Positions 1 through 64,000 of a stretch of 64,000 bases of DNA are shown here, one piece after another. The stretch lies in the IMG/VR virus record IMGVR_UViG_3300028886_000053. The stretch is one strand, 5' to 3'. The notes under the pieces were generated by a model. The model had not been told where the DNA came from. It was given only the letters and a program-made list of their open reading frames with translations, and made no database searches. Source of the DNA: a virus (lineage: Duplodnaviria > Heunggongvirae > Uroviricota > Caudoviricetes). Position 1 is the first letter of the stretch; each line of letters starts with the position of its first letter. A program made the position numbers and the translations under genes.

Positions 1-362
1 TGTTTTTCTATTTCTACTGCCTGCTTTGCAAGAGCCATAATCTCATCTACTGCCTTCTTCTTTTCATCATCAACTGAAGCCTTTTTTTCTGCTTCCTGAA
101 GTGCTTCAATAGTATCATACATCTCTTCTGTTACTTCTGAATAAAATTTCATTTTTTATTACCTCTTTTTATTGCTTTTATATATATTGCTATTATACTA
201 TTACTATTACTATTTCAAAATGGAGCTGCGGTCGACCGATCGTCATCGCCTTGCACTCGGAGGGAACACCGCAGGCGGCTATCCCCCTGACTCTAACTCA
301 CTCCCCTATCCTCTAGCTTCATCGTGAATTAAGTCGTTCCCCGCATTTAATCAAGGTATTAA

Positions 363-434
363 GGTGATTGACGAGATTTGAACTCGCATATAGCGGTACC
401 ACAAACCGCTGCATAACCTTTCTGCCACAATCAC
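363..434 (-). tRNA. tRNA-His (anticodon GUG)
   Basis: Reverse complement folds as a cloverleaf. Acceptor GTGATTG/CAATCAC, anticodon stem GCGGT/ACCGC, loop TTGTGGT, discriminator C73 typical of His. T-arm GAGTTCAAATCTC. Confidence 0.7.
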
Positions 435-436
435 AG

Positions 437-510
437 TCGGAATGGCGGGATTTGAACCCACGACCTCTTGATCCCAAATCAAGCGTCATACCAAGCTAGA
501 CCACATCCCG
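437..510 (-). tRNA. tRNA-Pro (anticodon UGG)
   Basis: Acceptor CGGGATG/CATTCCG with one G-U pair. Anticodon stem CTTGA/TCAAG, loop TTTGGGA. T-arm GTGGGTTCAAATCCCGC. Lies 2 nt downstream of tRNA-His. Confidence 0.65.
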
Positions 511-528
511 ATATACAAGACACATTTG

Positions 529-600
529 TGTACAAATCGGGACTCGAACCCGAAATAAAACGTCCCTAAACATTTCGTTTAACCATTAAACTATTCGCAC
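529..600 (-). pseudogene. tRNA-like gene with aberrant anticodon arm (possible pseudo-tRNA)
   Basis: Good acceptor (GTGCGAA/TTTGTAC), D-arm and T-arm (TCGGGTTCGAGTCCCGA). No canonical 5-bp anticodon stem with a 7-nt loop can be drawn. The best fold is AAACG/CGTTT with a 13-nt loop containing UUUAGGG. Confidence 0.4.
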
Positions 601-653
601 TACTAAAGTAAAATTGCTGTATGTGTCTTTTATTTTTTTTATCTTATAAATAT

Positions 654-682
654 ATTATATAATAATTTTTTTATTTTTTCAA
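654..682 (-). promoter_or_regulatory. sigma70-like promoter (TTGAAA-N17-TATAAT) driving the tRNA-like gene at 529..600
   Basis: Reverse complement reads TTGAAA, a 17-nt spacer, then TATAAT. Representative of the promoter placed upstream of every unit in the tRNA array. Confidence 0.6.
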
Positions 683-866
683 GTATAATCTCTTATTTCA
701 AGATATTCTTCTATTGTTCCCTTAAAACCATTTTCTTTAGCCTATTGATATTCTTGACTTAAAAAAGAAGATAATGATGATTCATTTTTCTCCTAAGAAT
801 TTCTTTCTTTCACTTCAAAAACAGTTTTATCATTTGCCATTTTTATTTCCTCCTTTTAAGAAACAA

Positions 867-949
867 CGCCGTAGACAGGATTCGAACCTGCATACCATTT
901 CTGGCTACCTGTTTTCAAGACAGGGGCTCCACCGCTGAGCGACTACGGC
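867..949 (-). tRNA. tRNA-Ser (anticodon UGA)
   Basis: Acceptor GCCGTAG/CTACGGC. Anticodon stem CCTGT/ACAGG, loop CTTGAAA. Long variable arm (type II). T-arm CAGGTTCGAATCCTG. Confidence 0.75.
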
Positions 950-972
950 AAGGGTTGGTCTTTAATTCCTAA

Positions 973-1395
973 TTAAATAGTATTAATAACCTCCTCAAAT
1001 AAATAATCTGAAGCAAGTGAAAAACCTGTTTTTTGTCCAGTTTTAGGAGGTATTAATCTTAATGTTTTTTGAGATGTATTACCTTCTACTGGGATTAAAT
1101 AAAAAACTCCATCTTGTTCAGTCATAAAAAAGTCTATTTCATTTTTTGTATATGGTAAAATTTTATTACCATTTGATACAGCATGAGAACTTTTACAATT
1201 AAAAGTAAAAGCTTCTTTATTTTCATTTGTCCATCGAGAAGTTTTTACTTGTATTTTAAAAATTTTACCATCTTTATCTAAAAGAAAATCATATCTTGCA
1301 TCTAAAATAGGTTTAGCTACATTATAACCTTTTTCAAGACATTTTAAAAAACATCTTTGCTAAGTTAAAACTCCTTTTTGTAAATTCTAATTCAT
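973..1395 (-). CDS. PD-(D/E)xK-like / homing-endonuclease-like protein, paralog of 9051..9407. Two in-frame TAG codons lie in the N-terminal extension.
   Basis: Minus-strand translation KGYNVAKPILDARYDFLLDKDGKIFKIQVKT...LIPVEG...EEVINTI aligns along its length with ORF 9051..9407. It is absent from the standard-code ORF track because of the TAGs near the start. Confidence 0.4.
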
Positions 1396-1619
1396 ATTTT
1401 TATTTTTACTATTAAATATTAAATTAAAGACCTTACCTTATAATAACAAGTCCATAACATTTTCATCTTTTGAAAGAATAGGGAACAAAAATAGAGAATG
1501 TTATAAATAAAAATCCCCATTAGGTTAATTGAGAATTGTCTGGCTCTCCTTAAACCAATTAATAATTCTTGTTAATTCAGAAATTTTAAATAAAATTTGC
1601 TGTAATGGACTTTTAGAAA

Positions 1620-1708
1620 CGCAACCAGATGGATTTGAACCATCGGACCACCCTAGGGCGATCAACAGCTTAGCAGGCTGCCGCATTAAACCACTCTGCC
1701 ATGATTGC
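1620..1708 (-). tRNA. tRNA-Ser (anticodon GCU)
   Basis: Acceptor GCAATCA/TGGTTGC. Anticodon stem GCAGC/GCTGT, loop CTGCTAA. Long variable arm. T-arm GATGGTTCAAATCCATC. Confidence 0.7.
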
Positions 1709-1720
1709 ATATATGTATAA

Positions 1721-1793
1721 TCACCCACCTGGGGGTCGAACCCAGCCCTGCTGATTTAGAGTCAGCTGTCTTAAACCGCTTGACTAGTGGGCG
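1721..1793 (-). tRNA. tRNA-Sup(CUA): amber suppressor tRNA (anticodon CUA, reads UAG). D-arm resembles tRNA-Gln.
   Basis: Reverse complement is CGCCCAC-TA-GTC-AAGCGGTTTAA-GAC-A-GCTGA-CTCTAAA-TCAGC-AGGG-CTGGG-TTCGACC-CCCAG-GTGGGTG-A. The anticodon stem is a perfect 5 bp and the loop is 7 nt with CUA at positions 34-36. The D-loop AAGCGGU matches the bacterial tRNA-Gln D-loop (GCCAAGCGGUAAGGC). Confidence 0.8.
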
Positions 1794-1889
1794 TTACACA
1801 AGACAGATATATAATTAGCGTTTATATTTTACCAGAATATTGCTTTATTATAAATTAAATTGCTGTGTCTGTCTTTATCTTATAAATAT

Positions 1890-1918
1890 ATTATATAATA
1901 ATTTTTTTAAAAAATCAA
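1890..1918 (-). promoter_or_regulatory. promoter (TTGATT-N17-TATAAT) for the suppressor-tRNA transcription unit
   Basis: Reverse complement reads TTGATT, 17 nt, TATAAT. It is followed by the conserved leader motif AAAGACAGACACAGCAATTT and then the tRNA. Confidence 0.6.
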
Positions 1919-1928
1919 TTATAAAAAA

Positions 1929-2001
1929 TACACAGTATTGGATTTGAACCAATGACCTTATGTTTGTAAGACATATGCTCTCCCAGCTGAGCTAACCGTG
2001 C
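1929..2001 (-). tRNA. tRNA-Val (anticodon UAC)
   Basis: D-arm TAGCTCAGCTGGGAGAGC. Anticodon stem TATGT/ACATA, loop CTTACAA. Acceptor GCACGGT/ACTGTGT with two G-U pairs. Confidence 0.65.
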
Positions 2002-2281
2002 TTGTAAACTGGCGCCCCACCTTTCCAGTTATGATTGCCGCCCTCAACAACTTTCGCCGCGCTATGACAATCCCTTTTTAAAATAAAGAGAGAAACGATT
2101 CATAAGAACTCTCCAATAATTTCCTTCAGAACCTTTGGCCTTTAGAGTTGCCAGTTCTTATCTAAATTATCCAACTCTCTAAATGTTATTCTATCGTTTC
2201 TTTTCAGTTTCTATCTCTTGTCGCTGAAACTGGAAAACATGACGGTCTTCCATATCGCACGTGCATTTGATACAGAATAAA

Positions 2282-2561
2282 TGGACTTGACGGGAGTCGA
2301 ACCCGTGTCCAAAATTCATACTCTATATAATTGTTTACGCTGTTTTTATATAAAATTAATCACAGTAAAGGTTTTCGGTTCCACCAGTTAGTTGTTTTTG
2401 AACCTCAATAGCTACCACTAACATCTTACTATTTTTTTGGTTACGGAATTAAGCCGCCATTTTATATTCAAAATTGTTGTTTATTTTTAATTTGCAGTGA
2501 TTACGTCACCAATCGAGCGCAATTATATATTTCAAAACCCTGTCGATACCTTTTCAAGCCC
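2282..2561 (-). ncRNA. ssrA: candidate phage-encoded tmRNA (ssrA-like)
   Basis: The 5' end GGGCUUG pairs with the 3' end CAAGUCC-A. The 5' region GGUAUCGACAGGG matches the tmRNA consensus GGNUUCGACNGGG. The 3' T-arm is ACGGGTTCGACTCCCGT. An internal frame AAC AAC AAU UUU GAA UAU AAA AUG GCG GCU UAA (NNNFEYKMAA-stop) resembles the ANDENYALAA tag. Confidence 0.5.
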
Positions 2562-3440
2562 AAAAAGGCGGCCGTCTACCTCCCCGACCGCAGGGTAACA
2601 ATCAAGTGAGTAGTTTCAACCTCACGTATCTGAGATGGATGTCAAACTTCCCTTGTTTTTTCCCTCTACACATTTCGTTTTATTGGTTAGCCTAGGCGAG
2701 GCGTTGGAAGGTGGGACTCCCTGTGTTCCATCTTTACCAGCTTTATTCTCTTCACGACTTTTACATCAAAATAAATTTGACTCTGTGCTTGTCTATTGAT
2801 TGTTAGTGGAGGATAGGGGTTATGCTCCCCTGACTGAACCTTGCAAGGGTTCTGTGTTCCTGATTATACCAATCCCCCATGTGCGGCCGTCGCCGCATTT
2901 TAGTTCTAGACATATATTAAGTATTGTACTGCTTGATTAAAATTCAAGTGCCTTATCCTTTTGGCTATTTTGCGAATGGTTGCAAAAACAGGATTCGAAC
3001 CTGTAAAACATACTATAAAGTATAATTGCTGTATATGTCTAAATACACCCTTAAGGAGTTGAACCTTATGTACCGCGTTATCAGCACGGCCCTCAAACCC
3101 TCGAGGACAAGGTGCTTAATAGGATTAAATAAGACTTACTAATAATTCCGGACTTACTAAAAAACCTTATTTAATCGCCTGATTTTTGGACTTATCTAGC
3201 CCTCACTAGAATATCACCGTGGGAGGATGTTCTCTTTTTTTCCTATTTGAACTATCTTTCTTCTACCTTGTCTTCCTTTATTCCAATCAGACACCTAAAT
3301 TATTCATTTAGGCTTTTCAAAGCTTTGTAACGGGGGATCAACCCGTTAGTTCCCCAGGAGAGAATCGCACTCACTCGAACCCAAAGGTACAGGTTTTACA
3401 GACCCGCCCGCCTACTTTAACGGCTTACTGAGGATTAAAA

Positions 3441-3513
3441 TGGAAGATCCTAGAGTCGAACTAGGTCTAAAAGATTTTCAGTCTTCTGCGCGCACCGGCT
3501 ACACCAATCTTCC
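3441..3513 (-). tRNA. tRNA-Phe (anticodon GAA)
   Basis: Acceptor GGAAGAT/ATCTTCC. Anticodon stem GAAGA/TCTTT, loop CTGAAAA. T-arm CCTAGTTCGACTCTAGG. Confidence 0.7.
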
Positions 3514-3768
3514 TAACTCATTTTCATCATATTCCATAGCCACAATTCTTTTTAAATCCATATGTGACCAATTATATCCTTTATGACGTCCTTTACATTT
3601 CCATCCACCGGCTCCTATTTTAGTTTTACAAGAGCATAATGGACAAGAGCAATGAATCTTATTTTTACTATATTGATGAAGATTATCATACCATTCAAAA
3701 TAAACCATATTACGTTTCCGTAATGCTTTAGTAACATTTAGATGACGTCTTTCTGCTCTTGTTCTCAT
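3499..3768 (-). CDS. hypothetical small Cys-rich (Zn-binding) protein
   Basis: ORF track, 89 aa with CxxC...CxxC spacing. Its 3' end overlaps the 5' end of tRNA-Phe by about 15 nt. Confidence 0.3.
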   Translation of the reverse strand: MRTRAERRHLNVTKALRKRNMVYFEWYDNLHQYSKNKIHCSCPLCSCKTKIGAGGWKCKGRHKGYNWSHMDLKRIVAMEYDENELGRLV

Positions 3769-3908
3769 ATTTATATACCTCTTTAATCAAGACACCTTTT
3801 ATAGTTGCATATACCAATTCTGCTATTCTCGCAATTTTGCTGGCGCGAAAAATGGGACTTGAACCCATATAATACTATTTTCTTAGTAATTGCTGTGTGT
3901 GTCTTAAA

Positions 3909-3982
3909 TACTCTCAAAGAGATTCGAACTCTTAACACATTGGGTTTGGGCCAATGTCCTCTGCCAATTGGGATATGAGAGT
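3909..3982 (-). tRNA. tRNA-like gene, anticodon CAA, short variable arm (identity uncertain)
   Basis: Acceptor ACTCTCA/TGAGAGT. Anticodon stem ATTGG/CCAAT (extendable to 7 bp), loop CCCAAAC. T-arm AAGAGTTCGAATCTCTT. The D-stem is imperfect. Confidence 0.4.
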
Positions 3983-4012
3983 ATAGTACCCTAAGTGGGA
4001 TTCGAACCTAAG

Positions 4013-4095
4013 TGCCAGTGACAAGATTCGAACTTGCAAGCATTTAAGCCACCTGTTTCTAAGACAGGCTCCTGTGCCAACTCGGATACACTGGC
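4013..4095 (-). tRNA. tRNA-Leu (anticodon UAG)
   Basis: Acceptor GCCAGTG/CACTGGC. Anticodon stem CCTGT/ACAGG, loop CTTAGAA. Variable arm of about 14 nt. T-arm GCAAGTTCGAATCTTGT. Confidence 0.7.
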
Positions 4096-4173
4096 ATAAG
4101 TTGCGGTATTATTGTACGTCCGCCGCATCTAATCGGACTCAGCCTAATCCCACACAAGGATGGGTAGGTAATA

Positions 4174-4524
4174 TTAAAGTCCTTCAATCATATCATCATA
4201 GGCTTCTCTAGCCTGTCTCTCAATCTCAAGAGCATCTTCATGACGGTCATCCCACTTCTCATACTCAGCAGCATTATAAGCGAGAATTTCCTGCCACATA
4301 TCTCTTTGAACTCTAGTATACTTCACACGCTCTTTCGCAATCTTCATTGCACATCGGGCGGCCGCCAGCTTCTTTCCAGTTTCAAGGTCAAACTCATCCT
4401 GCTCACTACACTTGGCAACTCCGCGGATTGTACGACCCTTGTATGAAGCAACTGCAACAACGACATTTTCACCATTAGTATAATATCTATACTTTGGCAC
4501 AAAATTCTTTCTCATTTCTTTCAT
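4174..4524 (-). CDS. hypothetical protein
   Basis: ORF track, 116 aa. Confidence 0.4.
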   Translation of the reverse strand: MKEMRKNFVPKYRYYTNGENVVVAVASYKGRTIRGVAKCSEQDEFDLETGKKLAAARCAMKIAKERVKYTRVQRDMWQEILAYNAAEYEKWDDRHEDALEIERQAREAYDDMIEGL

Positions 4525-4549
4525 CTCCTTGTATCTCTTTTTATTTAAG

Positions 4550-4632
4550 TACCGACGGTGGGACTTGAACCCACACGATTCGAAATCCTGGGATTTTAAG
4601 TCCCATGCGTCTGCCTATTCCGCCACGCCGGC
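4550..4632 (-). tRNA. tRNA-Leu (anticodon UAA)
   Basis: D-arm TGGCGGAATAGGCAGACGC. Anticodon stem TGGGA/TCCCA, loop CTTAAAA. Long variable arm. T-arm GTGGGTTCAAGTCCCAC. Confidence 0.7.
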
Positions 4633-4772
4633 TAATTTCGGGGCCGGTACTTATTATACCGGCCGCTTATTTAAAAAACAAGACAGATAAATAAATTCTA
4701 AACAAAACCTTTGTTGATCTATCCTTAAAATTTGCTGTATCTGTCTTTTATAGTTAAGATATGAAATTAATA

Positions 4773-5495
4773 TTAAGATATGAAATCATCATAATAAGCC
4801 CATCGTAAAGGTTCTTTAGTCTAAGGGTGTTTTCCTGAGGTTTTTCGTTCACCTTTGCAAACTTTTATAATATTTGCATTTCCCTTTTGACCCGCCCATT
4901 GAGCTGCCTCTTGAATGGTATCAAAAATATGATTTGTATTTAAACATATAACTTTTCTATTTGTATGACCTTTTTTCTTTTTAGAAAAATTTTTAAATTT
5001 ATCGGGATTATCTAGATATTCATCTAAATATGCCCAACTTAAAAATTCATCTCCTATTTTTCCCGCATGTGCTCTAGTACCTTTACAAACAGAAGAAATA
5101 TGTCCTTCACTTCTATTATTTAAATATTTCTCAGCTGCGTCTGAAATAGTATTAAAAATTTCTTTAGTATTTAAACAAATTACTTCTCTATACTTTTCAG
5201 ATATAGTATTTCCACCTTCTCTGATATTATAACCAAATTGAGGATTGGTACTATTGTATTTTTGAATATAATATTTTTCCCAATAATTAGCTTCTTCTAA
5301 TGTTAGATGCTATTTTAATATAATATGTTCAAATGAATCCCATCCATATTTATTTATAGCATTAAAAAAATGGTAACAATTTTTATATCCTTTACCTTTT
5401 TTCCATCTTCTCTAGGGTTTTTGACAAGTTTGTCCTATATAAACTTTGTTATTCTACCTATTCTTATGAATATAAACACAATATTCTTTATACAT
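4773..5495 (-). CDS. GIY-YIG homing endonuclease with NUMOD-like C-terminal repeats. It contains 4 in-frame TAG codons.
   Basis: Minus-strand translation reads MYKEYCVYIHKNR*NNKVYIGQTCQKP*RRWKKGKGYKNCYHFFNAINKYGWDSFEHIILK*HLTLEEANYWEKYYIQKYNSTNPQFGYNIREGG. Two repeats VICLNT...I.EAA...KVCKG.R follow. The GIY...YIG...R...E...N architecture is intact only if TAG is translated. Confidence 0.6.
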
Positions 5496-5597
5496 TTTTT
5501 GCTCTCTTTTCTTTTGCTCTTTAATATTTTTAGGGAAGAGGCGAGCAAATACCTCTTTTCAATGGGTCATGACTCCCATCTATCCCCAAGAAATTTC

Positions 5598-5626
5598 GAG
5601 TAAGGAGTCGAACCTTACTCTTTTTT
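5598..5626 (+). terminator. tRNA T-arm-like hairpin (GAGTAAGG-AGTCGAA-CCTTACTC) followed by T6
   Basis: Perfect 8-bp stem with a T-loop-like loop (reverse complement TTCGACT), then TTTTTT. One copy of a repeated AAGGAGTCGAACCTT hairpin family. Confidence 0.4.
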
Positions 5627-5643
5627 AAACACACCGTGTGTTA

Positions 5644-6018
5644 TTAACCCTTCTTTTCCTTTAGAAAAGCGTCATACTCATCTTTAAAACACCACTGGTA
5701 TCCATACGCTTTTCTAGTTCTTGTTCTCTTATTCAGAGCATCACCGATACCGGACTTACCTTCCTTACCGATTGCTTCAAGTGCTTCCTTCTGAGTTGCA
5801 TATTCACCAACAATCTTACCAGTCTCTGGGTCAATCTGAAGCACTCCAGACTTATTAGGACTCTTTCTCTTCTTAGCGGCTGCCGCTTCCTGTTCCTCAA
5901 TCATATCAAGGAAATCTCCGAGAACCTCAAGTGTAGTTCCCTGAATACCAGGGTCAAGTTCTGCGGAATGTTCAAAATAAAAAATCAAACCTTGAATCTT
6001 TGACTTATCCATGTTCAT
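5644..6018 (-). CDS. hypothetical protein with homing-endonuclease-type DNA-binding motif (IENR/NUMOD-like)
   Basis: ORF track, 124 aa. The C-terminus GEYATQKEALEAIGK...GIGDALNKRT..AYGYQWCF is typical of HEG accessory DNA-binding modules. Confidence 0.35.
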   Translation of the reverse strand: MNMDKSKIQGLIFYFEHSAELDPGIQGTTLEVLGDFLDMIEEQEAAAAKKRKSPNKSGVLQIDPETGKIVGEYATQKEALEAIGKEGKSGIGDALNKRTRTRKAYGYQWCFKDEYDAFLKEKKG

Positions 6019-6753
6019 TACTCCTTTTTACTCTTTTGTTTACGTTTTCTTTATCTTATGTATATATTATATCAAAAAATTTTCAAGAAGTCAAAAAAAT
6101 TGAATAACTTAACTATATCTATGAATACAGGTCTTCACCTTACCAAAACTATTCTTCAAATATATTCGACCACTAAGGAAACATACCTGAGGAGAAAGGA
6201 GCGACCTTTCACCTATATGCCCCAGTTCATAAGAACCAATTCTTAGAGGGGATTGCTTACCCTTAACTTTCAGCTACCTTTCAGTAAGTATTGTGAGAAA
6301 GAAATCCTAATCTTGCTCAAAATATAACCAATTTGTCTTTGCAGATTTAGCCTACTCGTACCCTGACCTAACCTTATACACGACTTTCATCGCTTCAACT
6401 GCGAAATCCCTTATTTGGATTTTCCAAGGTTTGACTAGTTTTCCACGCTACTTCCTAACTTGGATTGGTGCTTTTGTTAGAAACCCCATATTGCGGGACC
6501 GATTAGAACAGTGTCTTTATTTGCGAATAATCTCAGTGCTACTAGCCAGAACCCTCCCGTTCGTTTGGGCGTTCTATATATCACTATATAAAACTTTTAA
6601 AGTAAAAACGTATCCGTCGTTACTCAGTTATTCACTTATGGCTATCATACCTCAGCCCTATGGAATTAGGGTTTATCACTGAGTTGATTCATAAATATAA
6701 TTAAGTTATTCAATTTTTAAGGTTCTGAAATATGTTAGAATATCTAACTTTAA

Positions 6754-6824
6754 TTCTCAGATAAGGAGTCGAACCTTATATTTACTTAATGGATAAGTAA
6801 GTATTACCTTTATACTACTGAGAG
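6754..6824 (-). tRNA. tRNA-Trp (anticodon CCA)
   Basis: D-stem GTAT/ATAC. Anticodon stem TACTT/AAGTA, loop ATCCATT. T-arm TAAGGTTCGACTCCTTA. Acceptor has 6 bp plus a C1-A72 mismatch. Confidence 0.55.
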
Positions 6825-6872
6825 CCTTGAAAAGAAAGTGAATATAAATGAACGAGAATTAACTTCTCGGAA

Positions 6873-6946
6873 TAGCGGGAGTGGGATTCGAACCCACGTT
6901 ACATGCCCTATGAAAGCAGGCTGGCACCTCTCCAGACCATCCCGCT
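6873..6946 (-). tRNA. tRNA-Glu-like (anticodon UUC) with imperfect anticodon and D stems
   Basis: Acceptor AGCGGGA/TCCCGCT. T-arm GTGGGTTCGAATCCCAC. Anticodon loop CTTTCAT is flanked by GCCTG/AGGGC (4 bp plus one mismatch). An alternative 15-nt loop fold is possible. Confidence 0.4.
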
Positions 6947-7048
6947 ATATAACCAAGACAGATATAAAAACTAACTTGCTTTAAATCCCTAATTTAACGT
7001 TTGTTTTTTATAAAAATTGCTGTGTCTGTCTTTTTATTTTCTAAAAAT

Positions 7049-7077
7049 ATTATAACAAAAAATTTTCAAAAAGTCAA
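7049..7077 (-). promoter_or_regulatory. promoter (TTGACT-N17-TATAAT) for the tRNA unit at 6873..6946
   Basis: Reverse complement reads TTGACT, 17 nt, TATAAT. The downstream leader contains AAAAGACAGACACAGCAATTT. Confidence 0.55.
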
Positions 7078-7241
7078 TTTATAGGTACTTTCCGCAATGT
7101 ATGACATCGCACGTAATCATATTTACATATTTTTATTATGCTAGGGTTCTAAAAGATATAGTATACATCTATCAATTAGCTTCTATTGTCGAGGCTTGTT
7201 TCCCTACCCTATTGTTAGGCTTTCACTCCCTATAAATTGAA

Positions 7242-7315
7242 TAGCCCCTGGGGGAGTTGAACCCACCATCTTGACCTTGAAAGGGTCATATCCTGTCCCT
7301 TTAGAAGAAGGAGCC
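7242..7315 (-). tRNA. tRNA-Glu (anticodon UUC)
   Basis: Acceptor GGCTCCT/AGGGGCT with two G-U pairs. Anticodon stem TGACC/GGTCA, loop CTTTCAA. T-loop TTCAACT. Confidence 0.6.
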
Positions 7316-7507
7316 ATATATTCTCATGAGTCGCCACACTCTCTATTAGGGGTAAGAGATGTACCCTGTGCCTATCCATAGCCAATGACCAAGTTATCAA
7401 TTTTCAAACCTGACGAAAACCAACCTTCATCACTCCTCAAGGTAAAGCGGCTTAGTATCCGACTAAGCAGGAACTTACATTTGGCAGAGAGTAAGTCAAT
7501 CTCATAG

Positions 7508-7580
7508 CGGGAACACTAGGACTTGAACCTAGAACCACTCACTTAACAGGCGAGCGCTCTGCCGATTGAGCTATGAACCC
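7508..7580 (-). tRNA. tRNA-Asn (anticodon GUU). Acceptor stem has two central mismatches.
   Basis: D-arm GCTCAATCGGCAGAGC. Anticodon stem CTCGC/GTGAG, loop CTGTTAA. T-arm CTAGGTTCAAGTCCTAG. Acceptor GGGTTCA/TGTTCCC has T-T mismatches at pairs 4 and 5. Confidence 0.5.
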
Positions 7581-7762
7581 ATATTAAAAATAACTTCGTT
7601 CATTTTATGGATGCCCTACCTATCATCCCTAATTCCGTGGGTCGCTATCCCACTTACTTGAAGGGTGCCCCGTTATGGTCTCTCACTGCCGACCGCCTGG
7701 GAGGGTGAACTCTTTGAAGATATAATGTACACTCATCTTCAATTGCCATTGTTATTTTTAAA

Positions 7763-7834
7763 CGACCTAGCGGAGAGTTGAACCCCGATTTCCAGAGCGA
7801 CAATCTGGTGTAATGTCCGTTATACTACAAGGCC
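7763..7834 (-). tRNA. tRNA-Asp (anticodon GUC)
   Basis: Anticodon stem CCAGA/TCTGG, loop TTGTCGC. T-arm CGGGGTTCAACTCTCCG. Acceptor GGCCTTG/CTAGGTC has one mismatch. Confidence 0.55.
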
Positions 7835-8061
7835 AAATAAGACCTGGGCTGGTCCGCTTGTATCAGAGGCGCCCCAGGTACTGATATATCTAAAAATAGA
7901 AAGTTTTAAATCTCTTCTACGGATTCCTTTTCTTATGTCCGAAATTCTTACCGGTCTTAGGTACTGTTGTATCAATCGACTGACATTGACCTGGTTCTTC
8001 AGGTGGATTACTCGGAAGGAGGTTTGCAACCCTCTCAACCGTTTCCTTAACTTTCTATAAA

Positions 8062-8090
8062 TATTATAACAAAAATTTTTGTTTTTTGCA
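8062..8090 (-). promoter_or_regulatory. promoter (TTGCAA-N17-TATAAT)
   Basis: Reverse complement reads TTGCAA, 17 nt, TATAAT. The conserved motif tattataacaaaaatttttg recurs at 8380-8420 and 13920-13960. Confidence 0.5.
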
Positions 8091-8101
8091 AATGATTTTT
8101 A

Positions 8102-8173
8102 TCACTCCTAAGAGATTCGAACTCTTATCTTAACACTGAGAATGTCATATCCTTGCCTTTAGACGAAGGAGCG
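8102..8173 (-). tRNA. tRNA-Glu (anticodon CUC)
   Basis: Acceptor CGCTCCT/AGGAGTG. Anticodon stem TGACA/TGTTA, loop TTCTCAG. T-arm AAGAGTTCGAATCTCTT. Confidence 0.6.
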
Positions 8174-8559
8174 ATAGGGGTTATACCCCTTGTTCTACTC
8201 GAACATAATTTTCTGTTACTTCATAATGAATTCTTCCGAATCTTTCTTCCAAAAACCGTACCTGTGAGAAACCTTTCACAGTTATTAAATGCTTTCTGTT
8301 TCTGTCGTCAACATATGTAACCACGTAAATCACTTCGTTCTTATTCATTTGAAAGTCCTCCACATGATACTGTTTTTTACATTATTATTATAACAAAAAT
8401 TTTTATTTTTTACAAATAAATAATTTATTGAGTGCATGGAAGAAAACGCTTCACGTTTTGGCTATAATTTTAGCTATTTGCTACCGCAAATCTCTCAATA
8501 AATAGTTTTAAGGTCAACCAACCGCACATCTTTTTATCATCGCTTTTGCTAAGATGAAA

Positions 8560-8630
8560 AGCCAACGGCCGGACTCGAACCGACATACAGTGATTACAAA
8601 TCACTAGTCCTACCATTAGACGACGGAGGC
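8560..8630 (-). tRNA. tRNA-Thr (anticodon UGU). Acceptor stem has two central mismatches.
   Basis: D-arm GTCTAATGGTAGGAC. Anticodon stem AGTGA/TCACT is perfect, loop TTTGTAA. T-arm GTCGGTTCGAGTCCGGC. Acceptor GCCTCCG/CGTTGGC has mismatches at pairs 4 and 5. Confidence 0.5.
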
Positions 8631-8748
8631 ATAAAACAAAGTTTTATGATGTCAATTAATAAGGAAAAACTTTGTAAAAAACCTCATGCCATCACCTGAT
8701 ATTTATACTGGACATATTGACGAGTTCCAGTTATGCAAAATTGCAAAG

Positions 8749-8821
8749 TGGATCACCAGGGATTCGAACCCTGATTTGACGGGTTAAGAGCCCGCTGTAA
8801 TAGCCGTTATACGAGTAATCC
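8749..8821 (-). tRNA. tRNA-Lys (anticodon CUU)
   Basis: Acceptor GGATTAC/GTGATCC. Anticodon stem GCGGG/CCCGT, loop CTCTTAA. T-arm CAGGGTTCGAATCCCTG. Confidence 0.7.
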
Positions 8822-8830
8822 AAGGTAAAG

Positions 8831-8902
8831 TACGCCCGATGGGACTCGAACCCATGATATACAGGTTAAAAGCCTGCTGCCATACCACTTGGCTACGGAC
8901 GC
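8831..8902 (-). tRNA. tRNA-Lys (anticodon UUU)
   Basis: D-stem GCCA/TGGC. Anticodon stem GCAGG/CCTGT, loop CTTTTAA. T-arm ATGGGTTCGAGTCCCAT. Confidence 0.7.
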
Positions 8903-9050
8903 TTATTAAATTTATAAATGCCCGCAGGCTTACGTTTTCGTTTCATTTCTTTTTACCACCTTATAAATATATTATATAATAATTTTTTATTTTTTGCAAA
9001 TAAGCCGATAACGGGAATCGAACCCGTGTTTGAACCTTGCCTTACAATGC

Positions 9051-9407
9051 TTATAATGTATTTAATACCTCCTTTGCTTTATAATCTTCTAAATAAGACC
9101 AATTACTTCTTATTTCATGTTTTGTTAAATGAAGAGTTTTAGAAGTTGAACATTCTTTTATTGGAATCAAATAAAGTTCATTATCCCAAAATGTTGCAAA
9201 ATAGTCTATTTCTTTAGAGGTATAACCATTACTTTTATTTTGTTGCTTTGATGTTGTTACAGATACACATTTTATTTGAATAGCATCTTTTGTAGAAGGA
9301 TGAGGATGAGCAGTTTTTATTTGTATTTTTAATAATCTCCCTTTAACATCTACAATGCAATCATATCTGCTATCAGCATTTAAAGGTTGAGATACATCAT
9401 ATCCCAT
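9051..9407 (-). CDS. PD-(D/E)xK-like / homing-endonuclease-like protein (paralog of 973..1395)
   Basis: ORF track, 118 aa. The motif YDCIVDVKGRLLKIQIKT is shared with the copy at 973..1395. A T-arm-like hairpin (ACGGGAATCGAACCCGT) lies just 3' at about 9010-9030. Confidence 0.45.
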   Translation of the reverse strand: MGYDVSQPLNADSRYDCIVDVKGRLLKIQIKTAHPHPSTKDAIQIKCVSVTTSKQQNKSNGYTSKEIDYFATFWDNELYLIPIKECSTSKTLHLTKHEIRSNWSYLEDYKAKEVLNTL

Positions 9408-9479
9408 CTATATAAATCGCAACATAACTTGCATTTCTGTTATAAGACCTTTTTGATTTGTAGTATATTCCATTTTATT

Positions 9480-9960
9480 TTTATACACTATAAGTTTGTT
9501 AAGGCAAGGTCCCGTATTCACCACTATACGACATCGACAAAAACTAGGATATATGCGCACTCACCTAGACGACATTTTAGCACCTCGTCAGGCCGAGTCT
9601 ATTTTAGCTACCCACTCCCGAGGCCGCGTGTTTACCATACCGCAGGGATAGTTAGCTCTTAAGGCGGCACTAACAACAACCTCCCGTCCTAATTTTACAA
9701 CCAGTGGGTTGGCGGAGTTCTTTCTCAAGCGTCTACTTTTATCATAAAAGTAACAAACTCGATGGGTTACGGGCACCATCAGCTACGTCTATCCATGTTG
9801 TCGTACACAAATAGAGAAAAACGCCGCTATTGATAAAGCAGTAAATTCCTGGAATGTCCCAGCCAGTTAGGGACTAGGTACTTTCGTGCCTAGTTACCGG
9901 AGTTTCTTTTGAATAATATTTTAACTACTTAGATAATTACCTGTACCTCATTATCTTTTC
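9480..9960. ncRNA. GC-rich ORF-free structured region (candidate large ncRNA or degenerate intron). Identity unknown.
   Basis: GC content is locally far above the flanks. GNRA-type hairpins are present, e.g. CTAGGCACGAAAGTACCTAG. No credible ORF; 9588..9779 is compositional. Confidence 0.25.
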
Positions 9961-10000
9961 ATATAAAATACATTACAGGCTAACTCAACTTTATCCTTAA

Positions 10001-10073
10001 AGCCCCATGTGGGAGTTGAACCCACCTCCTTAGCTTGGAAGGCTAATATATTAAACCGATATACGAATGGGAC
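10001..10073 (-). tRNA. tRNA-Gly (anticodon UCC)
   Basis: Acceptor GTCCCAT/ATGGGGC. Anticodon stem TTAGC/GCTAA, loop CTTCCAA. T-arm GTGGGTTCAACTCCCAC. Confidence 0.65.
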
Positions 10074-10215
10074 AAATGCGAAATGCCTTGGCCTTCAGCA
10101 TTTCTATGCTTTTTTCTTGTCCTGTAAAAACTTTTAACAGCAGGGAATACATTGTTTTAAGAAATGGTATTCATCACTCTTTATATATATATTATATCAA
10201 AAATTTTTGAAAATA

Positions 10216-10596
10216 TCAATTAATAGCATATTTTTCAAGAAATTCGTCGGGATTATTAAAAAACATATCTTCTAATTCATTAAAATCCAAAGTAGGAAGT
10301 TTATTTTCATTCAACTGATGAATATCCCAAGCAGTATCTTCTCCATAAACTTCATCACGAATATTATCTACTTCTTCTCCACCTTCATCATAATCAATAT
10401 CTTCCCATTCACACTGGTCTTTAACGTCATCTTCAAGAGCATCAACAATATCTCCGTATTCATTGATTACTTCATAAGACATTTCCAATCCCAATGCTTC
10501 AGCTTCTTCTTCTGTGCCTTCAAAGATTTCATATCTTATCATTCCATGAAGTCCACCATAAAATTCATCATATCCTTTAATTGCCCAAATTGCCAT
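10216..10596 (-). CDS. highly acidic early protein (candidate DNA-mimic anti-restriction, Ocr/ArdA-like)
   Basis: ORF track, 126 aa, dominated by D/E runs (EDDVKDQCEWEDIDYDEGGEEVDNIRDEVYGED). It has its own consensus promoter at about 10600-10650 on the minus strand. Confidence 0.45.
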   Translation of the reverse strand: MAIWAIKGYDEFYGGLHGMIRYEIFEGTEEEAEALGLEMSYEVINEYGDIVDALEDDVKDQCEWEDIDYDEGGEEVDNIRDEVYGEDTAWDIHQLNENKLPTLDFNELEDMFFNNPDEFLEKYAIN

Positions 10597-10653
10597 ATAA
10601 ATTCCTTTCTTTTCTTTATTATGATATTATTATATCAAAAATTTTTAAAAACG

Positions 10654-10962
10654 TCAAAAAACTTCTGTCCAACCATAATGTTTTAAAAGTTGACGAATAT
10701 TATTAGCACCAACAGGATTCATTGAATGAATACGAAATTTACCAAAATAATTATATTCAACCAACCATTTGGCAATATCATAACCTGTTTTTCCTTCTCC
10801 TAAATCATGGTCAAAATCAATAACAAGAGAAGGAGCATAAGGAATTGTGGTCAAGGCGGCAATCGCTTCATCATACGATTTAACCCAGAGTGCATCCGGA
10901 ATAAGCGGCTGCCGTATGTCATCAATATAAATATAAATTTCTTTTTCTTTTTCCTTTTTCAT
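10654..10962 (-). CDS. hypothetical protein (DxD / DHD acidic motifs)
   Basis: ORF track, 102 aa. Confidence 0.4.
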   Translation of the reverse strand: MKKEKEKEIYIYIDDIRQPLIPDALWVKSYDEAIAALTTIPYAPSLVIDFDHDLGEGKTGYDIAKWLVEYNYFGKFRIHSMNPVGANNIRQLLKHYGWTEVF

Positions 10963-11010
10963 GGTATTATTATATCAAAAATTTTATAAAAAAACAAATA
11001 AAAATTGTCC

Positions 11011-11304
11011 TCACTTCATTATTGTTGAAGTTTTCCAATGTCTATAAAAAGATTTTAAAGTGGGATAACGACGAAGCCAATAAACATCATCTTTATTTGC
11101 TTCATACCATTCCTTTGCTTCATGCCAAGGCCAATAACTTATATAATCATGTATATCATAAGGTTCAAAAACTCGTCTATAAGATTTGCCACTAGGAACA
11201 TCATTTGTTCTACGAACCTTTTTATTGGCTTCTCGCTTTGCAAATTTAACTCTAGTAGGTCCACCGTCTTTAGTATAAGGATGTTTTTTATAAGAACGTG
11301 ACAT
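11011..11304 (-). CDS. hypothetical basic protein
   Basis: ORF track, 97 aa, K/R-rich. Confidence 0.4.
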   Translation of the reverse strand: MSRSYKKHPYTKDGGPTRVKFAKREANKKVRRTNDVPSGKSYRRVFEPYDIHDYISYWPWHEAKEWYEANKDDVYWLRRYPTLKSFYRHWKTSTIMK

Positions 11305-11337
11305 AATATTTTTCTCCTTTAGTTAAAAATACAACCA

Positions 11338-11417
11338 CATTAGGAATCGAACCTAAACTACTCCCTGCGGGGCGTGCTACGCGCTTAAATTAACTTCCAT
11401 TACACTATGTGGCTAGT
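11338..11417 (-). tRNA. tRNA-like gene with long variable region (type II-like). Anticodon unresolved.
   Basis: Acceptor AGCCACA/TGTGGTT. T-arm TTAGGTTCGATTCCTAA. The internal GC-rich segment does not give an unambiguous anticodon stem. Confidence 0.3.
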
Positions 11418-11706
11418 ACACCCCCAAGGAGTCGAACCTTGTGTACCTGGGTATAAGCCAGACCCCCAATACCGTCGAGGACGAGGTGCTTATGAATCCC
11501 AATATTTAGGATTCACATAATAATTATTTAAATATCCATTATAAAGAATTTTTCCACAATATTTACATCTCCAAGCACTTCGATAAATATGAGAAGTAGA
11601 AGTCTGATTAATTTTATCCCCATAAATATTACGAATAAATTCTATATTATTATGTTTGCAAAATAATTGTTTAATTTTTTTCATATTTATATAATTTGCT
11701 TTAAAT

Positions 11707-11817
11707 ATAATTCGGGCAAGGATTTGCACCTTGCATACCAATCTTATTTACAAACATACGTCACTTCATTGGCAAGCCGTCCATGTCTTTAAGCGTCTAC
11801 CTATTCCGCCACCGAAT
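11707..11817 (-). pseudogene. tRNA-Leu-like gene with an insertion of about 27 nt in the anticodon/variable region
   Basis: 5' half ATTCGGTGGCGGAATAGGTAGACGC nearly matches tRNA-Leu(UAA) at 4550..4632. 3' T-arm is CAAGGTGCAAATCCTTG plus acceptor. The middle is about 59 nt against about 32 expected. Confidence 0.3.
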
Positions 11818-13987
11818 CTATATATTAATCAATCAATCAATTCTCTCAACTCCTCTATCCACTCAATAGGAATAGGAAATCTTTGCTCTGAATATCGCTC
11901 CATTGCATCTAATATTTCTCTTATTCGAGTCTTATCATGTATATATTTAGGTTTTAAACCAAGAGGAGGCATAGGAACAGTAGTTGTTGGATAATCTATC
12001 TTCATTTCTATTTTTCCTCTTTTAATTCTTTTAATCCCGTCATTAAACAATGACAATAAATATTATTTTTTTTACTACATCTATCTGGACATCCTGTATC
12101 ATTACAATAAAGGCAACATTTAGAATACCCTTTATTTTCATCACAATCATTCAATGCACAATAAATATATTCGTCCTTCATATCATAAACTTTCGCTTAA
12201 CTGCTTCTTGATTTATAAAACTAGTAAATTTCATACAATCAGAATAATTCTTCCAATGAAAGATTAATAGATTTGTATCACGAAAGTAACGAATTTTATC
12301 AGCATGAAATGTATCTTTCAATAGAAGAACATAATCTGCGGGCGCTATACCTAACATCCTGGCTGGATACCACCATGTATTTGACCCATGCGCCAAATCT
12401 GATGTATCTCCAGTTTCCCACCCATATGGAGTTTGCCATTCTTTATATTTTAATAAATGACTCATAGATTTAATGAAGCTAGCAGAGTAGCGACATTCTC
12501 CTTCTCTTCTTCTGTCATTTCGACAGGCTTCTCAGCAACAGGTTCTGATGCGGTAGGAAATGCGCTTTCTACTGCTCCACTTCCTAGAATATTCTTTGCT
12601 GCGGTTAGAGTAACCTTGATTTCAATCGGGTTCCCGCCTTCATTCATCGGAATCCGCAAAATCTTGTTCTCATCTTCCCAAAATGAATTTGGATAAATTT
12701 CCTTTAACTTATTAAAAATTATATACTTTGACTCTGTACCTTTTGCGCCCATGTTATATAATCCCTCCAATTATCTGCAAAGTAACTTGAATTATAAGTT
12801 GTATATGTTTTGCCTGTTTCTGTTGAGTAGGTTGAATAGGAATGACGATTAATATTTTTCTTTCCTTCCTATCTCATTTTTCTTTTTGCAATATATCGTG
12901 CTTGTCTACGTGTTACAATATACTCTGTTGGTACTCTTGGGTCTTTCATTTTTCATCCTCTTTATTATACTATAAATTTTTATTTTTGTAAATTATACCG
13001 ATTTGATTCTATTTTAAAGTTTTTGCTAATGAAGAAACTTGTAAACAAAAAGAACAAGTAGAAACATTACAACGTTTATTACAATTTAATCGTTTCTATC
13101 CAAAATAAGGTATTAAATAATATGAGTCTGTATCCTCTTTAAAACCTTTAATAATTTCATTTAAAGGTCCCGCCCATCTTTTTCCATTATTATATAAATC
13201 ATATAACACATTTAAAGAATCTTTATCATATTCTGCATTAAAAAATTCTACCACATCTATATATTTATTATATAAATTTATATCTTCAGGTCTAATGAAA
13301 AATGTCCTTAAAGAATTGGTTTCTGGCCAAGAGAACTGACAAATATTACAAAATGTTCTTATTTTTTTATTTTTCTCTTGAGCTTTTTGTTTTATTATGT
13401 CCATAGAAAAACAAAGATCTTCAGTAACATATATATCTGTTACTGAGGTTTCTAATAATCCATTAAATATATCCCATCTATTAGCAAGAGTGAAATAGTA
13501 ATGCGGAAGCTGCTTCTCTGCCAGAAGAGTCTAGATTTCTTTAGCATAAAAAGGCTCTCTTATATCTGGTAATCGCATAACTAAGTCACATGTAGGATAT
13601 TTCTACCTAAATGCCAGGATTAAATCGGGGTCCCGCTCCTAATCAAAATCTCCCCAGCTATCAAAAATCAAATTAATACGTTTCTATTTATATTTTATAA
13701 TAAAATTTTCTAACTATTTTACTTTTGGTTTGTAGTGAATATCAATTTCCACATTTGGCTAATCAAAATAATCAAACTTCCTCGTATAAGGAATTGAAAA
13801 ATTCATCTTCTAACTCCTCCCTGGCAATAAAATCTTCGGGCGGATTCATCATGTACTCATCTCTTAAATCAGATTCCAGTTCAGCCATAAAAATAAAATC
13901 GTCCATATTTATCACCTCATATTTTATTATAATAATTATAACAAAAATTTTTTAAGATTACAAGTCCAAATTCTAAAAATCAATATA

Positions 13988-14659
13988 CTATTCCATATAA
14001 GAACTATAATCAATTAAAACAGGTTTTCCTTCTATTGTATAACCAATATTTCTTGAACCTAAATCATCATCCCACTCTTCATTTAAAAGAAAAGTAAGAA
14101 ATTGTTTTAATTTATATGCTCCATAATAATCTATAAAAGTATTTAACCATTGTGTATCATCAATAGGAAGACAATGTTTAAACCACTTACTAAATACCTT
14201 ACTACTTCTTTTTGAAGTTGTTTTATGCTTACTACGTACAGAACATTTAGGTTGAATATAAATACGAATTCCATTCTTAGTGCTATAAACTATATTAGTT
14301 TTAGCTAAATATTTAGAGAATCCATATTCTTCTGCAAAATCATACCTTTCTTCTTCTGCTTCACAATAGTCCCAAGTAGAAGTTGCGGGCGCACCATAGA
14401 AAAAGGCATAATCTCCCTTCCAGCTATCCCACTCGCTATTAAAAGGAATCTTAAAAACAAAATCTTCCTTTTCCATTATAATAACGAGTTTAGTAGCTCC
14501 ATAAGCGCATCTCCACTCCCCCATCTGATATTCTTCTGAATTTTCATAGAGATAATCTATAAAATCATCTACCGTACTACTATTAAAAAATTCATCAAAA
14601 GAATAACCTTCAATGTATTTTACTAATTTAGCAAAAGATAAACTGTTCTGCATCACCAT
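13988..14659 (-). CDS. hypothetical protein
   Basis: ORF track, 223 aa. Confidence 0.5.
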   Translation of the reverse strand: MVMQNSLSFAKLVKYIEGYSFDEFFNSSTVDDFIDYLYENSEEYQMGEWRCAYGATKLVIIMEKEDFVFKIPFNSEWDSWKGDYAFFYGAPATSTWDYCEAEEERYDFAEEYGFSKYLAKTNIVYSTKNGIRIYIQPKCSVRSKHKTTSKRSSKVFSKWFKHCLPIDDTQWLNTFIDYYGAYKLKQFLTFLLNEEWDDDLGSRNIGYTIEGKPVLIDYSSYME

Positions 14660-14707
14660 TTCTCCTTTTTTATCGTATACATATATTATACAATAAATTT
14701 TTTAAAA

Positions 14708-14734
14708 AATCAAAAAAGAGAGGTTATCCCTCTC
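14708..14734 (-). terminator. rho-independent terminator for gene 14724..15629
   Basis: Hairpin GAGAGG-TTAT-CCTCTC overlaps the TAA stop and is followed on the minus strand by TTTTTTG. Confidence 0.6.
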
Positions 14735-15629
14735 TTTTTATAATACAACGGTTAATAAGCGTCTGCTTAACTCCGTTATAAATTTTATGGTCTTTTACAG
14801 TACCAGTAAGGAGAACAGTTTCTCCAATTTCAATGTCAGGGTCAATACCTTTGCCAGAACAAAACCAAGTCAGAACATTATCTCCAAGTTTAAAGGTATA
14901 AACAAGAGAGACACCATAGTAACTTTCGATTGTGCGGCAACCGGTCAACATGACATGCAGGTCGCGAAGTCTCTGCTTAATCTCTCCAATAAATTCAGAG
15001 TTAGACTTAGGTATAGCCTCTGCTTTAGCGGCGTCCGCAATTTCCTTAGCATTTTCCTTTACAGAGATTTTTCTTGTAATAGGATTCCAGTCGCAAACTT
15101 CATCAAAAGGAACAGGAACAATGTTATAATCCGCAGGTACATCAACTGCATGTGTGCAGTACCAACCAAATTCAGGCTTATATTTACAACCGAGTCCTTT
15201 CAAAGTATCTTTGATAGCATAGGTATTTTCACCAATTACCAACCAAATCTGCGGATGCTCAGTTTCATAGCCTGCCTCTTCGAGAGCAATACGCAGATTA
15301 GACTCAGAATCTTCCTGGAGTTTAGCGACTTCCGCAGCCCTCTGTTCAGCCTTTCTTTCCTTTGCTCTTGCCTGGTTAGCAAGATATTTCTCGTATTCAT
15401 CAGGAGTATATGCTTTTACTCTCTTGCAGATTTTACCAGAACCTCCACATCCGTAGCAAACTCCGCCATCATAAGGAGAAAGGACAGGCTGACCATTATG
15501 AGTACCAAGAGCATAGTAACCAGCGCCGCCACATCTATCACAAACCATTTCGATAAGAGCTTTCTTTTCAACTTCATCAATATTAACAATAGTTGCGTTA
15601 GCGTATGAAGGAGCTACTCTATATTCCAT
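14724..15629 (-). CDS. hypothetical protein with N-terminal Cys4 zinc-ribbon pairs
   Basis: ORF track, 301 aa. CDRCGG...CYGCGGSGKIC. The antisense ORF 14787..15608(+) is rejected. Confidence 0.55.
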   Translation of the reverse strand: MEYRVAPSYANATIVNIDEVEKKALIEMVCDRCGGAGYYALGTHNGQPVLSPYDGGVCYGCGGSGKICKRVKAYTPDEYEKYLANQARAKERKAEQRAAEVAKLQEDSESNLRIALEEAGYETEHPQIWLVIGENTYAIKDTLKGLGCKYKPEFGWYCTHAVDVPADYNIVPVPFDEVCDWNPITRKISVKENAKEIADAAKAEAIPKSNSEFIGEIKQRLRDLHVMLTGCRTIESYYGVSLVYTFKLGDNVLTWFCSGKGIDPDIEIGETVLLTGTVKDHKIYNGVKQTLINRCIIKREG

Positions 15630-15707
15630 TTATATCACCTCTTTCGTTTGCTTTCTTTTCCTTACAATTATATTATATAAAAAATTTTTAAAATTTACAA
15701 TAGGACA

Positions 15708-15944
15708 TTAAAGCTGATTCATGACTGCTCTTGCAATTTCATGCTTTTCTGCGGCGGTCAGGTCTTCCAAGTCATACTTCTGGTTCAAATAGTTCTGAAC
15801 TTCAGGGTCATTAATGTTAATACCCTGACTTGCAAGTGCAGCATAATCTCGGATAATCCCGTTCAACCGCGCCTGCCGCGTATTAACAACTTCTGTTATT
15901 CCTTCCATTTCTGCCATGTAAAGAAAATAAGGTAAATTCATCAT
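15708..15944 (-). CDS. hypothetical protein
   Basis: ORF track, 78 aa. Confidence 0.4.
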   Translation of the reverse strand: MMNLPYFLYMAEMEGITEVVNTRQARLNGIIRDYAALASQGININDPEVQNYLNQKYDLEDLTAAEKHEIARAVMNQL

Positions 15945-15965
15945 ATTAATTACTCTCCTTTTTAA

Positions 15966-16262
15966 TTAATTAAAATAATCATCTTCAAAATAAATCCATC
16001 CTGTTTCGATGTTAATTAAATTAAATTTTTTTAAAATAATAATTTCTTCATCAGTAATGGATTTATATGAAATTCTTTCTTTTACTAAATAATTAAAATC
16101 TTCCCCATCTTCTAAGTTACCAAAACCCACTTTAAAACGTGTTTGCATTAGCCTAGGCATATCTTCGCCTTTAACAATCATATTTTGATAAATGTTCCCT
16201 TCGTCGCAAACATCTTCATAAAACTGGCAAAGATATTTTTTTTCTGGAAAATAATTATTCAT
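15966..16262 (-). CDS. hypothetical protein
   Basis: ORF track, 98 aa. Confidence 0.4.
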   Translation of the reverse strand: MNNYFPEKKYLCQFYEDVCDEGNIYQNMIVKGEDMPRLMQTRFKVGFGNLEDGEDFNYLVKERISYKSITDEEIIILKKFNLINIETGWIYFEDDYFN

Positions 16263-16307
16263 TTAAAATTCCTTTCTTTCTTTTTTACATTATTATTATA
16301 TAAAAAA

Positions 16308-16343
16308 ATTTTAAAAAAATAAAGGGAGAGATATTACTCTCCC
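16308..16343 (-). terminator. rho-independent terminator for the SPFH gene
   Basis: Hairpin GGGAGAG-ATATTA-CTCTCCC followed on the minus strand by TTTATTTTTTT. Confidence 0.6.
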
Positions 16344-17266
16344 CCTGTTGCAATATTATTCATGTCTATCATAGGCAAAGAGTTTCCTCCAATAACGGAA
16401 GGTCTCCAGTTTCCGATAGAGATTGCCTCTTGATGCTCAGCTTCAACTCGTCTTAGTTCAATTAACTGTGGAGTCAAAGATTCTGCAATCTTTTTGTTAG
16501 ATTCCGCCTCTGCATTTGCCTGAATTAATTTAGCATCAGCAACACCTTGCGCTTCAATACGAGCCTTTTCCGCATTAATTTCAGCAATTTCTTTATCTTT
16601 ATTTGCTTCTACTTTAGCCTTCTCGGCGTCTACTTTAGATTTTTCAAGTGCTTCTTGTGCCTGAATTTTTTCATCAATTGCTTGAGAAGTCTTTTCATCA
16701 GGACGTACATCTGCTAGTGCAATATTATCAATTGTAATACCATAATTTTTGAAACGTTCTGCAAGTCTTTCAGTAAGTGCAGTATTTACAACTCCTCTTT
16801 TGGTACTTACAATTTCCATCATAGTAAATTCCGGAGTAATTTCTTTAATCCAAGTCTGCATCTTAGGTTTAATAAAAGACTTCAAAATTTCTTTACCATC
16901 TTGTCCACGGAATCTTGCAAATGTTACTGGAACCTGTTCTAATTCAAAAGAATAAGAAAAAGCTACATCTGCATCAAGAGAAGCTCCTTCTTTTGTTGGA
17001 ATTTCAAAACTTTCATCTTCAGAAGAGTCCCCTTGTTTATCTGCTGTCATAAAAGAAGGTTCCAATGCAATTGAATATTTTGTTACCTTTTTAGTAGGTG
17101 AAACAAATTTCCAACCCTGCGTAAGAACTTCTTCTTCAACTCCACCGTTCATGTTATAAACAACACCTACATAACCTGCGGGGATTCTCTCCGTACAAGC
17201 TAGACCAATAATGATTATAAGTGCAATAATAATACCTGTAGCAATTCCACCAATTTTACCTTTCAT
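16334..17266 (-). CDS. SPFH / band-7 (stomatin-prohibitin-HflK/C-like) membrane protein
   Basis: ORF track, 310 aa. N-terminal TM helix, SPFH core, then a long A/E/K-rich coiled-coil tail typical of the family. Confidence 0.7.
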   Translation of the reverse strand: MKGKIGGIATGIIIALIIIIGLACTERIPAGYVGVVYNMNGGVEEEVLTQGWKFVSPTKKVTKYSIALEPSFMTADKQGDSSEDESFEIPTKEGASLDADVAFSYSFELEQVPVTFARFRGQDGKEILKSFIKPKMQTWIKEITPEFTMMEIVSTKRGVVNTALTERLAERFKNYGITIDNIALADVRPDEKTSQAIDEKIQAQEALEKSKVDAEKAKVEANKDKEIAEINAEKARIEAQGVADAKLIQANAEAESNKKIAESLTPQLIELRRVEAEHQEAISIGNWRPSVIGGNSLPMIDMNNIATGGE

Positions 17267-17269
17267 TCT

Positions 17270-17431
17270 TTAAAAATCTCCTTTTTCCTCATCATTATTA
17301 TTTGACATATTAAATTTTGTTTCTTCCCATAATCCGTAAAGAATTTTACCGATTTTAGGGAACCAAGAGTTGATACTAAACCATAGTACCACTCCACCTA
17401 ATATTACCAGTAAAAGAAACACTGGATTCAT
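17270..17431 (-). CDS. small membrane protein directly upstream of the SPFH gene (possible NfeD-like partner)
   Basis: 53-aa ORF MNPVFLLLVILGGVVLWFSINSWFPKIGKILYGLWEETKFNMSNNNDEEKGDF. Below the ORF-track cutoff. Its stop abuts the SPFH start. Confidence 0.35.
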   Translation of the reverse strand: MNPVFLLLVILGGVVLWFSINSWFPKIGKILYGLWEETKFNMSNNNDEEKGDF

Positions 17432-17437
17432 TTTTTA

Positions 17438-18001
17438 TCACTCCTTTTTTCTATTAATTACATTAAAGTGACAATGCTCCAACATATCCAATGCTTTTTC
17501 ATGCCATTCTGGAGTAGATCCAGCACAGCAGGCCGCATCAATAGTAATAGGAACATTTGGAAATGCTGCTTTTAATGTCATAGCATTAGCTAACACACAA
17601 AAGTCAGTATCAAGTCCTATAATTTCAATTTCTTCTACCTGCTCTAGCCGTAAAAGAAATTCATCTTCAGTATAAAAATCTTCCTCTGGATTCCAAGGAT
17701 AGCCAAATGTAGTTTTGCGGAAAACAAATTCATCTACATTTGGGTCCTTATTAGCATTATAAATTTCCGGTTTTATATTCCAACCATCCTCTCCAAATAA
17801 ACAATGGGGGATGGGGAGATGTTTACCTTCTTCTGTTTGTAAGTAATTAGACTTTTTATGGCTGTCTTGTGTATAAACAATTACATCTTTTTGCTGTTTA
17901 ATTTTTTCAATTACTTTAGGCACAATAGCCTGTGCTTCTGGAGAACCAAGCACTCCATCAATGAAGTCATTCTGCATATCAATTACAAATAAAAGTTTCA
18001 T
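17438..18001 (-). CDS. isochorismatase-family hydrolase, nicotinamidase (PncA)-like
   Basis: ORF track, 187 aa. Has FVIDMQNDF, GLDTDFCV and a Cys nucleophile (AACCAGS). Confidence 0.65.
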   Translation of the reverse strand: MKLLFVIDMQNDFIDGVLGSPEAQAIVPKVIEKIKQQKDVIVYTQDSHKKSNYLQTEEGKHLPIPHCLFGEDGWNIKPEIYNANKDPNVDEFVFRKTTFGYPWNPEEDFYTEDEFLLRLEQVEEIEIIGLDTDFCVLANAMTLKAAFPNVPITIDAACCAGSTPEWHEKALDMLEHCHFNVINRKKE

Positions 18002-18004
18002 ATA

Positions 18005-18562
18005 TTACTCCTCACTATAACATTCAGCTTCTTGTTCTTTTTCAATAGGACCAAGAAGCTGACCTTTTAGTATCTGTATTGCGGCGGTGGCATCATCGTC
18101 GGTAAGACCTACATCATAGTCTGTTTTAACCCAATGCCGCATTATTTCGTCATATTCATAAAAATCATGCCATTCTTCGTCGTCTAGTATTACCCACGCT
18201 TTTGTTTCAGGATGAGTTTTTAACCAAAATTTGATTTCATATCCTCTTCCTTTATAAGAATTAGGGGTCTTATCACGTAAAACTAGCTTTCCTTTCTTAT
18301 AAAGATGTCTTATTAAATATTTTGCATGGTTAGCAAGACCAGCCTGTTCAAATAAAAGACCATTACTTTGGAACCAACCATTTTTCCAAGAAGAAGATAA
18401 TACTATATCGGCTCCAGTTGCCGCTACAATTGAAGCCAATCTTTTTACTTTATCTTTATCAATACCAGTAAAGACTTGTCCATCTTCTGTTGTTACATAA
18501 GATTTTGATGTTTCGCAGTTTAATACTCCATCTACATCTAAAAAGATTACGGTTTCAAACAT
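18005..18562 (-). CDS. HAD-superfamily phosphatase / nucleotidase
   Basis: ORF track, 185 aa. Motif I FLDVDGVL (DxDGx). Later VILDDEEW. Confidence 0.55.
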   Translation of the reverse strand: MFETVIFLDVDGVLNCETSKSYVTTEDGQVFTGIDKDKVKRLASIVAATGADIVLSSSWKNGWFQSNGLLFEQAGLANHAKYLIRHLYKKGKLVLRDKTPNSYKGRGYEIKFWLKTHPETKAWVILDDEEWHDFYEYDEIMRHWVKTDYDVGLTDDDATAAIQILKGQLLGPIEKEQEAECYSEE

Positions 18563-18578
18563 ACCGGCCGCCCTCCTT

Positions 18579-18791
18579 TTAAAGTTTCTTATAAAATAAG
18601 AATATTAATACTCCATAAAGAAGTGCCATTACTCCAGCTCCAATATAAACGGGAACGTGAAAAATGTGCTGAAAGACCACAATTCCGCCTATAAACGCGA
18701 AGATTTGGTTTATAAACGTCAACGTAATAGCCGCCCCCGCACTCACTTCTTTAGGTATTTTTATTTTCTTTTCTGCTTCATAATCAATCAT
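18579..18791 (-). CDS. small two-TM membrane protein
   Basis: ORF track, 70 aa with two hydrophobic helices. Confidence 0.4.
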   Translation of the reverse strand: MIDYEAEKKIKIPKEVSAGAAITLTFINQIFAFIGGIVVFQHIFHVPVYIGAGVMALLYGVLIFLFYKKL

Positions 18792-19176
18792 TTTAATAAA
18801 ATTTCTCCTAATATAAAAAATTTGATGATTTCTTAACTTTTGTTTTTAAATGCGTGTTCTCAAAGCGTCTTTGCGTTTTTATTAATTTTTATTCAAAAAT
18901 TTTATTCCATGCAGAAACCGCTTCATCTACTGTTTTAAAAGTATCATTCAATTGTGAATTGAAAAAAATACAATTTTTACTATGGTTTCCGCGAATACCG
19001 AATCTGATAAAAGTACTGGTATCAGTATTTAAATTTACATAAGGTCCCATACCATGTGAATATGTAAACATTTTACATCCACAAGAGCAATCATGTAAGT
19101 TTGTGTTCTTCATATTTTTCTCTCCTTTTTCAACTTTGTTAATAATATTATAATAAAAATTTTTTAAGAAATCAAG

Positions 19177-19205
19177 TTGACAATTATAAATATTTTTGTT
19201 ATAAT
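19177..19205 (+). promoter_or_regulatory. promoter (TTGACA-N17-TATAAT) for the plus-strand island 19240-22100
   Basis: Exact consensus hexamers. SD GGAAGGAG and ATG 19240 lie downstream. Confidence 0.6.
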
Positions 19206-19239
19206 TATAATATAAAAATAATGGAAGGAGAGCGGTAAA

Positions 19240-19479
19240 ATGACGGTTATATGCGATATAATGTCTTGTCCATATAGAAGTACAAATGGCTTTTGTAGAA
19301 GAAGAGTTCTTTCTATTTTAAATGGGGGATGCGAATATTTACAAAAGGGAATGAGGAAAGAAGAGCCATTGTATTTTGATGGTTATAAGAAAAGTTATAT
19401 GGAACAAGAGAGAGAAGAAGCAGTTGAAAAATTTGTAGGTATTCTTTCTTTAGTTGCTGAACAAAAGGAAGGTAAGTAA
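19240..19479 (+). CDS. hypothetical Cys-rich protein
   Basis: ORF track, 79 aa. No TAG. Confidence 0.5.
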   Translation: MTVICDIMSCPYRSTNGFCRRRVLSILNGGCEYLQKGMRKEEPLYFDGYKKSYMEQEREEAVEKFVGILSLVAEQKEGK

Positions 19480-19482
19480 AGA

Positions 19483-19917
19483 TGGCGGCAGTCGCTTTAA
19501 TAATGATTACAATCTGGATTCTATATGCATATAGACCAACGTCCGCATTAACTATGATTAATTCAAATTTAGATTAGAAAACAATTGATTTGGCTGGTTC
19601 AATGGATGAAGTTGGAACAGAATGTGCAGTTATTTTAAGATAGATTCTTCAACAAAATCAACAAAGTTGGGGGAATCTTGGAGCGCAAGGTGTTTTAGTT
19701 AATATATTTATGTTAGCTTTGACTGGTCAAACAGATGATTTGCATATGCAAATTAATTGGAAACAAAAATAGGATATGTTTAAGAATAAAAAGACCAGTG
19801 AAGAATAGTCTGCTCTTGTTATGGAACAAATGACAAAGGCTATGAAAGATGGATTTTTTGTAGATTAGGATGGAAATTAGGTAGAAGTACAACATTTAGA
19901 AGAAAGTGAGTCTTAAC
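19483..19917 (+). CDS. membrane protein, TAG-recoded (7 in-frame TAG), ends TAA
   Basis: Plus frame MAAVALIMITIWILYAYRP... runs uninterrupted by TAA/TGA through 7 TAG codons to TAA at about 19915. Confidence 0.5.
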
Positions 19918-19958
19918 TATGGGACGGGGGACTCCCCCGTACCCCCTCGGGATGCTAG

Positions 19959-20483
19959 TTGGTTCGCTTCGCTCACCAAAGCATCCCACAACAACTCCTC
20001 TCTAATAGAAAGAAGGTTGATAGAAGAATGGTTAAAATAGGAGTAACTGGTCATAGACCAAAAAGATTAGCAAAGATGACAGAAATAAATAAGGTTACAG
20101 ATTGGTTAGATTTACAGTTTTATGAACATGCTGGAGATGATTTCATATTAATTAATGGAATGGCTCAAGGTGTAGATCAGATTGCCGCACATGAAGCTCT
20201 TTTGTTTGGGGGTAGGATTTGGTGTTATTATCCATATAAGCGGAAGATGCATGAAATTGAAGATTATCTAAACACAAAAGCAGATAAGATTAGATATGAA
20301 TATGAAAAGTATGTGCCTCAATGTTACATAGACCGCGACCGCCGCATTGTTGATGACTGTGATATATTATTTGCGGTTTGGGATGGTGAGAAAAATGGGG
20401 GTACCTGGCAGACAATTGAGTATGCTAGAAAAATTGGTAGACCTATTGTTTATTTTGGTGGGAATCCTGAGGAGAAGGTATGA
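19959..20483 (+). CDS. SLOG-family (YpsA/DprA/LOG-like Rossmann) nucleotide-binding protein. True start probably near 20029.
   Basis: ORF track, 174 aa. Motifs IGVTGHRP, NGMAQGVDQ and ILFAVWDGE..GGT. The first about 23 codons translate a GC-rich hairpin region and are probably not coding. Confidence 0.5.
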   Translation: MVRFAHQSIPQQLLSNRKKVDRRMVKIGVTGHRPKRLAKMTEINKVTDWLDLQFYEHAGDDFILINGMAQGVDQIAAHEALLFGGRIWCYYPYKRKMHEIEDYLNTKADKIRYEYEKYVPQCYIDRDRRIVDDCDILFAVWDGEKNGGTWQTIEYARKIGRPIVYFGGNPEEKV

Positions 20484-20671
20484 TTATTGTAGATAAAAAT
20501 AAGATTACTTTAACAAGAGAAGATAAAGAAATGGATGAGAGAGTAGAGGCGGCGGTTGGTGTTGCAATTTATAAAGCTAGAGTTATGAAGAAGCCCTTGG
20601 CTTTATGGGACAGTGAAGCGGCTGCCGCATATTTGTTGTATGATGATGGAAGAAAGGAATATGTTATTTAA
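20480..20671 (+). CDS. hypothetical protein (ATGA stop/start overlap with the SLOG gene)
   Basis: ORF track, 63 aa. Confidence 0.4.
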   Translation: MIIVDKNKITLTREDKEMDERVEAAVGVAIYKARVMKKPLALWDSEAAAAYLLYDDGRKEYVI

Positions 20672-20829
20672 ATGGGGGTAGGATGAGTTTATTTCTACTT
20701 TTGTGCGGGAGCTGGTTGATATTTTTTATGGGGGCTAGGGTAAATGAGGTTTGAATCGGACTCCCGCACAGGGGAACCTTTTTGCATTTTTTGGCTGAGA
20801 TTTGAAAGCAATTTTTATTAAGTAGATAA

Positions 20830-20935
20830 AGTTCCACATTTTTGTTATTCTCCTATATATATATAGAGATTAATAAAAATATGGAACTTTATTTAAAAGC
20901 AAAAAATGGAAAAGTAGGACAAAGTTCCATAAAAA
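20830..20935. repeat. three copies of AAAGTTCCA(C/T)A arranged as inverted and direct repeats (operator-like) upstream of recoded gene 20999
   Basis: aaagttccacattttt...aaaaatatggaacttt flank a TATATATATA palindrome. A third copy is ggacaaagttccata. Confidence 0.4.
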
Positions 20936-20998
20936 ATTTGATTTTATTTTTATAAAGAGTATAGAGAAAAATATTTTTTATAAAGGAGAAATTTTATT

Positions 20999-21720
20999 AT
21001 GTTTTAGTTAAAAGAAAATACTCTTTATACTAATAAAGAGTTAGCGGAATGGTTTGGAATGAAGCAAAAAAGTTTTTCAAATCAAAAAGAAAAAAAATTA
21101 GAATAGTTAAAAGCTTTTGCTGATTATGAATTGCAAGGTAATGTACAGAAGAAGGTATTTATAAAGAAAGTACATGAACCAGTTTATAATAAAAAAGGTA
21201 GTGAAAGTTATTAGATAATTAAAGCTAACTTAGAAAAATATTGGAGTTAGAATGGAAAAGGACTTGATACTTGCAAGAGGGTAGCAGGAGAAATGTATAG
21301 AGATAATTTAGTAACTTCTATAACAATAGGGACAACAGAAAATTATACCAATAGGAGTAAAAGAGAAAAATATGGAATTAATTATGTTTCTGAAGGAACT
21401 GTTGGGACAAGTGTTTATTCTTGGGGAAAATATGTTCAAGATGGAGATGATGTGAAATTAGTTCCATTAACTTAGGAAGAGATTGAAATTAAAAATAAAT
21501 TAATTAAGAAATATTTTGGTAATACTACTGATAAACAAATTTTTGTTCAGGGTATGGTTGATAATGGTTAGATTACTAAGGAACAGGCTTGGGAAGTATT
21601 AGAAGAGTTGACTAATATGAAAGAAAAGTTTAAGGCTTTTAAAGCGGACTTTGAAGTTGCTATTAATAGTCCTGTTGGAAGAGGAACTTATTTAATAGAA
21701 AAGGAGGCGAGTGCGTTTTG
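20999..21720 (+). CDS. hypothetical protein, TAG-recoded (7 in-frame TAG), ends TGA
   Basis: One frame from ATG 20999 to TGA 21718-21720. The second codon is TAG. The standard-code fragment 21293..21475 is internal. Confidence 0.5.
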
Positions 21721-22080
21721 AAAAGGTTAGAATCTTTAGCTTAGTTTAATTTGATGATGCATTATTATGATAGATTTAAATCAGATGTATTTGATTATAC
21801 TACTTGTCATACTTGTGCGGCATTGTTACATTGGATGGAGAAGAGAGCGGAATTTGATTAGGTGAATTTTGAACCTGGAAAAAGGTGTGGAAATTTAGAG
21901 GAAAAATGGGGTAAGGATAGAGTAGAAAAATTGATTTAGGAAAGTAAAATGGAAAGTAAAAGGATGCGACATAAGAAGTATACGATTGATAGATGTTGGA
22001 AATTGATGCTTAAAGATTTATGGATTGAAGATTAGAAATGAAGAAAATTATAAAAATTGGAAAAATTGGGGATGTGTGGT
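21717..22080 (+). CDS. hypothetical protein, TAG-recoded (boundaries uncertain)
   Basis: Frame continues LKRLESLA*FNLMMHYYDRFKSD... with several TAGs. It ends before the GC hairpin at about 22081. Confidence 0.3.
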
Positions 22081-22204
22081 GGGCGCAGCCCCACCTGGTC
22101 CTATATCACACTTACCTTAGTTTGAGCAAGTTTTTACTTGCTTAATTTTTTTCGGCGCCGTCATAAAAACCCTGTTTTTTTAATTATACCATATTTTTTT
22201 AAAA

Positions 22205-22440
22205 ATGTCAAATGCCCGCTGCCGATTCAAACCCTGCTGCCATATATCTGATCCCTCGATGCGGCAGCGGGTTGCATATGCCCTCGGTCTGGACCCGAGG
22301 GCCCTATGGGGGCTAAGGCCTGCTGCCTTAGCCACGATTCAACGCGTTAAACTTCTACACTTCAACGCGCTAAAGTCTGCGGACGCGGCGGGACCACTTT
22401 AGCGAAGTAACGCGTTACCGCGTTAAAGCGAAGTGCGTCC
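22205..22440 (-). ncRNA. GC-rich highly structured RNA of unknown identity, with a minus-strand promoter at about 22455-22490
   Basis: About 240 nt of more than 60 percent GC in an AT-rich context. It contains the palindrome GTAACGCGTTAC, a 9-bp stem CGCTAAAGT/ACTTTAGCG, and GCCCTCGG-TCTGGAC-CCGAGGGC. ORF 22205..22402 is compositional. Confidence 0.35.
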
Positions 22441-22544
22441 CCCTATTATTATATCACACTAGAGCAATGCGGTCAATCGGCAATTTGCACAATAATTTCG
22501 GGATTAGGTGGAAAAAATTTGTATATTTTTTTATGAAAAAAAAT

Positions 22545-22650
22545 TTGACATTGCGTGGGTTTTGTGGTAAAATCGGAGCGGGTCTGCGACCGCGCTCCGT
22601 CGCAGATGCCCCAACCCTTTATTATACCACAACCGGCGGCCGCCTGTCAA
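22545..22650. promoter_or_regulatory. face-to-face pair of extended -10 promoters flanking one GC hairpin
   Basis: Plus strand: TTGACA 22545, N17, TAAAAT 22568. Minus strand: TTGACA (rc at 22645-50), N18, TATAAT (rc at 22621-26). Both carry TG(G) extended -10. Hairpin CGGAGCGGGTCTGCGACCGCGCTCCG at 22574-22599 lies between them. Confidence 0.55.
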
Positions 22651-22834
22651 GTGCTTTTAACTGAAATTCTTCACTAAAATTTTCAGAATATTTTTTTACT
22701 AACTGATTATTACTAATTCTGTCAAAAAGCCATTCATCAAAAGATTTAGAATTAATAATTTTATCGGGAACATCAAAAACTCCTTCAATATTATAACTAC
22801 CTTCAATATATACTTTTGCCATTTTTATTCCTCC

Positions 22835-23026
22835 TTAAATAAATCTTCTTCCAGGATTAAGTATAATAAAACATTCCTCAAAATCCACTTCTTTTTCTTT
22901 TAATGTTTCATGATAGTCATACCAACTATCTGAACATTCATAATTGATTACGATTTGAGCGTTTTCGTATCCCAAATCAACTGCTAATTTGTAGAGTTCT
23001 TTAATTGTCATATTATTCTTCCTCAT
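22835..23026 (-). CDS. hypothetical protein
   Basis: ORF track, 63 aa. Confidence 0.4.
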   Translation of the reverse strand: MRKNNMTIKELYKLAVDLGYENAQIVINYECSDSWYDYHETLKEKEVDFEECFIILNPGRRFI

Positions 23027-23454
23027 TATCTAATCCATCAAACATTTCATCAAAGAGTGCGCAATCATCACATTCCTCTTTAGGATGTACACCTTCTTCC
23101 TCTTTCATGGAGCAAGTACCATCTTTTTTCCAATAAGGACAATCCCAACCATTTACAGGGCAATAGATTTTTTTCATTTGTTTAACTCCTTTTTATAAGG
23201 TATAATATCAAGAATCTCTGCACCCGAAAAATGGTCTGCAATAGTTGCATCTGCATTTTTTTCTGCTTCTTTTCTATTCTCTCCATAAACTGAAAAGCAA
23301 TCGAAAGAGTTATCAACCTTTAAAATAACAACTGCCCATTTCTTCATTTTATTTTACTTCCTTTCTGTTGATAATGTTATTATATCAAATTATAGGAAAA
23401 TAACAATAGTCAGATTAAACAAAAAACGCATTTAAAATTTGTGCAACATATATA

Positions 23455-23495
23455 TTGACATGCGAAGTGGCGCGTGGAGGGCGACCACGCGCCAC
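23455..23495 (+). promoter_or_regulatory. class-B cassette variant: TTGACA then directly the GC hairpin GTGGCGCGTGG...CCACGCGCCAC, preceded by a conserved 60-bp block
   Basis: Upstream block acaatagtcagattaaacaaaaaacgcatttaaaatttgtgcaacat is nearly identical to 27340-27397. There is no -10 hexamer. Confidence 0.4.
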
Positions 23496-23502
23496 CCAAT
23501 TC

Positions 23503-23805
23503 TTACTCCCAAGTTCTCACTCCGAGCAGAACCAAAACACTACAGATAGAAGCAAAAGCAAAAACTCCCATGTCCTCAGGAATTGCTTCCCATACTTCAG
23601 GATAGAGGTTGCGGACGCCGCTGAGAAGCATACCACCCCAGTTACCACCACATGCAGTACAGAACTTCAGCCATGTTTTCATGTCGCCATCAAATTTTCT
23701 TGCCTTGAAAGCGAGAGCAATAACTTCTTTACCCTGGTCACCCCAGTTTTCAACCAAAGTCCGCTGTGCTTCTTCAATAGTATTGTAGAGTTCAATATTT
23801 GTCAT
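23503..23805 (-). CDS. hypothetical protein
   Basis: ORF track, 100 aa. Confidence 0.45.
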   Translation of the reverse strand: MTNIELYNTIEEAQRTLVENWGDQGKEVIALAFKARKFDGDMKTWLKFCTACGGNWGGMLLSGVRNLYPEVWEAIPEDMGVFAFASICSVLVLLGVRTWE

Positions 23806-23818
23806 TTAAATCACCCCC

Positions 23819-24073
23819 TTAAGAAAAATCAAACTGCTCTACTGCACTGATATAAATAGTATCGTAATAGTCTTCACTCTCATTCTCATATTCAATAGAA
23901 ACGTATACCCCTGCTTTACAGAGAGCGACGAAGGCTTCTTTAAAATTCTGAATTGCCTTTACTTTTCTCTCATTATCTCTTACTTTCATGATACCATCCG
24001 CAGATTTCTGAATAGACGCAATCTGTGCATCAGTCATAGTTTCCATAGCCTTGATAATTTCTGTAAAATCCAT
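23819..24073 (-). CDS. hypothetical protein
   Basis: ORF track, 84 aa. Confidence 0.45.
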   Translation of the reverse strand: MDFTEIIKAMETMTDAQIASIQKSADGIMKVRDNERKVKAIQNFKEAFVALCKAGVYVSIEYENESEDYYDTIYISAVEQFDFS

Positions 24074-24315
24074 TTTGTTTTCTCCTTTTCTTTTGATAAT
24101 ATTATTATATCAGATAGTGATTAGAATGTCAAGTCAAATTCTGCATCTAACCACAAATCTACACAATATAATACTTCAATAGTAACTCTATCCTCGTCAC
24201 CATCTTCCATAGTTTCTGCTACCCATTTCCAATCTTCAAAAAATTTTTCTTTAAGATTAGGATAAAGGAAACATGCTTTATAGATACGGTTCAAAATTTC
24301 TTCTCTACTTTTCAT

Positions 24316-24612
24316 TTAAATCACCTCTACTTTCGGTCCTTTTCCTTTTTCTCTTGCAATATCTTCAAACTTCTGCCATGCCCAATACCAATATTCTTCA
24401 ATTTCTTCATAAGTAGCAATTTCGATTCTCTGAGCAAACATAATTACTCCAAAAGCAATTGCTCTACAATTCATTACTTCTTGTCTAGTATTTGCCCACA
24501 TTTCTGCATCTTCAAGACGGTCATCGACAAATTTTTTTACATCTTCAAAATCAAAATCTCTCATTTTTATCTCCTTTTTTATTTTTTTCCTTTCCTTACC
24601 TTGTAAATACAT
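24316..24612 (-). CDS. hypothetical protein
   Basis: ORF track, 98 aa. Confidence 0.45.
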   Translation of the reverse strand: MYLQGKERKKIKKEIKMRDFDFEDVKKFVDDRLEDAEMWANTRQEVMNCRAIAFGVIMFAQRIEIATYEEIEEYWYWAWQKFEDIAREKGKGPKVEVI

Positions 24613-24685
24613 TATAACAAATAAGATTTAGTTTGTAAAGTATAAAAAATGGGATAAAATAAATAAAATTTTGTGTAGATTTTCT

Positions 24686-24781
24686 ATTGACAAAAAGTGC
24701 GGTCGTGTGTTATAATTAAAATTTCGGCGCGGTTTGCCAGGAGCGCGCCGACCAAAAAGAGGTGGGTATTCATACCCACCT
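24686..24781 (+). promoter_or_regulatory. class-B promoter cassette: TTGACA-N18-(GTGTG)TTATAAT, then 9 nt, then two GC hairpins. It faces the 3' end of gene 24803..25147.
   Basis: TTGACA at 24686-91, TATAAT at 24710-15. Hairpin 1 is GGCGCGGTTTGCCAGGAGCGCGCC. Hairpin 2 is GAGGTGGGTATTCATACCCACCTC. On the minus strand hairpin 2 is followed by TTTTTGG, which makes it the terminator of that gene. Confidence 0.55.
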
Positions 24782-24802
24782 CTGCGACATTTTGGGGAGA
24801 GG

Positions 24803-25147
24803 TCAGGCGAGGACGAACCTCGTGACCTTGCCCTCCTTGACCTTGGCAACTACCTCAGCCTTGACCATCTGAGACAGAATGGCGGAAGCCTTCTGACAGG
24901 AGATGGCGAGAGCGGAGCCAATCTCAGTTGCGGTCATGCCATCGACCTCCTCGGTCAGCATGTCAACAATCTTGACCTTAAACTCCTCATTCTCACGCTG
25001 GGTCTTGGTGGGCTTCTTCAGCGCACCGCCAGAGTTGCGCTTTGCCAACTGCGCCTTGAGAGCGTTCAGACGCTCAATAGCCTCATCATTGAGGTTGCCC
25101 TCGATTGCAAGATTAATAGCCTCTGCGTAAGTCATAGCCTTTGCCAT
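24803..25147 (-). CDS. winged-helix DNA-binding protein, paralog 1 of 3 (GC-rich gene)
   Basis: ORF track, 114 aa. Shares MTYAxAIxxAIxGN..E.LExLxALK.QLxKRxSG..LTKTQ....DGMTATEVG...V.CQKASA.L.....V.K.KVGK.VRF with 25944..26288 and 27551..27901. Confidence 0.6.
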   Translation of the reverse strand: MAKAMTYAEAINLAIEGNLNDEAIERLNALKAQLAKRNSGGALKKPTKTQRENEEFKVKIVDMLTEEVDGMTATEIGSALAISCQKASAILSQMVKAEVVAKVKEGKVTRFVLA

Positions 25148-25844
25148 AATTCAACACCTCTTTCTTTAAAATGTTTTTTGTTTTCTTTTGTTATATTTAT
25201 TATACTATATTTAATTTTTATTGTCAAGTATTTTTTTATTTTTCTAAGTTACTTTTTTGTGGGTATTTATGTTCTAGCACGCCCACAGGATGAAATGGTG
25301 TGCGCACACCTTAAAACCTATCGTGCTTTTCTACTCATTCCCATACACTTAGTGTCCTTTCTTTTCCTTACCTTCTATAATTATTATATCAAAGGATTTT
25401 TATTTTGTCAAGAAGTTTTTTTATTTTCCCGAAGGAAGTAAGATTCTAAAAATAAGAACCAGTATCCAAAATGCCGTAGCCATCTTCCATGAAAAGGCAA
25501 CTACAAAAGAACCGATGGTAAAAATACCAATCCAGTGGAGTATTCCACAAGCAATAGCAAGAAGTCCTGCGGTAATAAGATAGTCAAGAATAAATGCTAA
25601 AATAATCATTTGTTACTCCTTTCTTAATTTCTATAATTATTATATCAAATGTTATTTTATTTGTCAAGAGGTTTTGAAATTTTTTCAAAATCCGTTTCGT
25701 TACCGAGTATCCACAGAAAAGAGAGCCTCTTTGAGGACTTTTTATCTCTTTCCTCTTGACAATTATAATTATAGCAAATATTTTTTTATTTGTAAAGTAC
25801 AAAAAACGGGTAAAAATTTAATTATTTTTGTGTAAAATTACCAT

Positions 25845-25908
25845 TGACAAAAAGTGCTTGGGTGTGATATAATTGAATTTTCGGCGCGAGACAAAGGCTC
25901 GCGCCCCG
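25845..25908 (+). promoter_or_regulatory. class-B promoter cassette (TTGACA-N17-TGATATAAT plus GC hairpin CGGCGCGAG...CTCGCGCCCCG)
   Basis: TTGACA at 25845-50, TATAAT at 25868-73, hairpin at 25882-25908. It lies immediately 3' of gene 25944..26288. Confidence 0.5.
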
Positions 25909-25943
25909 AGCATTTCTACTCAGGGCGTTTGCTTTGACAAGGG

Positions 25944-26288
25944 TCAGGCGAGGAAGAACCTCACCTGCTTACCCACCTTGTCCTTGCGGACACGCTCGTC
26001 AGCGACAAGCTTCTTGAGGAGTGCGCTTGCACGCTGGCAAGTCACATCCACCGCATCGCCGACCTCGGTGGCGGTCATGCCATCCTCGGCATCCACAAGC
26101 ACCTCGACGATGCGCTCCATCAGTTCCAGACCCTCTTTCTGAGTCTTGGTAAGACCATGCTTACCGCTACCTCTCTTGGCAAGCTGAACCTTGAGAGCCT
26201 CAAGCTTCTCAATAACCTCAGCATCAACATCGCCTGCGATGGCACGGTCAATAGCAACTGCATAAGTAAGTTTCTCCATACTTAACAC
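25944..26288 (-). CDS. winged-helix DNA-binding protein, paralog 2 of 3
   Basis: ORF track, 114 aa. Confidence 0.6.
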   Translation of the reverse strand: MLSMEKLTYAVAIDRAIAGDVDAEVIEKLEALKVQLAKRGSGKHGLTKTQKEGLELMERIVEVLVDAEDGMTATEVGDAVDVTCQRASALLKKLVADERVRKDKVGKQVRFFLA

Positions 26289-26682
26289 CTCTTTCTTAAA
26301 AATGATTTTTTTGTTTTCCTTATCTTTAAGTATATTATACTATAAGATTTTTAAATTGTCAATATGAAATTTTTATTTTTTTAATTGTTAAAAGGTTGTC
26401 ATCCTTGTCTATCGGAAACATTAGGGCGCCTACTAAATTCCTACCTCATGGCAACCCTTTAACAATTATTATTATAACAGATTGATAGTTACAAGTCAAG
26501 CCTTTTTTTCAAGATTTACATGCGCATGGTTATCTAAATTGGGGATGTGCTAACCGCCTTGACATTCGGCTTTCTTCCCTTACCTTGTAAATATATTATA
26601 TAAAATTTTTTTTAATTTTGCAAGAGGTAATAATAACTAAAATTATGGGAACATAGGGATGAAAATTTGTGTAGTTTTTTAC

Positions 26683-26746
26683 TTGACAAAAAGTGCGGCG
26701 GGTGGTATAATAGTGAATTTCGGCGCGAGGCGAGGCTCGCGCCCCG
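26683..26746 (+). promoter_or_regulatory. class-B promoter cassette
   Basis: TTGACA at 26683-88, GGTGGTATAAT at 26706-11, hairpin CGGCGCGAGGCGAGGCTCGCGCCCCG at 26720-46. It ends 4 nt past the stop of gene 26752..26964. Confidence 0.5.
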
Positions 26747-26751
26747 CAGAA

Positions 26752-26964
26752 TTACTTCCACAAGTCTGTGTAATCATGGTCTTTAAACCATTTGTCACAG
26801 AAATTAAAAGGGAAATAAACAATAATGATGCAAATCCCAATTTCAAGAAGGATAGGAGAGCAAACTGCCCACCAGGACCAATTAATTAGACCAGTAAGTT
26901 TTAAAACGATAAAAATAATCCACAACAGTTCAAAAATACCCATTTTTATTCTCCTTTTACCCAT
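26752..26964 (-). CDS. small membrane protein
   Basis: ORF track, 70 aa, hydrophobic. Confidence 0.4.
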   Translation of the reverse strand: MGKRRIKMGIFELLWIIFIVLKLTGLINWSWWAVCSPILLEIGICIIIVYFPFNFCDKWFKDHDYTDLWK

Positions 26965-27290
26965 TTTATGAATTTAGCCTTTTCATATTCTTTTTTAGTA
27001 GATTCATTTACATGAAGATGAAAACTAACAATCTCTCTGCCAGCCACATTTTCAAGTTCCTCTTTGGCTTCTTTTATTCCCCCCTCTAAAACAAGATAAA
27101 CAAAAACTGGAGGAGTGAGCAAGGGGCGAATGATGTAGTAAGCAGGCTTTTTTAAATAAACAGTAAGATTATAACCATATCCACCATCTACTTCTTCAAG
27201 CACTCCCTCGGTCATCCAGTCTAACAACCAGTCAAACTTTTTCTTTTTTAATCCTAAGATGTAATTAATCTCTCCATGTGTAAGTTTCAT
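26946..27290 (-). CDS. hypothetical protein
   Basis: ORF track, 114 aa. Confidence 0.45.
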   Translation of the reverse strand: MKLTHGEINYILGLKKKKFDWLLDWMTEGVLEEVDGGYGYNLTVYLKKPAYYIIRPLLTPPVFVYLVLEGGIKEAKEELENVAGREIVSFHLHVNESTKKEYEKAKFIKWVKGE

Positions 27291-27397
27291 TTTGTTTTCT
27301 CCTTTTCTTTTGATAATTCTATTATACTTAATTATAGGAATAATACAATAGTCAAAATAAACAAAAATCGCATCAAAAATTTATGCAACATTCCAGT

Positions 27398-27463
27398 ATT
27401 GACAAAAAATGGCGCGGGGCGGTGTCCGCGCGCCACAAAACAAAAAGCACCCCCGAAGGGGTG
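27398..27463 (+). promoter_or_regulatory. class-B cassette variant (TTGACA plus hairpin GGCGCGGGGCGGTGTCCGCGCGCC plus second hairpin GCACCCCCGAAGGGGTGC)
   Basis: Paralogous to 23455..23495, including the 60-bp upstream block. Confidence 0.4.
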
Positions 27464-27504
27464 CCCGCACAAGAAAGGAGGAAACCAAATATTGAAAATT
27501 GATA

Positions 27505-27551
27505 GGGTAGGTGGGGAATCGAACCCCACCGAATCCAGTACCCTAGTAGGT
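27505..27551 (-). pseudogene. tRNA 3'-half-like fragment (T-arm plus acceptor 3' strand) just 3' of gene 27551..27901
   Basis: Minus strand reads GGTGGGGTTCGATTCCCCACCTACCC (T-stem/T-loop/acceptor-like). No matching 5' half is present. Confidence 0.3.
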
Positions 27552-27901
27552 CAGTCGACCGCATAGAAGCGGACGACCTTACCTACCTTGTCCTTGCGGA
27601 CAGTGCCACCCTCGACCATCTGGCGAAGGATAGCGGAAGCCTTCTGGCAAGTAACTGCGATGGAGTTACCCACCTCAGTGGCAGTCATGCCATCAACCTC
27701 GGCTCTGAGATTCTCAAGAATCACGTTCTTGAGTTCCTCGTTTTCCTTCTGGGTCTTGGTCAGACCCTTGTGACCCGAACCACGCTTGGAAAGCTGAACC
27801 TTCAGTGCCTCAAGCCTCTCAAGCACTTCCTCATTGATGTTGCCAGCGATTGCGTTGTCAATTGCTACTGCGTAAGTCATCTTGTTTGCCATAAATAACA
27901 C
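27551..27901 (-). CDS. winged-helix DNA-binding protein, paralog 3 of 3
   Basis: ORF track, 116 aa. Confidence 0.6.
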   Translation of the reverse strand: MLFMANKMTYAVAIDNAIAGNINEEVLERLEALKVQLSKRGSGHKGLTKTQKENEELKNVILENLRAEVDGMTATEVGNSIAVTCQKASAILRQMVEGGTVRKDKVGKVVRFYAVD

Positions 27902-28039
27902 CTCTTTCTTTTGTTTATTTCTTTATTTGTTATATTTATTATATCTTATTTTTTTAAGTTTGTCAATATGAAATTTTATTTTTTTATGATTATTTCGCGG
28001 ATTTGGCGCCTTATACCGCATGGATGCTAGTATTTATGT

Positions 28040-28560
28040 TATAGCGCCCTAGCCACCTACATGGCGCTTATTTTTCATGCCAATTCATTTCCATTGACTC
28101 CTTTCCCGACTTTTTTAGTTCGCAACTGGAACTGTCGTTAAAAATTTAATTTAATTTAATTTTTTACTGTGGGACTTACTGCCGAAGGGCATCCGCCGTT
28201 CTTTTTTTAGGTCTTACTGCCCTTTATATCGGAGGGTCTCTCATTCTGTTCACTTCCTTCCTTTATCTTATGTATTTATTATAACACAAGATTTTTTATT
28301 TGTCAACAGTTTTTTTAAGATTTTGAAGTTTTCCGAAGGCTTTCGACCGTACCTTTAGGCATCAGCCCCTTGCCCTGTACTTCTTTCTTTATCTTATGTA
28401 CTTATTATAGCAGATATTTTTTAAATTGTCAAGAACTTTTTTATTTTTTATTTCTTGACTTTACAAGGAACACGTGGGAGCAAGCCTTTTGCATTTTCGC
28501 GTATTGGGATTGAGTAGGCTTTTTCATTTCCTCTTTCCCTTACCTTGTAAATATATTATA
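28040..28560 (-). other. cluster of at least 3 consecutive consensus promoters driving very short transcripts (micro-ORFs and/or sRNAs)
   Basis: Reverse-complement promoters lie near 28265-28330, 28385-28440 and 28540-28590. Downstream are small hairpins (TGCC-CTTC-GGCA) and a 28-codon ORF with an SD. Confidence 0.35.
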
Positions 28561-28631
28561 TCAAAACTTTTTTTGTTTGTAAAGTACAAATTTTGGGAAG
28601 ATCTTTGTGCAAAATGCCGATGAAAAAGTGC

Positions 28632-28736
28632 TTGACAAAAGTGCTGGCGTGTGGTATAATTGAAATTTGGCCGCGGACCAGCTGCAAGCGCCAGTCCGCG
28701 GCCCGCCATTATACCACGCCCGCCAGATTTTGTCAA
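28632..28736. promoter_or_regulatory. face-to-face pair of extended -10 promoters flanking one 35-nt GC hairpin
   Basis: Plus strand: TTGACA 28632-37, N17, (GTGG)TATAAT 28655-60. Minus strand: TTGACA (rc 28731-36), N17, (GTGG)TATAAT (rc 28708-13). Hairpin GGCCGCGGACCAGCTGCAAGCGCCAGTCCGCGGCC at 28669-28703. Confidence 0.55.
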
Positions 28737-28798
28737 GAGTTTTTTGAAAAAAATTATGCACAAAAATAGCGGACTGCTTTTGTGCAGTCCGCTGATTT

Positions 28799-29194
28799 TT
28801 ACTTTTTAGGGGGGCGGTGCTTTACAAGTTTGACGGTGTAACAATTGTTACCAAATGTGAACGAAAACTCCGCCTCGTTTTTAATTTCTGTAACAATTCC
28901 GCCTGCTCCCTCGATGGGGATTCTGCAAAGGTTCAGAAGTTCTTTCTTTTCCTCATCTACCTTGCGCTCTTTCTTTGTGGCTTTTCTAGGCTTTTCGGCT
29001 TTTTCGTAACGCTTAACAGATTTTGCTTTTGCAGTCAGTTCTTCAACTTCCTCATTCTCTGTATAGTCGTTATCATCAAGCCACATTGCAATTGCTTCCT
29101 CTTTGGAAATATCAAGAAGTTTCATGTTCTTTTCAATTTCCGCATCGGGAATATTGATTTCCTTACCATTAAAATTGTATTTCATGCTTATCAC
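28799..29194 (-). CDS. hypothetical protein
   Basis: ORF track, 131 aa. Confidence 0.5.
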   Translation of the reverse strand: MISMKYNFNGKEINIPDAEIEKNMKLLDISKEEAIAMWLDDNDYTENEEVEELTAKAKSVKRYEKAEKPRKATKKERKVDEEKKELLNLCRIPIEGAGGIVTEIKNEAEFSFTFGNNCYTVKLVKHRPPKK

Positions 29195-29243
29195 CTCTTT
29201 ACTTTTGTTGATAAGTTAATTATAAGGGATAGAAGGGGAAATG

Positions 29244-29942
29244 TCAAGCGACTTTTGTAAAAAGTCGCTTTTCCATTCTCTTATGTTGTCGAAAACAATG
29301 CACCATAATTTTAGTTTCAATGAGTACATCTTCAAGCCCTGTATGAGATTCCTCAAATGTTACATCGCCTGTAATATATCTGTAAAGAATTTCAGCGGTA
29401 AGTCGAGGCTGAGGCACTTTATGTTTTGTTACAAAATTATTAATTTCACAATATTTTCTGTAACTTTTCTGCTTGCCGATGGTCTGTCTTGCCATTTTCA
29501 GAGTATCCCACATTTCAATAGAATAAGGAAAGAAAAATCTCTTTTTAGATTTTGTTAAAAATCTAATTGTGTTATTAAGTGCATTTACATCAAATCTAGC
29601 ATTGTGGGCAAACGCATTTTTCACACTGTATTTTTTTACATCTTCCCAAAACTGATTATACATTGTGGAAAACTTTACAAGTTTACGTTGACCATTTTTA
29701 ACCTGTTCCCAATACATAGGGATTTTATCAGCATAATAAGCAGAATTCATAACATCCTTCATTGCTACAAAAACCTCATAAATCAGAAATGAACGTGTTT
29801 CATAGATTCTGCCCTGTTTGTCTGTAATAACCCAACCAATGTCATACACAATTGACTGACTTAAATCAAGTTTATCATTAACAAGAATACCATTGCAAGT
29901 TTCAGTGTCAAGCCCCATAAGGTAATTAATTCTTCTGTCCAT
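29244..29942 (-). CDS. DEDDh 3'-5' exonuclease (DnaQ/RNase T/oligoribonuclease-like)
   Basis: ORF track, 232 aa. Exo I GLDTETCNG, Exo II AHNARFD, Exo III HTGLEDV (H-x4-D). Confidence 0.65.
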   Translation of the reverse strand: MDRRINYLMGLDTETCNGILVNDKLDLSQSIVYDIGWVITDKQGRIYETRSFLIYEVFVAMKDVMNSAYYADKIPMYWEQVKNGQRKLVKFSTMYNQFWEDVKKYSVKNAFAHNARFDVNALNNTIRFLTKSKKRFFFPYSIEMWDTLKMARQTIGKQKSYRKYCEINNFVTKHKVPQPRLTAEILYRYITGDVTFEESHTGLEDVLIETKIMVHCFRQHKRMEKRLFTKVA

Positions 29943-29984
29943 GTTTGTTTTCTCCTTTTGTGTTGTTGTTCTTTACAAGTATTA

Positions 29985-30013
29985 TTATAGGGGATAGGGG
30001 CTGAAAAGTCAAC
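29985..30013 (-). promoter_or_regulatory. promoter (TTGACT-N17-TATAAT) for the DEDDh gene. The -35 sits in a GGGG...CCCC hairpin.
   Basis: Reverse complement reads TTGACT, 17 nt, TATAAT. SD AAAGGAGAAAAC, then ATG. Confidence 0.6.
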
Positions 30014-30464
30014 CCCCAAATCTCAAATTTTTCAGAAATTCATAAACATTTTTGTTTGCGTCAAAGGTTGCTCCCAGCGTCCACCCTTTTCTTACTTTGG
30101 CATTATCATCAATGAGAATCTGATGACCGCCTAATTTTCTTGTGCAATCGGCTTTTGTTGTGCCGTATTTAACCATGTGCAGTTCGTCATAGGGAAAACC
30201 GAATCTTTCAAGCCATTCCAGTTTTGCTTTTCTAACTGCTTTATCAAATTCTTTAGTGGCATCTTTAGCAAGCCATGTAGTAACAACAACACGCCATCCG
30301 TCATTCTTCAGTTCGTTCAGCACTTCCATCATAGCGAACATATCATAAAAAGGGCGGGCTTCTGTATACGGTCTGGCATCCTCTGCCATAAGGCAGTCAA
30401 GCCATCCATCTACACCATAGAGATTAGCGATTGTGCCATCCATATCGAATACTAATACCTTCAT
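30009..30464 (-). CDS. HAD-superfamily 5'(3')-nucleotidase-like hydrolase
   Basis: ORF track, 151 aa. Motif I VFDMDGTI. Later ILIDDN. Confidence 0.6.
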   Translation of the reverse strand: MKVLVFDMDGTIANLYGVDGWLDCLMAEDARPYTEARPFYDMFAMMEVLNELKNDGWRVVVTTWLAKDATKEFDKAVRKAKLEWLERFGFPYDELHMVKYGTTKADCTRKLGGHQILIDDNAKVRKGWTLGATFDANKNVYEFLKNLRFGG

Positions 30465-30584
30465 TTTGTTATCTCCTTTCCTTACCTTGTAACTATAGTA
30501 TAATGGATAGGGAGCAAAAAATCAAGAGGGAATGTTGCACAAATTTCGGGATCTGTACAGAAAAAAATTTGTGCAAATTTCCTA

Positions 30585-30650
30585 TTGACAAAAGTGGCTC
30601 GGGTGTGGTATAATGGATTTTTCGCCGCGGCCCGAGGACCACGGCGCGGT
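30585..30650 (+). promoter_or_regulatory. class-B promoter cassette
   Basis: TTGACA at 30585-90, (GTGTGG)TATAAT at 30609-14, hairpin CGCCGCGGCCCGAGGACCACGGCGCG. Confidence 0.5.
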
Positions 30651-31679
30651 CAAAAATTCAGTCTTCATAGACAATATCAGCATAGCCATCTTTCATTTCA
30701 AATTCATAATCATGATTGGCAATAGCAAAGCAAGCATTTGTAAAATCTTCATCTTCCTCAAAAATTGTAGATAACTGAGAAAGAATACTTACTAATTCTT
30801 CAGACACGGTTAAAGTGCGATTCATTTCAATTTTCATTTTTTATCACCTCATTTTTTTATTTTATTTAAATAGGATAGGTAGGAGTCGAACCTACATCTT
30901 GCCAAGTGTTTTCCCAATTAAACTACTTTAATGGAATTCGAATCCATATCTCTCGGCTGTGCTTCCCGATGTCACTTACTATCCTTTATTAATTTGCGTC
31001 CATCCTACCAGCCTGGGGGTTCCAGACGCTCCCCGCATGTTGCCTCACATTTATATACCGCAAAGTAGGACTTCGGCTTGCGGTGGTGGGACTTTATCAA
31101 CAGGACTTACTGCGACAACTTGGCGTCTTGGGTCTTTCCCTTGCCTGTATCCCTCATCTTGTATATTTATTATATCAAAGGGGTTGGAGTTTGTCAACCC
31201 CTTTTTTTAAATTCTTGCCTTGATTTCAGCGATTTTTGCCAAAGTCTTGGGACTTGCCTTGGCAAGACGCTCCGCCTGTTTCTTAGGCTTTTCCGCAAGA
31301 TACTTATGTCTTGCCATCTCCTCATCGGGCGGAGTGATATTAATAAAAGCAAAGATTGCATCGCCGTACTGATTAACAGGTGTCCAACATACTCTTCTCA
31401 TAATCTTATCTCCTTTTTTGTGATTTGTTTTCCTCTTGATGATTTTATTATAGCATTTTATTTGATTTTGTCAAGGGGTTTTTTCTGCAATCCGTTAATT
31501 TTTTTTCGTTTAAGGAGCGACCTTAGCGGAGTTGAACCGCCCACCCATCAAGGCTTGCCTTGGGCTACCCTTCTCCCCTTGACAATTATAATTATAAATG
31601 AATATTATTAAAAATACAATATCGGAATATTGCACAAATTATGGGATCTATAATTAAATATTTTTATTCAAATTTCTTA

Positions 31680-31752
31680 TTGACAAAATGGGGCTACGTG
31701 TGGTATAATGAAATTTCGCCGGCGCTCGGTAGTGGGCGACCGAGCGCCGGCC
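31680..31752 (+). promoter_or_regulatory. class-B promoter cassette with 13-bp perfect GC stem
   Basis: TTGACA at 31680-85, (GTGTGG)TATAAT at 31704-09, hairpin CGCCGGCGCTCGG-tagtgggcga-CCGAGCGCCGGCC. Confidence 0.5.
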
Positions 31753-31769
31753 GCCAATTTTCAAGAGGA

Positions 31770-32042
31770 TTAACAATCATCGGAATAGCAACCCATGTAA
31801 GGGTCGTATCCTGTTTCGTCTACATCATCTTCCCAGTCTTCATCTTCCCAATGCTCACCATCTTCGCAGATAGGACAAAGAAATTCTCCCAACTCCCTTT
31901 CAGTCCAGTCATATTCATAAATCGGTTCGCCACATTCGGGGCACTCATAGAATCTTTCTTCCCAATCTACATGGGCGCCATAAGTATCTCTAGCTTCAAC
32001 CGCATTTCTTTCCCACTGGGTCATGTTCTTTTTTCTTTCCAT
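31770..32042 (-). CDS. hypothetical acidic Cys-rich (zinc-finger-like) protein
   Basis: ORF track, 90 aa. CPECGEP...CPICEDGEHW. Confidence 0.45.
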   Translation of the reverse strand: MERKKNMTQWERNAVEARDTYGAHVDWEERFYECPECGEPIYEYDWTERELGEFLCPICEDGEHWEDEDWEDDVDETGYDPYMGCYSDDC

Positions 32043-32114
32043 GATTTTCTCCTCTTGATGATTAAAAGTTTTCTTTACCTTGTATACTTATTATAATATA
32101 GGGGTTGAGTTTTG

Positions 32115-32402
32115 TCAACCCCTATTCTCTTTATAATAAGAGATAATGTTCATTGCCATTTCTTCTACTGTTGCTTCTGTTACATCTTCTTCATCCCAAG
32201 GAAAATCCATGCTTTCTACATGACCTTGATTTGCTCCATAACTTCCATTATGGCAGACAACATCTCCTGCACACCAAGGGAAAGTAAATTGATAACCATC
32301 AAAAAGAGGTGTGATTGTAAAAGGAACCTTATTTACTAAAAGATGTGCCATTAATTTGGCAGTAGTTTCAAGATATTTTTGGGGATTAGCATTAAACATC
32401 AT
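32115..32402 (-). CDS. hypothetical protein
   Basis: ORF track, 95 aa. Confidence 0.45.
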   Translation of the reverse strand: MMFNANPQKYLETTAKLMAHLLVNKVPFTITPLFDGYQFTFPWCAGDVVCHNGSYGANQGHVESMDFPWDEEDVTEATVEEMAMNIISYYKENRG

Positions 32403-33057
32403 TTTTTATACCTCACTTTATATTGTTATTTGTTGATATGATTATTATACTTTATTTAATAGGGGATGTCAACCCTTATTTTTAAATACTTGAAAAAAGT
32501 TGGGGAAATATTCCCATTCCTACTAAAAATAGTACAATAGTCAGAAGAATGAAGATAGCACTGTCCGAATCTTCATTTAAACTTTTCAGCACAGTTGTGA
32601 AACAAATGCAAGCAGTAAAAATTATATAAAGCCAATCCATTTTTATACCCCCTTATGCAATTCTATAAATAATATTGGAGCGGAAGCCGAGCCAATACTC
32701 GAATCCATTGAAAAATCCGAGGAATGTAGCAGACGGCAGTTCAAATCTGGAAGTGATAGTCTTATAGACTACAGTATTCAGTGCAAGTCCTCTGCGATTC
32801 AGAGCCATCTCTAATTTAGTCATAGTCATGGTTTTTTCTCCTCTCGGTCTTGATTATTTGATCCTATGGAGTACCACTGGTTCATGTAGGTGGCGGATAC
32901 CGAACTCCATAGTGGGGATACCACTGGTTCATGTAGGTGGCGGATACCTCATCCCCTTGACAAGTATAATATTATCATACCCTAGCCTAGATTGCAAGTA
33001 GTAATAATGCACAAAATTCGGGATTTTCTAGGCTCAATGTTTGTGCAGATTGCCAAT

Positions 33058-33131
33058 TGACAAAATGTGGCGGCATGTGGTATACTGGAATTTCGTCGCG
33101 GGGCGCGCAGGGACCGCCGCCCGCGCGACGT
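33058..33131 (+). promoter_or_regulatory. class-B promoter cassette
   Basis: TTGACA at 33058-63, (GTGG)TATACT at 33082-87, hairpin CGTCGCGGGGCGCGCAGGGACCGCCGCCCGCGCGACG. Confidence 0.5.
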
Positions 33132-33836
33132 CCAAAAAATTTTTATCTCCTGTACCAAGGTGCGAATTTCTTTTCTCCATCCCATGCTTCAATTTCACAG
33201 ACTTCCCATTTGATTTCTTCATATCTTTTAAGAAGTTCTTCTACTGTGTCAAACTCTTCACACTGAGTATCATCATCATATTGATCAAAATCATAAGTGA
33301 GAGCATATCTTTTTTCTTCTGTCATTTTTTCCACTCCTTTTCTTTTTCTTTATATATATATTATATCATAAAAAAATTTTTTTGTCAATAGGAAATTTTT
33401 TGCCCTTAGAAGTAATTTCTAAGGGCTTTCTTACCGTCTGCCCTATTGTATTTCTTTTTGTCCTTATGGACTCTAGTTCCAGTATTGAAAGTTACAAGAA
33501 CTCTATTCTGCTTATCATGTTCTCTTTTCATTTTTTTATTAGGGGTCTTTGTTGCTAACATTTCGATCAATTCCTTTCTTTTGATAATCTTATTATATTA
33601 TAAAAAATCTAGTGTGTCAATAGTTTTTTTAAAAAGATCGAGAAGTTTCTCAGTGATTTTCAACTTCTCCACTGGCGACTATTTACTACTCGGCTTTTTC
33701 TCCGACTGAGCCTAGGATTGTCAGATATTTTACCTTTTGCTTTATGGAGGCGTCTGCTATTCCCCTCGCTAGGTAAGTAAGGAATCGAACCTTATTCAGA
33801 CCTTTTTCTCTTACCTTGTATCTTTATTATATAATA

Positions 33837-33858
33837 GGGGTTGAGGTTTGTCAACCCC
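33837..33858. promoter_or_regulatory. bifunctional hairpin GGGGTTGA-GGTTTG-TCAACCCC. Plus-strand terminator (followed by T6). On the minus strand it carries the -35 TTGACA of a promoter.
   Basis: Same element recurs at 31181-31202, 32101-32122, 34057-34078, 34821-34846, 35208-35229, 35466-35488 and 29997-30017. Each is 17 nt from a minus-strand TATAAT. Confidence 0.5.
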
Positions 33859-34504
33859 TTTTTTAAATTGTTATTGTTTTATTATCATTATCAACATCAA
33901 AGCAATCAACGTCATCTGTCTGTAAAGTGTATGTATCATAAAGATTTTTTCCTAAAAGAATATCATAATCAACTACTCCATTTGCTACTGCCCAATCATA
34001 AAGATCTTTAATAGTCATTTTTTATTTCTCCTTTGTTTTTTCTTTATTATATAATAGGGGTTGAGGTTTGTCAACCCCTTTTATTTACATTTCATAATAT
34101 TTATTTCTTGCGTGCACCCTTGCGAGTTCTATAACCTTTGTCGGTTTCGGCTCATCTTCCCTATAGTATCTAAGGATCTGAGCAGGTCTTGCGATGAGTT
34201 TTGTTACAAGGATTCCGGTTCTCTGATTATATACAAGGATGAGTGCAGTATCGGTGATTTTATGAACTTCCGGTCCATTTCTGTGACCACGGTCTACAAC
34301 CACTTTCTTTATAACAGTTCCTGTTCCGATCTTGGCGATAATGGTTTCACGTGCTTGGCGGTCCTTGGTATAGTGCTTGCTGTTCATCTTGGTATCTCCT
34401 TTCCTTTTGTTGATTCTAGTATACCATACCCACCGCCAATTGCAATAGGCAAAATACACAAAGATTTCGGGATCTTTTTGTGCAGATTGCCATGCAGATT
34501 TTGC

Positions 34505-34613
34505 TTGACAAAAACCTCGACCTGTGGTATAATGTTGATTCTCGGTGCGCGGCGGAATGAAGTGGACGCCCGCGCGCCGGCTGACAAAAGGAAAAGAGGA
34601 CCTCAGTCCTCTT
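34505..34613 (+). promoter_or_regulatory. class-B promoter cassette with two hairpins
   Basis: TTGACA at 34505-10, (CTGTGG)TATAAT at 34528-33, GC hairpin at about 34544-34580. Second hairpin AAGAGGAC-CTCA-GTCCTCTT is followed on the minus strand by a U-run. Confidence 0.5.
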
Positions 34614-34857
34614 CCCAATCCCACTCTGTATCATCGAGTGCGGCTTCCATAGCGTCCAGTTTAATCTGATAGGGCTTGTCCGCATTTCTTTCAAGCCATC
34701 CTGCGAACTGGATTGTGTCCCTATGTTCGAATCCTTTGACTCTGATTACTCTTGTAAGCATCTCCTCGTGTGTCATCATTTTTCAGATCCTCCTTTGTTT
34801 TTGTTAAGTTTATTATATCAAAGGGCTTGGCTTTTGTCAAGCCCTTTTTTAAACTTT

Positions 34858-35166
34858 TTAGCAATAAGCAAGGTTTTTTCTGCTCCATCCAAAGATGGAG
34901 ATTTGATTGTGTTCTCTGCCGATTCTCAATGCTTCCTTTTTTGTATCTACTCTGAAACTCTTATCAATGTAGTAGATTCCATCGGCGAACCAAACTCCGC
35001 AGTTTCCGCCGTATGCCTTGACCGCTTCAATTGCTTCTCTTGCGGTCTTGACTTCAACTCCGTATATGGCTACTTGCCATCCTGTTTTGTACTCGATAAC
35101 CTTTCCGCTTTTAAGTGTGATTCCATCATTATTTGCTAATTTTCTTATTGTTCTAATATTGATCAT
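34858..35166 (-). CDS. hypothetical protein
   Basis: ORF track, 102 aa. Confidence 0.45.
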   Translation of the reverse strand: MINIRTIRKLANNDGITLKSGKVIEYKTGWQVAIYGVEVKTAREAIEAVKAYGGNCGVWFADGIYYIDKSFRVDTKKEALRIGREHNQISIFGWSRKNLAYC

Positions 35167-35491
35167 TTTTATTACTTCCTTTCCTTTGATGATTTAAGTA
35201 TATCATAGGGGTTGTAATTTGTCAACCCCTATTTTTATCTTTTCTATAAAGAAAATCATCAAGTTCAATCTCTCCAGCTTCATCTAAAAAATAATCTTGA
35301 CCAACGCTCTCTTCAGGGAAAAAGTTGTTCCATGTTTCTCCACTATGAAAACGACAAAACTCTTCAGGTGTCATTTCAACTTCTCTTTCATAAGGAATAT
35401 AAGCGGTAAGTTTAACTTTCATTTTTTAATCTCCTTTGCTTTTCTATGGTTTAAGTATATCATAGGGATTGAGGTTTGTCAACCCCCTTTT

Positions 35492-35734
35492 TTAAAAGAT
35501 ATACCTTTTTTCTTTTAACTGGTCCTCGGTGTACATTCTATCAGGAAGAAAAACACCGCCCTTGAGATAAGTTTCATATTCAATTTTTTCACCCTGCCAA
35601 GTCTGTCTGATAACAGTTCTCTCGATATGGGTGTGTTCGGCTTTAGCAACTGCTACAGCCTGTTTCCAGTTCTCGCCCCATGCGCTGTCGCCATAAAATT
35701 CCTGTCCGTTTACGATGTAGATGAAAGTTGTCAT
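35492..35734 (-). CDS. hypothetical protein
   Basis: ORF track, 80 aa. Confidence 0.45.
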   Translation of the reverse strand: MTTFIYIVNGQEFYGDSAWGENWKQAVAVAKAEHTHIERTVIRQTWQGEKIEYETYLKGGVFLPDRMYTEDQLKEKRYIF

Positions 35735-35974
35735 TGTTCGATCCTCCTATGTGCTTGTTTTTTGTTCCTTTCGATGATATAATGATACTACATAACCAAT
35801 AGACTGACTAGGTACTTTTTTGACTTGTTTTAAATTAATTTTGGCTTTTTTATGGAAGTTTTAGGTCTTTTTTGACATGTTACAAAACATTAAGAAAATG
35901 TTACAAGATCATTACAAAAAAAAGTCAAAATTTTAGGATAAAAATTTTTTATCAAAATTTGTGCATTTTTGATA

Positions 35975-36004
35975 TTGACAAGTTGGTTGCCTGTGTGGTA
36001 TAAT
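35975..36004 (+). promoter_or_regulatory. class-B-type promoter (TTGACA-N18-TGTGGTATAAT) at the entrance to the iteron region
   Basis: Exact hexamers with a TG extension. It is followed by a 30-bp palindrome. Confidence 0.5.
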
Positions 36005-36048
36005 GGTTCGGCCTGCAGCGCTGTAATGCGCTAAAGTGCTAAAGTCAT

Positions 36049-36078
36049 GAGATTGTTAGTTAATTAACTAACAATCTC
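36049..36078. repeat. 30-bp perfect palindrome GAGATTGTTAGTTAATTAACTAACAATCTC
   Basis: Read directly from the sequence. It sits between the class-B promoter and the promoter of gene 36196. Confidence 0.8.
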
Positions 36079-36195
36079 ACGTCCGTGAAATTATCTGTTA
36101 ATTGTTTAAATTGTTTGAAAATAATAAATTTATCAAAAATACTTGCAATCTAATATCAAAGTGCTATAATAAACTTAACAAAAGAAAACAACCAC

Positions 36196-36423
36196 TTGAA
36201 AGAAAAGGTGAACAAAATGACAACTTACAGAGAACAGTACATCGAAGACATGCACATGATGGATAAGAACGGAAACGCTCTCACCGCTGAAGAAAAAGAA
36301 CTTCTCAAAGAAGAATATAAAAGAAACGTGATCGACCTCGGAAAAGAAGAAACTCTTTATTTCGTAGCACTTGACTTCAACGTAATTGTAACAGTAGTAA
36401 GACAGTTAGTAGAAAAGCCTTGA
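36196..36423 (+). CDS. hypothetical small protein (only plus-strand gene in this region)
   Basis: ORF track, 75 aa. Its own promoter TTGCAA-N17-TATAAT and SD lie at about 36150-36195. Confidence 0.5.
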   Translation: MKEKVNKMTTYREQYIEDMHMMDKNGNALTAEEKELLKEEYKRNVIDLGKEETLYFVALDFNVIVTVVRQLVEKP

Positions 36424-36429
36424 AAAAGG

Positions 36430-37300
36430 CTTTTCTTTTTATACAAAATAAATGTTAAATAATTAACATGCTTGTTTGTTAAATAACTAACAATCAATAG
36501 TTTGTTAGTTAATTAATTAATTAACATACTTTAATACTTTAATACATTAACACTTTAGTGTGTTAAAACATCATCACTTTATCACTTTGACTCTTTATCA
36601 CTTTAGTGTATTGAAGTGTGTTAGATCCTTAACAAGATCGTTTGTTAAATAACTAACGAAGTCAAGTCTGTGAGCGACACTTCAGTCCTTTAGTGCATTA
36701 AAGTGTGTTATTTTTTTAACAAGTTTAGGACTGTGCCACATTAACACTTTACCGCATTGAAGTGTGTTAAATTTTTAACAAAGAGTGGCGAGTAAGCGAT
36801 TGTTAAATTATTAACACTTAAATAACCGTTTCCAAGTAAATACAAAATAAGTGTTAAAAGTTTAACACACTCTGGTGCTTGATCACTTCACCGTGATGAA
36901 GTGTGTTAAACTTTTAACACTTAAATAACGTTTGTTATGAATTGAAGGATTAAGTGTGAAATTTTTAACAAGGTCTGGCTCTGTGAAAAATTTCACAATC
37001 ACACTTCTGAACCAAAACTCGGCTCAGACCGCCGCGCCTGAGCCGATGAAAAATGAGAGGGTATTTTCAAAAGAGAGGAATTTTGTTGGGACTAGACTAC
37101 GCGGCGTTCACCTAAAATTTTTCTCTCTCTACGTAACGTACCTAAAAACTTTTCGGGGGGGTAATATTTCGGGATAATCTGTGAAAAATTTCACAAAATG
37201 GTTTGCCCTCGACATTCCCGACACCCCAAATTTTTAAAAAACTAAATAACGGCAACTCCTCGACCCCAAATTTTTTAAAAAATAAAAACGACATCCCAAA
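36430..37300. repeat. ORF-free iteron/palindrome array (candidate origin of replication or centromere-like site)
   Basis: At least 9 copies of the inverted-repeat unit GTGTTAAA-N-TTTAACAC and variants. Perfect palindrome TGTGAAAAATTTCACA twice. GC hairpin CGGCTCAG-ACCGCCGCGC-CTGAGCCG. Three tandem CCCAAATTTTTTAAAAAA repeats at 37215-37300. Confidence 0.5.
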
Positions 37301-37304
37301 TTTT

Positions 37305-37841
37305 TTAAAAATCAGGAAAATCTTCCTCTTTCATTTCCTTAAAAATTTTATCAATATCAAAATATCTTCCTGTCTTAACAACCCTGTCCATCTCAAATAT
37401 ACAGTGACTACCGTCATTGGTTAATCCCACCAAAAGATTACCTACAGTTACTTTTGTAACAACAAAGATTATTCCCCCTTGTGTTTTTACTTCATCCCCA
37501 ACCTTAATCTCATCATCTGCCTTCTGCTTCTCTTCGTAGGCTTTCAGTTTGGCGATTGCTTCAGCAGCAGAGATTTTCCCAAACAAATCCTCTTTGTATT
37601 CATTGAACACTTCCCAATACGGAGGGCTTGTCATTTCTATAATCTTCCTTGCTGCCTCCCATGCATCATCAAGTCCTCGCTGATAAGCATCATCTTGCAA
37701 ACTGCCGTAATGCTCGTTGATGTAGTCGGAGTTGAGTTCTTCTAAATCCTCCAATGGCTGAATCATGTACCCATCACCGAACAACATTGCGTATTTCGGT
37801 GTATATCCGATAACGTCATCTGAATCTATAATGTACTTCAT
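37305..37841 (-). CDS. hypothetical protein
   Basis: ORF track, 178 aa. Confidence 0.5.
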   Translation of the reverse strand: MKYIIDSDDVIGYTPKYAMLFGDGYMIQPLEDLEELNSDYINEHYGSLQDDAYQRGLDDAWEAARKIIEMTSPPYWEVFNEYKEDLFGKISAAEAIAKLKAYEEKQKADDEIKVGDEVKTQGGIIFVVTKVTVGNLLVGLTNDGSHCIFEMDRVVKTGRYFDIDKIFKEMKEEDFPDF

Positions 37842-38496
37842 GTCTCGCTCCCTTCCGCTTCTACAAACCGTGTCTGACTAGGGTAGATATTAAATGTGCA
37901 ATTACGGCAGTTTTTGATCGTTACCTGTGCGGGAAAGCCGTCATAGGCATCTGCAAGTTTTTCGACCTGCTCCGTTGCCTCTTCCATGCCCTCTGTTTCT
38001 ACTCTGAGTGTGTATTTACCTTCCATCTGTCTCTCCTTCTGCTTATCTCAATTTCCACCAAATCGCCACCAATATTGCGATATTAGCCACTGAACACGTT
38101 GCGGTTATAAATATATTGATTTCTGTTGCGCTCATGTCTCTCCTTCCGCTTCCGAATTTCCTTTCTTAATCGTAGGCCGCCCTAACCAAAACCCACAAAC
38201 ACTTCGCTAATTGCTTATAAAACACATCCACCTCTTACATCTGCCATAATACCATTCATAAAAGATACAATTATCACAGCACTTTGTTTTATTATCTCTC
38301 TTTAAGCTGTTCATTAACTGCCTCCATTTGTTCTTCCCCAAATGAAATCTCAACCAATGGACAATCTTTATACTGACTCTTAAAGTCAGGATAATTATTA
38401 CTGTACATCAATTTACAATCATACGTAATCTTATCCATAAATGGACATTTATAACATTCCTTAGGTTTATCCCTTGGTACTATATAACTCATTTTA

Positions 38497-38973
38497 TCAC
38501 TTCTCCCCCTCCTTATAAAATTCCGGCAATGGCATCCACCAATCAACAAAACTTATACCTGCTCTTTCTAAACTTGGTGTTATTATCCATCCTTTTTCAT
38601 CAGTCCATCTATGCAATTTTCCATATGATGCCACAAATATTACTCCTGCTAATGTTTTACACAAAACATCTTTATCTTCCTCTGGTAGTTTCTCTGTCAC
38701 TGGTATCCAACGCGATTCAGCATCCTCTTTCTTCTCTGCCCATGAACAAAAATCAAGTTCGCCAATCGGGCTATGGTCAAACTTCATACAAATCCTACTG
38801 TCACCACTTGCAAATTTACACTCACGACACCGTATGATTTCGGGCTGTGCGGATGGCAAGTTTCTAATCTTGATTTCTAACGCTATTTGGTCGGCTCTGA
38901 ACTCAAAACAATTAAAGTTGTCAATTACATCAATCGCCGCCTGTCTGCTAATCGTGTCATCCATCCTGTTCAC
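38497..38973 (-). CDS. hypothetical protein
   Basis: ORF track, 158 aa. Confidence 0.45.
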   Translation of the reverse strand: MNRMDDTISRQAAIDVIDNFNCFEFRADQIALEIKIRNLPSAQPEIIRCRECKFASGDSRICMKFDHSPIGELDFCSWAEKKEDAESRWIPVTEKLPEEDKDVLCKTLAGVIFVASYGKLHRWTDEKGWIITPSLERAGISFVDWWMPLPEFYKEGEK

Positions 38974-39229
38974 CTCTCATGTCTGCTCCGCAGTTCGGAC
39001 AAAAATTTGGCTCATAATCTAACTCAATATAATCTATCGAATGACAGAAATCATCAACTGCAACCCCGCATTTGGAACAAGCAATACCGCACTGTGTTTC
39101 TGAGCCTATCCATTTTCCTACTATCCTTTTTGACTCCGTGTCTGCTCTCCCCTGCATACATCCTCTTTCATATGCTTCTTCTTTATCTTTTCTATAAGCT
39201 CTATCTGCTTCTAATGTTTCGTTAATCAT
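38957..39229 (-). CDS. hypothetical zinc-ribbon protein
   Basis: ORF track, 90 aa. CGIACSKCG...CPNCG. Confidence 0.45.
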
Positions 39230-39426
39230 TCAATCACCTTTTCATATGTCTTCTCAAAAATATCAGGCTTGCAAGGATACTGTTCACCGTTTACCCCTGT
39301 AATGATATAGTCACCGACAGAAGCGTGCATTGTTCCTTCAAGTGTCTCAATATCCATTTCTTTATTAGTTTGATACGCTTCAATAATCACTGGTTTCTTT
39401 CTATATTTAGCCATTTCTCCACCTCT

Positions 39427-39837
39427 TTAAAAATATCTCCAATTTCCAGGTATAACAAGAGGACAAGATGAGATCTTATTTATCCTATCCCAATAATCTC
39501 TTGCAAATTCTTGATTAATCTTATTTAATCTTTCAATCTCTTCTTTTAATTCTTTATTCTCATCAACCAGTTGACAAATTTTTTCATTCTTTTTCCCAAC
39601 CACGAGTTTTTCATTAATAAGATTTAATTCTTCTTGAATTGATTCAAATTCTTCTTTATTAGTATTTTTTACTTTAGTAATATCATATCCTAAATTATCT
39701 AATTTAGTCTCAATCTTTTCTATATCATATTTAAATTCCTTAAAATATTTTTTTACTGCCTTCTCAATACAATATCTAAAAAAACAAAAACAAATAATTA
39801 ATATAACTATAAAACCTATCCAATCTACTATTTTCAT
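39427..39837 (-). CDS. membrane-anchored coiled-coil protein
   Basis: ORF track, 136 aa. N-terminal TM helix, then heptad-like K/E-rich sequence. Confidence 0.45.
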   Translation of the reverse strand: MKIVDWIGFIVILIICFCFFRYCIEKAVKKYFKEFKYDIEKIETKLDNLGYDITKVKNTNKEEFESIQEELNLINEKLVVGKKNEKICQLVDENKELKEEIERLNKINQEFARDYWDRINKISSCPLVIPGNWRYF

Positions 39838-40309
39838 TTTTTACTCCTTTCCCCAAAAAGAAACCCCAAAAGCAATAAGTATAACCCCAAATAATAAAAA
39901 AATAAAAGAACCATTTTGGGTATACAAATATAAATCTATACAACCTAATATAAAATCCCAAATTGCTAAAATATAATTCATGCGGCCGGCGGTCACACGA
40001 CGATTTATCTAGTTAAATCTAGATTTAATCGGGCTCCCGCATCTCCTTTCTATTTTCTACTCTTGTTTATCACTTCGTCATTTCATCAATTTCTTTATCA
40101 GTTGGTATTACACCTACAATACCGTCAAATAATCTTGTTAAAACAAGATACCAGAAAACTGCAATTGTAAGTACACCAGAGATACACATGGTTACAAGTA
40201 AAACTGATAATACAATATTAGTAATTGATTCCATATTTATTTTCCTTTCTATCTTATTTCTCTTTTGTTAATAACGTACTTTTTTTAAAGGCAAATGAGG
40301 AGAAGAAAC

Positions 40310-40681
40310 CTATTTTGCAGGATTTTCTTTCTTTTGATATTTTCCACAAATCTTTTTATTATTAGCAAACATACTTTTTCTTTCTTCACAATAAAAAATA
40401 GATGGGGCAGAGTAATATTTACAAGATTTACATGTTTTCTTTTCTTTTGACTCTAGTTTAGTAACTGTTTCAGCATTAATATTGCCAGTAGCATTTCCAT
40501 TAATAATAACTACCTGGTCTGCTTTTATATTTCCTACTACATTGCCATATACAATTACAGTTTGAGCCTTAATATTACTATTAATATTACCACGGCTTTT
40601 TAAAATATATGTTCCATCTTTAATATCTCTCTCAATTCCTTCAATAGGAATACCATAAAGCATTGGAATTAAATCTACCAT
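40310..40681 (-). CDS. bactofilin-like beta-helix repeat protein with C-terminal Cys4 motif
   Basis: ORF track, 123 aa. Repeats GN[IV]..... (VIVYGNVVGNIKADQVVIINGNATGNINAE), then CKSCKYY...CEERK. Confidence 0.4.
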   Translation of the reverse strand: MVDLIPMLYGIPIEGIERDIKDGTYILKSRGNINSNIKAQTVIVYGNVVGNIKADQVVIINGNATGNINAETVTKLESKEKKTCKSCKYYSAPSIFYCEERKSMFANNKKICGKYQKKENPAK

Positions 40682-40761
40682 TTCTTTTCTCCTTTTCCAT
40701 TTCTATAAATATAATACCATTATTTTTTTAAAAAATCAAATAAAAATCTTTTGGACGAAAC

Positions 40762-40790
40762 TTGACAACCAAAAATTTTTTTGGTATAAT
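40762..40790 (+). promoter_or_regulatory. promoter at the start of the plus-strand late operon (TTGACA-N17-TGGTATAAT, extended -10)
   Basis: TTGACA at 40762-67, TATAAT at 40785-90. SD AGGAG and ATG 40824 follow. Confidence 0.6.
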
Positions 40791-40823
40791 AAGACATAAG
40801 GATGAGAGAAAGGAGTTCCTATA

Positions 40824-42044
40824 ATGCAAGAAAAAGAAGATAACGTTATTCCTACTGAAGATGACGCTGTAGATACACAAGAGTTAAAACTTGATTATAC
40901 GATCTAGTCACCAGTGGAACGTAATGAATTAGTAAAAAAGATTGTAGAATCCTTACCTCCCTAGAAGTTAACGAATAGATACTTAGAAATATTAGCGGAT
41001 TATATTATATTTGCAAAAACGAAAGAATAGAGAAAAAAACAAGAGTCTATTAATACTGAAAATAGAATGATAACAATAAATAAACGGTAGACTTCATTTT
41101 AGGGACTAGTAGGAAAATTTGAAAATGGAGAAGATGGAGTATATAACTTATTTACAGAAGATAAGAACATTATCTTTACTCCAAAGATTTCAATTACAGA
41201 AGAAGATTTGGCGGAGATTCCAGCCTTACGAGAATTACGTGCAGCTATTGAAGAGGTTTAGAAACTTTAGAAAACAGCTCGTGGTAAACGTAAATATCTT
41301 CTTAAAAAACAAATTATTTAGATGCGGCAAGATCAGTATGTTATTAAAACTTCTTATAAACAACCGATCTTTTGTCTTAATGCCGTAAAAAATTTCAGTT
41401 CAATGAGTTTTGAAGATAACATTTCTATATCTCCAGATGGAAAAATAAAAGATAAGAGTTTAATATCTTTTATAAATCCTAAACATATCTCTGCTCTATT
41501 GAGAAATTATTCCCGATTAAAAGAAGATTGTTATGGAAAATTTTATACTGATGGATATTATATGATGGAAGTTTTAGATGAATTAGTGGACAAAGCTTTA
41601 AAAGAAAAATATCCTCTTTATTATAGTTTATTGATATATAAAATAGATGGGAAGTCTAATTTAGAAATTCAAAAACTATTAGAAGAAGAACATGGAATAA
41701 GACATTCAGTTGAATATATTTCTTCTCTTTGGCGAAATAAAATTCCAAAATTAATTGCAGAACAGGCCGAAATTGATTTTTTACATTGGTATTATTTAGA
41801 AAAAGAAAAAGGGAAATGGAAAAAATGTTCTCGATGTGGAGAAGTAAAATTAGCGCATAATAAATTTTTTTCTAAAAATAATTCTAGCAAAGATGGATTT
41901 TATTCAATCTGTAAATAGTGCAGAAATAAAAAGAAACGCATAACTCCTAAACCAGAAATTATAAAATATAGAGAAATTGAAAACGGAGTTGTAGTAAAGG
42001 AGGAGATATGGCGAAAAAGAAATGTAGCAAATGTTAGCGAGTAA
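40824..42044 (+). CDS. hypothetical late protein, TAG-recoded (about 9 in-frame TAG), C-terminal CxxC...CxxC zinc ribbon, ends TAA
   Basis: Single frame from ATG 40824 (frame 0) through standard-code fragment 41322..41918 to TAA at 42042-44. The C-terminus is CSRCGEVKLAHNKFFSKNNSSKDGFYSICK-Q-CRNKKKR. Confidence 0.5.
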
Positions 42045-43225
42045 TGGAGGATTTAAAATTTTATTCTAAAAAAAACGGAGATAAATTTGATATGTGCAAG
42101 TAGTGTTTAACTATGCACGTTGATAATTATAATGAAGATACTTTTTTATGGATAATAGAATAGGCAGATCTTCCTTGGGTACCTAGCGAATGGAACGCTA
42201 TTAGATAGAAATAGTATGCCAAAAAAGGCAGAAAAATGAATGGAATGAGTGTTGTCGGAAAATATTTTTCCAAAATGAGGTTAAATCAATGGAAGAAATA
42301 TAATTGGGCAACGAGTGCGGAAGCACAAGAGGAAGCTAATCTTAACAAGTAGTTTAAAGAAGAGCAACAAAAACAATTAGAGTAGAAGTTAAAAGAAGAT
42401 TTTGAAAAGGGTTAGATTACTTAGTCACAATATCGAACTTTAGTTTCTTCTAGTTTTCAGAAGTAGCATTAGTATATGATGCGGCCGGCCGGTTAGGAAG
42501 AGGACCCGGTTGGTAAAGATAATGCCTTTAGATAGGAATATTTCTTATCGGAAGAGGATTTACCCGATCCCGCAGCTGAATTAACAAAAGAAGATAAACA
42601 ATATTTGGCAATGAAATGGGGTCGAAATTATAAACCTAGTCAATGGTTATTGCTTGAAACCAAGTACACCGAAATGATGAATTCATTTGACATTCAGGAT
42701 GCAGATAGTAAAAATACATTAATGTTTATTTGTAAAACATATTTAAAAATGGATGAAGCAATTGATATAGGTGACGTTGAAAGTTATCAAAAACTATCCC
42801 GTGTCTATGATCAGTTACGTAAGTCTATGAAAGTAACGGCCGCGCAAAAGAAAGAAGAGAATAATTAGTTTATAGATTCAGTTGGCTAGTTAGTTGCCTT
42901 TTGTTAGAAACATGGACATGTGATACCTGAATTTTAGATAAAAGCTCCTCATGATATAGTTGATAAAGTCATAAATGATATGAAGGGTTATAATAGATCT
43001 TTGATTTATGAAGACAAAGCCCTTGCTAGACAAATCGAAGATTATATTAAAGAAGCGCGTGCGGCAGCTGCTAGAAAGAAAGACCGAGAATAGGCTAAGA
43101 AGAGAGGCTAGGATTATTATACAATTACAGATAAAGATATTTTAGATTATAAAGACTTCCTTCATAGTGAAAAAATATGGACAGAAAAAGAAATGAAGGG
43201 AGAGGATAACAATGAGTCTTAGTAA
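42008..43225 (+). CDS. late protein with N-terminal zinc ribbon, TAG-recoded (about 19 in-frame TAG). Possible terminase small subunit by position.
   Basis: ATG 42008 (SD AAGGAGGAG), MAKKKCSKC-Q-RVMEDL...DMCK-Q-CLTMHVD. The frame includes fragment 42605..42868 and ends TAG-TAA at 43220-25. It immediately precedes terL. Confidence 0.4.
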
Positions 43226-43560
43226 TATTTTAGATCAATATATTTAGCATGACACTAAAAAACAAGGTTTATCTGAAGAAAGGCTTCTTGATCAATTAGA
43301 CAATCTAAGATATTTAATTAGTTTTTTTAGAAAATATCCTGACCTTTTGGTAGACTATATGAAAGGACCAGATAGTACCTTCCATTTTTATTTTTATCAA
43401 AGAGTTTTCCTTAGAATAGTTATGCGGCACCGATACGTTTATGCAACGTTTCCGCGTGCTTACTCTAAATCATTTTTGTCAATGATGGCATTAATGTTGA
43501 GATGTATATTATATCCTGGGGCGCAATTATTTGTTACTACTGGTGGTAAAAGTATTATTT
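43212..43560 (+). CDS. terL: terminase large subunit, exon 1 (ATPase N-terminus with P-loop-like ATFPRAYSKS)
   Basis: Frame from ATG 43212 includes fragment 43347..43565 (MKGPDSTFHFYFYQRVF...ATFPRAYSKSFLSMMALM...VTTGG). The exon end is approximate. Confidence 0.55.
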
Positions 43561-44597
43561 TATAATTTTATAAAAAAGGGAGGAGCATTATGAGTGCAAA
43601 AAACGTCCTATATAATTTTGAAACGATTGATACAGAGGAAAAAGCTTATTGGTTAGGTTTTTTATATGCAGATGGTTCAGTTGGGTCTAAAGATGACCGA
43701 ATTGAATTAGGTTTAGCAGAAAGAGATTTTCATCATATTGAAAAATTTAGAGATTTTATTGGTATAAATAATAAAATTTCTTATCGAGAAAAAACAAAAT
43801 CATATCGTTACGCTTTTAAAAGTCAAAATTGTAAACAAGATTTAATTAGACAAGGATGTGTTCCTAAAAAATCTTTAGTTTTAAAATATCCTACTTATGA
43901 GCAAGTTCCTAAAGAATTAAGTAGACATTTTATTAGAGGGTATTTTGATGGAGATGGATGGTTTACAAACACAGAATCTTGTTTTCAAGTGGGAATTATT
44001 GGAACAGAAGATTTTATTAGGGGATTCCTTAATAATATAGATGATATAAATAAAGATAATAAAATATTTATTTGTCATCGAGAAGAAGGAGCTAAAAGAT
44101 ATGTTTTTGGAGCTTATCAAGATGTTTTAAATTTTTTAAATTGGATTTATCAAGATGCAACAATTTATCTTGATAGAAAATATGAACATTATTTAGATTT
44201 TATAAATAATGGAAGTAAATATCATAAAAATATAAAATAAAATTTGCCGTATAATATAGAAATATATTATATGATTATCGCGGAATTAAGCGGGAAGGCT
44301 GAAATGCTAATCTGAACCGAAGGCTAGTTAAAAAACTGGTCAGGGGCAACGCGTAGGAGGTGAAAAGATATAATCCTCCCAAGAGGCCGCGACACAAAGA
44401 TTTATAGAATCTTTTGAGATTATCTCACCAATAATCAAACCTAACGTTAAAACGAGGGTGAAAATGTACGCTGAGCTTACATGAATTAAAAAATGTAAGA
44501 ATTAAAGGATAAAAAACCTTTAAGATAACAAAACTGAAATAGCAGGCGGCTAGTATTACCGTGGCAAAGATAGAATAGATATGTAAGTTAATACCAG
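43561..44597 (+). other. group I intron 1 in terL carrying a LAGLIDADG homing endonuclease ORF
   Basis: An intact standard-code ORF is followed by a GC-rich structured core (gggaaggctgaaatgc...gtcaggggcaacgcgtaggagg) in an AT-rich gene. The terL frame resumes at about 44598. Confidence 0.5.
43590..44240 (+). CDS. LAGLIDADG homing endonuclease (two-motif, intron-encoded)
   Basis: ORF track, 216 aa. Motifs LGFLYADGSV and FIRGYFDGDGWF. No TAG. Confidence 0.75.
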   Translation: MSAKNVLYNFETIDTEEKAYWLGFLYADGSVGSKDDRIELGLAERDFHHIEKFRDFIGINNKISYREKTKSYRYAFKSQNCKQDLIRQGCVPKKSLVLKYPTYEQVPKELSRHFIRGYFDGDGWFTNTESCFQVGIIGTEDFIRGFLNNIDDINKDNKIFICHREEGAKRYVFGAYQDVLNFLNWIYQDATIYLDRKYEHYLDFINNGSKYHKNIK

Positions 44598-44880
44598 CTT
44601 TAAGTAATTAGATAAACTGGAATCGTGGTGTATCTAAAAAATCTAAGGATGATGTTAATTATGTATTTAAAAATGGTTCCGTTATAAATATCTTGGCTGC
44701 TAAAGAAAGCAGTAGAGGACAAAGACGTACTGGTGGATTAATGGAAGAATGTGTTTTAATTGACCAGACGGCTTTAAACGAAATTATTATTCCTACTACA
44801 AACGTAGATAGATTACTACCAGATGGAACACGACATAAAGAATAGATTATTAATAAGTCACAGATTTACATTAACTTTTT
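44598..44880 (+). CDS. terL: terminase large subunit, exon 2
   Basis: Frame reads ...VFKNGSVINILAAKESSRGQRRTGGLMEECVLIDQTALNEIIIPTTNVDRLLPDGTRHKE-Q-IINKSQIYINFFEQS with one TAG. Boundaries approximate. Confidence 0.45.
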
Positions 44881-45949
44881 TGAACAAAGCGTTATAAAAA
44901 TATGTGCTTAAAAATTATATATAATAGAACAAAAAAAGGAGGTTCTATTATGTATTATATTTATAAAATAGAAAATTTACAAAATCATAAAAAATATATT
45001 GGATTAACTAATAATATAGCAAGAAGAAGAGCTAGACATTTTACTGATTTAAGATGTAATCGACATGATAATGGTTTTCTTCAAAAAGAATTTAATATTT
45101 ATGGAGAAAATAATTTTTCTTTTGAAAAAATTTTTGAAGGAGATATTACAGAAAAAGAAATAGGAGAGAAAGAAAAAGAGTTTATTAAATTATATGATAG
45201 TTATAGAAATGGGTATAATCAAAATGAAGGTGGAAATTTTGGACCGTCTAATGGTGGAAGTCATTTAACGCAATCGGATATTTATAATATTTGTTCTGCA
45301 TTAGAATTTTGTTCTAGACCAGGAGGCGTGCTATCAGATATGTTTGAAGTTTCTTTAACTACTATTTCTAGAATAAAACAAGAAGTAAACCATAATCAAT
45401 ATATAAATGAATATAAAAATATGTCTTTAGAAGATCGAAAAGCTATATATAAAATATTTTGTGAAAGTTCTAATTTTTATGAAAAGAAAATTAAACAAAC
45501 TATTATAAAGTCTAAAAGACAGCTTACGAAACAGCAGGTTTTTATGATTTTATATAATTTTGAAAATAAAGTTGTTACTTACAAAAAAATGGCAGAAATT
45601 GTTGGAGTAGCAAGCACATATACTTTAGATTGTATAAAAAAAGGATTAACCTATAAAGATTATTCTTATGAATATAATCAACTTAATAACGAAGAAAAAC
45701 AAAAAATAGTGTCGTTATTCAGTAATGAATAATTGTAAGCCATTGAATTGCTGGGAACCCCTTATTAAAAGGGCAATCAGCAGCCAAGCTCTTTATAAGA
45801 GAAGGTTCAACGACTATCCTGAAAGGGAGTACACTCAAGCGAGTGGAAGCGGTGGCCCCCTACTTGAAAAAGAGGGTGAAGATATAGTCTACTCTGCATG
45901 TATATATAAAGATGCAGCAGTTCATAAGAGAACGCATATAGTTTAGCGA
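44881..45949 (+). other. group I intron 2 in terL carrying a GIY-YIG homing endonuclease ORF
   Basis: A HEG ORF is followed by a structured segment (gggaaccccttattaaaagggc...gagtggaagcggtggccccc). The terL frame resumes near 45950. Confidence 0.45.
44950..45732 (+). CDS. GIY-YIG homing endonuclease (intron-encoded)
   Basis: ORF track 44902..45732. The likely start is ATG 44950 after SD AAAGGAGG. Motif YYIYKIENLQNHKKYIGLTNN...R...H...E. No TAG. Confidence 0.7.
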   Translation: MYYIYKIENLQNHKKYIGLTNNIARRRARHFTDLRCNRHDNGFLQKEFNIYGENNFSFEKIFEGDITEKEIGEKEKEFIKLYDSYRNGYNQNEGGNFGPSNGGSHLTQSDIYNICSALEFCSRPGGVLSDMFEVSLTTISRIKQEVNHNQYINEYKNMSLEDRKAIYKIFCESSNFYEKKIKQTIIKSKRQLTKQQVFMILYNFENKVVTYKKMAEIVGVASTYTLDCIKKGLTYKDYSYEYNQLNNEEKQKIVSLFSNE

Positions 45950-47030
45950 ACTATATGGAATACAAGGAACAACGGCGGGTTGGAAGAATTCATTTGCGTA
46001 TGACAAATTAATAGAACTTTTAATTAGAAGTTTAATATAGCCTGATGAAGTTATGATAATGGGAGGAACTTATGAGACTCCTATTATTGAAGGATTGTTA
46101 AATGAAGACTTTGTATAGCAGTTAAAAATGGCTGGCACTTTCAATGAAGATTCATTTGATAGATAGTATAGAAGTATATGGTCGGGCGATGCAGAAAATG
46201 CGTTCTTCTCTGCCTAGAAATTTGACAAGTATAGAACACTTAGACAACCGTAGTACGAATATAGCGGCCGCACCAGTAAAAATGCTTACTATGTCATTGG
46301 AGTTGATGTAGGTCGTATTGGATGTACAACCTAGGCCTGTATTTTTAAGGTGACGCCGCAACCTCAAGGAGTTGCATTGAAGTCTCTTGTAAATATATAT
46401 ACTTATGAGGCATAGCATTTTGAATAGCAAGCTATAAATATTAAGCAACTGTTTTATAGATATAAAGCTAGATCAATTGCATTAGATACTAATGGTCTTG
46501 GAATAGGTCTTTTAGACTTTATGGTAAAGGCCCAGGAGACACCAGATGGATAGTATCTTCCACCTTTTGGTATTTAGAATGATGATTAGGGTATTTATAA
46601 GAAATATTTTAAAGGTGTAACAGATGTTCAAAAAGATGCTATTTTCCAAATTAAAGCTAATGCTCCTATTAATACATAGGCATATTCATTTGCTCAGACT
46701 CAAATGTCAAGTGGGAAGATTAAATTTTTAATTGATGAAGCAGAAGCAAAAGCTAAGTTAATGGAAACTAAACAAGGTCAAAACATGACGCCTGATAAGA
46801 GAAATGAGTATTTGAAGCCTTTTGTTCTTACTACTATTTTAAGAGAACAAACATTGAATCTCGTTGAAGATAACGAAGGTGTTAATATTATTTTAAAACA
46901 AGAGAATAGAGGTATTAAAAAGGATAAATTCTCTTCTTTTGTTTATGGATTATATTATATTAAACAATAGGAAGATAGAAGAAAAAAGAGAAAAGGAAGA
47001 GATATTAGTAAACTTCTCTTATTTTCTTGA
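45950..47030 (+). CDS. terL: terminase large subunit, exon 3 (RNase H-like nuclease domain), about 14 in-frame TAG
   Basis: Frame contains YYVIGVDVGRIG, DTNGLGIGLLD and KFLIDEAEAKAKLMETK, and includes fragment 46704..46970. If the TAG at 46968 is read as sense, the protein ends at TGA 47028-30. Confidence 0.55.
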
Positions 47031-47103
47031 GGACATTTTTTGAAAAGAAAAAATTATATTTTTTTAAATATAAATGTAAAACAGAAAGGAGAAATATATT
47101 TTT

Positions 47104-47463
47104 ATGAGAAGTTCACGAGCAGAAATAAAGATAGAAGAAATTTTGTCAAATGCAGGTCTTAACTTTAAAGAAGAGTATAGTTTTCCTGACTTAATAGGAC
47201 AGGGAGGTCATGCCTTAAGGTTTGACTTTGCTGTCTTTGATGATGATGATGAATTGGAATTTTTGATTTAGTATCAGGGAATCCAACATTATAAAGCAAA
47301 AAGTATCTTTGGCGGCGTTTCTGGGCTAAATAAGCAACAGTATTATGATATGCAGAAACGTTAGTATTGTAAGAAGCATGGGATTAAATTAATCTTAATT
47401 CCGTATTGGGACGAGAATTTAATTACATATGATTACATTATGGAAAAAGCGGATATTTTTTGA
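47104..47463 (+). CDS. DUF559-type (Vsr/restriction-endonuclease-like) nuclease, 2 in-frame TAG. One TAG sits at the conserved IE.DG glutamate.
   Basis: MRSSRAEIKIEEIL...YSFPDLIGQGGHALRFDFAVFDDDDELEFLI-TAG-YQGIQHY...YDMQKR-TAG-YCKKHGIKLILIPYWD matches the DUF559 pattern (ILDFYCPE..LAIELDGSQHY...YDQRR..WL...GI.VLRF). Confidence 0.55.
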
Positions 47464-47475
47464 TGAAAGGTTAAG

Positions 47476-49134
47476 GTGACTTCTTTGATAAATAGAGCAG
47501 CAGAAATAAGAAAACAAAATTTAATGCTAGAAGGCACCGGCAATGGGAGATTAGATTATTCAAAAATAAGAGTTGGAGCTAAAACACTTGAAGATGCAAT
47601 TTTAAATATTGGAGAATATAAAAGAATCAATCCTATTCTTGGTGATAAAAAAGAAGTATTAATGGCGATTAATACTGGTGATGTAGAAAGAATGAGATAG
47701 ATTTCTAATTTCTTTTATAAGACTAGTGGTATCTATGCTAGATTATGTAGATATATGGCATATTTATATAAATATGATTGGTTTATTACTCCATATATTG
47801 AAAATTGTGAAGGTTTACTTGATCAGGATAGCGGCCTGGGTGACGTCGGGGCAGGCTAGACTTAGGCAGATAATAAAGCCCGCAAAAAACAATTTGCTAA
47901 TTTCTTTAAAGTATTAAAATATTTTGAAGCATTTTAGGTAAAAAGATTTTGTGGTGAAGTTGCTCTAAAAGTCATCAGACATGGTTGTTACTATGGATAT
48001 TTAATTCCTAGACCAAATAAAATGACTATTCAAGAGTTGCCTATTAGATACTGTCGTACTCGTTATAAGGTTGACAATAGACCAGTTGTTTAGTTTAATA
48101 TGCACTATTTTGATGATCATTTCCATGATGAGAGACAGCGGCAAGCAATTTTAAAATTGTTCCCGCCAGAGTTTAAAAAGGGATATAATTTATATCGTAA
48201 AGGTAAATTAATGCCAACTTTTCCTGGTGATACTCCAGGATGGTATTTATTAGACCCTAAGAGTACAATTAAATTTAATCTTAATGATTAGGATTATCCA
48301 GCTTTTATTTCTGTTATCCCTGCTATTATCGACTTAGATAATGCTAAAGATTTAGATAGAAAGAAAATGGCTCAAAAGTTAATGAAAATTATTATTCAAA
48401 AAATGCCATTAGATAAAAATGGTGATTTAGTATTTGATATTGATGAAGTTGGAGAATTTCATAATAATGCAGTTAAAATGCTTACAAGAGCGATAGGAGT
48501 AGATGTTTTAACTACTTTTGCGGACGTTGATGTCGCTGATATGTCAGATCGAGGTACTACAACTACTGTAGATGAATTAGCAAAGGTAGAAAGAGGAGTT
48601 TATAATGAAGCTGGTGTTTCACAGCAACAATTTAATAGTGATAATAATACTGCTTTAAATAATTCTATTCTTAATGATGAAGCATCTATGTATAATCTTT
48701 TAGTACAATTTGAGTCGTTTTTAAATTTAATGCTTGAACAATTTAACAAATCTCCAAAGAAATGTTATTATCAAGCACAGTTTTTAACAACTACTATCTA
48801 TAATTATAAAGATTTAGCAAAGTTGTATAAAGAACAGGCGCAAATGGGATACAACAAAATGTTACCTCAGGTAGCACTTGGACAAACTCAAAGCTCAGTA
48901 TTAGCTAATGCGTACTTTGAAAATGATATATTAGATCTTGTCCGTGTATTTGTTCCTCCGCTTACTTCTAATACAATGAACGCTGAAGCACTACAAGCGC
49001 GGTCTGCGGCTACACGCGGAGGCTCGGGTCAAGCGGGAAATACTCCAGGTCAATCTGGAGAAGGGGCCGGCCGCCCTTAGAAATAGGATAATCAAAAAAG
49101 TGAAAAAACATTACAGAATAGAGAAAGTATGTAA
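47476..49134 (+). CDS. portal protein, TAG-recoded (about 8 in-frame TAG), GTG start, ends TAA
   Basis: One frame links fragments 47476..47700, 48100..48291 and 48367..49080, then continues through two TAGs to TAA 49132-34. Its position between terL and the scaffold/capsid genes supports the call. Confidence 0.55.
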
Positions 49135-49145
49135 GGGGGTAAAAT

Positions 49146-50534
49146 ATGAGTTTAGCGCATAAAAGTGTAGCGACGATAAAAAGTCCAGAGTTCATTAATC
49201 TTACTCCTCTTGATATTAATCCCTTAATGTCCGCATGTGAAATTAAAGTTTTTTATATTGGACAAAACCGTAATAAGAGTTTTATTTCTAAATAGGTTGC
49301 TACTTAGATGGCAAAGACTCTTAGAGGTGCTCCTATTGTTGGGTATTATAAACCAGATAAAGAGGATTTTACAGATCATGGTGAAGAAATAACGATTGAT
49401 GGGGATGGTGTTCATTTTAAAAATAACACTAAGCCATATGGATTTGTAGCTCCAGATGCGAAAGTCTGGTTTAAAGATTTTGAAGAGGAAGATGATTTTG
49501 GAAATTCCATAATTAGAACTTATCTAATGACCACTGGATATTTGTGGGAAGGTCAATTTGAAGAAGCTAAAAAAGTTTTTGAAGATGATGGAAAACCTCA
49601 TTCAATGGAATTAGATGAAAAAAGTTTAAAAGGACATTGGGCAACAAACCCAAATAATAATATGGAATTTTTTATAATTAATGACGCAATATTTGAGAAA
49701 CTCTGTATTTTAGGAGATGAGGTTGAACCTTGTTTCTAGGGTAGTGGTGTAACTGCTCCAGAGGTTAGTACAACCTTTTCTCTTGATGATAATTTTAAGC
49801 ATACTCTGTTCACTATGATGGAAGAATTAAAGTATGCTTTAGAAGGAGGCAATACTATGGCAAAAGTAGCTGAAGCTTCAGTAAATGAGACTGTTACTAC
49901 TATAGAACCTGAAGTAACAACAGAATTTACTGAGAATCAAGTTAATGAGAATGAGTCTTCATCTAGTGAGCAAGCGCCTGCTTCAGAATTTAAAAAGGAT
50001 GATGAAGAGGACAAAAAAGAAAAAGAAAATCCTTCTGAAAATGAGGATGATAAGAAGGATGAAGACAATGGCGGAGGTGCTTCTGATTCAGATGATGACT
50101 CTGCTAATGAAGAAAAGAAAGATGAAGAAGATAAGAAGAAGAAATTCACTGTCCTTGAACAGGAATATAATGAGTTGCAAACTAGTTATACTTCTTTGAA
50201 GGAAGAAGTTGAAGAACTAAGAACTTTCAAGAAAAAAATAGAGGACAAAGAGAAGGACGACCTTATTAAAGATTTCTATATGCTTTCTGATGAAGATAAG
50301 AAAGATGTTATTGAACATAAGAGTGAATATTCATTAGAAGATATTAAATCTAAATTAGCAGTGATTTGCTTTGAAAAGAAGGTCAATTTTAATTTAGACA
50401 CTTCTTCTGAAAATGAAGAATCAACAGTAGAAGAGGATGAAAATCCTGTTACTACTTTTGATATTAAGGCAACTGAAGATTCAACAGTTCCTGAATGGGT
50501 TAAGGCGGTTGAATCTGCAATGAATAGATATTAA
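49146..50534 (+). CDS. probable prohead protease/scaffolding protein (single frame, 3 in-frame TAG). The acidic C-terminal half is scaffold-like.
   Basis: Strong SD AAGGGGG before ATG 49146. The frame joins fragments 49308..49739 and 49815..50534. The C-terminal 240 aa is D/E/K-rich and coiled-coil. It could alternatively be two genes. Confidence 0.4.
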
Positions 50535-50551
50535 TTAGGAGGATACTTAAT

Positions 50552-51172
50552 ATGGCAAAAGAAAGAATCGGCTATGGACAAGTAGAACGCCAACACATGG
50601 CTGCTCCACATAACGGTCAAATCTATGCTCAACTTCCTGCTCTTAATGCTAACGGTACTCCAATCGCTCAGCTTGAGAATGGACAGTTTTTAAAATATGA
50701 TTATGCAAATGGTAAGGCTGGAGTTGGAACATCTGGTGATGGCAAAGAATGGTTCCTTGTTTATAATGAAGAAAAGTTATATGACGAGAGATACCAAAAT
50801 CATAAAGATTTTGCTATGAAGGCAGCAGATATGTCTGATGGTACTATCTATCCTAGACTTTTAAGAACCTTTGTTGGTGATATTTTCACAACAAATACTT
50901 TTAAGGGTCCTAAGGGTACTGTAACAGATAAAGAAGGTAAGATTGATGATATTCCGGATCTTGCTATTGGTGATTATGTAGTAATTGGTGATGATGGTTG
51001 GTTAGTAAAAGGTACGGGTACAGGAACTGATGGAGTAAATCCTCCAACTGGTACTGGTATTGTTTTCCAGGTTATTCCTCATTTTACACAAATGGGTATG
51101 GCGGCTGCTGATAGACCAGCTTATACATTACCTGATGGACAATGGGCTGTGAAGCTTCAAAGAATACGCTGA
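50552..51172 (+). CDS. head decoration / minor capsid protein (no TAG)
   Basis: ORF track, 206 aa. SD AGGAGG. Immediately upstream of the major capsid protein. Confidence 0.4.
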   Translation: MAKERIGYGQVERQHMAAPHNGQIYAQLPALNANGTPIAQLENGQFLKYDYANGKAGVGTSGDGKEWFLVYNEEKLYDERYQNHKDFAMKAADMSDGTIYPRLLRTFVGDIFTTNTFKGPKGTVTDKEGKIDDIPDLAIGDYVVIGDDGWLVKGTGTGTDGVNPPTGTGIVFQVIPHFTQMGMAAADRPAYTLPDGQWAVKLQRIR

Positions 51173-51188
51173 TAAGGAGGAAATAACG

Positions 51189-52307
51189 ATGGCTTTAGAT
51201 AGAAATCAACTTTTAGCATTAGCTAAGGCTACTGCACGTGCTTCATTAAATCCTTCAACTGCGTTCGCTTGGGGCGATAAGAAATTAACATTTGAAGCTC
51301 TTAATGAAGTTTTTCAAAAAGAAATGAATGAACTTGCTGGTACATACGCTTTGTACCGTGAGAATAAGAATACAATTTTCAGACTGATTGAAGAAGGTCT
51401 TGATGAAATCCTTCCTGCAAAGGTTATGCAGAATTATGGTCAGTTTGCTGATACTAAGACCTATGCACAAGGTGACAAGCCTGTGTTCCGTGTAAGAGTT
51501 AGTGAATACTCTAAGAAGAGAGCAAAGAGCTTTGTAACAAGAGTAGGTCTTGCTGGTAGATATGAGACATTCAAGCTTGATGGATACACAATGGAAGTCA
51601 ACATGGCTGCATACGGCGGAGCAGCTGAAATCGGCTTTGAGGAATTCCTTGATGGCCGTATTACAATGGCTGATGTTTATAATTTAGTTCTTGAAGGTCT
51701 TGATGAAGTAGTTTATAAAGAAATTGCTAAGGCAATGGAATCATTAGCAGACAGTACAAGTATTCCTAAAGCTAATAAGGTTAAGGGAAATAAATGGAAT
51801 GAAACTGAATTTGACCGTTTAGTTGCTACTGCTGATGTTTATGGCAAGAGTACAATTTATTGTACTTATGAGTTTGCAGCAACTATTCGCCCTGCAAATT
51901 CTGGTGACCTTTCTGATGGTATGAAGGAAGATTTATGGAATAATGGTTCTTTCAAGAACTATAAGGGACATACTATTATTGTTCTTCCTCAGAGCTTTGA
52001 GGATGCTAATAACTTAGTCAAAGTTATGGACCCTTCCATTGCTTGGATTATTCCTACTGGAGCAGAAAAACCTGTTAAGGTTGCTTTCGAAGGAAGCTCT
52101 GCTGTTAGAGAAGTGGAGAATGATGATTGGTCAAGAGAAATCCAGACTTATAAGAAAATGGGAGTTGCAGTTTATAATATAAATCCTGGTATTTGCGTAT
52201 TTAAGAATACTTCTCTTACAAAGGATAATTTACCTAGACTTACTGGCGCTAATGCTGCAACTTTTGATGCAAATACAAATTGGTACACACTTCCTGACAA
52301 TTATTAA
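51189..52307 (+). CDS. major capsid protein (HK97-fold-like), no TAG codons
   Basis: ORF track, 372 aa. SD AAGGAGG. Sits between scaffold and head-tail genes and is followed by a strong terminator. Confidence 0.65.
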   Translation: MALDRNQLLALAKATARASLNPSTAFAWGDKKLTFEALNEVFQKEMNELAGTYALYRENKNTIFRLIEEGLDEILPAKVMQNYGQFADTKTYAQGDKPVFRVRVSEYSKKRAKSFVTRVGLAGRYETFKLDGYTMEVNMAAYGGAAEIGFEEFLDGRITMADVYNLVLEGLDEVVYKEIAKAMESLADSTSIPKANKVKGNKWNETEFDRLVATADVYGKSTIYCTYEFAATIRPANSGDLSDGMKEDLWNNGSFKNYKGHTIIVLPQSFEDANNLVKVMDPSIAWIIPTGAEKPVKVAFEGSSAVREVENDDWSREIQTYKKMGVAVYNINPGICVFKNTSLTKDNLPRLTGANAATFDANTNWYTLPDNY

Positions 52308-52339
52308 TTTTATTAAGTAATATATTAAAAAAGAACTAT

Positions 52340-52388
52340 AAGGGCTTAAATATTATATAGGGTATAATGTTTAAGCCCTTTTTTTACT
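52340..52388 (+). terminator. rho-independent terminator after the major capsid gene
   Basis: Hairpin AAGGGCTTAAA...TTTAAGCCCTT followed by TTTTTTT. Confidence 0.65.
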
Positions 52389-52410
52389 AGAGATAAAAGG
52401 AGTTTTTATA

Positions 52411-52967
52411 ATGGATAGAAATACAATAATTAAAATTTGTAATAGAGATGACGCGGCAGTATTTTATGATATTCCAGAAATGAATGGATTACATAGAGTT
52501 TTTCAGCCAAATGAAGTAAAAGAAGTTACGTTAGGAGAACTTATTAAATTATCTTATGAACCAGGTGGAATGGATTTACTTAGAAATAATTTCATTCTCA
52601 ATAATAAAGAAGCAATTAATATGATTTTAGGAGAAGTTGAACCTGAATATAATTATACTCCAGTTGATATTAAAAATTTATTATTAAATGGCTCTTTAGA
52701 TGAACTTCTTGATTGTTTAGATTTTGCTCCAGAAGGAGTAATTGAAATTTTAAAAGATTTGGCAGTTGAGTTACCTTTAAATGATGTAGCTAAAAGAGAA
52801 GCTATTTTAAATAAAACTGGTTTTAATGTAACTAATGCAATTGAAATTAAAAAAGAGGTTTAGGCTGATATAGAAAAACCTGCGGCCGGTCCTATTAAGA
52901 GACGAGTTACAAAAAAGGCTTAGTCTAGTCCAGCCGAGGAAACCAAAGGCCGCCGCGTGATTAAATA
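52411..52967 (+). CDS. hypothetical head protein (1 TAG, ends TAA)
   Basis: ORF track 52411..52863 continues through a TAG to TAA near 52965. Confidence 0.4.
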
Positions 52968-52983
52968 ATAAATTAGGAGGTGT

Positions 52984-53538
52984 ATGATGGATGAGATGAA
53001 TTGTACACCTTTCTCTGTTGTTTATGACAGTTTTCTTTCAAAAATTACAGATGATATGTATATGGAATTAACTCCTTAGGATACTGATAAGATTTTATAG
53101 GAATTATTAATTTCTGCTTTACCTAAATTTGAATTTCCAAGACAGAATCTTTAGTATGAAGAAATGCCGATAGAAGGGGAATTTGATGAAATAGGAGAAC
53201 CATTTACAACACAATGTTTTGTAAATAAATTAACTCAATAGGAAGTAAATATAATTGCAACTTATATGATTGTAGAATGGTTAGGGCAGCAATTAGCTAC
53301 TATTGAAAATACTCGTATGAAATATAGCGGGAGTGATTTTAAATTCACCTCTCAGGCTAACCATATGCAAAAAATTCTACAATTAAAGAAAGATTACGAG
53401 AGAGAGGGATTCCACTTACAGAGACTATATAAAAGACGTAAGAGAGATCCTGAAAGTGGAATTTATAAATCAACAATTAGCTCTATAATGGAGAAACAAC
53501 CTAGAGGAGGAACTGGCGAATGGAACAAATGGTTTTAA
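52984..53538 (+). CDS. head-tail connector/adaptor-like protein, TAG-recoded (4 TAG)
   Basis: Frame from ATG 52984 includes fragment 53266..53538 and ends TAA. Confidence 0.4.
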
Positions 53539-53849
53539 CTTTAGGTATTTCTATTAGCAAGAGCGCAATAGATAATAATTTAAAAAGAATTATAAATCAA
53601 GTTTATAAATTACTTCCTTTAAGAGAAGAAGGAAAAAATTGGGAAAAACCGTTAGAAACTTTAATCGAGGAACTTGCGGGAATGGCTGATTTAATAGATG
53701 GCTAGGAAGAATTATTCTTTTCTATATTATGTAAAATGAAAGGATTGCTTAGTTTAGCTAGTGAACTTGATATGGTTACTTATCGAAGAACTATATTAGA
53801 ACTTCTAAGTTTACTAAGTGAGTTAAAAAGATATGTCTGCTAGAGATAA
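53520..53849 (+). CDS. hypothetical neck protein (2 TAG), ends TAA
   Basis: Frame 0 from ATG 53520 to TAA 53847-49. Confidence 0.35.
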
Positions 53850-53850
53850 T

Positions 53851-55137
53851 ATGCGGAAACGGTATCGGGCCGATTTAAATAAAAATCCTAGCCATTCATA
53901 TGATTTCGGTTCCGGTTTAGATAAAATGAGTAAACGGTTAAGTGTTTTTGGTGGTGAAGACCAATGGACGAGAATGAGATAGGATAAACTAAGAAGTTTG
54001 AAAAAAGCTTTATTAGCATCTTATCAAAGAGCAATCGTTCAAAAATATGATGTTAAAAAAGATAGTTTAGCAAATAATATTATTTCTATTATTACTTTAC
54101 TCCAAGATAATCAAGAGTTAAGTGATAATCAGAATAATATTTTAAAAACATTAGAAGATTAGTATACGAGTTTAGCTGTTATAGATGATAAATATTCAGC
54201 TAGGTATATTCAGAGCTTAGAAGAAATTGTTGATTCTCTTACTTCCACCGCTCCTATGTTTAAAGCTCTGATTAATCATGATAAATTAAAAGTGGATTAT
54301 GAAGATAAGATCCTTTCGATCCCCTTTAGGGAAGCACCGGAAGATAGTGAAGAATAGATAGATACTGATTTTCATAATGGGACTGTCTTTAAATGGGTCC
54401 ATGGTAATAAAGAAGAATGGACGCCAGACACATATTGGATTGTCTATATGCAGTATTCTGAAGAAACTGCTTATTTTAGAGCGGAAATTCGCAAAGCCGA
54501 TGAATAGATTTAGATTATTGTTATAGACGAAGATGGTAATGAAAATGCAGTTAGTTATAGAGGATGGATGACGGGACCAAATGAAACTACAGCTCTTTGG
54601 AATACAAAGCGTGGTGTTGTTTGGAACGATATGAATTATACCAAGTTATTATATATAACAAAAGATGAAGATACTTTAGCATATTTTCAACGCTTTGATA
54701 GGATAATAATTAATGGTAAACCCTGGGAAGTGCAAGCCTATAATGAAAATTATAGTACTAGTAAAACAGGGGATTTTAGTTCAGGTATTATAAGAGTGGC
54801 GTTAAAAGAAACATATACTTCTGCGGATCAGTTCGTTAAGGAAGTGAAAAATGCGGAAGCCGCTCAGATCTAGGCGGAGGCTGCCTATGATGCAGAACAT
54901 ACCTAGGCTAGAATTGATGGACCGGCCGCCGCACATCCTTACGATATATTAATATATAAAGCTAAAAATTATGAATAGCCGCAAGACTGGTTCGTTTCTG
55001 ATACCTCTCTTGTTAAAGTATTAGAGTATAATGAAGATACTTTAAAACTTGAGGTTATTGCTAAAAAGGCTAATAAAGAAGGTTTCCAAATTGGATATGG
55101 ATAGAATATTATTCAGATTCCTATTGAGCCTCTATGA
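53851..55137 (+). CDS. virion morphogenesis protein (about 429 codons, about 9 in-frame TAG), ends TGA
   Basis: Frame 1 from ATG 53851 includes fragment 54568..54873 and ends TGA 55135-37. Confidence 0.4.
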
Positions 55138-55154
55138 GATAAAAGGAGTTTATT

Positions 55155-55798
55155 ATGCGTTATGATTTAATTTCAACAAAAAAGATATTTTCTCCCTTTT
55201 TCTCTTGTCCATAGGACATTAATAAATTTTTAGAAACACTTTTTATAAAGAACCGTCCTTATAGTAATATATTGAAGCGGTTGTTAATAATTAATTCTCC
55301 CGATTGTTTAGATCCGGCAAAGGATGAAGAGTACAATGCTATTGTTGATAAGTATACAGTAAAAAGGATGATCGAAGAAGGATATATTCGATTAAATCCT
55401 AAAATTGCTCGTGGAACGCATGAAGAAATTAAAAGTTATATTATTATAACTCAAGATAACTTTTCTCAAAATAGACGTTCTTCACAATATCGAGATTATA
55501 TAATTAATATGGATATTGTTTGTTATAATGATGCATGGGTATTAAATGAATTAAAAGTTCGTCCTTTAATGATATGTGGGTATATCGACGGTATTTTAAA
55601 TAGTCTTTCTGATGAAACTAAAGATTCTTCTAAAACATTACCATCAAGAATTAAATTAACTGGTATTGGTTATTATAAATTCTTAGGATGTAATCTTGTA
55701 GTTTTGAACGAAGATATTTCAATGTATACGCTATCTTATTTGGGATAGCATTTTACAGAAGACTTGGGAGAAGAACAGGTTGATTGAGAAAATTGCTT
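55155..55798 (+). CDS. hypothetical tail/neck protein (SD AAAAGGAG, 2 TAG)
   Basis: Frame 0 from ATG 55155 joins fragment 55272..55748 and continues to TGA near 55796. Confidence 0.4.
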
Positions 55799-56561
55799 TA
55801 TTATCAAAACGAGATATACCCTATGAAGCAGCGTAGCTTATTATTCATCAACCTACTATAAAGTAGATTTCTTATATTGGAGAAAATAATTTTTTTAAAG
55901 GATGTCAATATTTGAATTTTTCTAAAAATAGTCTTTAGGTAAAGGACAAAATTAATTTAGAAAAAGTTTCAGATTTTGAAATATTAATGACGATATTAAA
56001 GAATAAAGATTCAAATATTTAGGAAGCTAAAATTTGTTTACAAGAAGTTTTTTTATTAATACTTCCAGATTATAAAGTAGTTTTTCTCCCTACTTGTATA
56101 TTATTTTCACGTAAAACCTAGGATGGTTTTGAAGAACATTCTTTAACGAAAGAAAATTTCGAGGGTTTTAAAAATATTGTGTCAGAAATGTTTTGTTTGA
56201 AATATATACAGGGTGAGAGTGGACAAGGCGGTTATAATCCTGGAGGACCTCAGGCACGAGCATTAGTAAAGAAATTTCAAGAAAGACAGGCTAAATTAGC
56301 TAAACTAAAAGGAAAGACTGATAAGACTTCTATTGAAGTTTTATATCGTTATATTTCTGTGTTGGCAGTAGGTTAGCATAAAGATATAAATTAGTTAATG
56401 AATTATTCTTTATATCAATTAGTAGATTAGTTTCGGCGTTTTAAAATGGCAGATGATTATGAAACTGTTTTTAGATTAAAATTAGCTGGAGCTAAAGATG
56501 TTGAATCCGTCCCTCATTGGATGGGTGATTTAGATGACAAATTATAAGGAGGATACACACA

Positions 56562-57578
56562 ATGAAATTTGGTGTAAGAGAATGTGCAAATATTGTATTC
56601 CGTGCAAAACAGGAAACAAAAATTGGTACAAATACATTCCACGTTGGTCAACCAGTCCTTTATATTGATACAGCAACAGCATCTTCAATGGAACAGGCTT
56701 CTACTTCTGTGTATGCACAAGGTGGTAGAGGTAATGCAAGATTAATCGCATGGGAAGGTGACAAGACTCTTACTTTCACTTTAACTGATGCTCTTATTTC
56801 TCCTGTTTCATTAGCTATGCTTTCTGGTGCTGGACTTGTTAAGGAAGCTGGTAAGAATGTACATGTTCATGCTACGACTAGAGCAACTATGACTATTGAT
56901 AGTAGTGGTAGTGGTGTTATTGATTTAACAGATGCTTTAAGAACTTTCGGTCCTGTATCAGGTACTAATCAAGTTACTGTTGATGCTGGTACAGATGCAC
57001 CTATCTTTATTATTTTAACAGAAGATGATGGTTCTATTACTGGTGATATAATTACATCTGCTGCTGATATAACTTTTGCTTATGATAATAGCGGTAAGGG
57101 TATTTTAACAATTCCTTCTCCTAAGAAAAATAATGAAGGAGAGGCTCTTAATAAGAGTATAAATGTAATGGTGGATTATTATGTAATTAAGAAAGCAGAA
57201 ACCGTTTCTGAAATTCAGATTACAGCTGCTGACTTTGCTGGTTATTATTATGTTGAAGCTGATACATTATTCAGAGCACAAGCTACTGGTATTGATATGC
57301 CTGCCAACTTAACATTCCCTAATGTTAAAGTTCAGTCTGGATTTACTATTTCAATGTCTGGTACTGGTGATCCTTCTACATTTGATTTTACAATGGATGC
57401 TTTCCCTGGATATACTTATTTTGATAAGTCTAAGGAAGTTCTTTGCGTAATTCAAGTTGTTGAAGACAGTAATGCTGCTGCTTCTGAAGGACATAGTGTA
57501 ATGTTAAGTAACGATGCTAGAGAACATACTGGTCCTTTATTAGGAGATAGTGATATTGGACAGCCTACTGGCATTTGA
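56562..57578 (+). CDS. major tail (tube) protein, no TAG codons
   Basis: ORF track, 338 aa. SD AAGGAGG. G/S/T-rich beta-type sequence. Followed by a terminator and then the chaperone and tape-measure genes. Confidence 0.55.
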   Translation: MKFGVRECANIVFRAKQETKIGTNTFHVGQPVLYIDTATASSMEQASTSVYAQGGRGNARLIAWEGDKTLTFTLTDALISPVSLAMLSGAGLVKEAGKNVHVHATTRATMTIDSSGSGVIDLTDALRTFGPVSGTNQVTVDAGTDAPIFIILTEDDGSITGDIITSAADITFAYDNSGKGILTIPSPKKNNEGEALNKSINVMVDYYVIKKAETVSEIQITAADFAGYYYVEADTLFRAQATGIDMPANLTFPNVKVQSGFTISMSGTGDPSTFDFTMDAFPGYTYFDKSKEVLCVIQVVEDSNAAASEGHSVMLSNDAREHTGPLLGDSDIGQPTGI

Positions 57579-57597
57579 TGAATGAAATGAATTAAAT

Positions 57598-57631
57598 GGG
57601 AAGGAAATGAATATTTCCTTCCCATTTTTTG
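57598..57631 (+). terminator. rho-independent terminator after the tail tube gene
   Basis: Hairpin GGGAAGGAAA-TGAAT-ATTTCCTTCCC followed by ATTTTTTG. Confidence 0.6.
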
Positions 57632-57652
57632 TGTTTGTGGAGGTGGTTGAAT

Positions 57653-58741
57653 ATGGCAAGTTATTGGAGACAATTATCGAATCAAAATTTAAGTTCATCT
57701 GAATATTTAGATAAAGAAATTCATTCTACAATAATAAATAAATTTGGAGGACAAACTAATAAAGACTGGAGTCAAGAAGAAAAACGAGCCAAATAGTTAG
57801 AAAAATATTTATATTAGATAAAAAATTATTTAAATGATGATTCTAAAGAGAATGTTTTTACAGCAAATGAAAAACAATTATTAAGAAATAATTTAGACTC
57901 TCAATTAAAAAATTTTTTAAAAACTTCAGGAGGAACAACTTTTGAAAAAGAATTAGTTGATTTAAATTTAGCTTTAATAAAAATTTTTACTTCAGAAACA
58001 ATTGATATAGAAGCAAAAACTTATTAGATTTGGACAGGTTCACAATTAAATAAAGCTATAGAGAATTTGGGAAAAGATGTAGTAAAAGCTTTTGGAATAA
58101 AAACTTATAAATATATAGATAAAATGCACAAGGAAAAAGGAAAATCAGCTTATATTCAATCGACCCAAATAAAAATTGATTTAATAACGCAGGGTGTAGA
58201 AGTAGCCCAAAATATACAAGGAACTTCTCATTTACAAAAATTTTTTTAGTTATATGCTAATGCGAGTTTTTCTGCAAAAAATTATAATTTAACTAAAAGA
58301 AAAAGAGATATTTCTTTAGGAAGTACGTCATTAGGAAGAATATTTTTTGATTTTTTACCTTTTATAGACCCTATTTTTTCAAACTCTAATATAATTTCTT
58401 CTTTTGCTATTGCTTTAATGAATAGAAAAACAGGTATTAATTTATCAGAGCCTAAAGAAGCAGATGAAAGAATTGATATTCATTTAGACCATATTAGAGT
58501 AATATATTAGTTACAAGGATTAGGTCAATCAATTAATAATAAAAATAATAATGATATTCAATAGCTATAGCAATATATTAATAGAGGAGTAGATTTTTTA
58601 ATTATTAATGATTTTGGAAGTGATATAATTCAAGTGGAGAGTACTAGAGCATTGTTGGCAAAATTTTTAGAAGAGGAAAAAAATAATATTTTTAAAATGA
58701 GAAATGTTCAAAATTTAAGACATACAGAATTTAAAATTTGA
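57653..58741 (+). CDS. hypothetical tail protein, TAG-recoded (about 8 TAG), ends TGA
   Basis: Frame from ATG 57653 includes fragment 58067..58249 and ends TGA 58739-41. Confidence 0.4.
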
Positions 58742-58797
58742 CAAAATCTAAAATTTATGTTATAATAAAAATAAGAGTTAAAAAGGAGGTATGACAT

Positions 58798-59340
58798 ATG
58801 TTATACAAAGATTTAAATTTAAAAGTAAAAGACCAAATTGAAACCATTTCAATTCAAGGACAAGATATAAATATACTTCAATATCTTCCAGTCCGTGATA
58901 AAAATGACTTAGTTCAAATTGCACTTCAAAATTCAAGAGAGAATGGGGTTATAAATGAAATTAAACTTGAAATATATTTTAATATTTATATCGTTTATTT
59001 TTATACCGATCTTGTTTTTAGTGAGGAAGAAAAAGCGGACCCCGGTCAATTATACGACGAACTCTAGAGTAATGGTATTTTAACTAGAATTCTTGGAGCA
59101 ATGAATTAGGACGAATATAATAATCTCGTAGATTATTTAGAAAAAATGAGAGCGGCTCAAGATGCTTATGAGAATAGTGCGGCAGGTGTTATTAAGATGT
59201 TTATCTAGGATCTTCCGAAGAATGCAACGGAGGCCGCAGATTTATTAAAGAATGTAGATTTAAGTAAATATGAGTAGGTTAATAAATTTGCTGAAGCTGC
59301 TAATGGTGGTAGACCTGTTCCTACTCTTGTTGAGAATTAA
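58798..59340 (+). CDS. tail assembly chaperone (gpG-like), 4 TAG, ends TAA
   Basis: ORF track 58798..59067 (EEEKADPGQLYDEL) continues through TAGs to TAA 59338-40. It sits directly upstream of the tape measure gene. Confidence 0.45.
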
Positions 59341-59367
59341 AAATTCGGACTAAAATGATTAATTTAT

Positions 59368-59413
59368 AGTGCCTTCTTTATAATAATATATAAAGAAGGC
59401 ACTATTTTTTATT
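59368..59413 (+). terminator. hairpin plus T-run between chaperone and tape-measure genes
   Basis: AGTGCCTTCTTTATA...TATAAAGAAGGCACT followed by ATTTTTTATTTT. Confidence 0.5.
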
Positions 59414-59430
59414 TTAAAAATAAAGGAGGG

Positions 59431-62400
59431 ATGAAGATGCCTAGTTCAAGAAATGGTGGAAATATAGAATTTGGAGTTAGTTTTAAAACAGATTCCAGTT
59501 TAGATAAATTAAAAAAATCTCTTCAAGATTTACAAAAAGTAAAATTAGGAGATTTTAAAGGGTCTGCTGATGATTTAGATAGAGTTAAAGAAACTGCTCA
59601 AAAAGTAGAATCTATTTTAAGTAGAGCTTTTAATCCAACTCTTAATACTACAAATATTTCTACTTTTAATAATGAATTAAAGAAATCTAATTTAACTGTT
59701 GAACAGATTAAATCAGACTTTTCTCAATTTGGTAAAGAAGGATAGTTAGCATTTTCAAGAATGGCTTCTTCTTTATTAACTACTAATCTAAAATTAAAAT
59801 AGACAAATAGTTTAATAGATAGTATGGGTAAAACCATGGTTAATACCGTGAAGTGGGGAATTGCTTCAAGTGTTATGAATACTTTTACCCAAAGTGTACA
59901 AGGCGCTTTTCAATATGTACAAAGTTTAGAAAAATCTTTAACAAATATTAGAATTGTTACAGGTGATTCTACAGAAAAAATGGCTCAATTTGCAGAACAG
60001 GCTAATCGTTCTGCTCAAGCATTAGGACGTAGTACGTTAGATTATACAAAAGCGTCATTAACATTTTATCAACAAGGTTTAAATGACGAGGATGTCCAAG
60101 CTAGAACTGAAGCTACTTTAAAGGCACAAAATATTACAGGTGCAGGTAGTTAGATGGCAGATTATTTAACATCTGTGTGGAATGGTTATAAAGTAGCAAA
60201 TGAAGAAGCTGAATTATATGTTGATAAACTCGCGGCAGTTGCTGACTCTAGTGCATCTGATATGAGTTAGTTAGCTATTGCTATGTCTAAAGTTGCATCA
60301 ACTGCTAATACAATGGGTGTTGATATAGATCAATTAAATGCTCAAATTGCTACTGTTGTTGCTACGACAAGACAAGCTCCTGAATCAGTTGGTACTGCAT
60401 TTAAAACCATTTATACTCGTATGAATGATATTAAAACCGGCGCTGATGATGCAGAGGTTAGTCTTGGTAAATATTCAGGAACAATGGCTTCACTCGGTTT
60501 TAACGTATTGGATGCAACCGGTCATCTTAGAGACACTGGCTAGGTTATGGAAGAAATAGGTGGTCGTTGGCAAGATTTGACTAGAGAGCAACAGATTTAT
60601 CTTGCTCAAACTATGGGTGGTCAAAGACAAGTCAACCAATTAATGGCTTTGTTTGATAACTGGACTACTTATAGTGAATTATTAAATACTTCATTAGAAT
60701 CTGAAGGAACTCTTGCTGAGAAAAATGCTCGTTATATGGAATCTCTTGGTGCTAAGATGGAACAATTAGGAGCAGCAGGAGAAAGAGTGAAAGATAGTTT
60801 AATAGATACTGATTCTATGAAGGGAATTGTAGATATTTTAACTAATGTTACTAATTTAGTTGCTACATTATTTGAGAGTATCGGTGGTGGAAATAATGTT
60901 CTTTTAGCTTTTGGAAGTGTTGCAACTCAAGTTTTTGGAGGAACAATTTCTAAAGAAATTGCTCATATGATTGAAGGTTTTCAAAATGCCAAAGCTAATG
61001 CCGAAATTTTAAAAAATGATATTGCTTTAACAAAAACTTTTGAGAATTCTCAAGGTGAAAACACTAAGGGATTGCAATTTGTTCAAGAAAATATAAAAGA
61101 ATTACAAAAATATTATTCTATATTAGATGAATCTGCTATTAATGAACAAAAAAATATAATTGATAGAATTGGTGTTTTAAAAGATGAACAAACTCAATTA
61201 CAATAGAATCAAGATGCTGTAAGAGAATATGCCGAAAGAATAGGAGAAGTAGAGGAGTCTCAAGCTACTTTTAATGATAGTTAGAATTTTTTAAATACTA
61301 ATACGGCGTTAGGAACTTTAGTTGATAACGCAAAAATTTTAAAAGAACAATATGATATTCTTAAAAATTCTGGTTTTACAAATGATGAAGAATTAGAAAA
61401 ATTTAAGACTCATTTTGAAGAATTATTAAATGATTCTGAAAATTTGGGTATTAATGTAGATAAAGTTCGCCAGGCTTTTAATTCAGGAAATTGGGCAGAA
61501 ATAGGTGTTTCTAAGGTTTTTGACGAAGCTATTCAAAAAGGAGAATTACTTTCTACTACTATTAATAAATCTGGAAGCGTTTTAGAAGATACTACTAACA
61601 AGATAAATAATTTAACATCAATAATGCAATCAAAACAGAATAGTTTTGAAACGTTATTTAATGTAAATAATGCTATAAAATTTGCTGCTACAGTAGGTCA
61701 AATTGGTAGTATTATGACTAGTATTACTAATTTAGGGAATATTATTAAAAATGAAGATTTATCAGCAAGTGAAAAATTAGCTAAAGTATTAACAAATATC
61801 GGTTTTCTTTTACCTATGATAATTAATACTTCTAAAAATATTTCTTCATTATTAGGTATTACAAATGCTTTAACTCAAAGAAGATTATTTTTAGAACAAA
61901 AAATTTCAAAAGAAAAAGAAAGACAGGCTTTGCTTGATAAAAAGGCTGAAATAGCAGAAAAAGCAAAAGTTTTATAGGCTTAGATAAAATCAGGAAAAGG
62001 AGATACTAATAAGGCTCTTTAGGAATTAAAAAATTTTAAAAATCAAGACCTTCATTTAGATGAACAACTTGAAAGTGTTGATAAATATCTTATTAGTATA
62101 AAAGATAAAGCTGATAATTTACCTAGTGCTATTTCTACAGCCTTTTCTGCCGCAGGTTCTTCAGTTTCAAGTTTTATTGGTATATTAGGTTCTGTAGCTG
62201 TACCTTTATTAGCTATTACAGCAGTAGTGACAGCAGGTTATGCAATATATAAAACATATAATCAAGCTGCAGATGCTGCGAAATAGGCTGCTGAAAATGC
62301 ACAGTCTGCCAAAAAACAATATGATGAAATGAAGGATAGTTTTAAAAACTTGACTTCTGCTATAGAAGATTATGATAATGCAAAAAAAGCTCTCTCTGAA

Positions 62401-64000
62401 TTAACAAAGGGTACCGAATAGTGGTATGATAAAGTTAATGAATTAAACGATAAGGTTTTATAGCTTATACAAAATTTTCCTGAATTAGCACAATATATTG
62501 AAACAGATGAAAATGGATTATTATATTTTAAAGAAAATGGCGAAGAAGAAATAAAGAAAATCTATCGACAAAGAGCTTATGTTTCTGGAATGGCAAATGC
62601 TAGTCTTCAAGAAAAAAGTTATTAGGCAGATAGAACAGCTAAAATTGTTGAATAGGGTCGTAAAATTTATGGCACTGGGGGAATGTTTGGCGGTCAAGAT
62701 ATTATGGAGGCAGTTGTTTCTGCCGTTCAAAAAAATGGGACAGCTATTTTAGCAGATGAAGATAAATTAAAAAAAGCTGTTGCAGATGAAGGAGTTGAAT
62801 TAAACCAAGACCAAATAGATGCTACTAGAGAAAATACTCAACAAATTAGAACTTTAGTTGATTCTTTAAATGCTGAAAAGACTGAAGTAAATGCTTTACG
62901 AGATAGTTTAATAAAAACAAATTTAAACAATGAAGAAGAATATCGTAATTCGACACATAAAGAGGCTTTTGCTAATATGGTTGCTGGACTTATTGAATAG
63001 GAAAGGCAAAATGGCTTAGATGAATTTTATAAAGAACAAGAAGTATCTTATGGATATGGAATGAATCAACAAAAAACAACCCAGCTTTTATTTGACCGTG
63101 ATGCTGCTATTAAAAAATACGAAGAATTAACAGGAAAAGAAGTTAAAGAAAAAAAAGGAAAATTTTCAGCAAGACAAGCTGGGACAAATGATTAGTTTGA
63201 AGAAATAAAATTTTCTGATATAACAAATTATTTAAGAGAAGCCAGTATTAATATGGAAAAAATCGTAGCTGATACTACAGAAAGAATGGCAGCTGCTTAG
63301 TAGAATTTTGCTAGTGTTAGTGATAGAGTAAAAGAGGTTCTATTTAATAGTGGTTTAGCGGGTGGTTTTGATAAAGTTAATACAAATTCTTTAAGTCAAG
63401 TAGATGTAAATAAATTAAAAGATTTAAATCCAAATGATTTAGCAGATTTCCTAGGAATAAAAGTTGAAGAAATTCCAGGTAAATTAAAAGAATTAGGAGC
63501 TAGTGTCCAAGAGGGCCTTGATAGTTTTATAAATGGTATCGAAGAAGGTAATACTCGTGCAGTAATGTTATAGCTAAAAGATAAATATGGATCAGATTTA
63601 TCGAGAGAATTAGCTGAAACTATTGCTCAAAATGTTCAAAACGGTTATCAGAAAGTTGGAACTGAAAGCGGAAATGCTATTAGAGATTTCTATAAAAAGC
63701 TATCTGGTGATCAAGTTGATGATATTACTAAATTAGCAGAAGAATATAATTATGCTGGGAATTCTGTAGAAGACTTTATAAAAGCTGTTCGAGAAACTGG
63801 AGTTACTTCAGAAAAAATTTCTGATGACATGGTAAAGGCTTTTTATGATGCTCAATTAAAAATTCAAGATATTCAAACAAAAGAATATAAAACGGATTTT
63901 GATAAAGTAAATCAAGCTAATTCAACAAGTTCCCTAGGAACTCAATTAAATGCAGGTGAAAAGTTAAGCGATAAAGAATTAGTATCTTATAAAGAAGGTC
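59431..64000 (+). CDS. tail tape measure protein (partial, runs off the window), many in-frame TAG
   Basis: SD AAAGGAGGG. Long alpha-helical low-complexity frame linking fragments 59431.., 59824.., 60283.., 60547.., 61444.. and 62683.. across TAG codons. Confidence 0.55.

Follow-up and report, generated by a model that had tools for sequence, protein, structure and literature searches.

The window analysed here, a 64,000-nucleotide stretch of IMGVR_UViG_3300028886_000053, comprises the early region of an uncultivated gut or rumen phage that reads TAG as a sense codon, and its terminase, portal and capsid genes indicate a tailed dsDNA phage. Between the small ORFs at 22.5-36 kb it carries at least ten copies of a previously undescribed cassette, here called class-B, which consists, in this order, of a TTTGTGCA box, TTGACA, a GC-rich spacer, TGTGGTATAAT, a short A/T leader and a GC hairpin (Table 1). 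The hairpin of one decayed unit (27410-27435) forms a canonical terminator when read in the gene direction.

Table 1. Class-B units and neighbouring elements in the window (positions counted from its first nucleotide).
Feature	Position	Strand	Remarks
Locus 1 promoter, class-B, against flanking genes	22545-22573	+	TTGACA-17-TAAAAT, TG-extended, 11/12 consensus
Locus 1 GC-rich palindromic core	22574-22606	.	alternative 7-bp stems CGGAGCG/CGCTCCG and TCTGCGA/TCGCAGA
Locus 1 promoter, gene direction	22621-22650	-	TTGACA-18-TATAAT, TG-extended, 12/12 consensus
Decayed unit	23450-23495	+	TTTGTGCA box, TTGACA and 11-bp GC hairpin, without -10
Class-B antisense unit	24687-24751	+	promoter 24687-24716, hairpin 24724-24751; followed by gene-direction terminator 24758-24783
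Class-B antisense unit	25844-25905	+	hairpin 25883-25905
Class-B antisense unit	26683-26743	+	hairpin 26722-26743; homology with relatives breaks there
Decayed unit	27399-27435	+	TTGACAAAAAA followed directly by GC hairpin, without -10
Locus 2 promoter, class-B, against flanking genes	28632-28660	+	TTGACA-17-TATAAT, TG, 12/12; kept in L010 and L025
Locus 2 shared GC hairpin	28669-28703	.	perfect 10-bp stem, 15-nt loop
Locus 2 promoter, class-B, gene direction	28708-28736	-	TTGACA-17-TATAAT, TG, 12/12
Bidirectional intrinsic terminator	28767-28794	.	ends gene 28799-29185; would end locus 2 plus transcript
Class-B antisense unit	30585-30649	+	hairpin 30623-30649; stop codon of gene 30658-30837 is 9 nt away
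Class-B antisense unit	31680-31751	+	13-bp stem, 31718-31751
Class-B antisense unit	33057-33130	+	-10 TATACT; hairpin 33094-33130
Class-B antisense unit	34505-34579	+	hairpin 34543-34579; followed by gene-direction terminator 34591-34616
Atypical class-B promoter	35975-36045	+	weaker GC stem downstream; edge of ORF-free repeat region

At locus 2 (28632-28736) two promoters face each other across one hairpin, which begins 8 nt past the -10 element of the plus promoter, finishes 4 nt short of that of the minus promoter, and has a folding energy of -24.6 kcal/mol as plus RNA and -34.9 kcal/mol as minus RNA. This locus is conserved in two phages (L010 and L025) with ~80-90% nucleotide identity to the window, and its orthologues exhibit compensatory changes in the stem. 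The hairpin of locus 1 (22545-22650) is less regular than that of locus 2, comprising two mutually exclusive 7-bp GC stems (22574-22599 and 22583-22606); no orthologue of this locus was found among the relatives' sequences compared, and its geometry is atypical. Its minus promoter overlaps the final 10 codons of a 66-aa ORF (22622-22822) and has no upstream TTTGTGCA box, and this position inside the 3' end of an ORF, together with the missing box, is the one weakness of the promoter case.

The strict promoter pattern has 24 matches in the window and none in 100 dinucleotide-preserving shuffles, and its face-to-face form (TGGTAWAAT-N30-60-ATTWTACCA) matches exactly twice, at loci 1 and 2, and likewise never in the shuffles. 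The original prediction of one GC hairpin shared by two strong promoters that converge on it, at either locus, describes the anatomy correctly, and its proposed refutation, that one promoter of a pair fails when the flanking context is considered, does not apply, as both members of each pair keep full consensus there. At both loci the facing ends of the two -10 elements are separated by 47 bp, and the pair as a whole, from the outer edge of one -35 to that of the other, covers 105-106 bp. If transcription starts are placed, by assumption, 7 nt after the -10 element, they fall near 22580(+) and 22614(-) in locus 1 and near 28667(+) and 28701(-) in locus 2, i.e. ~34 bp apart in each pair. The double arrangement is also present in L025, L010, L011, at least 17 further viral contigs and phAss-1.

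An open complex spans about -55 to +20, and two such complexes formed at starts ~34 bp apart would overlap, which makes competition between the promoters, or exclusion of one by the other, likelier than collision of elongating polymerases. From the same spacing it follows that the perfectly complementary part of the two predicted transcripts amounts to ~35 nt, essentially the hairpin. Thus, of the "short, perfectly complementary transcripts" originally proposed, the complementarity can be retained for these ~35 nt, but the transcripts need not be short, since a canonical terminator lies in the path of just one of them, the plus transcript of locus 2. The accompanying idea of a dsRNA source or collision-based switch is to be modified in a similar way: the conservation of locus 2 and the recurrence of the double form make complementary 5' segments and mutual interference plausible, and interference between overlapping or convergent promoters is established (PMC6593788), but the overlap of the complexes speaks for competition. 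We also considered a single-strand promoter or priming site, in which a hairpin of ssDNA would rebuild a duplex promoter, as in Frpo of the F plasmid or the sso origins of rolling-circle plasmids. Single-stranded locus 2 does fold into an imperfect ~50-bp hairpin with the promoter arms paired (-37.1 kcal/mol, z -8.9); however, such pairing is trivial for two promoters of the same class that face each other, locus 1 folds poorly (z -2.2), palindromy at the promoter level is confined to 2 of the window's ~11 units, and an ssDNA stage is neither known nor indicated for this tailed dsDNA phage, so that we regard this explanation as extremely improbable.

Rather than special and unusual units, as they had been taken to be, the two loci represent the two-promoter (double) form of a cassette that far more often has one promoter and one hairpin. 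Among 91 distinct class-B units gathered across relatives, 69 are directed against the flanking genes, 18 have the orientation of those genes, and a few combine both directions around one shared hairpin, in the manner of loci 1 and 2. The purine fraction of ~0.41 in the flanks of the 69 units implies that the genes lie on the other strand. Comparison of 89 hairpin-associated promoters with 325 other consensus promoters reveals an upstream TTTGTGCA-like box in 74% vs 4%, the TG extension in 98% vs 74%, TRTG in 74% vs 34%, and a spacer GC content of 52% vs 28%. Class-B is a discrete promoter class, distinct from the other consensus promoters, and its units have been found on phage contigs only, large bacterial contigs having none.

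The distance from promoter to stem is fixed, with the stem starting 7-9 nt past the -10 element in 58 of the 69 antisense units and 3-4 nt past it in 14 of the 18 gene-direction units, and face-to-face units retain both distances. The hairpin at which both promoters point is not a terminator: the stem is followed by no U-tract in either direction. A T-run, defined as 5 or more T among the 9 nt past the stem, occurs in 1 of 65 units, and on reading with the genes the stem is trailed by GAAAUUUCC. The unit as a whole might nevertheless be an insulator or back-up terminator, in which the palindrome and a polymerase sitting at the opposing promoter keep transcription of the upstream early gene from reading through, with the hairpin working either as a 3' structure in the gene-direction RNA or as GC-rich DNA that strengthens the adjacent terminator, and with the antisense RNA as a by-product. 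Such a role would agree with the location of the units exactly between a gene or its terminator and the next gene-direction promoter, with the separate canonical gene-direction terminator that abuts 35 of 65 units, with about half of the units in the window being the sole hairpin after a stop codon, and with the decayed hairpin at 27410-27435, which is a true terminator in the gene direction. Perfect palindromes would also work on both strands, and A-C mismatches slightly outnumber G-T ones on the unit strand. On the other hand, the gene-direction stem runs into GAAAUUUCC and not a U-tract, the stem keeps its distance from the antisense -10 and not from the stop codon or terminator of the gene, footprint sizes suggest that a polymerase waiting at the antisense promoter would cover the hairpin DNA before read-through arrives, and the units combining a gene-direction promoter with a hairpin are left unexplained. 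Altogether, we consider this explanation unlikely.

The 74 distinct hairpins comprise 50 distinct arm heptamers, yet 511 of their 518 basal pairs are Watson-Crick, as compared to 229 +/- 13 when the partners are shuffled, GC and CG are exchanged at every stem position, and orthologous units display compensatory stem changes between nearly invariant flanks. These patterns indicate that the sequence of the hairpin is free and its pairing is under structural selection. Non-Watson-Crick combinations are so rare (5 G-T and 11 A-C) that they do not indicate which of the two strands, as RNA or as DNA, is under selection; the same test is equally uninformative on bona fide terminators. Hairpins change faster than their flanks and have apparently been exchanged between units, and a mutational or recombinational process could yield this pattern as well as RNA selection. 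In another explanation, the promoter and palindrome would mainly be a portable stretch of homology, or a structure-prone site, for swapping small early genes between phages, with promoter activity being secondary. Homology between the window and L010/L025 ends at two hairpins, those at 26741 and 30633 (a small sample), different gene cassettes come after the same promoter at the breakpoints, identical hairpins occur in non-orthologous units (window 26683 and L010 744), as do identical loops (window locus 2 and L010 6180), and the PeSL concept provides a documented precedent (PMC4122927, PMC2839356). Homology, however, requires neither 12/12 promoters nor a fixed distance from -10 to stem, a strict GC palindrome or an antisense bias. 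We therefore judge exchange as the principal function to be quite improbable, although it is compatible with the explanation we prefer and does not exclude it.

Few antisense units (12 of 65) have a canonical terminator oriented as they are, and the first one is reached within 1.8 kb in no more than 31 of 77 units, so that the antisense RNA has no defined length. This scarcity bears on another possibility, that the units produce small, stable GC-hairpin RNAs acting away from their locus, e.g. as a decoy that titrates a nuclease or an RNA-binding defence protein of the host. The idea gains from very strong promoters that drive little beyond a hairpin, from ~10 copies per genome, from the confinement of the units to phage contigs and their absence from large bacterial ones, and from the bidirectional terminator at some units, which would yield RNAs of 70-130 nt. 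It suffers from most units having no terminator of their own and from the variation of stem and loop sequences among copies and among orthologues, which makes a sequence-specific partner unlikely, as well as from the Rfam search, in which no class-B unit matched a covariance model at the gathering threshold or at E<=1; we hold it to be very improbable. An RNA anti-CRISPR or mimic of a solitary CRISPR repeat is not supported, as the copies are unlike one another (50 arm heptamers among 74 hairpins) and their loops are unrelated.

The explanation we prefer, tentatively and with somewhat less than even confidence, is that class-B hairpins lie close to the start sites of convergent or antisense transcripts, and that in the double form the polymerases exclude each other; the sequences themselves establish the anatomy, the promoter class, the conservation of structure, the constant promoter-stem spacing, the bias in orientation and the lack of terminator features, and promoter firing, start positions, RNA stabilisation and interference are all inferred from them. 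The cassettes would belong to an early, host-takeover-like region of a phage that presumably uses the host sigma-A RNA polymerase, and the class-B promoter would be followed, at or a few nt from the predicted start, by a GC hairpin of free sequence, so that a stable 5' stem-loop would open every class-B transcript. In Firmicutes, 5' stem-loops guard RNA from 5'-end-dependent decay. 5'-terminal stem-loops stabilise mRNA, and BsRppH needs at least 2 unpaired 5' nucleotides and prefers at least 3 (PMC3997798). Starts ~7 nt after the -10 element would leave 0-4 unpaired 5' nucleotides, and such a fit between stem position and the published requirements for 5'-end attack (PMC3997798) would favour an RNA-stabilising role. 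In its common form the cassette, placed just 3' of an early gene or its terminator, would fire back into that gene, giving rise to convergent transcription and a cis-antisense RNA; since polymerases whose RNA is not translated reportedly lose out in most head-on encounters with those whose RNA is (PMC6593788), interference inside genes would be limited. In the double form a second class-B promoter, oriented with the genes, would use the same palindrome from the other side. With starts ~34 bp apart only one polymerase could occupy such a node at a time, amounting to promoter competition; each transcript would cross the opposing promoter, the two RNAs would have in common a complementary, hairpin-forming 5' leader of ~35 nt, and the likely net effect would be to insulate or tune the neighbouring early transcription units.

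A bolder proposal, which we regard as unlikely, is that class-B units serve TAG-recoded Clostridia phages as an antisense system dedicated to this purpose and acting across the genome. A factor-controlled promoter class, marked by the TTTGTGCA box and the GC-rich spacer, would start hairpin-capped, decay-resistant antisense RNAs at the 3' ends of certain host-takeover genes and thereby time these genes or shut them off, and the face-to-face form would be a node open to either of two mutually exclusive directions. The GC palindromes, fast-changing yet strictly kept, might, instead or as well, be structure-specific recombination sites for cassette exchange, loosely resembling integron attC. If the units work as inferred, the phAss-1-like, genetic-code-15 Clostridia phages, a large clade from gut and rumen that has hardly been studied, organise their early host-takeover genes unlike model phages, with about ten strong antisense promoters per genome whose RNAs are capped by hairpins. 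Such units would represent a compact, portable device to insulate or shut off early genes, and would provide very strong, well-defined promoters of the Gram-positive type along with leaders that stabilise RNA. As marks of early-gene exchange points between relatives, the cassettes could help to delimit gene cassettes in otherwise unannotatable metagenomic phage genomes.

Among known systems, class-B cassettes resemble the PeSLs of T4-type phages, composite promoter and stem-loop motifs between small early genes (PMC2839356, PMC4122927), in being short composites present in many copies between small variable early genes, in stem-loops that change in sequence and retain their structure, and in marking homology breakpoints (the small sample at 26741 and 30633), as PeSLs mark junctions of indels and replacements. 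However, PeSLs, which belong to T4-like myoviruses infecting Gram-negative hosts, combine a terminator with a promoter and serve co-directional genes, whereas the class-B promoter fires into its stem-loop, mostly antisense (69 of 91 against both flanks), the stem forms, at the start site, a strict GC palindrome that lacks a U-tract, and the genome is that of an unrelated TAG-recoded Clostridia-type phage.

Face-to-face promoters are known from the control regions of coliphage 186 (pR/pL), P2 and P22 (Pant/Psar). The double form would share with them promoters facing each other within tens of bp, interference (mechanisms reviewed in PMC6593788) and complementary 5' RNA segments. Those, however, are single switches with promoters ~60-70 bp apart and known repressors, each driving defined genes or one antisense RNA, whereas class-B starts are predicted ~34 bp apart, with overlapping complexes, and class-B units share a GC hairpin and form a multi-copy family. 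OOP of phage lambda, a single RNA of 77 nt, ends at a terminator of its own and has a known effect that depends on RNase III. It is similar in that a constitutive promoter 3' of a gene fires back into the 3' end of that gene, and different in that class-B units exist in ~10 copies per genome and seldom have an own-direction terminator; a discrete, short cis-antisense RNA of the OOP type was rejected on the latter ground (12/65; 31/77 within 1.8 kb). Finally, the stable stem-loop a few nt from the predicted 5' end is reminiscent of the 5' stabilisers of ompA and papA in E. coli, ermC and aprE in B. subtilis, and the leader of phage SP82 (PMC3997798), which are located on protein-coding mRNAs, whereas class-B hairpins would be carried mostly by antisense, apparently non-coding transcripts.

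The original prediction that two pairs of promoters face each other across a GC hairpin, at 22545-22650 (locus 1) and 28632-28736 (locus 2), holds at both sites. The window contains 24 matches to the strict promoter pattern and exactly two to the face-to-face pattern, both at these loci, and shuffled sequences contain none of either; the distance from -10 to -10 is 47 bp in both cases. Locus 2 has at its core a 10-bp GC stem, perfectly paired, that closes a 15-nt loop. In locus 1 the hairpin core is irregular and can form either of two 7-bp GC stems but not both at once; the minus-strand promoter of this locus, which has no upstream box, lies within the final 10 codons of a 66-aa ORF. Locus 1 is an atypical member of its family: no orthologue was found by BLAST against all collected loci, an exact-protein look-up returned identical copies only, and a protein-guided scan of IMG/VR detected no relatives.

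Coordinates of promoters, class-B units and neighbouring elements in the window
Feature	Position	Strand	Description
Locus 1 promoter	22545-22573	+	TTGACA-17-TAAAAT, TG-extended
Locus 1 promoter	22621-22650	-	TTGACA-18-TATAAT, TG-extended
Locus 2 promoter	28632-28660	+	TTGACA-17-TATAAT, TG-extended
Locus 2 promoter	28708-28736	-	TTGACA-17-TATAAT, TG-extended
Locus 2 core	28669-28703		GC stem and loop
Class-B promoter with immediate GC hairpin	24687	+
Class-B promoter with immediate GC hairpin	25844	+
Class-B promoter with immediate GC hairpin	26683	+
Class-B promoter with immediate GC hairpin	30585	+
Class-B promoter with immediate GC hairpin	31680	+
Class-B promoter with immediate GC hairpin	33057	+
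Class-B promoter with immediate GC hairpin	34505	+
Weaker class-B example	35975	+
Decayed class-B copy	23450-23495
Decayed class-B copy	27399-27435		reads as true terminator (27410-27435)
Third-class promoter	31169-31204
Third-class promoter	32090-32125
Third-class promoter	33826-33859
Third-class promoter	34046-34079
Third-class promoter	34812-34843
Third-class promoter	35197-35232
RNA candidate	22205-22476	-	GC-rich, about 240 nt
Promoter of RNA candidate	22448-22476	-	TTGACC-17-TATAAT
Winged-helix-like paralogue	24803-25147	-
Winged-helix-like paralogue	25944-26279	-
Winged-helix-like paralogue	27551-27892	-
tRNA-like minihelix region	27440-27560	-	follows gene 27551-27892
tRNA-like Rfam match	30871-30932	-	between promoter and gene 30658-30837
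ORF-free region	36000-37300		58-nt repeats, 36530-36920; inverted repeat, 36848-36923
Phage sigma-like gene	40824-42044	+	first gene of late block

The window is AT-rich (GC about 33%) and clearly derives from a large tailed phage. Its first 11.5 kb (1-11500) encode 22 tRNAs on the minus strand, one of them a suppressor with a CTA anticodon, together with a tmRNA and a ROOL RNA. In-frame TAG is absent from the block of small minus-strand ORFs at 22.6-40.7 kb, and is used as a sense codon, up to 20 times per gene, in the plus-strand genes from 40.8 kb to 64000, which include a sigma-like factor, terminase, portal and capsid proteins. No DNA match was found among 50,697 GenBank phage records, in near or distant mode. 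The nearest deposited genome is that of the human-gut phage phAss-1 (portal identity 39%), which its authors placed in a code-15 clade with predicted Clostridia hosts (PMC10607447). This genome context, i.e. the gene blocks and the kinship to phAss-1, assigns both loci to the early region of a phage that relies on the host sigma-A RNA polymerase.

Far from being stand-alone units, the two loci are the double form of a multi-copy family of promoter-plus-hairpin cassettes, here termed class-B units, which consist of an upstream box, TTGACA, a GC-rich spacer, an extended -10, an A/T leader and a GC hairpin. All further units in the window point against the surrounding minus-strand genes. Scans of IMG/VR revealed 26 loci with the exact pattern, on contigs of 15-190 kb, many of them with multiple units, and 36 face-to-face loci, at least 17 of which carry a GC hairpin between the promoters. 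Unannotated class-B units are also present near 129-135 kb in phAss-1. In the bacterial genome collection, all antisense matches with a GC hairpin fall on small AT-rich rumen or gut MAG contigs, taken to be mis-binned phage; in one further match (locus L089), a 56-kb Ruminococcus contig has a GC-stem promoter ahead of a tRNA gene, and the remaining matches are ordinary promoters without a hairpin. Among 91 distinct units, 69 are antisense (called from a flank purine content of about 0.41, which indicates genes on the other strand), 18 are co-directional and 4 are ambiguous.

The hairpin-associated promoters are a discrete class. An upstream TTTGTGCA-like box is present in 74% of 89 such promoters versus 4% of 325 other consensus promoters; the corresponding figures are 98% versus 74% for the TG extension, 74% versus 34% for TRTG and 52% versus 28% for spacer GC content. 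The stem varies freely in sequence but preserves its pairing: the 74 distinct hairpins use 50 different arm heptamers, each stem position shows both GC and CG, and 511 of 518 basal pairs are Watson-Crick, as compared with 229 +/- 13 for shuffled partners, the observed value being somewhat inflated by selection in the pairing search. Orthologous units in close relatives have a near-invariant promoter and compensated changes in the stem. Of 69 antisense units, 58 have a stem that starts 7-9 nt past the -10, as against 3-4 nt for 14 of the 18 units in the gene direction. Where two promoters face each other, both spacings occur round one hairpin (TGGTATAAT-N3/4-stem...stem-GAAATTTCC-ATTATACCA), an asymmetry that is kept in diverged contigs.

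The tight coupling of the stem to the -10, and not to a stop codon or terminator, argues that the hairpin is the very 5' end of the class-B transcript. A start about 7 nt past the -10 would yield an RNA with 0-4 unpaired 5' nucleotides. BsRppH requires a minimum of 2 unpaired 5' nucleotides, with a preference for 3 or more, and mRNA is stabilised by 5'-terminal stem-loops (PMC3997798); the predicted class-B 5' end fits these published needs for protection from 5'-end-dependent decay. On the strength of this fit, the common unit is interpreted as a strong promoter from which a hairpin-capped antisense RNA would be sent against the preceding early gene. Judging from sequence, such a launch, with competition in the double form, is the most likely mechanism.

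In the double form, the gene-direction promoter would use the palindrome jointly with the antisense promoter. Starts are predicted at about 22580 and 22614 in locus 1 and about 28667 and 28701 in locus 2, i.e. about 34 bp apart. An open complex covers roughly -55 to +20, so two complexes at this spacing would overlap. Such overlap belongs to the promoter-competition category of transcriptional interference and not to collision (PMC6593788). The original interpretation is partly supported: the convergent promoters sharing a palindrome stand, and promoter competition is more likely than a collision-based switch. The short complementary transcripts also survive in part: the complementary overlap would be about 35 nt, essentially the hairpin, but a canonical terminator in the unit's own direction exists in only 12 of 65 class-B units, so that most transcripts should continue, as antisense RNA, over the 3' portion of the gene upstream.

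The GC hairpin was rejected as an intrinsic terminator, since a T-run follows it in the unit direction in only 1 of 65 units; in the gene direction its tail is GAAAUUUCC, without a U-tract, and a separate canonical terminator of the upstream gene adjoins it in 35 of 65 units. A role of the unit as an insulator or back-up terminator fits its position between a gene end and the next promoter, and one decayed copy reads as a true terminator. The hairpin may also act in the gene-direction RNA, or at the DNA level. Stem mismatches in 69 units (5 G-T versus 11 A-C) do not have the power to tell the selected strand, as the same test is unbiased on 189 canonical terminators (14 versus 19). Compatible with antisense launch is a possible involvement of the hairpins in recombination: the homology of the window to its closest relatives is interrupted at hairpins, non-orthologous units carry identical hairpins, and the PeSLs of T4 are likewise associated with junctions (PMC4122927). 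Folded as single-stranded DNA, locus 2 gives a long hairpin in which a duplex promoter is rebuilt (z -8.9). This fold is a trivial consequence of placing two promoters of one kind face to face, and locus 1 lacks it.

Two further proposals were discarded. A "mirror unit", in which the antisense RNA would be stopped by a terminator lying within the covered gene's promoter, fits 4 of 8 window units and fails as a general rule (end at the first gene-direction promoter in only 7 of 77). As to type I toxin-antitoxin systems, most of the genes facing class-B units encode acidic proteins of small size or weakly matching winged-helix paralogues, and only one product is hydrophobic. In a third promoter class the -35 is part of a hairpin (GGGGTTGACAAAnnCAACCCC) with A and T runs on its sides, which places a bidirectional terminator over a gene-direction promoter; four of these terminators would stop the antisense RNA that comes from the next class-B unit.

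Several other elements accompany the units. Directly downstream of locus 1 in the gene direction lies a strongly structured RNA candidate (-114.7 kcal/mol, z -6.2) with its own promoter and no Rfam match, whose CTTTAGCG/CGCTAAAG motifs reappear near 36020-36045 and next to class-B units of loci L006 and L002. The three winged-helix-like paralogues (111-114 aa, weak matches), possible regulators and candidates for binding the TTTGTGCA box, are unusually GC-rich (0.52-0.55, regional value 0.33), with a class-B unit or its remnant after each gene. After the last of them, a tRNA-like minihelix (acceptor-like stem TAGGGTA/TACCCTA, T-arm GGTGGGGTTCGATTCCCCACC) precedes a UUUCCUCCUUUCUU stretch resembling the 3' end of 16S rRNA, and then a terminator; this region is conserved in L010 and L025 (phages about 80-90% identical to the window), L018 and L020, and the minihelix was called by neither ARAGORN nor Rfam. 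Another tRNA-like sequence in the early region matches Rfam weakly, at the gathering threshold (29.9 bits), with no ARAGORN call. The ORF-free region lies at the right edge of the class-B series; it contains a 58-nt repeat in five copies as well as a perfect 24-nt inverted repeat, and resembles an origin or iteron region. In phAss-1 (L065/L066, OQ749652), ordinary promoters at about 89-135 kb have in common a leader ATAGAAAGTGAGAAAGGGG and a strikingly uniform, palindromic spacer TTGACATAAAAAAATTTTTATGATATAAT; its genome record has zero annotated regulatory features.

No Rfam family matches class-B units, a literature search found no account of them, and the phAss-1 paper (PMC10607447) is silent on promoters and hairpins; the arrangement itself is absent from the literature, Rfam models and annotated phage genomes searched. 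The class-B cassette joins ideas that are each known: PeSL-like cassettes, interference between convergent promoters, 3'-overlapping antisense RNA and 5' stem-loop stabilisers.

Follow-up and report, generated by a model that had tools for sequence, protein, structure and literature searches.

Why should a few genes of a recoded phage late operon be free of TAG when their neighbours in the same operon carry as many as 20 such codons? The question is raised by the 64,000-nucleotide stretch of phage DNA analysed here (the window), in which the late genes are full-length only if TAG is taken as a sense codon, and orthologues align across the TAG positions. Stop-codon-recoded gut phages are known in which the early region keeps the standard code and the late region is recoded (Ivanova 2014; 10.1101/2021.08.26.457843; PMC9523058), and the window phage has in common with them TAG in structural genes, a phage tRNA(CUA) and putative early genes that lack TAG. 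The first-pass annotation of the window had proposed, in addition, that TAG avoidance within the late operon singles out the most abundant virion proteins.

Organisation of the late operon

Genes were called with TAA and TGA as the sole stops. The late operon is defined here as 40824..64000 on the plus strand and holds 22 ORFs. Its genes and signals are as follows.

40762..40790, perfect sigma-70 consensus upstream of 40824..42044 (promoter scan)
40824..42044, plus strand, sigma-factor-like protein with a C-terminal zinc ribbon (phrog_5767, E=2e-49); 9 TAGs
42008..43225, plus strand, phrog_3314 protein, function not assigned; 20 TAGs, 36% of its Glu codons
43212..43565, 44561..44911 and ~45912..47030, plus strand, large terminase in three coding pieces (PHROG); 1, 3 and 14 TAGs
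43590..44240, plus strand, LAGLIDADG homing endonuclease within the terminase (PHROG); 0 TAG
44950..45732, plus strand, GIY-YIG homing endonuclease within the terminase (PHROG); 0 TAG
45675..45910, plus strand, group I intron core (Rfam RF00028, 90 bits)
47485..49134, plus strand, portal (phrog_2739, E=5e-74); 8 TAGs
49146..50534, plus strand, scaffold-like protein with an acidic C-terminal half (YonD_N family, precomputed Pfam name on the orthologue)
50552..51172, plus strand, putative decoration/auxiliary capsid protein (position between the scaffold and capsid genes, codon bias); 0 TAG
51189..52307, plus strand, major capsid protein (YonB family, precomputed Pfam PF27364); TAG at 0/28 Glu codons
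52340..52380, plus strand, terminator-like hairpin with a 19-bp stem and a T run, directly 3' of the capsid gene
52411..56547, plus strand, six neck/connector genes (YomW and YomV Pfam names on orthologues); 2, 4, 2, 9, 2 and 8 TAGs
56562..57578, plus strand, tail tube (YomU_Tube family, precomputed Pfam PF27173; phrog_2729, virion structural protein); TAG at 0/15 Glu codons
57594..57627, plus strand, terminator-like hairpin with a 15-bp stem, directly 3' of the tube gene
57653..63999, plus strand, a 362-aa protein without assignment, a YomO-like protein and the tape measure; 7, 4 and 20 TAGs

The tape measure ORF extends past the end of the window. The long hairpins directly 3' of the capsid and tube genes were counted toward the reading of these genes as highly expressed.

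The families YonB, YomU_Tube, YonD_N, YomW, YomV and YomO are present in SPbeta-like order, as seen from precomputed Pfam names on syntenic orthologues that are 88-96% identical, and distant tblastn matches were obtained to Enterococcus EF1-like and SPbeta-like phages. Judged by this YonB/YomU structural module, the window phage is a member of the SPbeta-like siphophage family. The capsid protein shares 48% identity with the protein taken as the major capsid protein in phAss-1 (PMC10607447), and the weak, non-significant Foldseek matches of its AlphaFold2 model were all to HK97-type folds. The models of both capsid and tube, built from shallow alignments, had pLDDT ~50. Foldseek with the tube model gave nothing useful, and PDB sequence and profile searches matched the tube weakly (E=0.06) to solved tail tube proteins. 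A local Pfam search of the capsid, tube, decoration and scaffold proteins returned no match, and no functional annotation was found for 50552..51172 in PHROG or Pfam; it was named from its position and its capsid-like codon bias. The decoration assignment and, partly, that of the tube are putative and depend on family names and synteny.

TAG codons are absent from the capsid, tube and putative decoration genes

In-frame TAGs numbered 118 across 17 late-operon genes, with 1-20 in each TAG-bearing gene, and TAG makes up ~20% of the Glu codons in most late genes. Five of the 22 ORFs contain none, namely the putative decoration, capsid and tube genes and the two homing endonucleases. When the first three are compared with the other late genes, TAG occupies 0/28 vs 118/354 codons if Gln is taken as the synonymous family (the code 15 assumption; Fisher p=2.5e-5) and 0/51 vs 118/599 if Glu is (Fisher p=3.6e-5); the conclusion of avoidance is the same with either denominator. 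The scaffold gene has three TAGs (codons 49, 53 and 197) among 69 Glu codons, and its acidic half (codons 199-462) has TAG at 0/48 Glu codons (P=8e-6). The recount thus confirms that the capsid, tail tube, decoration and acidic scaffold regions are without TAG and that other late genes are riddled with it, as had been claimed. Nor are the TAG-free genes simply the shortest, the outcome that would have overturned the claim: they encode 206-372 aa, and all four late genes of 109-119 aa contain TAG, which rules out gene length as the cause.

The TAG share of Glu codons is 0.29 in enzymes and regulators, 0.18 in low-copy virion proteins, 0.04 in the scaffold and 0 in the shell and tube, and it declines with copy number (rho -0.76), the copy classes being assumed from canonical siphovirus stoichiometry. 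The strength of the SD sequence, which the first-pass annotation had named as a predictor of expression, showed no correlation with TAG use (rho 0.25, p=0.30) and failed to separate the TAG-free genes. TAG showed no significant preference for either end of the genes (KS p=0.06), and the base after TAG did not differ from the base after GAA/GAG (p=0.22).

Elsewhere in the window, the following regions bear on TAG use.

679..14653, tRNA region; 23 TAGs in its minus-strand genes
14724..40681, minus strand, putative early block with some 46 small genes; 1 TAG among 448 Glu-family codons
19482..22041, plus strand, island with 6, 0, 0, 6 and 4 TAGs, 16 in total

The block 14724..40681 is regarded as probably early from its orientation and gene content, and its early/replication genes are compatible with the standard code, early expression being assumed. 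The statement that nearly all minus-strand early genes are TAG-free holds for this block but does not extend to the tRNA region. Similarly, the plus-strand island, for which no informative PHROG match was found, does use TAG, but the codon is not restricted to it and to some endonuclease genes, as 12946..13806, which has no annotation, contains nine.

TAG aligns with glutamate in the clade of the window phage

In alignments to homologues, 82 TAG columns share the profile of GAA/GAG columns, with E at 0.44 and Q at 0.06 and log-likelihoods of -181 for E and -233 for Q. Glu is found in 17 of the 18 conserved TAG columns, and the terminase TAGs sit in alignment blocks where TAG matches Glu. The same inference was right for 9/9 control codons and yielded Gln for Gln-type sister lineages. 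On this column evidence, TAG is Glu in the clade of the window phage, and NCBI genetic code 15 (TAG = Gln) was rejected for it. The relevant tRNA genes are:

1721..1793, minus strand, suppressor tRNA with anticodon CUA (ARAGORN, Rfam)
7242..7315, minus strand, tRNA-Glu(UUC) (Rfam match, anticodon from the alignment; missed by ARAGORN)
8101..8174, tRNA-Glu(CUC) (ARAGORN)

The suppressor has a 3-bp D stem (GTC/GAC), a 4-nt variable loop, C1-G72 and A73. Its D-arm motif was found in 108 tRNA-Glu vs 1 tRNA-Gln among 120 bacterial matches, so that the body, as far as its sequence tells, is of the Bacillota tRNA-Glu type, and the tRNA is presumably charged in line with it. The exact D-arm and anticodon pattern had no match in IMG/VR; a relaxed pattern recovered five contigs. 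The phage family and the tRNA-Glu body together suggest a Bacillota host. In Bacillota without GlnRS, whether Gln or Glu is inserted may depend on GatCAB transamidation of the Glu-charged suppressor.

Several SPbeta-like sister lineages read TAG as Gln and one, to which contig IMGVR_UViG_3300009871_000027 belongs, as Trp, and avoidance in the capsid, tube and decoration genes is seen with all three meanings, which imply at least three independent events. We consider it rather probable that the window phage has a TAG = Glu code established through a CUA suppressor derived from tRNA-Glu, that its family has moved independently to Gln (several times) and to Trp (at least once), and that the purge is a general signature of cost.

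UAG is also Glu in NCBI tables 30 (Peritrich) and 31 (Blastocrithidia), where it is read by tRNA-Glu with a mutated anticodon. Those, however, are cellular nuclear codes in which TAA is reassigned as well, whereas the present code is phage-borne, confined to TAG and used in what is presumably a standard-code bacterium. In phages with a code unlike that of the host, only TAG-to-Gln and TGA-to-Trp are stated to have been seen (10.1101/2021.08.26.457843), in contrast to TAG = Glu in the window phage. We found no report of TAG-to-Glu or TAG-to-Trp in phages in the searchable literature, which omits most subscription journals.

Codon bias and recoded relatives

The three TAG-free genes differ from the other late genes at many other codons: AAG (65% vs 22%), TTC (42% vs 14%) and GGT (63% vs 39%) are favoured, ATA is disfavoured (9% vs 32%), and AGG, CGA and CGG are absent. 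In an unsupervised PCA carried out without Gln codons, the first four ranks among late genes on PC2 went to capsid, tube, scaffold and decoration. This 'highly expressed'-type bias of the three genes is shared by 28 recoded relatives and by 39 that use the standard code; it is independent of the code and, being found in the latter, older than the recoding.

The 28 recoded relatives, dereplicated, represent ~10 lineages, the independence of which is approximate as they were taken from a neighbour-joining tree of one gene. Here too the first-pass claim was borne out by comparison: in these relatives the TAG share of the synonymous family is 0.011-0.024 in the three genes vs 0.25-0.49 elsewhere. 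Depletion was significant in every lineage when measured against Gln codons, and one lineage was marginal (p=0.07) against the corrected Glu family; the combined test for the non-window lineages gave p=5e-21. In the portal, 39 TAG columns were counted among 17 sequences, one of them fixed, and the capsid, tube and decoration alignments had 2, 2 and 1 TAG columns, all rare. TAG sites turn over quickly. The capsid or tube gene does hold 1-2 TAGs in rare relatives, a tolerance that fits a graded cost better than a switch.

A described phage with the same pattern is phAss-1 (OQ749652.1; Babkin et al. 2023, PMC10607447) of the proposed genus Phassvirus, an SPbeta-like siphophage whose ~136 kb include a large tRNA array. 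Like the window phage, it has TAG in the terminase, portal and tape measure genes and none in the genes for capsid, decoration and tube. Its reported reassignment is TAG-to-Gln (PMC10607447), whereas TAG is Glu in the window phage; the phAss-1 TAG columns agree with Gln, a weak test on 7 columns, and the phage has three different CUA tRNAs. Membership of the window phage in Phassvirus, the three members of which share 80-86% nucleotide identity, was rejected, as its 10-kb structural region had no megablast match to phAss-1 and the capsid proteins are 48% identical.

The cost of TAG and alternative explanations

The explanation we favour, with a probability of about 0.7, is that, of all sense codons, TAG is translated least efficiently, and that selection on translation clears it from the genes of the proteins made in most copies. 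TAG would be decoded by the phage's own tRNA(CUA), a single phage tRNA species, and would compete with release factor 1 in the presumed standard-code host; for these two reasons it would be the slowest and leakiest codon. In most late genes, synonymous GAG-to-TAG changes would come and go by drift. In proteins made in hundreds of copies, as the capsid, tube and decoration proteins presumably are, each TAG would lose yield and produce truncated subunits, and selection would on that account strip TAG from the capsid, putative decoration and tube genes, and less so from the scaffold gene. ATA, AGG, GGG and other poor codons would be stripped from the same genes by the same selection. The putative early genes would avoid TAG because their translation precedes the availability of the suppressor, as in the published model, and the two intron homing endonucleases, being sporadic mobile inserts, would be TAG-free for a separate reason.

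The first-pass annotation had suggested that suppression is limiting or timed and that TAG content tunes both level and timing. The copy-number gradient and the independent codon bias favour limitation and level; timing was not supported. A switch that lets the capsid, tube and decoration proteins be made while the suppressor tRNA is still scarce, earlier than the proteins gated by TAG, would be in keeping with the published model of TAG gating of late genes (10.1101/2021.08.26.457843), and the perfect sigma-70 consensus upstream of the first late gene makes early transcription by the host polymerase possible. We nevertheless hold it to be unlikely, as the TAG-free genes share their transcription units, and are interleaved, with TAG-bearing genes of their assembly partners (portal 8, scaffold 3), a switch would not allow the 1-2 TAGs that some relatives have in their capsid or tube gene, and the bias at many other codons, shared with standard-code relatives, has no explanation in timing. 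A slightly smaller chance is given to a refinement of the cost model, in which fragments of self-polymerising proteins terminated by RF1 would co-assemble and poison capsids and tubes, this and not a loss of yield being the reason for the avoidance. The three cleanest genes would all encode lattice- or tube-forming subunits, but the portal and the ring-forming connectors also oligomerise and yet carry 2-9 TAGs, and the general codon optimisation of the TAG-free genes speaks for selection on yield and speed.

A recent import of capsid module and tube gene by recombination from standard-code relatives, too recent for TAG to have been gained, is very improbable. The decoration, capsid and gp52411 genes do form a mosaic, with 65-92%, 86-90% and 62-85% identity to their closest relatives and flanks at 95-100%. 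However, the close capsid relatives (63-97% identity) are all recoded and the standard-code ones reach at most 65%, other genes at comparable divergence have ~20% TAG, the mosaic block does not include the tube gene, and the depletion recurs across ~10 lineages. Chance, gene length or amino-acid composition is refuted by the recount: small as the numbers of codons are (only 7 Gln codons in the capsid gene and 15 Glu codons in the tube gene), the tests in the window and in the other lineages leave chance practically no room, and the shorter genes all bear TAG.

Selection against TAG in abundant proteins may be set beside classic translational selection, by which abundant phage and bacterial proteins use preferred codons and avoid rare ones, as in the late genes and tRNA set of T4. 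The difference is that the codon kept out of these genes is a reassigned stop, the cost of which probably includes premature termination in addition to slow decoding. For recoded phages, Borges et al. proposed that selection enriches (lysis) or depletes (integrases) recoded stops by gene family (10.1101/2021.08.26.457843). Unlike in those cases, depletion in the window phage occurs inside the late operon and tracks assumed protein abundance; their paper makes no mention of capsid proteins (10.1101/2021.08.26.457843). No report of capsid-specific TAG avoidance was found in the searchable literature, with the same gap in subscription journals as above.

These results provide a replicated, quantitative measure of the cost of a reassigned stop, TAG taking ~20-40% of synonymous sites in low-copy and ~1-2% in the highest-copy proteins, and the gradient of tolerance constrains models of recoding as a pure timing switch. 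Blanket annotation with table 15 can mistranslate such genomes, giving Gln for Glu here, invariant terminase residues included, and for Trp in one sister lineage. With three meanings of TAG in one family, the SPbeta-like phages offer a natural system for the origin of suppressors from tRNA-Glu, tRNA-Gln and tRNA-Trp by single anticodon changes, and may supply orthogonal suppressor tRNAs.

Gene content of the window

The window has a G+C content of 34% and carries on its minus strand an array of more than 24 tRNAs, which includes a tRNA with the anticodon CUA, a tmRNA and a ROOL RNA. From 40824 on, the plus strand encodes a sigma-like factor, an endonuclease-split terminase, portal, scaffold, capsid and neck proteins, a tail tube and a tape measure. 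No nucleotide-level relative was found in the phage collection searched. The capsid protein shares 48% identity with its counterpart in phAss-1 (OQ749652.1), and more remotely related proteins occur in Enterococcus EF1-like and SPbeta-like phages. A syntenic metagenomic locus with 88-96% identical orthologues bears the precomputed Pfam names YonD_N, YonB, YomW, YomV, YomU_Tube and YomO, which are those of the SPbeta structural module.

Features of the window
528..600, minus: odd tRNA with a four-base anticodon (tagg) according to ARAGORN
1721..1793, minus: CUA-anticodon tRNA, the suppressor
2279..2561, minus: tmRNA (Rfam, 70 bits; ARAGORN tag peptide GGTENLYCD*)
6109..6707, minus: full-length ROOL RNA within the tRNA array (Rfam RF03087, 297 bits), where an ORF listing would miscall a 126-aa gene with four TAGs
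11331..11415, minus: odd 85-nt tRNA-Ala(AGC) according to ARAGORN
11416..11489: tRNA-Ile(UAU), reader of ATA
40762..40790, plus: perfect (12/12) sigma-70 consensus promoter with extended -10 TG, upstream of the sigma-like gene heading the late operon
43212..47030, plus: large terminase gene in three pieces, with two inserts bearing LAGLIDADG and GIY-YIG homing endonucleases
50552..51172, plus: putative decoration gene, between the scaffold and capsid genes
51189..52307, plus: capsid gene
52340..52380: terminator-like hairpin of 19 bp, directly 3' of the capsid gene
56562..57578, plus: tube gene
57594..57627: terminator-like hairpin of 15 bp, directly 3' of the tube gene
58738..58766, plus: second promoter of the same kind (12/12, extended -10 TG), upstream of the YomO-like gene

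The tmRNA could have a role in the rescue of ribosomes stalled or terminated at TAG. The sigma-like regulator gene contains nine TAGs of its own, hence its synthesis depends on the suppressor. The block 50552..52968 (plus strand) is mosaic: its decoration, capsid and first neck (gp52411) genes show 65-92%, 86-90% and 62-85% identity to the closest relatives, and the flanking portal, scaffold and neck genes 95-100% to the same relatives, which suggests that modules were exchanged or that the capsid surface is under diversifying selection.

Distribution of in-frame TAG

With TAA and TGA as the sole stops, 95 genes were called. The late operon (plus-strand genes of 40824..64000) contains 118 in-frame TAGs over 17 genes (1-20 each), and five late genes have none: those for the decoration, capsid and tube proteins and two intron-borne homing endonucleases. 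These are not merely the shortest genes, since they encode 206-372 aa and TAG occurs in all four of the smallest late genes (109-119 aa). The decoration, capsid and tube genes (hereafter the three genes) differ from the other late genes with Gln codons as reference (Fisher p = 2.5e-5) as well as within the Glu family, which is the correct one (0/51 versus 118/599, p = 3.6e-5). In the scaffold gene TAG accounts for 3 of 69 Glu codons and, in the acidic half, for 0 of 48 (P = 8e-6). The recount thus bore out the first-pass annotation, which had reported the three genes and the acidic scaffold half to be free of TAG and nearly all minus-strand early genes likewise: the 46 genes of the minus-strand block 14724..40681 hold a single TAG. 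The same annotation had confined TAG use outside the late operon to a plus-strand island and some endonucleases. This was correct for the GIY-YIG endonuclease 4773..5495 but not as an exclusive statement, as the minus-strand genes of the tRNA region hold 23 TAGs, nine of them in gene 12946..13806, which has no annotation; two phrog_5018 paralogues of unassigned function, which may be endonuclease-like, also carry TAG.

In four non-late genes (13958..14653, 40268..40681, 12002..12181 and 3478..3768, all minus) TAGs are confined to the final 2-15 codons, e.g. codons 221 and 226 of 231. Such a near-terminal TAG may be a real stop under the host code, and give a short read-through extension when the suppressor is present.

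The two TAG-free endonucleases of the terminase gene are of extreme composition (GC3 0.09), and both inserts are absent from most relatives. One endonuclease resides in a genuine group I intron (core 45675..45910, Rfam, 90 bits); the first insert (~43566..44560) was not recognised as an intron by Rfam. The third endonuclease, the GIY-YIG enzyme of the tRNA region, uses TAG. The absence of TAG from the terminase pair is therefore likely due to mobility and recent arrival, not to expression level.

TAG avoidance in related phages

A search of IMG/VR, first with the capsid protein and next with its alignment, yielded 91 loci, and an assembly look-up added two. For each locus TAG-sense frames were called, orthologues were assigned by BLASTP, and codons were counted within aligned regions. 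About 39 dereplicated loci contain no in-frame TAG whatever and hence use the standard code; 28 are recoded, i.e. read in-frame TAG as sense, and constitute about 10 lineages interspersed among the standard-code ones in a capsid neighbour-joining tree. Pooled over the recoded loci, the TAG share, TAG/(TAG+CAA+CAG), is 0.011 in decoration, 0.017 in capsid, 0.024 in tube and 0.12 in gp52411 genes, and 0.25-0.49 in every other gene family. Depletion against Gln codons is significant in each lineage (combined p = 5e-21 with the window's lineage excluded); against the Glu family, the correct reference, L017, a lineage of one locus, is marginal (p = 0.07). In a few loci the capsid or tube gene does contain one or two TAGs, so the avoidance is strong, not absolute.

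Turnover of TAG sites within the window's clade is rapid: of 39 portal alignment columns in which one or more of the 17 sequences have TAG, a single one is fixed. There are two such columns in the capsid, two in the tube and one in the decoration gene, all rare. TAG arises in the three genes without persisting. The avoidance is present under each of three meanings of TAG (Glu, Gln and Trp, see below). The original observation is confirmed and generalises.

Codon bias and expression

Many codon families that have nothing to do with TAG also set the three genes apart from the rest of the late operon.

Codon use in the window (three genes; other late genes)
AAG: 65%; 22%
TTC: 42%; 14%
GGT: 63%; 39%
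CTT: 49%; 18%
ATA: 9%; 32%
CCT: 83%; 51%
AGG/CGA/CGG combined, of Arg codons: none; 19%

Codon use in relatives (three genes versus others)
ATA: recoded 0.05 versus 0.29; standard-code 0.06 versus 0.30
TTC: recoded 0.40 versus 0.17; standard-code 0.51 versus 0.19
CAG: recoded 0.56 versus 0.20; standard-code 0.48 versus 0.22

In a principal component analysis of codon use without Gln codons, the top four late genes on PC2 are capsid, tube, scaffold and decoration. Since the same bias occurs in recoded and standard-code relatives (in the latter, for CAG, also family by family), it is a code-independent property of the three genes, and it is of the kind classically left by selection on genes expressed at very high levels. 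When late genes were grouped into copy classes assumed from siphovirus expectation, TAG/Glu was 0.29 for enzymes and regulators, 0.18 for low-copy virion proteins, 0.04 for scaffold and 0 for shell and tube proteins (rho -0.76 against assumed class). The hairpins behind the capsid and tube genes are of a type common with abundantly expressed phage genes. Shine-Dalgarno strength, proposed earlier as a correlate, does not discriminate the three genes, as canonical AGGAGG precedes all three and many others. Of the earlier reading, in which limiting suppression tunes the level and timing of expression, the part on level is well supported, as an effect of selection, and the part on timing is not supported.

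The meaning of TAG

Late proteins of the window, with TAG written as X, were aligned to 38 dereplicated standard-code orthologue sets. In 82 usable columns, the mean profile of TAG (E 0.44, D 0.09, K 0.08, Q 0.06) is indistinguishable from that of GAA/GAG (E 0.47, D 0.12, K 0.075, Q 0.063) and unlike that of CAA/CAG (E 0.10, K 0.06, Q 0.47). Likelihoods derived empirically from the window's own sense codons favour Glu (E -181, D -231, Q -233), the procedure being correct for nine of nine control codons. Conservation reaches at least 80% in 18 TAG columns; in 17 of these the residue is Glu, invariantly so in 10. In the terminase, DRXYRSIWSGDAENAF aligns with DREYRSIWSGDAENAF, QPXYEYS with QPEYEYS and NTXAYS with NTEAYS. 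Counting TAG raises the Glu content of late genes from 8.1% to 10.0%, in agreement with the 9.9% of early genes.

For the window's clade and L017 the same procedure gave Glu. It gave Gln for L054, another relative, and for seven loci from the second large clade of recoded phages; phAss-1 also came out as Gln, weakly, as its authors had reported (PMC10607447). For L070 (IMGVR_UViG_3300009871_000027, a whole 12.5-kb locus) it gave Trp, on eight conserved Trp columns (W -21.9 versus Y -48.2), e.g. RSIXSGS versus RSIWSGD. There, 21 of 28 Trp codons in non-abundant late genes are TAG, but none of the six Trp codons in its genes for capsid, decoration and tube.

The suppressor tRNA

A D stem of 3 bp, a variable loop of 4 nt, C1-G72 and A73 characterise the tRNA 1721..1793. 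A scan of one genome per prokaryotic species for the motif of its D arm, GTCAAGCGGTT(N)AAGACA, gave at least 120 matches; those listed are almost all from Bacillota genomes, and ARAGORN assigned 108 of the 120 listed to tRNA-Glu and a single one to tRNA-Gln. Overall, the suppressor shares ~70% identity with Bacillota tRNA-Glu. Single changes suffice for both anticodon (CUC to CUA) and codon (GAG to TAG). By textbook identity rules, the host GluRS would charge the suppressor, which would escape GatCAB transamidation because it lacks U1-A72.

A Glu-type CUA tRNA that matches the window's in its D arm, is identical to it in the anticodon arm and has G1-C72 is encoded on three tRNA-array contigs of IMG/VR (L217, L218 and L220). 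In each it directly adjoins tRNA-Glu(UUC) and tRNA-Glu(CUC), an arrangement that fits an origin by tRNA-Glu duplication; ORF coverage of the three contigs rises from 0.61-0.70 to 0.79-0.82 with TAG as sense. The phage phAss-1 (L095 9446..9611, L096 5748..5821) encodes three structurally different CUA tRNAs of 88, 72 and 74 nt, the longest with a long extra arm; ambiguous decoding of TAG, or several isoacceptor types, is a possibility there.

Relation to published work

Partition of code between early and late genes, and family-wise selection on recoded stops, with lysis genes enriched and integrases depleted, were already published by Borges et al. (10.1101/2021.08.26.457843), who make no mention of capsids and observed only TAG-to-Gln and TGA-to-Trp in phages whose code differs from that of the host. 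Babkin et al. (PMC10607447) imply, without comment, that the phAss-1 capsid gene is TAG-free. Cook et al. could identify a capsid protein in 57% of predicted table-15 phages under table 11 versus 66% under table 15, figures that hint at widespread TAG-poor capsid genes. In the literature searched, which leaves most subscription journals outside its coverage, we found no phage for which TAG-to-Glu or TAG-to-Trp had been described.

The Glu meaning lay outside the first-pass annotation and is the most surprising result. On the alignments, TAG is glutamate in the window's clade, with a suppressor derived from tRNA-Glu as its probable reader, and Gln or Trp in sister lineages, so that within one phage family TAG has been reassigned to three amino acids.

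Follow-up and report, generated by a model that had tools for sequence, protein, structure and literature searches.

Group I introns reside in the terL and pol genes of Bastillevirinae/Herelleviridae phages (PMC11878797, Nucleic Acids Res 2025). A single phage terL may contain one, two, or three such introns, mostly IA-like; a loop in most of them harbours a homing endonuclease ORF, which belongs to the HNH, GIY-YIG, or LAGLIDADG type, and the long ORF-bearing loops separate partial Rfam matches (PMC11878797). The td intron of phage T4 is likewise a group I (IA) intron that lies in a phage gene and encodes a GIY-YIG endonuclease. In td, the endonuclease ORF is located in the P6 loop. TAG-recoded crAss-like phages, the subject of work by Yutin and colleagues in 2021, reportedly combine self-splicing introns and stop-codon recoding in late genes.

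In this study, we followed up a predicted interruption of terL in an uncultured gut phage, using a 64,000-nt stretch of its DNA (hereafter the window). The gene lies at 43212-47030 on the plus strand, with its frame read through TAG, and is very probably a single gene containing two mobile group I introns, each with a different homing endonuclease gene (HEG), as the original prediction held (Table 1). Phage terL genes with several HEG-bearing group I introns have been published before, and the arrangement is real but ordinary. Distinct from the Herelleviridae cases, the phage is TAG-recoded, about 145 kb in size, and has SPbeta-like neighbouring genes (YonG_N, YonD_N); the insertion sites and the pairing of LAGLIDADG and GIY-YIG enzymes in one gene are specific to it. 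Unlike the TAG-recoded crAss-like phages, it does not belong to the Crassvirales and its TAG apparently means Glu rather than Gln. The intron 2 ORF resembles I-TevI of the td intron; however, it precedes the guide sequence and P2, and the host gene is also different.

Table 1. Features of the interrupted terL locus, in window positions (a slash within a sequence marks a splice site or guide division; between ranges, it separates paired strands).
Feature	Position	Strand	Description
terL exon 1	43212..43547	+	ATG 43212; frame translation and blastn
Intron 1	43548..44536	+	989 nt, group I (IA-like); absent from relatives, core family alignment
LAGLIDADG homing endonuclease ORF	43590..44240	+	216 aa, two motifs, no TAG
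Intron 1 internal guide sequence	44242..44249	+	AUUU/GCCG, read from sequence
Intron 1 catalytic core	44250..44536	+	P2-P9.1, P3/P7 pseudoknot; family pair counts
Intron 1 P2	44250-58/44263-71
Intron 1 P3	44278-83/44387-92
Intron 1 P4	44291-94/44311-14
Intron 1 P5	44297-99/44306-08
Intron 1 P6	44322-29/44334-41
Intron 1 P7	44349+44351-55/44467-72
Intron 1 P7.1	44356-60/44375-79
Intron 1 extra hairpins	44395-44426		between P3' and P8; most relatives without these
Intron 1 P8	44439-41/44457-59
Intron 1 P9	44476-82/44493-99
Intron 1 P9.1	44502-08/44517-23
terL exon 2	44537..44871	+	Walker B region GGLMEECVLID; frame and alignment to relatives
Intron 2	44872..45967	+	1096 nt, group I (IA-like), insertion between P7 and P3'
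GIY-YIG (I-TevI-like) ORF	44950..45732	+	260 aa, no TAG; longest ORF from 44902
Intron 2 catalytic core	45675..45910	+	Rfam Intron_gpI (RF00028)
terL exon 3	45968..47030	+	nuclease domain; TGA stop 47028-47030

The identification as terL rests on PHROG profile matches (phrog_2 'terminase large subunit', 6.8e-20; phrog_5909, 1e-6) and on resemblance at the DNA level to genes annotated as terminases, exon 1 being 69% similar to an annotated Enterococcus Herelleviridae terL. Pfam, NCBIfam, and PDB sequence searches with the terL protein gave no match. A Walker A-like motif (ATFPRAYSKS, in exon 1), the Walker B-like motif, and VIGVDVG were recognized by eye only. The exons add up to 336 + 335 + 1063 = 1734 nt, that is, 577 codons plus stop, equal in length to the continuous gene of a 145-kb relative (L127). 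Among the best 120 terL homologues in the database, many have the full 577-583 aa.

Exon limits were set by DNA alignment (blastn) to intron-less relatives. terL is continuous in L127 and in the standard-code relative MT836163.1 (= L001); comparison with intron-less homologues revealed a single gene and not separate fragment genes. L127 shares 92.7% nucleotide identity with the window over the exons, its flanks are colinear (93-96%), and the alignment breaks solely at 43550/44537 and 44875/45968; the breaks against MT836163.1 are identical. Intron 1 is missing from L127, L001, and two further relatives (L128, L129), and intron 2 is missing from the intron-less relatives. The junction of intron 2 is unambiguous from L127 and L001, with U44871 at position -1 and G45967 as the terminal nucleotide. 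At the end of exon 1 (...GGU GGU), blastn with either relative halts at 43550 and leaves a 3-nt AAA ambiguity, which is removed only by assuming the group I U/G rule; the end was set at 43547 because only this position gives U at -1 together with an intron-final G. The rule is allowed at the intron 1 junction and required at the intron 2 junction. The split into three exons that had been predicted is borne out, and the frames reconnect exactly over both segments; the predicted limits were off by 9-61 nt (exon 1 end, 43560; exon 2, 44598-44880; exon 3 start, 45950).

A reading without splicing would place free-standing endonuclease genes between three terL fragment genes whose products assemble. 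In related phages the pieces are often annotated as separate CDSs, 'terminase large subunit' appearing twice in Staphylococcus phage S-CoN_Ph1, and an unspliced exon 1 would stop at a TAA six codons beyond the junction. We consider this highly improbable, since terL is continuous in relatives, the 5' end of exon 2 has neither a start codon nor a ribosome-binding site, and exon 3 opens in mid-codon (A ACA ACG = ..I TTAGW). In addition, conserved ribozyme cores adjoin the exon ends and follow the U/G splice-site rule.

The core of intron 2 matched RF00028 over the full model (1-253) with 90.2 bits (gathering score 50, E 7e-23), although a default gathering-threshold Rfam scan of the whole window failed to report it. 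Its P9 and P9.1 hairpins extend to 45967. A candidate P1 would pair the guide UAGUGU (45707-45712) with ACAU/UA (44868-44873), including a U.G pair; it is short (6 bp), and no P10 was evident.

Intron 1 had no RF00028 match in the window at E<=10, nor did five of its relatives at the same threshold. Because of this gap, the case against introns seemed at first half made. The Rfam check thus succeeded for intron 2 only, and the core of intron 1 was demonstrated by comparative analysis. Members of the RNA family to which this core belongs occur in at least 120 IMG/VR contigs as well as in cultured phages, interrupting recD, yomI, an ATPase gene, and terL. We aligned 43 members to assess covariation. 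Under the group I model, 88.5% of cells were paired, as against 62.0% in shuffles (0/500 reached 88.5%) and 32-43% when the partners were slid in the same alignment; compensatory changes occurred in 56 of the 63 pairs. P7 was 100% paired over the 43 sequences, with AU/GC covariation at two positions and G-C and C-G pairs invariant in 43/43 (columns 213/436 and 214/435). The invariant G is preceded on its 5' side by a single unpaired base, C or A, and the pair past the bulged base covaries between A-U and G-C (28:15); a P7 G-C pair adjoining a bulge is the hallmark of the guanosine-binding site. One family member (L071) cleared RF00028 with 54.2 bits, another (L072) reaching 45.3, and the Rfam alignment of L071 has the same P3/P4/P6/P7/P7.1/P8/P9 layout as the intron 1 model. 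Since the P3/P7 fold covaries and L071 passes RF00028, intron 1 is supported as a group I intron despite the missing Rfam match of its own.

The splice sites and the P1-P9 pairing could be predicted for intron 1 as originally suggested, covering P1, P2-P9.1, and P10. P1 is formed by GCCG and the exon 1 sequence UGGU (43544-43547), comprising U43547.G44246 and three more pairs, and P10 by AUUU (44242-45) and AAAU of exon 2 (44537-44540). Both exon ends hence pair with a single guide sequence, and the terminal G is G44536. Most family members have a UUUGCC element 5' of P2, and the 5' splice site is GGU/AAA wherever readable. In two further members (L046 and L064), the intron is inserted at the same terL codon, K/EQAA.

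Relatives of this RNA include the Staphylococcus Sextaecvirus terL intron (e.g. S-CoN_Ph1, OR354824.1), the recD intron of Bacillus phage PJN02, the yomI intron of Clostridium phage c-st, and the ATPase-gene intron of the crAss-like phage cr6_1. They share with intron 1 the elements GCRUAG...CCAMGAG...GAAAAURUAYGC...GGAUAAAAARCC...GAUAACA, and differ from it in host gene and site; the Staphylococcus phage intron has its ORF in the P5 loop, and the c-st intron has no ORF. None of the introns of S-CoN_Ph1, PJN02, c-st, and cr6_1 is annotated as group I, and Rfam gave no match to them.

The absence of an Rfam match for the window copy could also mean that intron 2 alone is active, and that the ribozyme of segment 1 has decayed or depends on protein, making terL a pseudogene or dependent on a maturase or host factor. 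P1 of intron 1 is short and rich in wobbles (4 bp, two being G.U), and the two extra hairpins are missing from most relatives. LAGLIDADG proteins can serve as maturases in organellar group I introns. However, the window copy retains 34/34 invariant family columns and all model helices. L003 and L066 possess these hairpins too (L099 has just the extended P8 in common), so the hairpins mark a subtype, not decay. Moreover, terL, an essential gene, has kept its exons intact, with 18 TAG codons that can be read. We regard decay or protein dependence as very unlikely.

Both enzyme assignments of the original prediction held. The LAGLIDADG ORF has two motifs in one chain (LGFLYADGS and IRGYFDGDG), includes AYWLGFLYADGSV and HFIRGYFDGDGWF, and is preceded by a Shine-Dalgarno sequence, GGGAGGAG, 5 nt upstream. 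It matched Pfam LAGLIDADG_3 (28.9 bits, cut-off 22.5) over the second motif only and phrog_4645 'endonuclease' (4e-48); the PDB match was weak (2dch, E 0.19). The GIY-YIG ORF likely starts at ATG 44950, with AAAGGAGG just before it. It matched Pfam GIY-YIG (38.1 bits, cut-off 22.6), TIGR01453 'group I intron endonuclease' (57.2 bits vs 56.05), and the I-TevI catalytic domain (PDB 1mk0, 1.3e-7), and its 3' end overlaps the intron 2 guide sequence and P2. A GC-richer stretch follows each ORF, as had been noted: the GC content of 44200-44500 is 0.35-0.385 and that of 45700-46000 is 0.42-0.43, vs 0.20-0.29 within the ORFs, and the first of these stretches folds better than shuffled sequences (z = -3.9). 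Both ORFs lie upstream of the cores, probably in the P1 loop. For intron 1, this placement is suggested because the guide sequence sits only 8-10 nt past the 5' splice site in the ORF-less c-st intron (L003) and in a Staphylococcus terL intron (L006).

As LAGLIDADG enzymes are found in inteins too and the window probably comes from metagenome assembly, the insertions might be inteins or an assembly chimera. Against an intein, between exon 1 and the LAGLIDADG ORF lie a TAA stop and a Shine-Dalgarno sequence, and the ORF is followed by non-coding structured RNA; base-precise insertions with group I boundaries are unlike mis-assembly. The chance of either is practically negligible.

With two mobile introns, expression of the locus may be envisaged as follows. 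A single pre-mRNA would cover the whole terL. Each intron would fold into a group I ribozyme in which the guide sequence and the upstream exon end form P1, with U.G at the cleavage site. Free guanosine bound in P7 would attack the 5' splice site; the terminal G of the intron would next occupy the guanosine site, and the exons would be ligated to give a terL mRNA of 577 codons. Each endonuclease gene would be expressed from its own ribosome-binding site, and during mixed infections its product would cleave terL alleles that lack the intron, whose repair off the intron-bearing copy would spread the intron. We infer from the sequence that such splicing and homing take place.

The locus is one more case in which HEG-bearing group I introns accumulate in the conserved ATPase motifs of phage terL. 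Annotation blind to splicing and TAG recoding will call this essential gene as fragments. The single group I model of Rfam fails to detect an intron family that is very common in phages, and its fast filters overlooked a 90-bit match in the whole-window scan; hence, intron counts in phage surveys are underestimates. The conserved guide UUUGCC of the intron 1 family suits the target GGU/AAA, a Gly-Lys codon pair, which may explain the recurrence of the family in P-loop NTPase genes.

TAG recoding was correctly predicted; the residue looks like Glu and not the usual Gln. In terL and neighbouring late genes, relatives have Glu codons, rather than Gln codons, where the window has TAG. Against the standard-code relative, TAG stood opposite E 35 times, D 9, A 9, S 6, and Q once, whereas genuine Gln codons in the same alignments stood opposite Q 71 times. 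With recoded relatives, each pair gave 15-19 TAG-GAR and 0-3 TAG-CAR exchanges. No report of a stop codon reassigned to Glu in phages was found in the literature searched. Were it confirmed, the role of TAG as a Glu codon would be of greater consequence than the introns. The CUA suppressor tRNA and the phage tRNA-Glu have in common a 4-nt variable loop, U11-A24, and the acceptor end. The codon alignments and these tRNA features suggest that TAG in this lineage may well encode glutamate rather than the glutamine of code 15. TAG codons are absent from both intron-borne endonuclease genes, which could therefore be translated in the standard code of the host, independently of the suppressor.

With TAG read as a sense codon, the + strand carries a terminase-like frame in three pieces, with two standard-code ORFs between them. 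The contig that holds the closest homologue of the terminase large subunit gene (terL), the 145-kb L127, aligns colinearly with the window (93-96% identity), and the only breaks in the alignment are at 43550/44537 and 44875/45968. The summed exons amount to 1734 nt, equal to the length of the L127 gene. The entire terL gene is also uninterrupted in MT836163.1, a standard-code relative from blastn of phage records, and in the protein search full-length homologues (577-583 aa) numbered in the hundreds. Comparison with intron-less homologues thus confirmed that terL is split into three exons, as the original prediction had it, although the exon limits proposed there were 9-61 nt off. The corrected coordinates are listed in the table.

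Coordinates of terL, its introns and other features of the window
Feature	Position	Strand	Basis or content
terL exon 1	43212-43547	+	codon-level comparison with L127
Intron 1	43548-44536	+	break in alignment to intron-less relatives; core family fold
LAGLIDADG ORF	43590-44240		two motifs; strong ribosome-binding site in front
Intron 1 guide	44242-44249		AUUU|GCCG
terL exon 2	44537-44871	+	codon-level comparison with L127
Intron 2	44872-45967	+	Rfam Intron_gpI match; alignment breaks against relatives
GIY-YIG ORF	44950-45732		likely ATG start
Intron_gpI match	45675-45910		90.2 bits, E 7e-23
Intron 2 candidate guide	45707-45712		UAGUGU
terL exon 3	45968-47030	+	codon-level comparison with L127
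Small gene directly 3' of terL	47104-47466	+	119 aa, two TAG codons
tRNA array	363-11489	-	about 24 tRNA genes, dense
tRNA with 8-nt anticodon loop	528-600	-	ARAGORN
CUA suppressor tRNA	1721-1793	-	
tmRNA	2279-2561		ARAGORN; tag peptide GGTENLYCD
ROOL RNA	6109-6707		296.8 bits
tRNA-Glu(CUC)	8102-8173	-	

The joined terL protein matched phrog_2 'terminase large subunit' (6.8e-20) and, over its N- and C-terminal halves, two uncharacterised PHROGs. Exon 1 DNA showed 69% similarity to an annotated Enterococcus phage terL, and no match to the protein was found in Pfam, NCBIfam or PDB sequence searches. The assignment as terL, which rests on phage-specific profiles, appears well supported. The small gene behind it is kept in MT836163.1 (L001), L127, L128 and L129. 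The start of its product, MRSSRAEIKIEEILSNAGLNFKEEYSFPDL...RFDFAV, looks by eye like that of Vsr / PD-(D/E)XK-type endonucleases; an NCBIfam search gave no match. The genes beside terL in L127 (613-3014 and 6851-7734 of that contig) carry the Pfam domains YonG_N and YonD_N, which points to a possible kinship with SPbeta-like phages of Bacillota.

Junction 2 is unambiguous, with U44871 preceding intron 2 and G45967 as the final intron base. At junction 1, a 3-nt AAA leaves four possible placements, one of which yields U43547 and G44536; with these placements, both junctions fit the group I splice-site rule. Three separate terL fragment genes are an unlikely explanation of the split, because exon 2 has no start codon and the start of exon 3 falls inside a codon. 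Inteins were excluded, since the insertions contain a stop codon, a ribosome-binding site and non-coding structured RNA.

Intron 2 was recognised directly by Rfam. The Intron_gpI model was matched over its full length (gathering score 50), and the core has an insertion between the P7 5' strand and P3', as in IA introns. The match was detected solely in E-value mode; the default gathering-threshold scan of the entire 64-kb window reported no intron, since the speed filters drop this 90-bit match. The ORF 5' of the core encodes an I-TevI-like GIY-YIG enzyme, matching Pfam GIY-YIG (38.1 bits), TIGR01453 'group I intron endonuclease' (57.2; cut-off 56.05) and PDB 1mk0 (1.3e-7). Its likely start, the ATG at 44950, is preceded by AAAGGAGG. 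The predicted GIY-YIG-bearing group I intron in this segment was therefore upheld. The candidate guide, just 5' of P2, is complementary to ACAU|UA, which spans the 5' splice site; this pairing includes the U.G wobble and would place the GIY-YIG ORF within the P1 loop.

The LAGLIDADG enzyme predicted in the first insertion was found as a two-motif ORF. Its group I core escaped Rfam: the 300 nt 3' of the ORF gave no match at E<=10, and none of five intron 1 relatives matched a group I model. A single-sequence fold of the core was stable but was rejected, because the pseudoknot could not be represented and P4-P7 were mispaired. The core shares blocks of DNA similarity with gene-splitting sequences of other phages, which interrupt recD in Bacillus phage PJN02, yomI in Clostridium phage c-st (a copy without an ORF), an ATPase gene in crAss-like phage cr6_1 and terL in Staphylococcus Sextaecvirus phages. 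Rfam likewise gave no hit on these copies. A 23-nt motif from the core 3' end matched at least 120 IMG/VR contigs, from which 43 distinct full-length cores were drawn. These were aligned with MAFFT, and pairs were counted against a hand-written group I model. In this model, P2 is capped by a GNRA loop, P4-P5 have the canonical context AAUU..GCGGGAA..UAAUC, P7 reads GCRUA/UAYGC and P7 is separated from P3' by a P7.1 hairpin; P3, P6, P8, P9 and P9.1 complete the fold.

The model as written paired 88.5% of cells, against 62.0% for shuffled partners (the observed value was reached in 0/500 shuffles) and 32-43% when partners were slid by 1-3 columns. Compensatory changes were seen in 56 of the 63 pairs. 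P7 was paired in 100% of cells, with two covarying positions, and its bulged base adjoins an invariant G-C pair, the arrangement of the guanosine-binding site. One family member, the contig L071, passed the threshold of RF00028, the Rfam Intron_gpI model (54.2 bits), and in the Rfam alignment P3, P4, P6, P7, the P7.1 insertion, P8 and P9 took the places that they have in the hand-written model. This result independently confirms the modelled group I fold of intron 1, for which an IA-type assignment is expected. The group I core expected in this segment is thus supported by pair counting and L071, though not by an Rfam match of its own. Since terL is essential and the window copy retains all invariant family positions, intron 1 has probably not decayed into a non-splicing form. 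The two-intron observation is confirmed, and the Rfam match of intron 2, with the covariation and L071 for intron 1, supports its interpretation as two group I introns carrying different endonuclease genes.

The intron 1 guide forms P1 with UGGU of exon 1, where the splice site has the U.G pair, and P10 with AAAU of exon 2. In c-st and the Staphylococcus phage, the same element lies 8-10 nt 3' of the GGU|AAA splice site, from which we infer that the LAGLIDADG ORF occupies the P1 loop of the window intron. The Staphylococcus phage intron, in contrast, has its ORF in the P5 loop, which suggests that one ribozyme family was invaded independently by endonucleases. The guide element UUUGCC is largely conserved in the family (L002, L003 from c-st, L005 and L006 from the Staphylococcus phage; columns 9-15 of the core alignment A1). 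Where checkable, splice sites are GGU|AAA or GGU|AAG, with GGU|GAA in c-st. The sites are mostly Gly-Lys codon pairs, a RecD-like helicase P-loop among them, a hint that the family favours GK-coding stretches of NTPase genes.

Both introns are missing in L127, which is 92.7% identical to the window over the exons and whose uninterrupted terL has the two insertion points around codons 112/113 and 224/225. L046 and L064, which are more distant contigs, bear the intron 1 family at the same terL codon as the window, and the family occurs at other ATPase-domain sites in other terL families. Such a presence/absence pattern is that expected of homing introns. The related terL of L064 (IMG/VR 3300043104_000020, 22-4036; 65-78% aa identity) appears to have at least three insertions, which follow residues 84, 113 and 197 approximately; the insertion near residue 113 shares the site and RNA family of intron 1. 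Co-conversion tracts around the insertion sites were considered, but the signal was too weak (exon 2 is 90% identical to L127, the flanks 93-96%). Bastillevirinae terL genes are likewise split by one to three endonuclease-bearing group I introns, mostly IA-like, with partial Rfam matches around ORF-bearing loops (PMC11878797). Since these were described in 2025, the window introns are a further case of a known type and add little new.

The terL frame contains 18 TAG codons in 577. The two endonuclease ORFs (476 codons) contain none, against about 15 expected at the terL rate, which indicates that the mobile genes use the standard code within a recoded host gene. Per pair of relatives, TAG in terL stood opposite GAA/GAG 13-19 times (4 in the closest pair, window and L127) and opposite CAA/CAG 0-3 times; CAR stood opposite GAR 0-2 times. 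Across 18 kb of late genes (window 38000-56000), TAG aligned in MT836163.1 with E 35, D 9, A 9, S 6 and Q 1, while genuine Gln codons aligned with Q 71 times. Database homologues translated with code 15 (TAG as Gln) showed 'Q' at up to 12 of 28 window Glu positions and E at just 0-3 of 25 window Gln positions. This asymmetry is predicted by TAG = Glu but not by TAG = Gln.

The CUA suppressor tRNA and tRNA-Glu(CUC) have in common C1-G72, G2.U71, C3-G70 and A73 at the acceptor end, U11-A24 and a 4-nt variable loop. The window tRNAs that are most similar overall to the CUA tRNA do not include tRNA-Glu, which leaves a few identity-type features to carry the tRNA argument. Glu, not code 15, is the probable meaning of TAG in this phage. 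Literature searches for a phage TAG-to-Glu code turned up TAG-to-Gln claims only; the searchable papers take TAG as Gln in recoded phages. A TAG-recoded gut phage of similar size, phAss-1 (PMC10607447), was not among the DNA matches of the window. The Glu reading of TAG deserves follow-up of its own.

The region of the tRNA array also contains the tmRNA and the ROOL RNA. One predicted tRNA, at 528-600, has a four-base anticodon according to ARAGORN (tagg; Leu/Pro ambiguous) and could be frameshift-suppressor-like or a mis-folded prediction.

Follow-up and report, generated by a model that had tools for sequence, protein, structure and literature searches.

The stretch of DNA analysed here (hereafter, the window) comprises 64,000 nt of the viral record IMGVR_UViG_3300028886_000053 (Caudoviricetes), and has a G+C content of 33.8%. 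Approximately 25 tRNA genes and a tmRNA gene form an array on the minus strand at 0.36-11.5 kb, which is followed by early genes (14.7-40 kb) that are short, lie on the minus strand and, according to the ORF map, are almost free of in-frame TAG, and by a late-gene block on the plus strand (Table 1). The late ORFs with homologs, up to 57.6 kb, contain 341 GAA, 83 GAG and 92 TAG codons, i.e., TAG represents 92 of 516 (18%) presumed late-gene Glu codons and exceeds GAG; the capsid, tube and terL-insert endonuclease genes contain zero TAG. In the early and tRNA regions, TAG sites were too few for a code call, and a scan of all six frames for recoded TAA or TGA was too noisy. SPbeta-type Pfam families (YonG, YonD, YonB, YomW, YomV and YomU) are encoded beside the homologous genes in other assemblies, and the nearest cultured relatives of the portal protein infect Enterococcus, Bacillus, Lactococcus and Clostridioides. 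A locus search by the capsid protein alone retrieved close relatives only.

Table 1. Coordinates of the nuclease gene, its neighbours and the tRNA genes considered in the decoding of TAG (window positions).
Feature	Position	Strand	Remarks
Amber suppressor tRNA, anticodon CUA	1721..1793	-	73 nt; ARAGORN and Rfam; tRNA-Glu architecture
Phage tRNA-Glu(UUC)	7242..7315	-	Rfam; missed by ARAGORN
Phage tRNA-Glu(CUC)	8101..8174	-	CGCTCCT...AGGAGTG-A, i.e., C1-G72, G2.U71, C3-G70, A73
Late-gene block, TAG as sense codon	40824..64000	+	ORF map; long frames need TAG read-through
Terminase large subunit, C-terminal part	45912..47030	+	Upstream neighbour; 14 TAGs; PHROG 2 and 5909
Vsr-like PD-(D/E)XK nuclease gene, free-standing	47104..47463	+	119 codons, TGA end
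TAG codon 56 of the nuclease gene	47269..47271	+	Glu of the E-x-Q-G-x-Q-H catalytic signature, strand 3
TAG codon 87 of the nuclease gene	47362..47364	+	Conserved Glu/Arg column, helix 71-90
Portal protein gene	47524..49134	+	Downstream neighbour; 8 TAGs; PHROG 2739 (phrog_2739), 1.4e-70

Other RNA genes were recorded on the minus strand of the window. Inside the tRNA array lie a full-length ROOL RNA (6109-6707, 297 bits) and the tmRNA gene (2279-2561), whose tag reads GGTENLYCD. A tRNA-like gene at 528-600 has an 8-nt anticodon loop, for which ARAGORN gives the four-base anticodon 'tagg', and the tRNA-Ala(AGC) call at 11331-11415 is unusually long (85 nt). Far from the array, a weak 62-nt Rfam tRNA match missed by ARAGORN was located at 30871-30932. 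No tRNA-Gln gene was found in the window.

The nuclease gene sits between terL and the portal gene, as described in the initial annotation of this DNA, and the PHROG assignments of both neighbours agree with this position. Its product displays the alpha-beta-beta-beta-alpha-beta core of the Vsr-like fold, with an acidic residue in strand 2 and a (D/E)-x-K-like triad in strand 3. The Pfam DUF559 model (PF04480) gave no match above its gathering score to the window nuclease or to 46 homologs, and an hhalign comparison of the nuclease profile with YcjD was not significant; thus, from the former designation "DUF559 (Vsr-like)", the fold is retained and the family label is considered loose. The motif comparison aligns D41 ... 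E56(TAG)-Y-Q-G-I-Q-H62 of the nuclease with D...E-L-D-G-G-Q-H of YcjD, with Gln replacing Asp. The nuclease is set apart from DUF559 proteins (E. coli YcjD, NGO0050) by its lack of a Pfam DUF559 match, and from Vsr, I-Bth0305I-type and DUF559 nucleases by a Gln that takes the place of the Asp following the catalytic Glu, and by a longer hairpin connecting strand 2 to strand 3. The PHROG names, the fold match to I-Bth0305I and two other endonuclease genes nearby suggest that the gene product is probably a homing endonuclease. The terminase large-subunit gene (43212-47030, plus strand) is itself split into at least three pieces by two TAG-free ORFs, one for a LAGLIDADG endonuclease (43590-44240) and one for a GIY-YIG endonuclease (44902-45732), and three endonuclease genes (LAGLIDADG, GIY-YIG and Vsr-like) are found within 4 kb. 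No group I intron was detected at terL by Rfam at the gathering threshold.

The presence of an amber codon at the conserved Glu of the nuclease, previously noticed from the window alone, was confirmed. The DNA of 80 further loci was fetched, and codons were read in 67 distinct homologous genes. At codon 56, these genes carry GAA (38), GAG (7) or TAG (22), and never CAA or CAG; at codon 87, they carry GAA (20), GAG (13) or TAG (14), Arg codons (17) being most of the rest, with no Gln codons. Furthermore, the relatives' own TAGs fall at Glu codons 7, 11, 12, 23, 50 and 104 of the window nuclease. A database search yielded 621 nuclease homologs, and in the best 120 of these, position 56 is occupied by E or Q only (65 and 55, respectively), and position 87 mostly by the same two residues (87 and 29). 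A candidate explanation, namely that the Q of these database homologs corresponds to real CAA or CAG codons, was ruled out by the DNA: in two homolog clusters (DNA in loci L001 and L002), TAG is located exactly where the database protein prints Q. The Q in the database proteins (P0001-P0120) appears because the genes were called with code 15. The seeming contradiction of having a stop codon, or a Gln, at the catalytic Glu is resolved since TAG in this phage most likely encodes Glu and not Gln, judging from the alignments and the tRNA described below; the TAGs of the nuclease gene would be ordinary Glu codons, and the enzyme would be made with its normal catalytic Glu at codon 56. In the absence of a suppressor, translation of the nuclease would terminate at codon 56, leaving the catalytic strand unfinished.

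An all-versus-all alignment of the TAG-read-through ORFs of the window and 84 loci was used to tally the sense codons opposite each TAG. Among the 88 window TAG sites with at least 3 aligned sense codons, a majority residue was obtained at 49, corresponding to Glu at 39 sites and to any other residue at 2 or fewer. When 86 window TAG sites were compared with 38 standard-code relatives, the opposite residue was Glu in 45%, Asp in 8%, Lys in 6% and Gln in 5%. As controls, the window GAA/GAG codons faced Glu in 50%, Asp in 11%, Lys in 7% and Gln in 7%, and its CAA/CAG codons faced Gln in 45% and Glu in 9%. The TAG sites were also scored under the empirical profile of each residue, derived from the 38 relatives without recoding, with log-likelihoods of -195 for Glu, -247 for Gln and -248 for Asp. 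Of the two alternatives raised in the initial annotation, the insertion of a residue other than Gln is therefore borne out, and an E-to-Q enzyme produced by Gln insertion is disfavoured by the 52 units separating both profiles; a predominance of Gln opposite TAG, under which the Gln assignment would have stood, was not observed, because the tally overwhelmingly yielded Glu, without Gln enrichment. From the traits that define code 15, we found in-frame TAG with conserved downstream frames and a CUA tRNA, but not the alignment of TAG to Gln in standard-code homologs. The approximately 5% of TAG sites opposite Gln is the share expected for Glu columns, and some minor insertion of Gln at UAG may still take place.

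One objection to these results is that the TAGs are real stops, the nuclease and late genes being pseudogenes or the TAGs assembly errors, for which there is nothing beyond the standard-code reading itself. We regard this explanation as hardly credible, given that frames are kept well past each TAG with 57-99% identity in dozens of independent assemblies, that a CUA tRNA is present, and that the TAGs are gathered in late genes and nearly missing from the early region. The reading of TAG as Gln (code 15) has more in its favour: it is the default assumption in the literature, public databases translate the genes studied here in this manner, and the distant relative phAss-1, whose suppressor has U1-A72 and G73, is reported to use TAG as Gln. 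According to it, the nuclease would carry Gln at its catalytic position and be inactive, attenuated or tolerant of the change. Nevertheless, the window sites follow the Glu profile instead, CAA and CAG never occur at codon 56 in the 67 genes, and the suppressor itself points away from Gln, as detailed next.

The window encodes a CUA tRNA with an acceptor end composed of C1-G72, G2.U71, C3-G70 and A73 in its cloverleaf; a D arm with U8, a 3-bp stem (G10-C25, U11-A24, C12-G23), unpaired A13/A22 and an 11-nt loop; a 4-nt variable loop in which residue 47 is absent; and the anticodon loop C-U-CUA-A-A. Its D-arm motif, GTCAAGCGGTT(N)AAGAC, was scanned in 185,579 bacterial and archaeal genomes and found at no fewer than 120 loci, nearly all of Bacillota; among the matches listed (112 bacterial tRNAs), 110 carriers were tRNA-Glu and 1 was tRNA-Gln. 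Bacillota tRNAs among the matches listed display distinct patterns: tRNA-Glu typically has G1-C72, G2.U71, C3-G70, A73, a 3-bp D stem and a short variable loop; tRNA-Gln has U1-A72, G2-C71, G3-C70, G73 and a 5-nt variable loop; and tRNA-Asp has G73, a 4-bp D stem and a 5-nt variable loop. None of the tRNA-Gln acceptor-stem marks (G73, U1-A72, G2-C71, G3-C70) is present in the suppressor. Conversely, it agrees with Bacillota tRNA-Glu at 2-71, 3-70 and 73, and differs at 1-72, where C-G replaces the usual G-C; C1-G72 also occurs in 10 of 66 tRNA-Glu genes of the family and in the phage's own tRNA-Glu(CUC). Inspection of positions 73, 1-72, 2-71 and 3-70, singled out in the initial annotation, thus revealed the pattern of tRNA-Glu(CUC), with the same discriminator and first three acceptor pairs, and an anticodon one base away from CUA. 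[quoted passage not shown] Regarding the YUC anticodon and A37 of tRNA-Glu, the suppressor keeps C34, U35 and A37, and the change of C36 to A is what makes it a suppressor.

Isotype HMMs were built from the tRNAs of the family, masking the anticodon; they classified correctly 31 of 33 held-out tRNA-Glu, and gave no useful information on the remaining suppressor types or on phAss-1. In these crude models, the window suppressor scored 27.2 for Asp and 26.3 for Glu, which constitutes a tie. Such a tie, and the fact that Asp is the second commonest residue opposite TAG, are the arguments for TAG encoding another acidic or related residue, Asp or Lys; however, the Asp and Lys profiles are 53 and 66 log-likelihood units below that of Glu, respectively, and the Asp pattern is excluded for the suppressor because of its A73, 3-bp D stem and 4-nt variable loop, which makes this option very improbable. 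D-loop and acceptor features, rather than the model score, group the window suppressor with tRNA-Glu. The tRNA regions of more Glu-type genomes, i.e., those in which TAG falls on Glu columns, were reached via a conserved neighbour of the tRNA array. No tRNAs were found within 10 kb of the nuclease gene at the homologous loci. Three further genomes (contigs of L020, L064 and L027) carry Glu-like CUA tRNAs (L270, L271 and L274), for which the tRNA-Glu model scores best (32 vs 27, 44 vs 32 and 43 vs 24 bits, respectively). Their anticodon stems differ from the stem used as search query, and the arms vary widely. In several relatives, the suppressor adjoins the tRNA-Glu(UUC) and tRNA-Glu(CUC) genes. 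A blastn search of the suppressor against GenBank phages gave no match, and ranking bacterial tRNAs by whole-sequence identity to it did not separate the isotypes.

Based on these features, we propose that a glutamyl-tRNA synthetase, presumably that of the host, would charge the CUA tRNA with Glu. The window shows no evident gene for a synthetase or a release factor, and all of its ORFs are too short for a synthetase. The suppressor retains the GluRS identity elements U35, A37, U11-A24 and the missing residue 47, with C34 being natural in tRNA-Glu(CUC), and departs from the published Glu identity set only at C36 and the modifiable U34; the published identity rules agree with a Glu-type suppressor (PMC9976931). 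Moreover, amidotransferases need U1-A72 to convert Glu-tRNA-Gln (PMC9976931), and since the suppressor does not have this pair, its Glu should not become Gln. C36 is a strong determinant for the E. coli GluRS, so that charging of a tRNA with A36 would need a tolerant enzyme; this tolerance is assumed here, and G36 in place of C36 is already tolerated by non-discriminating GluRS. Many Bacillota have no GlnRS and rely on a non-discriminating GluRS. Once accumulated, the suppressor would compete with release factor 1 at UAG, and the TAG-containing late genes would consequently be completed only after such accumulation. The contrast in TAG usage between early and late genes is consistent with a published proposal in which recoding holds back late-gene expression until enough suppressor is present.

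A mixed product could also be considered, in which UAG is decoded mainly as Glu, with appreciable Gln or Lys due to mischarging of the CUA tRNA, or with frequent termination. In E. coli, tRNAs with the CUA anticodon are classical examples of tRNAs easily mischarged by GlnRS and LysRS, U35 and A73 are common to the Lys identity, and release factor 1 competes unless inhibited. On the other side, TAG is found at invariant Glu columns, both catalytic and structural, and accounts for 18% of the presumed Glu codons of essential late genes, and this placement and usage would favour faithful decoding; we therefore consider ambiguous decoding unlikely, even if it is the least improbable of the alternatives discussed. 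Integrating the alignments and the suppressor features, our preferred reading, with an estimated probability of about 0.85, is that UAG stands for glutamate in the late genes of this phage, which is SPbeta-like, roughly 130-150 kb in size and a phage of Bacillota.

Other branches of this phage family gave different results with the same approach. At 11 loci (L065, L070, L072, L073, L075-L080 and L084; Gln-type), TAG falls on Gln columns, including nuclease codons 58, 61, 78, 79 and 84, and Gln was the best residue by 19-38 log-likelihood units in the seven loci tested. Gln-type genomes include IMGVR_UViG_3300028888_000060 and 3300045988_175607, and IMGVR_UViG_3300028591_000104 is of the Tyr type. 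At two loci (L071 and L083; Tyr-type), TAG falls on Tyr columns, including nuclease codons 88 and 101; Tyr accounted by weight for about 10 of 19 and 9 of 16 sites and was best by 11-14 units, and the codons opposite TAG were TAT (423) and TAC (64 or 56). Apart from these loci, in two contigs whose suppressor has a U1/U72 mismatch and G73, TAG was opposite CAA at 9 of 24 sites, with 0 Glu-majority columns. The method can thus separate Gln from Glu, given that the same procedure returns Gln or Tyr in other branches; it is not blind to Gln, and together with the profile scores and the missing tRNA-Gln marks, this makes Gln decoding in the window quite improbable. In a neighbour-joining tree of the portal protein, the Glu-type loci group into a single clade that is nested among relatives of standard code. 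The second main branch contains the Gln-type loci, interleaved with others of standard code, and the Tyr pair is monophyletic within it. On balance, we favour a scenario in which UAG was captured for three amino acids within one family of large Bacillota phages, i.e., for Glu in the monophyletic clade of the window by a suppressor derived from tRNA-Glu, for Gln in the other branch, and for Tyr in the pair nested there, all interleaved with standard-code relatives.

Additional suppressor-like tRNAs were observed among the loci. Class II CUA tRNAs, with a long variable arm and A73, are present in L091, L093, L098, L115, L118 and L126, which are IMG/VR contigs of 30-38 kb; they carry the anticodon arm of the window suppressor, and could be Tyr-, Leu- or Ser-type suppressors of another phage group. 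Besides, tRNAs with a UUA anticodon were found in L326 (IMGVR_UViG_3300021431_000113), L316 and L312; that of L326 resembles a tRNA-Glu with C36 changed to A (51.6 bits for Glu vs 30.3 for Gln), and is possibly an ochre suppressor that would insert Glu. UCA-anticodon tRNAs of 95-97 nt occur in L272, L279 and L321, where the apparent variable arm is a second anticodon-like hairpin with the loop CUCCAAA (Trp CCA); at the few TGA sites of these loci, Cys was most often opposite (3/10, 5/12 and 3/8, respectively).

Stop recoding in phages is currently treated as two codes, TAG as Gln and TGA as Trp, which are hard-wired in gene callers. If our reading is correct, UAG as Glu would constitute a genetic code so far undescribed in any virus or prokaryotic system; no report of it in a virus or bacterium was found among the full-text papers searched, which include few subscription journals. 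In that case, all database translations of late proteins of this clade would carry Gln-for-Glu errors, often at catalytic or metal-binding residues, as with the Q printed at the catalytic Glu of the nuclease in 55 of the best 120 homolog clusters, and code-15 metaproteomic searches would miss the peptides that reveal the code. In this one family of phages, the amino acid given to a recoded stop seems to have changed, which offers a natural system for codon capture: GAG to TAG, CAG to TAG and TAY to TAG require one base change each, as does each matching anticodon. The CUA tRNA, a naturally occurring amber suppressor with Glu as its predicted amino acid, might serve as a tool.

Phage amber recoding with CUA suppressors is well known and has been described as Gln ("in most cases" in the Borges preprint), and a survey of 180 phage suppressor tRNAs predicted the isotypes Gln, Trp, Ile and Tyr, with none for Glu (PMC10879173). 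Similar to code-15 gut phages (crAss-like, Lak, Agate and other clades, as well as phAss-1), the phage studied here has its TAG concentrated in late structural genes and almost TAG-free early genes, encodes a CUA suppressor within a tRNA array, and shares a gut or rumen origin and standard-code hosts, its own host being presumed to use the standard code. Unlike those phages, for which Gln has been reported or validated, both the comparative signal and the tRNA point to Glu, and the phAss-1 suppressor (U1-A72, G73) contrasts with that of the window (C1-G72, G2.U71, A73). The closest natural precedent of Glu assigned to UAG only is the ciliate Oligohymenophorea sp. PL0344, in which UAG is Glu and UAA is Lys (PMC10553269). 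As in PL0344, UAG alone would be reassigned to Glu via suppressor tRNAs, with another stop kept; in contrast to that eukaryotic nuclear, genome-wide code, the phage recoding is limited to late genes, and TAA and TGA remain stops. In the peritrich and Blastocrithidia codes (NCBI tables 30 and 31), UAA and UAG both encode Glu. These codes resemble the proposed phage system in that a stop was captured by a tRNA-Glu whose anticodon is a single base removed from one for Glu, and differ from it in that both UAR codons were changed, whereas in the window only UAG was.
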